20,000 nt of DNA from an uncultured virus (IMG/VR IMGVR_UViG_3300025727_000009) (Duplodnaviria; Heunggongvirae; Uroviricota; Caudoviricetes), in IMG/VR virus record IMGVR_UViG_3300025727_000009, positions 51,552 through 71,551 of that record; one strand, 5' to 3'. The notes beneath the pieces are model-generated. The model saw nothing but the letters and a program-made list of their open reading frames with translations, had not been told where the DNA came from and made no database searches. Every line of letters starts with the position of its first letter. The first letter of the stretch is position 1. The translations under genes were made by a program, and so were the position numbers. This document shows, piece by piece, positions 1-20,000 of the stretch.

Positions 1-743
1 GAATCACACAGAAGGCCCTCGGGGTCCTTCACCCAGCCGAAATGCGCTTCGCCGTCATTCATGCCGGCATCGCAGAGCAGCTGGACGCATTCCGTCTGGA
101 CCCCTCCCACTGGCAGAAGCTGCTGGCGGGAGACCCGGACGTTCAGAAGCAGTTCCTTGAGACCGACTTGGACGACCCTGAAATCAAGGTGTACGTCTAC
201 GGTCCCGCACCCGCTATCCGTGAGTCCGCTTACATGTACCTGCGCGCCCTTCAGGCCGCGGTTCTTGTCGGTGGACCTCAGCCGGATTTCATCGAAATTG
301 CTCAAAAGCTTGAGCACAATTCGGGGGACGAACCCCTGAAGCAGCAGAAAGAAGACGCCACCATGCGTGGAATCAAGCGCCGCAAGTCCGCCAAGAAGCC
401 CGCCGCAGACACCCCGGAGACGGAGGCAGCTCCCATCGAGGAAGAGGCCGCTCCCGTCGAGGACATCACCCCCGCTGACGGTGACAACGCTGGGGCCAAC
501 CTCAACGTCTTCGACGCTGTGGACGAGATCAGCAAGCAGGTCCAGTCCGCCCAGGAAGACACCGCCGCGGTCATCGTCGCGCTGGAGGCGAAGGTCGACA
601 ACATCACCGCGCAGAACACCGCGACCTTGTCGGTGCTCTGGAACCTGTTGGAGCTGGACCCCGCGGACTTCCCGGCGGACATCTCCGAGTTCCCGTCCGT
701 CTCCGACATCGCGGAGTTCCTCGAAGACGCGCCCGAGGAGTAG
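1..743 (+). CDS. Hypothetical phage protein, probably 5'-truncated, with a basic patch followed by a highly acidic/coiled-coil C-terminal half
   Basis: ORF 42..743 has strong GC3 codon bias. The frame has no stop between 3 and 41, so the true start may lie upstream of the window. An in-frame ATG at 363 (MRGIKRRKSAKK) is a possible alternative start. Confidence 0.75.
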   Translation, partial: ITQKALGVLHPAEMRFAVIHAGIAEQLDAFRLDPSHWQKLLAGDPDVQKQFLETDLDDPEIKVYVYGPAPAIRESAYMYLRALQAAVLVGGPQPDFIEIAQKLEHNSGDEPLKQQKEDATMRGIKRRKSAKKPAADTPETEAAPIEEEAAPVEDITPADGDNAGANLNVFDAVDEISKQVQSAQEDTAAVIVALEAKVDNITAQNTATLSVLWNLLELDPADFPADISEFPSVSDIAEFLEDAPEE

Positions 744-747
744 CCCG

Positions 748-1104
748 ATGCCGCACAGCATCGCTGTCCATGCCCCCATCAACGTGGCCGCGCTCGACGA
801 GCGTGACCCGGAAGCGGGGAACGCCAGTCACAGCTACGCCATTCAGTACGGCGGGCCTGACGACGTCTGCTACGTCCAGTTCCAGCACGGCCCGCGTGGG
901 GTGGAGGGATCGACCCCCGGCGTCTTCGACGACGCCCTGCTCGCCATCATCGAGGACCGGTTGATCGGGTTCCAGTCGGGTCCGTACGCGTGCCCGGAAA
1001 ACCAAGCCGCGCTCAATGCTGTTCGGGATGCCCGCGCTGCGCTGAGTTCGCGCGTGGCCAACCGCATGGCCAAGAGCGTGCTCGGGGTAAACGCGGTCCA
1101 CTGA
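748..1104 (+). CDS. tad1: Tad1-family (Acb2/Tad1-like) anti-Thoeris signalling-molecule sponge, 118 aa
   Basis: ATG at 748 with GAGGAG RBS at 735-740. The protein carries the pattern I recognise from Tad1: GNASHSY...FQHGPR...PGVFDDALLAIIEDRLIGFQSGPYACPEN.AL......RVANR...VLGVN. The ORF-track start at 367 is a shadow extension. Confidence 0.85.
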   Translation: MPHSIAVHAPINVAALDERDPEAGNASHSYAIQYGGPDDVCYVQFQHGPRGVEGSTPGVFDDALLAIIEDRLIGFQSGPYACPENQAALNAVRDARAALSSRVANRMAKSVLGVNAVH

Positions 1105-1110
1105 CCTCGT

Positions 1111-1141
1111 TGCAAAACGGGCATTGGTTTTTGAGATAGGA
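1111..1141 (+). promoter_or_regulatory. Putative phage promoter, copy 1 (TGCAAAA...GAGATAGGA)
   Basis: Same two-box layout and spacing as the copies at 1423, 2335 and 2943. Confidence 0.55.
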
Positions 1142-1180
1142 ATTCCAGCGGCGTTCATACCCCGTCGCTGGAAGGTTCCC

Positions 1181-1378
1181 ATGTTGGACGCCAAGCACCT
1201 CTCCAAGTCCATGCAGCACTTCTGCACGGCTCTCCCCACCCGCTTTCAGTGGACCCCCCACAACCTTTGGGCGCACCCCCTCTCCGAGCTGCTGTTCCAG
1301 CTCGGGTACGAGGACGAGGGGAACTGGGTACACGAAGCAACCATTCCCATCCACGAACGCGGTACCGGTCTGGGCTAG
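1181..1378 (+). CDS. Small hypothetical phage protein (65 aa; W..HN..AHP..E.L...G....W.H..T.P.H motif)
   Basis: ATG at 1181 is preceded by GGAAGG. The His/Trp-rich pattern resembles small conserved phage proteins. The ORF-track TTG start at 1124 falls inside the promoter motif. Confidence 0.7.
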   Translation: MLDAKHLSKSMQHFCTALPTRFQWTPHNLWAHPLSELLFQLGYEDEGNWVHEATIPIHERGTGLG

Positions 1379-1388
1379 TCCCCGGCCC

Positions 1389-1420
1389 GAAGCGCCCCCT
1401 CCTGGGGCGCTTCTTCTTAC
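1389..1420 (+). terminator. Intrinsic terminator-like hairpin
   Basis: Perfect 10-bp stem GAAGCGCCCC-ctcct-GGGGCGCTTC followed by TTCTTAC. Confidence 0.75.
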
Positions 1421-1422
1421 CC

Positions 1423-1460
1423 TGCAAAAACCGCGCATGTCTGGGTATAAAGACAATGAA
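1423..1460 (+). promoter_or_regulatory. Putative phage promoter, copy 2, driving the large ncRNA
   Basis: TGCAAAA (1423) ... GGGTATAAAGA (1443-1453) ... ATGAA (1456). Confidence 0.65.
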
Positions 1461-2306
1461 GGGACACGTATAGCTTCGGCTGTTCAGGGAACTTCTGGTT
1501 GTATGGAATCGTCAGGATAACTCGCGGTGACGCGGGGAAAGGTTTGGCCCGCTCCGGGTTGGACCACCGAGTAGTCGGCCCATCTATACAAGTCTGAGTC
1601 TGCCCTCGTGAGGGGTCGCTGGTGAAGAGCCGGTGGAGAATTGTGCAGGAGTGGTGGCCCCGCGGCGGCGGGATAAAGTGACCGGGCGGAGAAATCCGTG
1701 GTCGCGGAAGCTGGGCTGGTACCCCGGCTGCCATGCATCCAAATCCAACACAAGTGCTCGGGTAACAGATAGCGTACGTGAACAATCTGTGAGGAGGCAG
1801 CTCCAGGCAGGTCGTACGAAGTTCGATAGGGTGTGAGTTCTTTAGTCGGGAAACCGGCAGCCCTTGAAGAACCGATAAATCGGGTGACTGACCCGAGAAT
1901 GTCACGAGATGGTGTGGGAGTTCCCTATGGTCAAAAGCCATGGGCCCGCTGGTAAGGCGCCATCTCTAGGAGAAAAACCGGTTAGGAGCCGGACTACGCA
2001 TTTCACGCGAAGCTGCAATCAGCCCTTACCCGGGTACTGTCGAAAGATGCCTAATCGTCTGCCCTCCATGGGGAACGGACGCACCTAAAGCTCGCAAGGC
2101 TAAGGGTGTCAGTTGAAGAGCCGTAGGAGTGGGCCGCAAACCTATTCTGAGGGGACACTGCTGAGTAGACGTATCCGCTAATGGTAGTAAACCCGGCTTC
2201 GGTCGGCTCTACCGGCATTGTATGGCTACTGGGGAGACCCAGTGGATAGGGCCCTGAAAAGGGGCTCAAAGGCTGTACGCGAAAGGGGGTAATTCTCACC
2301 CTTTTC
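1456..2306 (+). ncRNA. Large structured ncRNA, GOLLD-like (~850 nt)
   Basis: No credible ORF, and bounded by a promoter motif and a terminator-like hairpin. Terminal 10-bp helix between 1467-1476 (CGTATAGCTT) and 2270-2279 (AGGCTGTACG). Many G-U-containing stems capped by GNRA/UUCG loops (CTCGCG-gtga-CGCGGG, GCGGA-gaaa-TCCGT, GTCGG-gaaa-CCGGC, CCGGC-ttcg-GTCGG, TACTGGG-gaga-CCCAGTG). The 3' half (CAAAAG loop, GCTCGCAAGGC, GAGTAG, CGGCATTG...TACT..AGTGGATA) resembles GOLLD sequences as I recall them. Size and phage context fit. Confidence 0.8.
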
Positions 2307-2310
2307 TTAC
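2281..2310 (+). terminator. 3' hairpin/terminator of the ncRNA
   Basis: GAAAGGGGGT-aattctc-ACCCTTTTC followed by TTAC; ends in the shared TTCTTAC tail. Confidence 0.55.
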
Positions 2311-2315
2311 CCCTA

Positions 2316-2332
2316 TTATTAGCCGCTAATAA
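2316..2332. repeat. Palindromic motif, copy 1 (TTATTAGC-C-GCTAATAA)
   Basis: Perfect 8-bp inverted repeat around a 1-nt centre, ending 2 nt before the promoter box at 2335. Confidence 0.9.
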
Positions 2333-2334
2333 CG

Positions 2335-2373
2335 TGCAAAACGGGTACCCCTTTAAGGGATAAGAACTATGAA
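2335..2373 (+). promoter_or_regulatory. Putative phage promoter, copy 3
   Basis: TGCAAAA (2335) ... GGGATAAGA (2357-2365) ... ATGAA (2369). Confidence 0.7.
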
Positions 2374-2578
2374 CAAGGAGGATTACATGGATTTCATTGA
2401 CCCGAAGAAGTGTCCTTGGTTCCAGGAAATCTGGGACATCCTGGAGAACCCGAGGCCGGGCGGAGTGGAGCGAGTGAAGGAGCTGACCAAGCTCATCTCG
2501 GACCGCTCCAAGGTCCGGACGGAAGCGTACAACGCGGACTTGTCCGCTCGAATCGAAGCGATTAACAACCGGGGCTAG
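2369..2578 (+). CDS. Hypothetical protein, 69 aa (possibly leaderless, or starting at ATG 2387)
   Basis: GC3-biased ORF directly after the promoter motif. A second ATG at 2387 follows AAGGAGG. Confidence 0.7.
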   Translation: MNKEDYMDFIDPKKCPWFQEIWDILENPRPGGVERVKELTKLISDRSKVRTEAYNADLSARIEAINNRG

Positions 2579-2616
2579 TCCCCCACCAAGCCCCGCTGGG
2601 GCAGAACGGCTGAGAG

Positions 2617-2733
2617 TTGAAGAAGTTCGTAGAGAAGTGCATTCCGATGGCCCTCGGGGCCAGCCTGCTCATCGTCGTCCCCGCCTTCCTGGCGTGGGGC
2701 AGGGCAGCGGCCCTCATCATGGGCGGAGGCTGA
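2617..2733 (+). CDS. Small putative single-pass membrane peptide, 38 aa (MKKFVEKCIPMALGASLLIVVPAFLAWGRAAALIMGGG)
   Basis: Translated by hand from TTG 2617 to TGA 2733. GC3-biased codons and a hydrophobic core; the start is uncertain. Confidence 0.5.
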   Translation: MKKFVEKCIPMALGASLLIVVPAFLAWGRAAALIMGGG

Positions 2734-2734
2734 G

Positions 2735-2848
2735 ATGGAGAGTCTGCTAGGGAAGCTCATCGCAGCCGGCATCGGTCTTGGCCTTGTGGCCGCCGAAGTC
2801 GGCATCTTCTGGCTCGGTTCGCTGCTGAAGTCCCTCCTGGGGCTATAG
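2735..2848 (+). CDS. Small putative membrane peptide, 37 aa (MESLLGKLIAAGIGLGLVAAEVGIFWLGSLLKSLLGL)
   Basis: GGAGG RBS at 2725-2729. The ATG is 1 nt after the upstream stop, and the TAG at 2848 is followed by a terminator. Confidence 0.65.
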   Translation: MESLLGKLIAAGIGLGLVAAEVGIFWLGSLLKSLLGL

Positions 2849-2867
2849 CAGCGGGCTGAGCGTCTTG

Positions 2868-2891
2868 GGGGGCATGTGCCCCCGTTCTTAC
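2868..2891 (+). terminator. Terminator-like hairpin
   Basis: GGGGGC-atgt-GCCCCC followed by GTTCTTAC. Confidence 0.6.
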
Positions 2892-2942
2892 GTATATACC
2901 CCCTAAACAGCCTCAAACAGGGCCGTACCCCCCCCTCCAAAC

Positions 2943-2981
2943 TGCAAAAATGGCACCTTTTATAGGGATAAGAAGTATGAA
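2943..2981 (+). promoter_or_regulatory. Putative phage promoter, copy 4
   Basis: TGCAAAA (2943) ... GGGATAAGA (2965-2973) ... ATGAA (2977). Confidence 0.7.
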
Positions 2982-3121
2982 GGAAGCATTACGCTCTCCT
3001 CCCACCCCAAGGCATCCTGCCTTTTGGTGGGATGAACACTTCGAGGCTGGAACCACGGTGCTGTGGGTCCGTAGGCTTTGGAGTCTTTAGAATACGCCTC
3101 ATTGAGGCGGAAGGATTCGAT

Positions 3122-3652
3122 ATGTCTCGCCAGTTGGTAATTGGAAATCTTCGCTTCGGCCTGACCCCCGCGCGCCAATCGGGCAATGGTGCCCTGGCCG
3201 TCGTGGCCCTCGTCACGGTCATCACCGTCGTGGTGGCGGGGGGCGTGTACTACTTCGCCAACCGCGACACCGCGGACGCCTACGCTCACGCTCATGGCGG
3301 TGTGGTGGTGATGCAGGAGCGGACCATCGCCGCGAGCATCAAGCTCATCGAGAAGGCGTTCGACAACGCGGTCAAGGCCGTGGCGGCGTGCGAGAAGGCG
3401 TCGGAGTCGAAGGGGGACAAGGACCCCTCGGCGACGAGCGTGGCGAAGGCCGCGAACGCCCGAGACGAGAAGCTCGACGTGCTCGACACCGAGATCGGCC
3501 GAGCCCTCGCGCACGCCCCGGACGCCGGTGCCCGCTTCGACGGGTTCAGCCGGACGGCCGCTGTGAAGAGGGGTCTGAAGGTCCACGGGCGGGCGGCGAA
3601 GGCCGTCGCCGCGGGCAAAGCGGACAAGGACGCGGCGAAGGCCGCGGCCTAG
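3122..3652 (+). CDS. Membrane-anchored Ala/Lys-rich helical protein with prepilin-like N-terminus, 176 aa
   Basis: ATG at 3122 after GGAAGGA. ...ARQSG-NGALAVVALVTVITVVVAGGVYYF forms a single TM segment. GC3 bias is strong from ~3190. Confidence 0.75.
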   Translation: MSRQLVIGNLRFGLTPARQSGNGALAVVALVTVITVVVAGGVYYFANRDTADAYAHAHGGVVVMQERTIAASIKLIEKAFDNAVKAVAACEKASESKGDKDPSATSVAKAANARDEKLDVLDTEIGRALAHAPDAGARFDGFSRTAAVKRGLKVHGRAAKAVAAGKADKDAAKAAA

Positions 3653-3775
3653 CCGCACCCCTGAGGTGACCTGTCAGCCGCTCCGGCAGCAGGTAGGTCC
3701 CTCAGGTTCGAGTGTCTTGAAATTCTAACAACAGGCGCCCAGCCTGGAGCCCGCTGATTGCGGTAGCAAAGGGAT

Positions 3776-3811
3776 AAAGAAGAGAGGGCGAGCACCCGCT
3801 CCTCTTCTTTT
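3776..3811. terminator. Probable bidirectional terminator at the convergence of the two transcription blocks
   Basis: Inverted repeat AAAGAAGAG...CTCTTCTTT with an inner GC stem, lying between convergent genes. Confidence 0.7.
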
Positions 3812-3823
3812 AGCTACACCAAC

Positions 3824-3838
3824 TATTAGCCGCTAATA
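3824..3838. repeat. Palindromic motif, copy 2 (TATTAGCCGCTAATA)
   Basis: Exact 15-mer, 1 nt from the stop codon of the 1564-aa gene. Confidence 0.9.
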
Positions 3839-3839
3839 A

Positions 3840-6800
3840 TTAGACGACGATGTTGTTGCCTATATCCGGGTTGGTCCCGGCGTCAGTCACTGCGGTGTCA
3901 ACGATGTTGAACTGCACCACGTTGTCATTCGTAGCGCCACTCAAGTCCACGGTAGCCGTGGCGCTCGGCCCGGCACCATCGTAAACCAAGCAGTTGTGCA
4001 CGATGAGGTTGCCGTCCGTGCTTATGGAGATGAGGCCACCAAGCGTGGTGTTACCCATGAGGGTGTTCTTGTCACCGGTGTTAATCACAATGCCCGAGGT
4101 CTCGTTGTTCCGGATGAAGCTTGAGTTGCCTCCGGTGTACAAGACGTTCGCGCAGTGGTTGTCACTGATGGAGTGCGCCCCGCCGGCTCCGCCAACCGTG
4201 ATGTCGCCGGTCATCGTGTTGCCCTGAACGCGGTGACCGATGCCCCCGTTGATGTCGACTGTCGTGCAGATGTTGTTGTAGACGGAGATGTTGTCTCCCG
4301 ACGTCACCTGGATTTCATCCGCAACGCGGCAACCCACCACCATGGAGCCATTGGCGCCAGCCAAGTCAATACCTGAACCGCCGCACACGCCAACGTCACA
4401 GTCCTTGACCGACGTGTCCGCGCTGGCAAGGTAAAAGCCTGTGCCGTCCGCCACGACGACGGTGCACCCCGTGAAGTGGATGTTATCCCCGATAGCCTGA
4501 AACCCCATATCGGCTGACGCCTGGACGACGCACCCCACTGCCCGAGACCCGGCACCGTTCAGAGAAATACCCACAAACCGAGCATCGCGGACCACTACGT
4601 TGCTGACGACGACGACCCCGGTAGGGTCAGTCTTCACGCCCATCACGGCTGCGTCAGGCGTCGTGCGGTCGATATGAATGAGGCAATCGGAGATGTGCAC
4701 GGACGCGGTAGCCAGGGCGTCGTCTACCTGGATACCGTGCCCCAAAGCGTCAAGCACAGTCGCGCCGGAAACGACCCCGTGCTGCTGGAGGTCTTCCAGG
4801 AAGATCGACGCATCCGCGAATCCCTCAAGGATGCAGTCGCGGACGACCGCGGACTCGGCGAACTTAATCTTCACACCGTGCAGGTTATTCGTGTTGTTGT
4901 CCGTCCCCGACGCAAGGAACCTGCAGCGCTCCACCAGGACGTCCTCGATATCAACCCCGCCCGCGCCCTCAACGATGATGCCGGCACCGGTAAGCGCCGT
5001 ACCCTGGCAGTCCCGAAACCTAATACGGCCGCCTACCGTAAGGTTGCGAAGAGTCGCAAAAGCGCTCCCGCCCGTAAGCACGCAGTCCTCAACCGACAGG
5101 CCGTAAAGGCTCCCGCTACTGGCGTCGAAGACGGAGGCCGTTGGCTCAGCTGGAGTGGCTGCGGCAGCCGCGGTACCTCCCCAGATAAAGTCGAGCCCCT
5201 TAAACTCCAACCCGCCTTTTCCGTTTAAGTCGAACAGCGCCGAGTCGTCTGCAGACCAAGTAATTCGTGGGCGGGCCGCGGTGAGCGAGCCCACAGGGCC
5301 TCCGCCAACAATCGCGATGTTGTCCACCGGAATAGCCAGGGGTACCGTCACGCCCTTGTTACCGTCCGACGCCTCCGTCGTTGAGCCCACCACCCTAATG
5401 CGCCACGCGAAATTGCCAACGGCTGACGAGCCGGTAGCGTCCACCTGGATGAGTTCAATCATCCGGAGGGCCTCACCGATGGTGGGAAAGGCGGCGCGCT
5501 CGTTATGGTACGCCGCGTCCAGGGCGCCCGCGCCCGTGAAGCTGCCCACGGTGATGTCGATGCGCTGGTCAAGGCGGCTAAGCGGCTGCGTGTACGCTGC
5601 AATCTGGGTAATGCTGGTGGCGTCTGTAGTCACCTTGGCCAGAATGACCCGGCCACCCGAACTCAGAACCTGCCCCGAGACATCCGCCTCTGCCGTAACC
5701 GTCCGCGTAGTTTCCGTCCACACCAAGTACTCGACAGCAGAAGGGGTAATGTCCACCGCCACTTCCGCCACCGCATACGCGGCGCCGTGCACGTAGACGA
5801 GGCACGCCCCAATAGCGGCCTTGAACGGGTTGGTGACCACGTAGCCAACGACGTCCGTGAGGTCCTCGTCCATCCCCGCATCGAGAACGGCATCAGCCGC
5901 GCCCACCGAACTCACCGCGGAGAAGTACCAAGTCCCCGACGCACGCTGAACGGCAATCACGTCGCCGTTCGCAAGGGGCACACCGTTCTCAAGGTCACCG
6001 GCGTCGTGGCGCTTAATCTTGTCGTCCGCCTCGGTGATGGTGAAGTTGAACGCCGACTTCACAGCCAGACCCAGCGAGAGCCCGGCCGTGGACATCGGGA
6101 AGCCAATCGGGTCGCTGGGACCGATGAGCCCGTCGCCCAGCATGCGCTGGCTAGAGCCCGCGCCCTGGAGCGCCCCCGTCAGCCCCTGCGTAGTGCCTGC
6201 CAGTATCGACTTAACCTGCAATGGCAGTACGTTGTGGTCAGCACTGCTGAACGGGATCTTGTTCCCCAATCCGGTGTGCCCGTCAGAGAAGCCGAATCCT
6301 GCGGAGCTACCCGTATTGGTCCAGTGCAGTCGCGCCTGCAGCGCACGTGCCTCGTTGGTCAGGCCCAGCGTGCGGTTGAGGGCTCCGATGTAGGCTTCGT
6401 CGTTAGTCTCGTGCGTACCGAACAGCGCGTTGATAACCGCAGCTGCATCACGGTCGCGAATGGTGATGGCGTCGACACCACCGCCCTGCTGGCGCAGCTC
6501 GATGCCCTCCTTCACCCCAGCACCCGAGGGCAAGAGCAACGTGAGCGGTCGAGACGCATGCATCTCAATGAAGCGACCGGCACCCTGGTACCGGGAGTAT
6601 TGGTCTCGGTCCAGCAGGTTCCAATACGAGTCGTTCAGCCCGCCGGACAGAAACCGGTCGGCGCCAACATCGTCGTCTAGGATTGGTGCGTGCTCAATGG
6701 AGGTGACCCGAAAGGTGTCCCCGCCTGCAGAGAAGCCGGAGCCCTCCCCAACATGGCCACCTACAACAATCGGCGCAGACGACCAGTCATCCTCAGGTGC

Positions 6801-8534
6801 CCACTCACTGGCCGAGCCGAAGGTCTTGCGCACTCGCTGCAGGACCATCACGTTCCCGGCGACTGAGACTATGAGCGCCCGCGTAATCGGCGCGCTCGGC
6901 TCGTCCCGGTTGTAGAGCCCCAAGTTCGCACCGGCAGTCGCACCGGCAGCCTCAAGCAGGAGCGCTCCGTCGTCATTGGTAACGGTGACTTTCCAGAGGT
7001 CCTCGCCAAGCACGCGAGCCGTGGGAGCCATCGACGTGTTCACGCCGCCCACAAGGCTGGTGGCCGCAGCTTGGTTGCCGACCTTCGCGTCCTTCATCCA
7101 CGTCCGCAGGCGCACCTGCTCCGAGCGGCTCAGCCCAAGACGGGTAGACGGGTCTTCCGACAGCCCCGGTGCAGCCGACATGCCCTGGCTCTGGAGGCGC
7201 TCACGGAAGGTAGAGAGCGTCCGACAGTCCACGCCGTAGTCGCCACCGATGAGGTCGCCGTAGGTGTAAATCAGCTCGGGGGACAAGGCGAACCCAGGCG
7301 GGCTGACGATGTAGACGTTCCCGGCCGCCTGATTCGGGTCGAACCGCACAGGCGAACCAGCGTGCTCGACCGCGGAGATGAGGGAGTTCGTCGTCGCCTG
7401 CGAGTAGAGCCGCGTGCCGTTGAGCAGGCCGTGGTTCTCCACGACGCCAGACTCTTGGTCCCACAGGCCGACCTGCCCCGACTGGAGGCTACCTGTGAAG
7501 TCCCCGCTGTCGTTGTTGACGCCAACCGCCTTGCCGTCGACCAAGAACTCCTCAGACGAAGACGCGGGCAAGAGCCACAAGTCATTGCCGACGATGTACA
7601 CGCAGTACGCGAAGTTGTCCCGCTCGTCCGCCGTGGAGGCCGCGGCTTGGTTCGGGGGCGTCTGCCACTCGACCCGGTCGCCTGCAGTGAACTGTGTGCC
7701 GTCACCCACAGTCACCTTGTGCAAGCCACCGCGGGTCAGGACAGCCTTGTCCCCTGTGCCGGCAGCGCCTGTGTCCTCAGACGGCATGACGTAGGCGATG
7801 CGGTAGAGCCCTGCATTGCCGCCGTTGGCCGCCTCGACGTAACAGCCGGGGCGTGCATAGCGACTGGCGAACGTGGCCGCCTTGAGGCGCACACCGTCGT
7901 AGTCCCACGACGAGGCCGCGACGATACCGTTGTCCGAGTTACCCAAGTACGGGGGCAGGTCCGAGCCGACCCGCCGCATGGGCGCGCACGCCTTCGGGTA
8001 ACGCCGCGTCGGAGAACCCGTGGTAGCAATCGTGCGAAAGACCGAGCTGGCTCCGCCGCCGCCCGTGTTGAACCGGACATCGACGGGCTCACGAATCTCC
8101 GTGACTCCGTCCGCGTCCTGGCGAACAAGCCGGATGCACTCAGACAGCTGCTCAGCGAACAAGCCGTGGTAGAGCCACACAGCGGCGGCGTCTATCCCAC
8201 CGGACGCGTCACCGAGGTTGATGGCCGTCGCACCTTGCGTGACGCCCGCCAGAGCCTCAAAGCCGAACTGGTCCGCACCACCGTCAGTCTGCTGGGGCTC
8301 CAAGAAGTCGTCCCGCAGCACCGGGCTGTCGAGCAGGCTGGCGACGTAGTCATTATTAGCGGCTAATGCCGAGAGCGCTCGACTGACCGCGTCGTGCGAG
8401 AAGTTCTCACCGTTGGTGAACAGCTTCGCGCCCGGCGAGGGCGCGGTGAACGGCGTGCCCGTGGCGGCGGAAGGAATCGACGTGAGCGCCGTGTGCGCGT
8501 TGGTGTTCCCAGCGAGCTTACCGAAGTACTTCAT
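3840..8534 (-). CDS. Tail fibre/tailspike with C-terminal right-handed parallel beta-helix (pectate-lyase-like), 1564 aa
   Basis: Long Gly/Ala/Thr-rich ORF. The last ~500 aa show beta-helix periodicity (V.DC.L.G, GI.V, I.NN, V.GN). Confidence 0.8.
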   Translation of the reverse strand: MKYFGKLAGNTNAHTALTSIPSAATGTPFTAPSPGAKLFTNGENFSHDAVSRALSALAANNDYVASLLDSPVLRDDFLEPQQTDGGADQFGFEALAGVTQGATAINLGDASGGIDAAAVWLYHGLFAEQLSECIRLVRQDADGVTEIREPVDVRFNTGGGGASSVFRTIATTGSPTRRYPKACAPMRRVGSDLPPYLGNSDNGIVAASSWDYDGVRLKAATFASRYARPGCYVEAANGGNAGLYRIAYVMPSEDTGAAGTGDKAVLTRGGLHKVTVGDGTQFTAGDRVEWQTPPNQAAASTADERDNFAYCVYIVGNDLWLLPASSSEEFLVDGKAVGVNNDSGDFTGSLQSGQVGLWDQESGVVENHGLLNGTRLYSQATTNSLISAVEHAGSPVRFDPNQAAGNVYIVSPPGFALSPELIYTYGDLIGGDYGVDCRTLSTFRERLQSQGMSAAPGLSEDPSTRLGLSRSEQVRLRTWMKDAKVGNQAAATSLVGGVNTSMAPTARVLGEDLWKVTVTNDDGALLLEAAGATAGANLGLYNRDEPSAPITRALIVSVAGNVMVLQRVRKTFGSASEWAPEDDWSSAPIVVGGHVGEGSGFSAGGDTFRVTSIEHAPILDDDVGADRFLSGGLNDSYWNLLDRDQYSRYQGAGRFIEMHASRPLTLLLPSGAGVKEGIELRQQGGGVDAITIRDRDAAAVINALFGTHETNDEAYIGALNRTLGLTNEARALQARLHWTNTGSSAGFGFSDGHTGLGNKIPFSSADHNVLPLQVKSILAGTTQGLTGALQGAGSSQRMLGDGLIGPSDPIGFPMSTAGLSLGLAVKSAFNFTITEADDKIKRHDAGDLENGVPLANGDVIAVQRASGTWYFSAVSSVGAADAVLDAGMDEDLTDVVGYVVTNPFKAAIGACLVYVHGAAYAVAEVAVDITPSAVEYLVWTETTRTVTAEADVSGQVLSSGGRVILAKVTTDATSITQIAAYTQPLSRLDQRIDITVGSFTGAGALDAAYHNERAAFPTIGEALRMIELIQVDATGSSAVGNFAWRIRVVGSTTEASDGNKGVTVPLAIPVDNIAIVGGGPVGSLTAARPRITWSADDSALFDLNGKGGLEFKGLDFIWGGTAAAAATPAEPTASVFDASSGSLYGLSVEDCVLTGGSAFATLRNLTVGGRIRFRDCQGTALTGAGIIVEGAGGVDIEDVLVERCRFLASGTDNNTNNLHGVKIKFAESAVVRDCILEGFADASIFLEDLQQHGVVSGATVLDALGHGIQVDDALATASVHISDCLIHIDRTTPDAAVMGVKTDPTGVVVVSNVVVRDARFVGISLNGAGSRAVGCVVQASADMGFQAIGDNIHFTGCTVVVADGTGFYLASADTSVKDCDVGVCGGSGIDLAGANGSMVVGCRVADEIQVTSGDNISVYNNICTTVDINGGIGHRVQGNTMTGDITVGGAGGAHSISDNHCANVLYTGGNSSFIRNNETSGIVINTGDKNTLMGNTTLGGLISISTDGNLIVHNCLVYDGAGPSATATVDLSGATNDNVVQFNIVDTAVTDAGTNPDIGNNIVV
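8354..8368. repeat. Palindromic motif, copy 3 (intragenic, 1 mismatch)
   Basis: TATTAGCGGCTAATG; read on the - strand as GCA TTA GCC GCT AAT AAT (ALAANN). Confidence 0.85.
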
Positions 8535-8568
8535 GTCAGTTCCACACAGCCTTCTACCGCGTCCAGAC

Positions 8569-9198
8569 TCATAGACGTAATTCCCAGTTCACCCGCAACA
8601 CCGTGTTAGGCGTCACGGGTATGGCCGAGAAAGTGTTGTACGCCACCAACCGATTCACATCGGTCGGCGTCACCAAAGCCGGGTTGGCCGTCGACAGGTA
8701 GAGCCCCGCCTCAGAGACAGGCGCGTTCGTTCCAACGAGGATGCCCGACGTGTACGAAGTGCTCAGGGCGTAGGACACCTCCGACTCGACGAAGTCGGCG
8801 ATGAAGGCAGTCCGGAAGTCCCCGGGAAAGAACACGTTGCTCGGGTAAGACTGGTCGAGCACCTTCTTCAACCACGTCTTGACCCCGCCACCCGTCTGGC
8901 TGACAGGGATGGGGTCTTCGAGCGCGGTGACCGTAACCGTCTCCGGCTGAGTGTTGGCGAAGTTGGCGTCCGTCTGAAGGGCGCCTCCGCAGCCCAAGCC
9001 GATATACGCCACCTTCTCCGTTGCGTGCGGCGTCGGCGGGTCGACCGAGTAGTCCGACGCGCCGAGCATCTTGGCCAGCCACGCACGGCCCGTGTTCACG
9101 AAGACGTTGTGGGACTCACGCGTGTGCGCCAGGACCCCGTCCTCGTAAGCGCGGACCACGACGTTGGCAGAGATGTTGAAGTTCTCTGTGAGCTTCAC
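8569..9198 (-). CDS. Tail-collar/fibre-attachment-like virion protein, 209 aa
   Basis: HN..VN.G...LA..L, IGLG.G, SEAGLY and AY.TF..I......L.V.W motifs typical of myovirus baseplate/fibre-anchoring proteins. GTG start with GAGAGGGG upstream. Confidence 0.65.
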   Translation of the reverse strand: MKLTENFNISANVVVRAYEDGVLAHTRESHNVFVNTGRAWLAKMLGASDYSVDPPTPHATEKVAYIGLGCGGALQTDANFANTQPETVTVTALEDPIPVSQTGGGVKTWLKKVLDQSYPSNVFFPGDFRTAFIADFVESEVSYALSTSYTSGILVGTNAPVSEAGLYLSTANPALVTPTDVNRLVAYNTFSAIPVTPNTVLRVNWELRL

Positions 9199-9219
9199 TT
9201 GAACGCGCCCCTCTCAAAA

Positions 9220-9744
9220 TTACGCAACATGAGCCCAACTCCTACGCAAGATGATGTTGCGGGCCTGAACATTCGTGACACCGTACTGCCTACCCAGCTC
9301 TGAGTAACTCAGCTTACCTTCAGGGCAGCTCCCGGGCTTTCCCCACCCATGCTCAGCCCAGTCAGCGCGCATCGCTAGAACGACAGCTTCGGTGAGCTTC
9401 ACCGTGTTGGAGATGTCAGAGCCGCAGGCCGTACGCTTCTTGGCGTCACGGTCACTCATGTTGTCCGCGGGAGTACCCAACCACAGGTGGTCCGGGTTCA
9501 CGCAACCGGGGTTGTCACAAGCGTGGCCGACGAAGAGCTTCCCGGGCTTGCGCCCGTTGCCGAACTCGAAGGCCAAGCGGTGCGCCTTGTACGTCTTACC
9601 CCTGAAGCTGAGTCGGCCATAACCCTTGGTGTCGTGGCCACCCTCCCAGGTCCAGCAGTCTCCGGGGTTGTTACCGGGGGCTGCTCGATGCCGGAAGCGC
9701 GCCTCCAGAGATAGCTTTGCCCACCCGTCAGGTCGTGCCCCCAT
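9220..9744 (-). CDS. HNH homing endonuclease with C-terminal HTH-like domain, 174 aa
   Basis: CWTWEG..D.KGYG, AHRLAF and H.CDNP.CVNPDHL..GT..DN..D motifs. The ATG at 9744 overlaps the lysin stop (TAATG). Confidence 0.9.
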   Translation of the reverse strand: MGARPDGWAKLSLEARFRHRAAPGNNPGDCWTWEGGHDTKGYGRLSFRGKTYKAHRLAFEFGNGRKPGKLFVGHACDNPGCVNPDHLWLGTPADNMSDRDAKKRTACGSDISNTVKLTEAVVLAMRADWAEHGWGKPGSCPEGKLSYSELGRQYGVTNVQARNIILRRSWAHVA

Positions 9745-10478
9745 TACTTCCAGACCCCCGAATACTCCATGTGCATGTCGTCCGGCGTGCTCCACCGACC
9801 GCCCCACGCCCAGCCGGCTTGCTCGAAGGTTTCGACAAAGCCCATGTGCTTCCGCAGCATGGTGTCAGTCTTCCCGTACCCGTTGAGCCGTGCGTCGAAG
9901 TCGACCGCGATGCCCCAGGAATGCCTGGACAGCGGCTTCGTCGGATTCCACATCATGTGGCGCGGGACCCAAGAGCCAACCCGCTCGGGGACGTAGCCCC
10001 CGGCGGCGCAAGCGGCCCTGAACAGGTCAGCGAACCCGACTGCAACCTTCTTGTTCAGCCAGACATGCCGACCGATGTGGAGGTCTACCTTGACGATATT
10101 GGCATACGACCAACTCTTCGAGATGATGATGCCGCCCTTTTGGGCGGGGTTCTCCTTGTACTCGAAGTCGCCGTAGGTCCGCTTGACCACGTCCCTAGAC
10201 AAGAGTGTAGGGAACGCCGACTCGGGGACCTCGACAGCAGACGGGACGACCGCTTCAGGTGCGATACCGCCTACCAGCGACTCAATGACCGAGCGGGTCA
10301 TGGGGCCGCACAGCGAGTCGACTGTGAGCTTGTGTGCCTCCTGGAACTCCCGTGTGCCAAGGCCGACGAGGTACACCAGAGCGTCCTCGCTCAGCTCCTT
10401 GAGGGCTACCCGGTTGTACGCGTCCGCGTTCACCACGCTTGTTACCTCTGCAATCACATCCGAGATTTCAGACAACAT
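9744..10478 (-). CDS. Endolysin: peptidoglycan-binding-like N-terminus plus M15-family Zn peptidase, 244 aa
   Basis: FQ..H.L.VD..CGP.T (PG-binding-like); SRHSWGIAVD and WGG.W..PD.MH.E (M15 metal-binding motifs). Confidence 0.88.
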   Translation of the reverse strand: MLSEISDVIAEVTSVVNADAYNRVALKELSEDALVYLVGLGTREFQEAHKLTVDSLCGPMTRSVIESLVGGIAPEAVVPSAVEVPESAFPTLLSRDVVKRTYGDFEYKENPAQKGGIIISKSWSYANIVKVDLHIGRHVWLNKKVAVGFADLFRAACAAGGYVPERVGSWVPRHMMWNPTKPLSRHSWGIAVDFDARLNGYGKTDTMLRKHMGFVETFEQAGWAWGGRWSTPDDMHMEYSGVWK

Positions 10479-10481
10479 ACG

Positions 10482-12383
10482 CTAGTACCCCGGGACGGCG
10501 GCAAGGGATTTGAACGCGAGCATGTACACACGTGGCAGCTCAGCCGCCGTTTCCGAGTTTACCCGAACAGCCAGCCTGCCCGCAGTAGCGACCACCCCGG
10601 TGTACCGGTACATGAAGCTCGGTAGCTGCCCTGGCAGGGCATAGTAGACATCCAGGTCGGTGCCCGTCCGCTCCAGGAAGATGTCGTACGTAGTGCCCCG
10701 CCAGAACTCGATGCGCATGCTGGCGCCTGGGTTGGTGTCGTTGTCCCAGTAGTCGGTGGCTGTGACGCCGCTCATCGGACCGAAAGCGTAGTCGGCCGCT
10801 TCTTGGAGGTCGGAAAACAGCCCCCCACCGAACCAGTTGTCTGTATCCACGTCGGTGACGCCATTGAGGAAGGCGAAAGACGTCTGAAACCGTGTGGCGT
10901 TGTTCAGGTCAATGCCCTGCGGGAGCGAGACAGCGAGGCGCATCGCATACACGAAGTCCGTCGCGGGGGTGTTAGTGGTGTGAACCACCCCCTGGGCCTG
11001 CAGGGCGTCCGTCAGGACCATGCGGATGATCGTGCCGTTCACATCCACGGTGTCCCGTGTAGCCAGCGCCTGATCCCCACCATACCCGCTGGCGTCGGCC
11101 CACTCCGCCAGCACGGGCGTGGCGCCTGTGTACGCCCAGTCTCCGACGCCCACGCCATCGCCCGCCGCAGACGGGGTAGCGGGCGCCCAGCGCGAATTGC
11201 CGTTATCCCAGGCCAGCACCTGTGTGTCTGTCGGGGCGTCCGTGTGGACCGTACGGCCCTGGAGCTGGGTAGCGTTATGGACCAGCGTCGTCGGGTCCCA
11301 GCGCGTATTGCCGTTGTCCCACACCAACGCTTGGCCGTCCGTGGGTGCGTCCGTGTGAACGGTGCTGCCCTGGAGCTGCGTGGCATTGTGGACGAGGGTA
11401 GTCGGGTCCCACCGGCTGTTCCCGTTGTCCCAGGCCATGACCTGCCCGTCTGTGGGCGCGTCGGTATGAACTGCGTAGCCTTGTAGCTGTGTGGCGTTGT
11501 GGGTCTCCACCGCGTACGTGTCCGGAGCGCCGTCGAACCACACCATGCCCGCGGTAGCGGTCACCATGGTAGACGCCGCCTTCTGGAGGCAGTAGCCGAC
11601 CTGCCGCGTGAAGTCACCGACGTCCTTCGCCATCAGCCCCCCGTTCGAGATGTAGACCGGGTCGTTCTCGGCCGTGTACCCCGACGTGTCCAAGGGGAAG
11701 TAGCCCCGCAGCATCAGCATGCCTGTGGCGCCGTTGGCGACCGTTCCCAGCCACGCACCAATCGAGGCATCCCCAATGGCCGCCTGTGTGCCGAGCGCCG
11801 TTCCCGTCTGGGCAACGATGTCCGTCAGGTGGGCGGACATGGCGTCACCGTCTGCGCCAGCCCCAGAGAAGCGGGCGTAGTCCGTGACCTGCGACAAGTC
11901 CCCCGCCGACCGCTCCGCGCCGGTACCGTTGATGGCCATGACAGCCATGCGCCCACCAAGGACTTGCTGGAGGCGGCGGAGGTGCTGCTCGATAGACCGG
12001 GACCAGCCTGTCTGGTCCGTGTACTGGCCGCCCTCGCGTGGGGCCGGAAGAGCCTCAGCCCCGTACCCGCTGGCAATCTCAAAGAGGCCGGAAAGAGTGA
12101 CTTGGTCGCCGCCTGTCTCCGTCACGATACAGATGACGAGGTACCGCCCCGCTACCTTGGGCGTGAACGTCTTGTCCTCCAACGTCGAGGACAGCCCAGA
12201 AAGCCCCAGCCCGGCCGGGTGGTGTTCCGGCCCGTACAGGAAGAAACCCTCCCCATCACCGGGGGCGTCGTAGTCACCCCAGACGGCCCCAACCGACAAC
12301 GCGACTGTTACCTGCACATTCGCGGGACGGTTCTGCAGGACCTGCTGAGGTCCTGTCGCGTCCTCCATCGTAAGCGTAGCCAT
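10482..12383 (-). CDS. Tail fibre / receptor-binding protein, 633 aa
   Basis: Internal fibre-type repeats (APTDGQ...WD....W.P), a beta-rich aromatic C-terminal domain, and its position in the structural operon. Confidence 0.7.
   Translation of the reverse strand: MATLTMEDATGPQQVLQNRPANVQVTVALSVGAVWGDYDAPGDGEGFFLYGPEHHPAGLGLSGLSSTLEDKTFTPKVAGRYLVICIVTETGGDQVTLSGLFEIASGYGAEALPAPREGGQYTDQTGWSRSIEQHLRRLQQVLGGRMAVMAINGTGAERSAGDLSQVTDYARFSGAGADGDAMSAHLTDIVAQTGTALGTQAAIGDASIGAWLGTVANGATGMLMLRGYFPLDTSGYTAENDPVYISNGGLMAKDVGDFTRQVGYCLQKAASTMVTATAGMVWFDGAPDTYAVETHNATQLQGYAVHTDAPTDGQVMAWDNGNSRWDPTTLVHNATQLQGSTVHTDAPTDGQALVWDNGNTRWDPTTLVHNATQLQGRTVHTDAPTDTQVLAWDNGNSRWAPATPSAAGDGVGVGDWAYTGATPVLAEWADASGYGGDQALATRDTVDVNGTIIRMVLTDALQAQGVVHTTNTPATDFVYAMRLAVSLPQGIDLNNATRFQTSFAFLNGVTDVDTDNWFGGGLFSDLQEAADYAFGPMSGVTATDYWDNDTNPGASMRIEFWRGTTYDIFLERTGTDLDVYYALPGQLPSFMYRYTGVVATAGRLAVRVNSETAAELPRVYMLAFKSLAAVPGY
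11181..11501 (-). repeat. Three tandem 111-bp (37-aa) coding repeats
   Basis: HNATQLQG..VHTDAPTD.Q...WDNGN.RW.P units start at 11501, 11390 and 11279. Confidence 0.95.
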
Positions 12384-12394
12384 CGTTCACCAAT

Positions 12395-12409
12395 TATTAG
12401 CGGCTAATA
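12395..12409. repeat. Palindromic motif, copy 4 (exact on the - strand)
   Basis: TATTAGCGGCTAATA. It supplies the last codons and TAA of the 113-aa ORF and lies 11 nt upstream of the fibre ATG. Confidence 0.9.
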
Positions 12410-12738
12410 GCCGCCAGCTTGTGGAGGACTGTAGCGCGTCGCTGGAGGGACATGCTGCCCTTCTTCTCCAGCGCCCTCTTCGTGTCCCGAACCAGTTGTG
12501 GGGCCGAGCCTACCAGCCACCCAGCGCCTCCGCCGGTAACGGCCCGCTCCAAAAGGTGCCAGAGAGCGCGGCGTTTCTTCAGCTTCGCCGCGACCCCGAG
12601 ACCTCGCAGGGCCTTGGCGCTCTTGTAGGCTTTGCGCCCACCGTGCAGGCCGGAAGCAGCCCCAAGACCGGTGCCCAATGCGGTGCCCAATCCAGGCCCC
12701 GCATTCACCCAATTTCGCTTCTTCTTCTCCGCCATCAC
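12397..12738 (-). CDS. Small basic glycine-zipper-like protein, ~112-113 aa
   Basis: Start overlaps the upstream stop. GLGTALGTGLGAASG and GGGAGWLVG segments; Lys/Arg rich. Confidence 0.65.
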   Translation of the reverse strand: MMAEKKKRNWVNAGPGLGTALGTGLGAASGLHGGRKAYKSAKALRGLGVAAKLKKRRALWHLLERAVTGGGAGWLVGSAPQLVRDTKRALEKKGSMSLQRRATVLHKLAAISR

Positions 12739-15700
12739 TCGCCTCCGAAGGGATCTTCCCCAAGAATACCACCACCCAACCCGGCTTCACCGGGCGGGGA
12801 CAGACCGACCACGTAGGCAGCAGCGGCGACCGCCTCATCCATGTGGACCGGAGCGGGCGGGTCTGTAAGGGCCATCCGGTACGGCCGGTAGTTTCGGACA
12901 ATTACGTCGTAGTACCCATCCGCCAACCCGGCGGGTGCGGTGAACTCAAGGATGTGTCCTGTGCTGGTCTGGTCGTTCCCATCGTAGCCGAGCACCACCT
13001 TGCCCGCGTTGTTGCCCGTCTCGAAAGTGTAGGCCACCACCGGGGTCTCCACCTGGGACTCTCTGTGCCGCAAGAACACCCAGCAGCCGCCCTTGATTCC
13101 GTCGAACGAATCCGGGTTGGCGGTAGGGACCGTCCCGCGCGTGTCATCGTCTGCAACGAAGAAGGAGCCCTCCACACGCAACACATTGGTGCCGTAGTCC
13201 ACCGTGACGTACTGGATGTCTGGCGGCGGGATACAGAACTCCAGGAACCCATGGGTCTTGTGCCAGCCCTTGATGGCGCGGACACAGATGCCGATGTGGA
13301 CGTTCTCCAAGTCGAGCTGCTCTACACCCGCGACTCTTGTGAAGTCCGCCAAAGCAACAGGGTCACCCAGCATTACGCCCTCGTCGGTGTAGCCCCAGCG
13401 GACCTTGGCGACGCCCTTATCCAGGCCGTTCCAGTCCGTGAAGAAGCCCGGACCAAAGCTGGGTACGAGCTGTTCATCCGGGTTCGTGACCTCGAATGCC
13501 GCGTCGTATGGGTACTGCTGCACCTGATTGTCGAGGACACCAGACGCAGCAAACTGCGGCCGGTCTTCGAGGCTGACGGGCTCGGTCTCCAGGTCCTCGA
13601 TGAGCATGCCGCCCAGCGGGATGTACACCATGTTGGACAGCGACAGCACGTCCGCGGGCGCGAACCGCTGCAGCTTCCCAACGCTCAGGATGTGCTCCCG
13701 GTGGTAGAACTTGTCGTTGGCTGCATCGGCCGGGTCGTGGTCCGCCATGGTCACAGCGAGCGCACCGGACGTGGCGCCCTTCAAACTGCCGATGGTGGCG
13801 CGGAAGTTCCACAACGCGTAGAGCCTCTCCTCCGCACCGTAATTGCTGTAGTCCGCCGTGTTCGAGTTCTCGAAGCCGAGGATGAGGTACGTGAAGGGGT
13901 GCTCTGTTTGAGGGTTGAAGACCCCGAAAGGTAGCTTGGGGTGGACCCCCGCCCCAATGTACTCCACAACCGGGGGAGACTCGGCCCACGGGGTATCCAG
14001 TTCCGCTGTCAGGCCCACATCCCACAGCTCGATGGCCTCACCGACCTGAAACTCCAGCGAGACTTGGTCCCCTGTGGTCGTGCGCTGGATTGGGACCCAC
14101 AGCTTGGACATGCACACGTCCAGGTCGGGCTCGACCTGACTGACCATGTGCACCACCCCTTGGTGCTCGTTCCAAGAGCCGTCGCCCGAGTAGCTGGAGA
14201 CAACGCCCTCCGCGTAGCCCGACTCGTACTTGTCCTCAACGTCAGCGTCCGTCCACGCGCCGCCGGTACCGTCTGCACGACCCAGCGTCTCCAGCCCAGG
14301 CCAGAGCTTGGTCCGGTCTGCGCCGTCGTCCGCTCGGTAGCTGAACGGAGCGGTATGAAGCGTGTCTGCGAGGCGCATGGTCGGGTGGTACGTGGGGTTG
14401 TCCACCACCGAGATTTCGTCAGCGAAGTCCAGCGCGCCCAGCAAGAGGACGTTGGTGTGCTCGGGCTTGGCCTCGTCCAAGAAGCTCTGCAGCACAGCGA
14501 AGGGCTCTGTCGTCCCCGCGATGTCGAGCGGCACGCGCACAACGAACGTGTGGTACTGCCGGATGATGTCCTGCCCCGGAAGAAGCGTCGTCATCAGACC
14601 AGGGTTGGTGATGTAGTCATCTACCCTCACCACGTCGAGCAGCACGACATACGGGTCCAGCTGTGAGTCACGCCACGCCTCGTACAGCGGTGTGAACGCC
14701 GCCAGCGTGAGTTCCTCAGTCGGAATCGACTCCCGGTTCCGCTCCGCCCACACCTCGAACGACGCCTGCAGCTCTCCGTCGAGGAAGCCGACCGACGAGC
14801 CCCGGTCAATCGCTTGGAAGGGGCGGCTCGTCCGCGGGTTGAGCGCCCGCACGTTCGCGGAGAACGGGTAGGTGTACGTGAGTAGGTCGTCGTCCGGCGT
14901 GGCAATCACGATGCGACCCAGGTCGGTAGCGGAAAGGGGCTCTTCCCACACCACGATTTGCCCGGTGACCTCGGAGTACGGGAGGCCGAACATGGCCTGC
15001 GTCGCGAGCTGGGTGTTGCCCAGCGTCGGCCCTGAGGCGAACGCGAACATCATCCCGCGCACCACGGAGAGGTAGTCGACCTGCCCCCGGCTCGCCTCCT
15101 GCCACACTTCGTGCGGGAGACCCACCATCAGGCCGAAGTTGTTCTCGACCGTCTGCCAGTTGTCGAAGTACGCCAGCTCCGCCCACAGCCGCTTCGGCCC
15201 CGGGCGCAGCGCGCTCCACGGACAGATGCGTGCGGTCACCTCCCCCGAGATGTTGAGAGGGCGCTCCACCGTAACCGTGCGGCCCGACTGAGACAGGATG
15301 CGGTACGTCCCTGCGTCACCGTCGTTCAACACGAGCGCCACGCCACCTAAGGCGGCCAACTCAGTGAACGTGGCCTCTACCGCTTCTGAGTGCAGCCGCA
15401 GGAACTGGTCGAACACCACGTCCGCTGAGTCCGCAGTGGCAGTCGCCTTGCCCTCCCACAGCGGTGTGATAGCGACCTGCCCGTCCTTCACACGGAAGTC
15501 GAGTCTCTCCGTCAGCTCCTGGCTGTTTGGGTTCCCGCCCAGAACCGGAATAGCGACGAGGTCGTCCACCGCGGCGGTCAACCGCTCACGGTAAAAGCCC
15601 ATGACCGAGAGCGTCATCACCGAGAGCTGCTCCAGCCCCACGGTCTCTCGGTCTGCACCGGTGAGTTCAGAGACGACGTTCATTGCGTCGAACAGCGGCT

Positions 15701-18029
15701 CCCAGCCAATGAAGACCGCCTGCCCCTTGGTCGCCACGATGGGCAGATAGCTGACCACCTCGTCGCCCGTCGTCGGGTCAACCACGAGGACCTCGACGTA
15801 GTCACCCGTGGTAAGCCCGAGCGCCGCAACGTCGAAGTCAGTGCTCAGCGTCAGATACGGCGTAGCTCGCGCGAGGACCTTGCTGGGCGGGCGAAGGTGG
15901 TCCCACCAGAGCCTAACGCCCGTGATGGTCTGCTCCGACTCAGCGCCACCGAGGGCCAGCTTCCCCGGGCTGACCTGGGCAGACAGCGTCAGCACGGTCC
16001 CGTCCCGTCGTGCTTCCTCGTCGTAGACCCGAATGAGGTCGGAAGCCAGCACCGGGTCGAGATACGCCTTGTCCTCCAGGTGGAGCGTTGTGTCAGCCGC
16101 TCCCGCAGCGTCGTCAACCCACGCACCAGCAAAGCGCTCTGAGATGAGCTTGTATGCCGGGAAGGCGTCCTCCGCCGCGTAGAGGCGCCAGCCGGTCGTC
16201 TCTTCCAGCACCTGGATGACCTGCACGACCTCAGCCGGGAGGCCGTCCGCCAAGACGAGCATCAGGCCGGTGCCGATGGTAGGCGTCCCCTGGCCTGTAG
16301 TGATCGCGGACCCCGCCTTCGTACCGGACGTCAGACTCCCGACAGTCAGGTCCCATGAGCCCAGCAGGCTCGGCGTCACCAGCTCAGTAGTCACCCCCGT
16401 AGGCAGCTCCGTGTAGAGCGGGTAATGCGTCCACCGACGCTGGTAGCGCCTGCCCACGTCACGGATGGACCGAGCGAAACCGTGCTGCCACGTACTGAGC
16501 AGCTCAGCCGAGACCACCTGGGTCATCGCCGACCACAGCGAAGACAGGACTTCGCGGTCGTTCACGAGGTCCCAGAAGTCCGGGAGGTACTGCCAGATGT
16601 ACCGAGAGTCGGGACGCAGCCCGAGCAGCTGGTCCGTCTCCTGCACGACAACGGTGTGCGTGTCTGCGAGGCTCCTGCCCACCCCGTTGCTGACCCGCAG
16701 GCGCAGGCCGTAGATGCCAGCGAGGTCTGGCAGCAGGATGGGGTTCATCAGTACCGACGCCGCGCCGCCACTGAAGAGCGTTGTCCCGGTAGGGACCACC
16801 CCAAGATTGGTGGCGTTCGGGTCCACGATGTCACCGCGGAACATCTCGGCAGCGGCTTCGACGTACCCCGCCGCACCGACACGACTGAAGGCATCGACCA
16901 AGTCTTGTGGCGTCGTAATGGCATCGCCGCTCCCGTCCGATGCCAGGGCGACACGCAGCTCCTTCGCTGCCAAGTCCAACACGACTGCCAGAAGGCTGCC
17001 TGCCGAGCCGGTGGAGATAATAAGCTTCCAGCTGTTCCCGGTCGTGTGCTCAGAACGGAAGGCCAGCTGAACTTGGTTATCCGCCGCCTCTGTCCCGAGC
17101 GCCACCTTCGATGCGATTCCGCCTGAGAGGCGCGCAACACTCTCCGCCGGGCGAGAGGTGATATCCCACTCGAACGTGAGTGCACGGCCCTTGACGTCTG
17201 ACGAGCTGCGCCCGAACAGCTCAACGGTGGAGCCGACGAGGTCCTGGTACTCCCCGTCGATGACCGCGATAGGGCGGTCTTCCGGCACAACCAACGACGA
17301 CGCCAGACGGATGGCCGAGACGCTGAAGGCGGTATTAGTCGCTAATACATTCTCCCCCGACCGGGCCAAGGCCGCGAGGATGATGGAGTCTCCATACGCA
17401 GGGGGCGCCTGCGGGGCGTCCAGGTGGTACCGCAGCTCGTTGTTGGCCGCGTCCGCCCAGGCCCCACCAGCGTCGGCGTCGTAGGCCACCGCAGTGTCAT
17501 CGATGTAAATCGAGACCAGCCCGGTCTCCCCATTGAGCAGCATCCGTACGGTGATGCTGGCCTTGGGCTTGCCCTCCGCATCGAAGATGAGCGCCGCAGA
17601 GCCACCCAGCAGGGAGGGCCGCGGGTCAGCGGGGTCGGTCGCAAGTGCGAGGCCCTGCCGGGAGAACAGCAGCCCCGCAGAGTAGCCCTGCGCGTTGGCC
17701 GCGCCGACGAAGAGCCGGGAGCCCGTGTCCTCGAACAAGAGCGGCATGCTCTCGGACAGGTGGACATCGAACTCGATTGTGAAGACCGAAGGAACCACGA
17801 CCGAGTTGAGGACCGCCAGGGCCGCTGCGATATCGTCCGCTGCGCGGCCCTCAGCAACCGCCTTCAGCTGCAGCCCGCTGCTAACGAGGCTGACCCCCGG
17901 GCTCACGTCAAAGCTGCTGAGAACCCCATCGGTGGCGTCCGCAACGCTCCGGTCGCCAGCGTCAGTGGTGCTGGCGTAGCGGCTGTTCCAGTCCGCGAGA
18001 TTGAACTTAACCGATGTCGGAGTCGCCAC
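12735..18029 (-). CDS. Large baseplate wedge-like virion protein with a PKD/Ig-like domain, 1764 aa
   Basis: PKD-like signature (P.A.I...VG.TV.L.G..S.D..G..LTFEW...P.LAG.Y.L.L.VSNG), W.YLPDFW, and an FL...KPEHT motif resembling the KPAH motif of baseplate wedge proteins. Confidence 0.7.
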   Translation of the reverse strand: MATPTSVKFNLADWNSRYASTTDAGDRSVADATDGVLSSFDVSPGVSLVSSGLQLKAVAEGRAADDIAAALAVLNSVVVPSVFTIEFDVHLSESMPLLFEDTGSRLFVGAANAQGYSAGLLFSRQGLALATDPADPRPSLLGGSAALIFDAEGKPKASITVRMLLNGETGLVSIYIDDTAVAYDADAGGAWADAANNELRYHLDAPQAPPAYGDSIILAALARSGENVLATNTAFSVSAIRLASSLVVPEDRPIAVIDGEYQDLVGSTVELFGRSSSDVKGRALTFEWDITSRPAESVARLSGGIASKVALGTEAADNQVQLAFRSEHTTGNSWKLIISTGSAGSLLAVVLDLAAKELRVALASDGSGDAITTPQDLVDAFSRVGAAGYVEAAAEMFRGDIVDPNATNLGVVPTGTTLFSGGAASVLMNPILLPDLAGIYGLRLRVSNGVGRSLADTHTVVVQETDQLLGLRPDSRYIWQYLPDFWDLVNDREVLSSLWSAMTQVVSAELLSTWQHGFARSIRDVGRRYQRRWTHYPLYTELPTGVTTELVTPSLLGSWDLTVGSLTSGTKAGSAITTGQGTPTIGTGLMLVLADGLPAEVVQVIQVLEETTGWRLYAAEDAFPAYKLISERFAGAWVDDAAGAADTTLHLEDKAYLDPVLASDLIRVYDEEARRDGTVLTLSAQVSPGKLALGGAESEQTITGVRLWWDHLRPPSKVLARATPYLTLSTDFDVAALGLTTGDYVEVLVVDPTTGDEVVSYLPIVATKGQAVFIGWEPLFDAMNVVSELTGADRETVGLEQLSVMTLSVMGFYRERLTAAVDDLVAIPVLGGNPNSQELTERLDFRVKDGQVAITPLWEGKATATADSADVVFDQFLRLHSEAVEATFTELAALGGVALVLNDGDAGTYRILSQSGRTVTVERPLNISGEVTARICPWSALRPGPKRLWAELAYFDNWQTVENNFGLMVGLPHEVWQEASRGQVDYLSVVRGMMFAFASGPTLGNTQLATQAMFGLPYSEVTGQIVVWEEPLSATDLGRIVIATPDDDLLTYTYPFSANVRALNPRTSRPFQAIDRGSSVGFLDGELQASFEVWAERNRESIPTEELTLAAFTPLYEAWRDSQLDPYVVLLDVVRVDDYITNPGLMTTLLPGQDIIRQYHTFVVRVPLDIAGTTEPFAVLQSFLDEAKPEHTNVLLLGALDFADEISVVDNPTYHPTMRLADTLHTAPFSYRADDGADRTKLWPGLETLGRADGTGGAWTDADVEDKYESGYAEGVVSSYSGDGSWNEHQGVVHMVSQVEPDLDVCMSKLWVPIQRTTTGDQVSLEFQVGEAIELWDVGLTAELDTPWAESPPVVEYIGAGVHPKLPFGVFNPQTEHPFTYLILGFENSNTADYSNYGAEERLYALWNFRATIGSLKGATSGALAVTMADHDPADAANDKFYHREHILSVGKLQRFAPADVLSLSNMVYIPLGGMLIEDLETEPVSLEDRPQFAASGVLDNQVQQYPYDAAFEVTNPDEQLVPSFGPGFFTDWNGLDKGVAKVRWGYTDEGVMLGDPVALADFTRVAGVEQLDLENVHIGICVRAIKGWHKTHGFLEFCIPPPDIQYVTVDYGTNVLRVEGSFFVADDDTRGTVPTANPDSFDGIKGGCWVFLRHRESQVETPVVAYTFETGNNAGKVVLGYDGNDQTSTGHILEFTAPAGLADGYYDVIVRNYRPYRMALTDPPAPVHMDEAVAAAAYVVGLSPPGEAGLGGGILGEDPFGGE
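17333..17347. repeat. Palindromic motif, copy 5 (intragenic, 1 mismatch)
   Basis: TATTAGTCGCTAATA, flanked by G/C that extend the palindrome; read as GTA TTA GCG ACT AAT ACC (VLATNT). Confidence 0.85.
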
Positions 18030-18041
18030 GCGTGCCTCTTC

Positions 18042-20000
18042 TTAGGACTTGGTGACCTTCACTCCGGTCACGTCACCCATGATATGGAACTGGTTGCCGA
18101 GGTCCAGCTTGCTGAGTGAAGACCGCAGCTTCACCCGCCTGCTCGCGTCGTGCGCCAGCACCGCCACCTCCTGAGGAAGGTCCAGGCTGGTCACGCTCAT
18201 TGCGCTGACTGTCTTCACGATGTCGTACGTCTCAATCGCCCTGTTCGGGTACTTGGACGCCAGGAAGGACCCCACAGCCTGCTTGACGGCCGCCGTAGTG
18301 GGTGTGCCCCGGTACGAGATACTGAACGCCGGGTAGGCGGGGAAGAAGTGCCGCGCGAGCGGGTTGTGGCATTGCACCCGAATCGCAGGCAGCAGCAGGA
18401 ACGTCTGCATCGCGTCGATGCCGGGCGCACGCTCGTAGGCGACAGTCATCCCTGCCCCAACCACCGCGTACGCGCTCATCATGCCGGTGCTGAACTCGTC
18501 CAGCACGACCGGCGTACAGCGGAGGCCGACCTTCTCGCCCATCGAGTAGCTGTAGTTGGTGTTTCCCACCACCAGCTCGTAGCCCAGCGACCTGTACCCG
18601 GTCGCCTCCATCTGGGTGCCGCCGGCCACGACCTCCGCCTCCAGCGGGTCCATTGAGGTGAGCTTCATCTCCCCCGCGAACAGCCCCACGCTGTCCTCGG
18701 TGAGCCCGGCTGGGTAGAGCCGCTGCGAGCCCACGCGGACGATGTCCACGAAGACGCCGTTGGCATTGGTACGCAGCTCGGAGACAGGGGTCCCGCTAGG
18801 CTTCTCCAAGGTCAACCGCGTGACCTGGGTTGCGTCAGCGAAAGCGATAGACGTCACATAGAACGTGCCGAAGGACCCCCCGGCGGCGTTCTCACGGCTA
18901 TCCCGGTCGGCCGCGTTCGGGAACCCCAGCTCACTGAGAATTCCTGTAGACCCGACGTCGACCAACTGGACGTGGTGCCGAGACGCGAGAAGCAGCTCTC
19001 CTCCCGAGACAGACGCACGGAGGACATCTCCAGCCTGCCGGTTGAAGTCCGCAGCGATGGCGCTTGGCGTGAGCGCGTCTGTCCCCGTGAACCGCACCGC
19101 GCGAGAAACGTCGTTCACCGTGAAAGCTACGAGCTTACCCTGCACCTCTTCCGTCGCACCCAGGCCGGAGGACTCAAGCACCTCCGAGAGCACATCGACC
19201 CGGTCCCCGACAGCGACCCCTGTCGCGAAGGGGTTGACGACCGCGTTGAACTCCACAATCGCGCCACCGCCGTCAGCGGGAATGTTCGCGTACGTGAGCC
19301 CAACCGGGCTCTCGTACAGCTTGGTCGACTCCGCGGGCGACGGTCGGAACTTGCGCGAAACTCCAGCACTATCCAGGGCGGTGAAGACCGTGGCCTGCGT
19401 CGCCTCGAACATGGTGCGCTGCATGAACCGCGCAGAGACCGTCCCGACAGAGGGGTGTCCCAGCGTGAAGCTCAGCGTGGTCAGCGTGGTCGAGGTGACG
19501 ACGCGGTCGAGAAGAAGCGACGTCGTGTCAGTCGCACCGGTCTCGTCCTGGTTGACCCCAACGACGTACCAGTACTGAAGGTCCGCGTCGACCGAATCGA
19601 TGCGGAGCACGTCGTACTTGAGGACCCCGAGGTTCTCCCAGTTCGTAACGCCCACCGCTACAAAGGTCGCCGGCAACGTGCCGTCACACGTCAGCGTGCC
19701 GTCCCCCGTGGACTCGTCCGTGTGTGGGTCATCATTGAGCCCCGCGAACGCACCAGCCTTCAGCTCGACCGGGTGCCGGTACGGAATGGGCACGCCCTCG
19801 TTCTCGCCCGCGAGCGACACCGACTTCACCCGGACCAGGGGGAGCTGCACCAGCGTGTTCTGGAGAGCGAGGACCTGATAGCCAATGGCAGTCTCGGTCG
19901 TGGGGAACGGGGTCCGCACGCCCAGCGTCGTGGCGCCCTTGGACGTGACCTCGTACTCCCCGGCATTCGGCCCCGTGGTGACCTTGATGACCATCCCGCG
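18042..20000 (-). CDS. C-terminal part of a large virion structural protein (baseplate-associated), truncated by the window edge
   Basis: Open to the window end, at least 650 aa, beta-rich composition, stop 12 nt upstream of the next structural gene. Confidence 0.7.
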   Translation of the reverse strand, partial: RGMVIKVTTGPNAGEYEVTSKGATTLGVRTPFPTTETAIGYQVLALQNTLVQLPLVRVKSVSLAGENEGVPIPYRHPVELKAGAFAGLNDDPHTDESTGDGTLTCDGTLPATFVAVGVTNWENLGVLKYDVLRIDSVDADLQYWYVVGVNQDETGATDTTSLLLDRVVTSTTLTTLSFTLGHPSVGTVSARFMQRTMFEATQATVFTALDSAGVSRKFRPSPAESTKLYESPVGLTYANIPADGGGAIVEFNAVVNPFATGVAVGDRVDVLSEVLESSGLGATEEVQGKLVAFTVNDVSRAVRFTGTDALTPSAIAADFNRQAGDVLRASVSGGELLLASRHHVQLVDVGSTGILSELGFPNAADRDSRENAAGGSFGTFYVTSIAFADATQVTRLTLEKPSGTPVSELRTNANGVFVDIVRVGSQRLYPAGLTEDSVGLFAGEMKLTSMDPLEAEVVAGGTQMEATGYRSLGYELVVGNTNYSYSMGEKVGLRCTPVVLDEFSTGMMSAYAVVGAGMTVAYERAPGIDAMQTFLLLPAIRVQCHNPLARHFFPAYPAFSISYRGTPTTAAVKQAVGSFLASKYPNRAIETYDIVKTVSAMSVTSLDLPQEVAVLAHDASRRVKLRSSLSKLDLGNQFHIMGDVTGVKVTKS

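Follow-up and report, generated by a model that had tools for sequence, protein, structure and literature searches.

What reads a palindrome that recurs every few kilobases in a tailed phage, both between genes and within them? The question arises from a 20,000-nucleotide stretch of phage DNA (the window), in which a preliminary description had noted five copies of the AT-rich palindrome TATTAGC-N-GCTAATA. On re-scanning, the copies were found as described, exact at positions 2317, 3824 and 12395 and with one mismatch at 8354 and 17333, and the gaps, given earlier as about 1.5, 4.5, 4.0 and 4.9 kb, were measured as 1507, 4530, 4041 and 4938 bp. The same five copies and no more were recovered when three mismatches were allowed; shuffled windows held 0.09 copies on average, and none of 200 reached five. 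The answer proposed here, from sequence comparison, is that the palindromes probably form an evenly spaced loading array for an orphan ParB-family protein of the phage, a sliding clamp similar to KorB or Noc.

The palindrome array in the window and in the phage genome

2317..2331, no strand: exact palindrome, intergenic, 4 bp from the downstream promoter-like element
2336..2364, + strand: promoter-like element GCAA-N17-GGGATAAG, a putative promoter, ahead of the 69-aa ORF
2369..2578, + strand: 69-aa ORF downstream of the 2317 palindrome and the promoter-like element, without family match
2944..2972, + strand: second promoter-like element, in a palindrome-free neighbourhood (closest palindrome 612 bp away)
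3824..3838, no strand: exact palindrome in the gap between convergent genes, 2 bp beyond the stop of the 1564-aa ORF
3840..8534, - strand: 1564-aa ORF that contains the 8354 copy; its orthologues in six relatives have sites elsewhere
8354..8368, no strand: one-mismatch palindrome, intragenic, read A-L-A-A-N-N with TTA and AAT codons
12395..12409, no strand: exact palindrome that overlaps with the 113-aa ORF at its stop codon
12397..12738, - strand: 113-aa ORF, its final codons and stop (A-I-S-R-stop) formed by the 12395 copy
12735..18029, - strand: 1764-aa ORF that contains the 17333 copy; its orthologues in six relatives have 3-4 sites each, elsewhere
17333..17347, no strand: one-mismatch palindrome, intragenic, read V-L-A-T-N-T

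The 12395 copy also lies 12 bp ahead of the start of a 633-aa ORF (10482-12383). The two intragenic copies are written as GCA TTA GCC GCT AAT AAT in the 1564-aa ORF and as GTA TTA GCG ACT AAT ACC in the 1764-aa ORF; of the codons that had been called atypical, TTA is rare, making up 32 of 3640 Leu codons. Both copies had been placed in virion genes: their position inside genes stands, and a virion role of the two ORFs is plausible from the neighbours only, which are a weak tail match and an endolysin. Neither ORF has a PHROG or Pfam match, and an Atlas search with the 1764-aa ORF gave no usable match. The 17333 copy is identical in a strain of about 93% identity despite 22 differences in 301 bp, an outcome expected by chance about once in three.

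In 145.8 kb of the phage genome, 36 copies of TATTAGY-S-RCTAATA were found, with PWM scores of 18-30, the next-best sequence scoring -0.7. The array count covers these 145.8 kb; a capsid gene identical to that of this phage is present in contig L321, which is 183 kb long. The arrangement TATTA..TAATA alone is enriched (31 exact; direct or everted 0). Sites occur roughly once per 4 kb, with a longest gap of 8.3 kb. The gaps have a coefficient of variation (CV) of 0.51, where the null gives 0.97 (P<1e-4); across nine genomes no gap exceeds about 9 kb. Fourteen of the 36 sites are intragenic and encoded with rare codons, some of them within polymerase genes. The genome scan, named in the preliminary description as a check, found the motif enriched and evenly spaced, and two proposals of that description gained support: that sites across the genome are bound by a dimeric protein, and that they are selected at the DNA level. 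When viral sequences were scanned for the exact 15-mer (16 of 64 parts), single matches only were obtained, except in record G001. In GTDB (8 of 64 parts), an estimated ~1100 stretches in 596 Gb correspond to the chance level for a 15-mer, and the 80 matches listed are singletons in unrelated taxa.

A second class of sites adjoins promoter-like elements. The phage has 25 elements of the form GCAA-N17-GGGATAAG, and a palindrome ends 2-27 bp upstream of nine of them (null 0.34, P 4e-4) and downstream of none.

Relatives, the sister group and turnover of sites

Looser sites of the form TATTA-N4/5-TAATA occur at similar density in relatives of the same capsid clade, at other positions within genes. 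The spacing is even in G002-G005 (CV 0.54-0.64, P<=0.003) and not significant in G006 (P 0.09); in G015, G020 and G021, P values of 0.03, 0.0005 and 0.008 were obtained only with N4 and N5 sites pooled. It had been expected that copies would be conserved at orthologous positions. For the intragenic copies this fails, as the position of a site is kept at 1 of 68 orthologous positions; positional conservation is hence rejected as the constraint on these sites, and it is density that is kept instead. In the relatives the centre carries at most 0.34 bits and the inner bases are free, so that just a 5-bp AT stem remains, in line with the earlier view that an RNA hairpin is unlikely. Spacer and centre vary by phage sub-lineage, in step with the ParB variants of each (three sub-lineages).

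The array was not found in the sister group, whose genomes share terminase, capsid and polymerase with the clade. Some dyads are enriched in sister genomes, CCTCGAGG in G030 for example; these were considered and rejected, being uneven (CV 0.9-1.25) and looking like codon effects.

An orphan ParB-family protein and its proposed link to the sites

The phage proteins include three candidates of the kinds that had been suggested (ParB, HTH or RHH): a ParB-family protein, a 141-aa XRE-like HTH protein and a 56-aa RHH protein. The ParB-family protein (P0001) is encoded by parB at G001 55657-56958, outside the window. On its own it matches Spo0J at E 3.4e-5, and single members of the family mostly score under Pfam cut-offs; the family profile matches Spo0J (6e-28), Noc (1e-23) and KorB (1e-6), and the best fold match of P0001 is Spo0J (Z 10.4, rmsd 3.3, 155 aligned). 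The predicted domain order is a CTPase fold, an HTH and a C-terminal dimer region. In the N-terminal ParB fold with its CTPase Boxes I, II and III, the GxxR of Box II is invariant in 52/52 aligned homologues and the EN-x-x-R box is kept; Box II has no canonical Glu (GFQR/GYRR). The nucleotide preference of ParB-like proteins cannot be predicted from sequence, and some orphans bind ATP or GTP. At E<=0.01, 31 of the 52 members match HTH_ParB in the central HTH, which aligns with the HTHs of Spo0J and Noc. A homodimer model through residues 301-361 scored 0.53 vs 0.00 for the best control, which may reflect likeness to solved ParB dimers; its pLDDT is at least 76, separate runs share at least 45% of contacts, and 20 of 30 solved pairs, but one of 23 single chains, attained the score mark.

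The parB gene is present in all four complete in-clade genomes, and its close profile was found in 0/18 sister-group records; G038, a sister genome without the array, carries a ParB-like gene that is unrelated. ParA (PF13614) was detected in none of five records (four complete relatives and this phage, ~79% covered), while the control was found in 14/14. Neither a tyrosine integrase nor, in the phage ParB, the ParA-binding motif LG(R/K)GL was found; the neighbours of parB are AAA ATPase and coiled-coil genes. A tblastn search of plasmids with the G003 ParB gave no match. Cultured phages yielded partial ParB matches and distant, partial capsid matches (four records, 35-37%).

The following evidence bears on whether this protein reads the palindromes. 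At 11.5 bits, a cut-off picked post hoc, each of the 7/7 genomes has a palindrome 47-105 bp upstream of parB; the parB-upstream site then ranks first among 110 families (background 0.14), and at 13 bits it is present in 4/7 genomes and ranks sixth. At 11.5 bits, sites were found upstream of the XRE gene in 0/8 cases and of the RHH gene in 1/6. The co-occurrence of array and parB amounts to one clade and one event, and the XRE-like HTH protein, the RHH protein and Snf2 are as clade-restricted as parB. As to the recognition residues, the Noc residue that contacts the A of TATTTCCC, Q158, aligns to an invariant HTH Gln in the phage ParB (Q227 in P0001). Inner base 6 is read in Noc by R186; this phage has Lys at the equivalent position (K256 in P0001) and a strict centre, and the relatives, with a centre of at most 0.34 bits, have Thr, Gly or Asn there. 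The permissive Lys 179 of Noc is not kept, nor are its conserved residues N178 and R204, and the sites are 14-15 bp long against 16 bp for parS and the Noc site, hence the Noc code carries over only partly. The ParB relatives include roughly 45 more distant sequences, and the co-variation of site and HTH is drawn from the three sub-lineages.

Taken with the array and the protein family, the parB-upstream site supports the suggestion that a phage-encoded ParB is the best candidate binder. A ParB dimer would load at the palindrome, become a nucleotide-gated clamp (CTP being the presumed ligand) and slide to cover the ~4 kb between sites. It would likely regulate, probably by repression, the promoters abutted by a subset of sites, as KorB does on IncP plasmids.

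Known systems and rival explanations

ParB clamps with dispersed sites are exemplified by KorB on plasmids and by Noc on the bacterial chromosome, where the Noc-binding sites (NBS) are likewise dispersed. The motif had not been recognised in the preliminary description, yet it matches 11 of 13 bases of the RK2 KorB operator (OB), which is likewise a palindrome around a single G/C base, and its outer TATT is also that of the Noc site. It departs from the operator TTTAGC(G/C)GCTAAA in two outer bases in 36/36 copies, and the KorB-like GC core belongs to this lineage only and is lost in the relatives. RK2 has 12 operators in about 60 kb (one per 4-5 kb), a density comparable to that of the phage array; some precede the upstream box of a promoter by a few bp (one operator ends 4 bp before a -35 box), and others are over 1 kb away from promoters, as holds for the phage sites. 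Here, however, the carrier is a tailed phage in which the IncC/ParA partner was not found, the ParB profile is closer to Spo0J/Noc than to KorB, and intragenic sites turn over, whereas OB positions are kept between RK2 and R751. No match to the family of KorA, which like TrbA is a clamp-locking co-repressor, was obtained among the phage proteins scanned; the phage does encode the XRE-like and RHH proteins.

Noc of Bacillus resembles the phage protein in being a ParB paralogue without the ParA-binding motif, and both have Gln at the A1-reading and a basic residue at the C6-reading position. The Noc site is a 16-bp TATTTCCC-GGGAAATA read by Q-K-K-R, of which the phage proteins keep Q and replace R by K or by T/G/N. 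Noc has an N-terminal membrane-binding helix; the ParB of the relatives has nothing ahead of the initial strand of its CTPase domain, so this helix is absent. With ParABS the phage protein shares its domain order, but parS sites cluster and parA stands beside parB. The earlier idea of a parS-like organiser is therefore unlikely in its classical centromere form, ParA being undetected and the sites dispersed. The phage resembles mReC phages, which are large and tailed with their own beta and beta' RNA polymerase (Weinheimer and Aylward 2020); Rpb2 and Rpb1 domains are here fused in one 2478-aa ORF. It differs from the mReC markers MCP PF07068 and TerL PF03237 in a putative MCP without Pfam match and a TerL whose best match is PF05876, and six contig ids are absent from the supplements of that study.

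The main rival, that the array consists of operators of another phage repressor, the XRE-like or the RHH protein, used in stoperator fashion, while ParB binds 22-bp palindromes as a centromere or origin, is unlikely. The candidate repressors are found in 7/7 (XRE) and 6/7 (RHH) in-clade genomes and in 0/3 sister genomes, the 141-aa protein resembling XRE clusters and the 56-aa protein matching HicB/Arc profiles, and nine sites adjoin promoter-like elements. The 22-bp palindromes, a second family (GTGAC-N12-GTCAC), cluster next to parB and nowhere else, which is where plasmid centromeres usually sit; their first bases are nevertheless unlike the T-(A/G)-T-T of parS/NBS, and the gene that they flank has no family or structure match. 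Mycobacteriophages of cluster A also have dozens of repressor sites genome-wide, some at promoters. Their stoperators, though, at which the bound protein halts elongation, are asymmetric, monomer-bound 13-mers in short intergenic stretches and strictly oriented, whereas the phage sites are palindromic, often lie mid-gene and are weakly oriented (21/30 overall; mildly biased between genes, 13/16, P 0.02; 8:6 within genes), so the stoperator-like array proposed earlier fits poorly in its classical form. The near absence of sites upstream of the two repressor genes argues against this reading too, and a static repressor leaves even spacing and positional turnover unexplained.

Even spacing and turnover would suit the periodic marks of any process, and T5-like phages offer a precedent in their programmed nicks. 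It is nonetheless quite improbable that some protein other than ParB reads the sites as signals for handling the DNA, be it in packaging, in nicking, in DNA entry or in the loading of Snf2 or RNA polymerase: the clade restriction of Snf2 would agree with this, but the promoter-adjacent class, the parB-upstream site and the ParB-site likeness are left unexplained, and the sister group, with its common terminase, capsid and polymerase, has no array. Mimicry of a host chromosome-organiser site (Noc-, ParB- or MatP-like) for recruitment draws on the Noc-like half-site and is very improbable, since the sub-lineage differences in spacer and centre track the phage ParB variants and exact matches in the 8 of 64 GTDB parts scanned point to no more than chance. 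Least credible is that the palindrome is itself a promoter, terminator or hairpin, as its AT-richness and the several copies at gene ends might suggest. These roles are rejected on the grounds of unfixed start-codon distances (12-478 bp), copies inside polymerase genes and a separate bipartite promoter-like motif that also occurs in the palindrome-free sister group; the short stem left in the relatives speaks against them as well.

The ParB-clamp reading has a wider form, which is possible but doubtful: the clade of ~180-kb phages would select sites every 2.5-4 kb so that the clamp coats the whole genome, as a ParA-independent nucleoid or chromatin system. Selection would then act inside essential genes, at shifting positions, and the coat might shield or compact the DNA, or serve Snf2 and the RNA polymerase of the phage as a landing track. 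As part of this tentative picture, the length of the site (14, 15, perhaps 16 bp) and the specificity at its centre may co-evolve with the clamp HTH.

Phage genomes carry many orphan ParB proteins, the DNA targets and roles of which are mostly unknown. The present analysis gives a candidate promoter consensus for an uncultured phage group, and it joins a candidate phage ParB to a sharp and complete site map with two classes of site, promoter-adjacent and intragenic, and to natural variation in both the site and the HTH. Such a system makes testable the role of an orphan phage ParB, the distance over which a clamp spreads, and the evolution of specificity and half-site spacing.

The palindrome array and its distribution

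The palindrome is a real, clade-wide feature under selection. The five copies placed in the window by the preliminary description, at 2317, 3824, 8354, 12395 and 17333, were present at exactly these positions, with no further match even at three mismatches; 200 shuffled windows had a mean of 0.09 matches, and none reached five. The 71.5-kb record ending with the window contains 15 copies at ≤1 mismatch and none at two. It derives from the same phage as G001, a 143-kb record (5 real differences across ~68 kb), in which 33 copies were counted at ≤2 mismatches; the reversed control gave none. A matrix scan of the combined 145.8 kb gave 36 sites at 18–30 bits, the next best score being −0.7, and the proposed genome-wide site system was borne out far beyond the window. 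The consensus is TATTAGY-S-RCTAATA, with G or C at the centre in 36/36. As a 183-kb contig (L321) carries an identical capsid gene, the phage probably extends ~37 kb beyond the sequence examined.

The gaps between sites have a mean of 4.1 kb and a coefficient of variation of 0.51 (null 0.97, P<1e-4), the longest being at most 8.3 kb. Enrichment is confined to the TATTA..TAATA arrangement of the arms, which fits a protein with two-fold symmetry and agrees with the dimeric DNA-binding protein suggested earlier. Of the 36 sites, 14 fall within predicted ORFs, two of these ORFs being weakly supported. The atypical codons noted in intragenic copies were found again: TTA, which accounts for only 32 of 3640 Leu codons, is used in 11 of the 14; each of the other three carries the very mismatch that abolishes an in-frame TAG. 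Exact copies make up 16/22 of the sites outside genes and 2/14 of those inside (P 0.0016). Conservation at orthologous positions, a check named beforehand, was not observed, intragenic sites being kept at 1/68. In genes >3 kb, site density is near the genome-wide value in relatives, and three of five such genes carry sites in this phage; the conserved property is site density, not site position.

Capsid relatives fell into two groups in the tree, a clade of 18 rows and a sister group of 8, each with support of 100/100. In G002–G006, genomes of relatives, the top spaced dyads were TATTA-N5-TAATA or its 4-base arms, with 18–51 sites per genome and even spacing in 4/5 (exception G006, P 0.09). 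Three others (G015, G020 and G021) have mostly N4 sites and some N5; N5 alone was not evenly spaced, and pooling N4 with N5, which was decided post hoc, gave even spacing in G015 (P 0.03), G020 (0.0005) and G021 (0.008). The degenerate site sets of relatives include some chance matches. In G007, an in-clade 35-kb fragment, N4/N5 sites are scarce and N6 is weakly enriched (16 vs 7). Sites were carried by 10/10 in-clade loci >10 kb compared with 0/34 in the sister group, and exact arms by 4/4 and 0/8 records, respectively; three complete sister genomes had 0 sites >12 bits.

The N6 form weakly favoured in G007 is 16 bp long, the canonical ParB/Noc site length. Many relatives have a 16-bp N6 form of near-identical sequence close to the capsid gene (loci L133, L137, L138, L139, L143, L191, L194, L198, L200, L202 and L203); constraint on the coding sequence may account for this, or it may be a long-spacer site that is conserved.

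Promoter-like elements and other genome features

Separate from the palindrome, the bipartite motif (G/A)CA(A/G)-N16-18-GG(G/C/T)ATAAG lies ahead of many genes, chiefly those of the small-gene arm. It is found in the sister group too; we infer that it is a promoter and a candidate consensus for the phage group. The form GCAA-N17-GGNATAAG has 25 copies in the phage, preceding small early-type genes.

Promoter-like elements in the window
2336-2364, promoter-like element
2944-2972, promoter-like element

A palindrome ends 2–27 bp upstream of 9/25 elements (null 0.34, P 4e-4) and 0 lie in the equal downstream span. Over nine genomes, 18/99 elements had an adjacent palindrome against 1.9 expected (G020, 0/17), under a shift null that leaves shared intergenic location uncorrected; an element was present in 9/19 site-bearing intergenic regions vs 13/54 others. 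The copy at 2317 belongs to this promoter-adjacent class, with a 4-bp gap; in plasmid RK2, the operator also ends 4 bp ahead of the −35 box.

The phage encodes a fused beta-beta' RNA polymerase (RNAP), PolA, primase, DnaB, RecA, Snf2, terminase, a tail-sheath-like protein and endolysin. The RNAP is encoded by a single ORF of 2478 aa that contains a LAGLIDADG insert (G001 96371-103807; L127:11371-18807), and inteins are also present in PolA and terminase. The mReC phages have their own RNAP, as does this phage; it is not assigned to them, because the mReC capsid and terminase markers failed and the phage was not found in the supplements of the mReC paper. The putative major capsid protein has distant partial matches (35–37%) in cultured 180–187 kb Salmonella and Vibrio phages (OQ632216, OZ195729, OZ196140, OZ196545). 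Many small late-region proteins (G001 61493-64663 and 75977-83225) share an N-terminal 'LEKLA/KTA' motif. In the late gene block, an HNH homing endonuclease adjoins an M15 peptidase endolysin (window 9220-9807 and 9744-10478). About 860 bp at window 1450-2310 have no convincing ORF, lower GC and reversed GC skew; kept in a ~93% identical strain, this region may encode a non-coding RNA or be an element resembling an intron.

ParB and other candidate binders

The search for a phage-encoded ParB protein, proposed in the preliminary description, yielded one, P0001.

Candidate binders and the second palindrome family
G001 55657-56958 (outside the window), P0001, ParB-family protein, 433 aa
G001 107956-108381 (L128:5956-6381), XRE-like HTH protein, 141 aa, clade-restricted
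G001 44351-44521 (L124:10351-10521), RHH protein, 56 aa, clade-restricted
G001 54057-54215 and 55324-55492 (L125:3057-3215 and 4324-4492), 22-bp palindrome clusters
G003 43772-43886 and 44996-45110, 22-bp palindrome clusters in a relative

As a single query, P0001 matched Spo0J (E 3.4e-5); a 52-sequence ParB profile matched Spo0J (6e-28), Noc (1e-23) and KorB (1e-6). GxxR is invariant in the family, and Spo0J was the best fold match (Z 10.4, rmsd 3.3, 155 aligned) to the predicted structure of the G003 orthologue (pLDDT 65). Complex modelling supported a homodimer through C-terminal residues 301-361 (pLDDT ≥76, contact agreement ≥45%), scoring 0.53 vs 0.00 for the best control; the mark for a pass was attained by 20/30 solved pairs and 1/23 single chains, and the score is possibly owed to resemblance to known ParB dimers. 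The gene occurs in 4/4 complete in-clade genomes, 6/11 in-clade records (the misses being fragments 20–75% complete) and 0/18 sister records. A broader profile found one unrelated, non-orthologous ParB-like gene in the sister genome G038 (L401:1306-2268), which has no dispersed palindrome array.

We infer on three grounds that ParB rather than another phage protein binds the palindromes. With the cut-off at 11.5 bits, a level picked after the scores were known, 7/7 genomes have a site 47–105 bp upstream of parB, which places parB first among 110 families (background 0.14); at the stricter 13 bits it was 4/7, rank 6. The clade-restricted XRE-like and RHH proteins are rival binders or possible clamp-locking partners, and upstream sites were found at 0/8 and 1/6 of their genes. 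The leading rival, that another protein binds the array, draws its main support from a second palindrome family, GTGAC-N12-GTCAC, which occurs as two clusters, each of two or three partly inverted copies with AT-rich spacers of ~50 bp, flanking an unknown coiled-coil gene directly upstream of parB. The clusters also occur in five relatives, are degenerate in G020, and have no copies elsewhere in those genomes; they may serve as the genuine parS of ParB, as an origin, as a recombination site or as the operator of another protein.

For ParB as the binder, the site itself is informative. It shares 11/13 bases with the KorB operator OB, TTTAGC(G/C)GCTAAA, and resembles the Noc site NBS, TATTTCCC-GGGAAATA. 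In the ParB/Noc recognition code, Gln 173 reads A1 and Arg 201 reads C6, and the phage site is partly predicted by it. Noc Q158 aligns with the phage's invariant Q227 (positions counted along printed alignments), and TATT starts the motif in all lineages. Noc R186 aligns with K256 in this phage, and relatives have T, G or N there. The site centre is strict in this phage (1.0–1.75 bits) and nearly free in relatives (0.05–0.34 bits). Against the code, the residues N178, R204 and Lys 179 are missing from the phage ParB, the sites fall 1–2 bp short of NBS, and the site-versus-HTH comparison covers three sub-lineages only.

The conserved, clade-specific parB block (G001 51036-60659; L124, L125) also encodes JAB-domain, ThiF/E1-like, AAA ATPase, RecA-like, DUF2997 and radical-SAM proteins, and looks like a ubiquitin-like conjugation module.

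Proposed mechanism

NBS sites are dispersed and Noc has a membrane helix; T5 DNA contains nicks. In the literature covered, with subscription papers thinly represented (PMC13768133, PMC7481178, PMC11790492, PMC7383237, PMC5577506, PMC12704722, PMC9283540, PMC12619734, PMC13229309), neither the palindrome motif nor an array of ParB sites dispersed over a phage genome was found.

By analogy, it seems fairly likely that a ParB dimer loads at each palindrome through its HTH domains, closes its clamp on nucleotide binding and then slides, steps demonstrated for KorB. With sites every 2.5–4 kb, clamps would cover the whole genome, and such coverage would need sites inside long genes, yet leave them free to move. 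Promoter-abutting sites, probably including parB's own, would add direct regulation. Partition is an unlikely role since ParA, like a tyrosine integrase, was not found in G001 and four complete relatives (controls positive 14/14). The array would work like KorB/OB or Noc/NBS, yet it fails membership in both, and ParB could serve in repression, anti-silencing or genome organisation.
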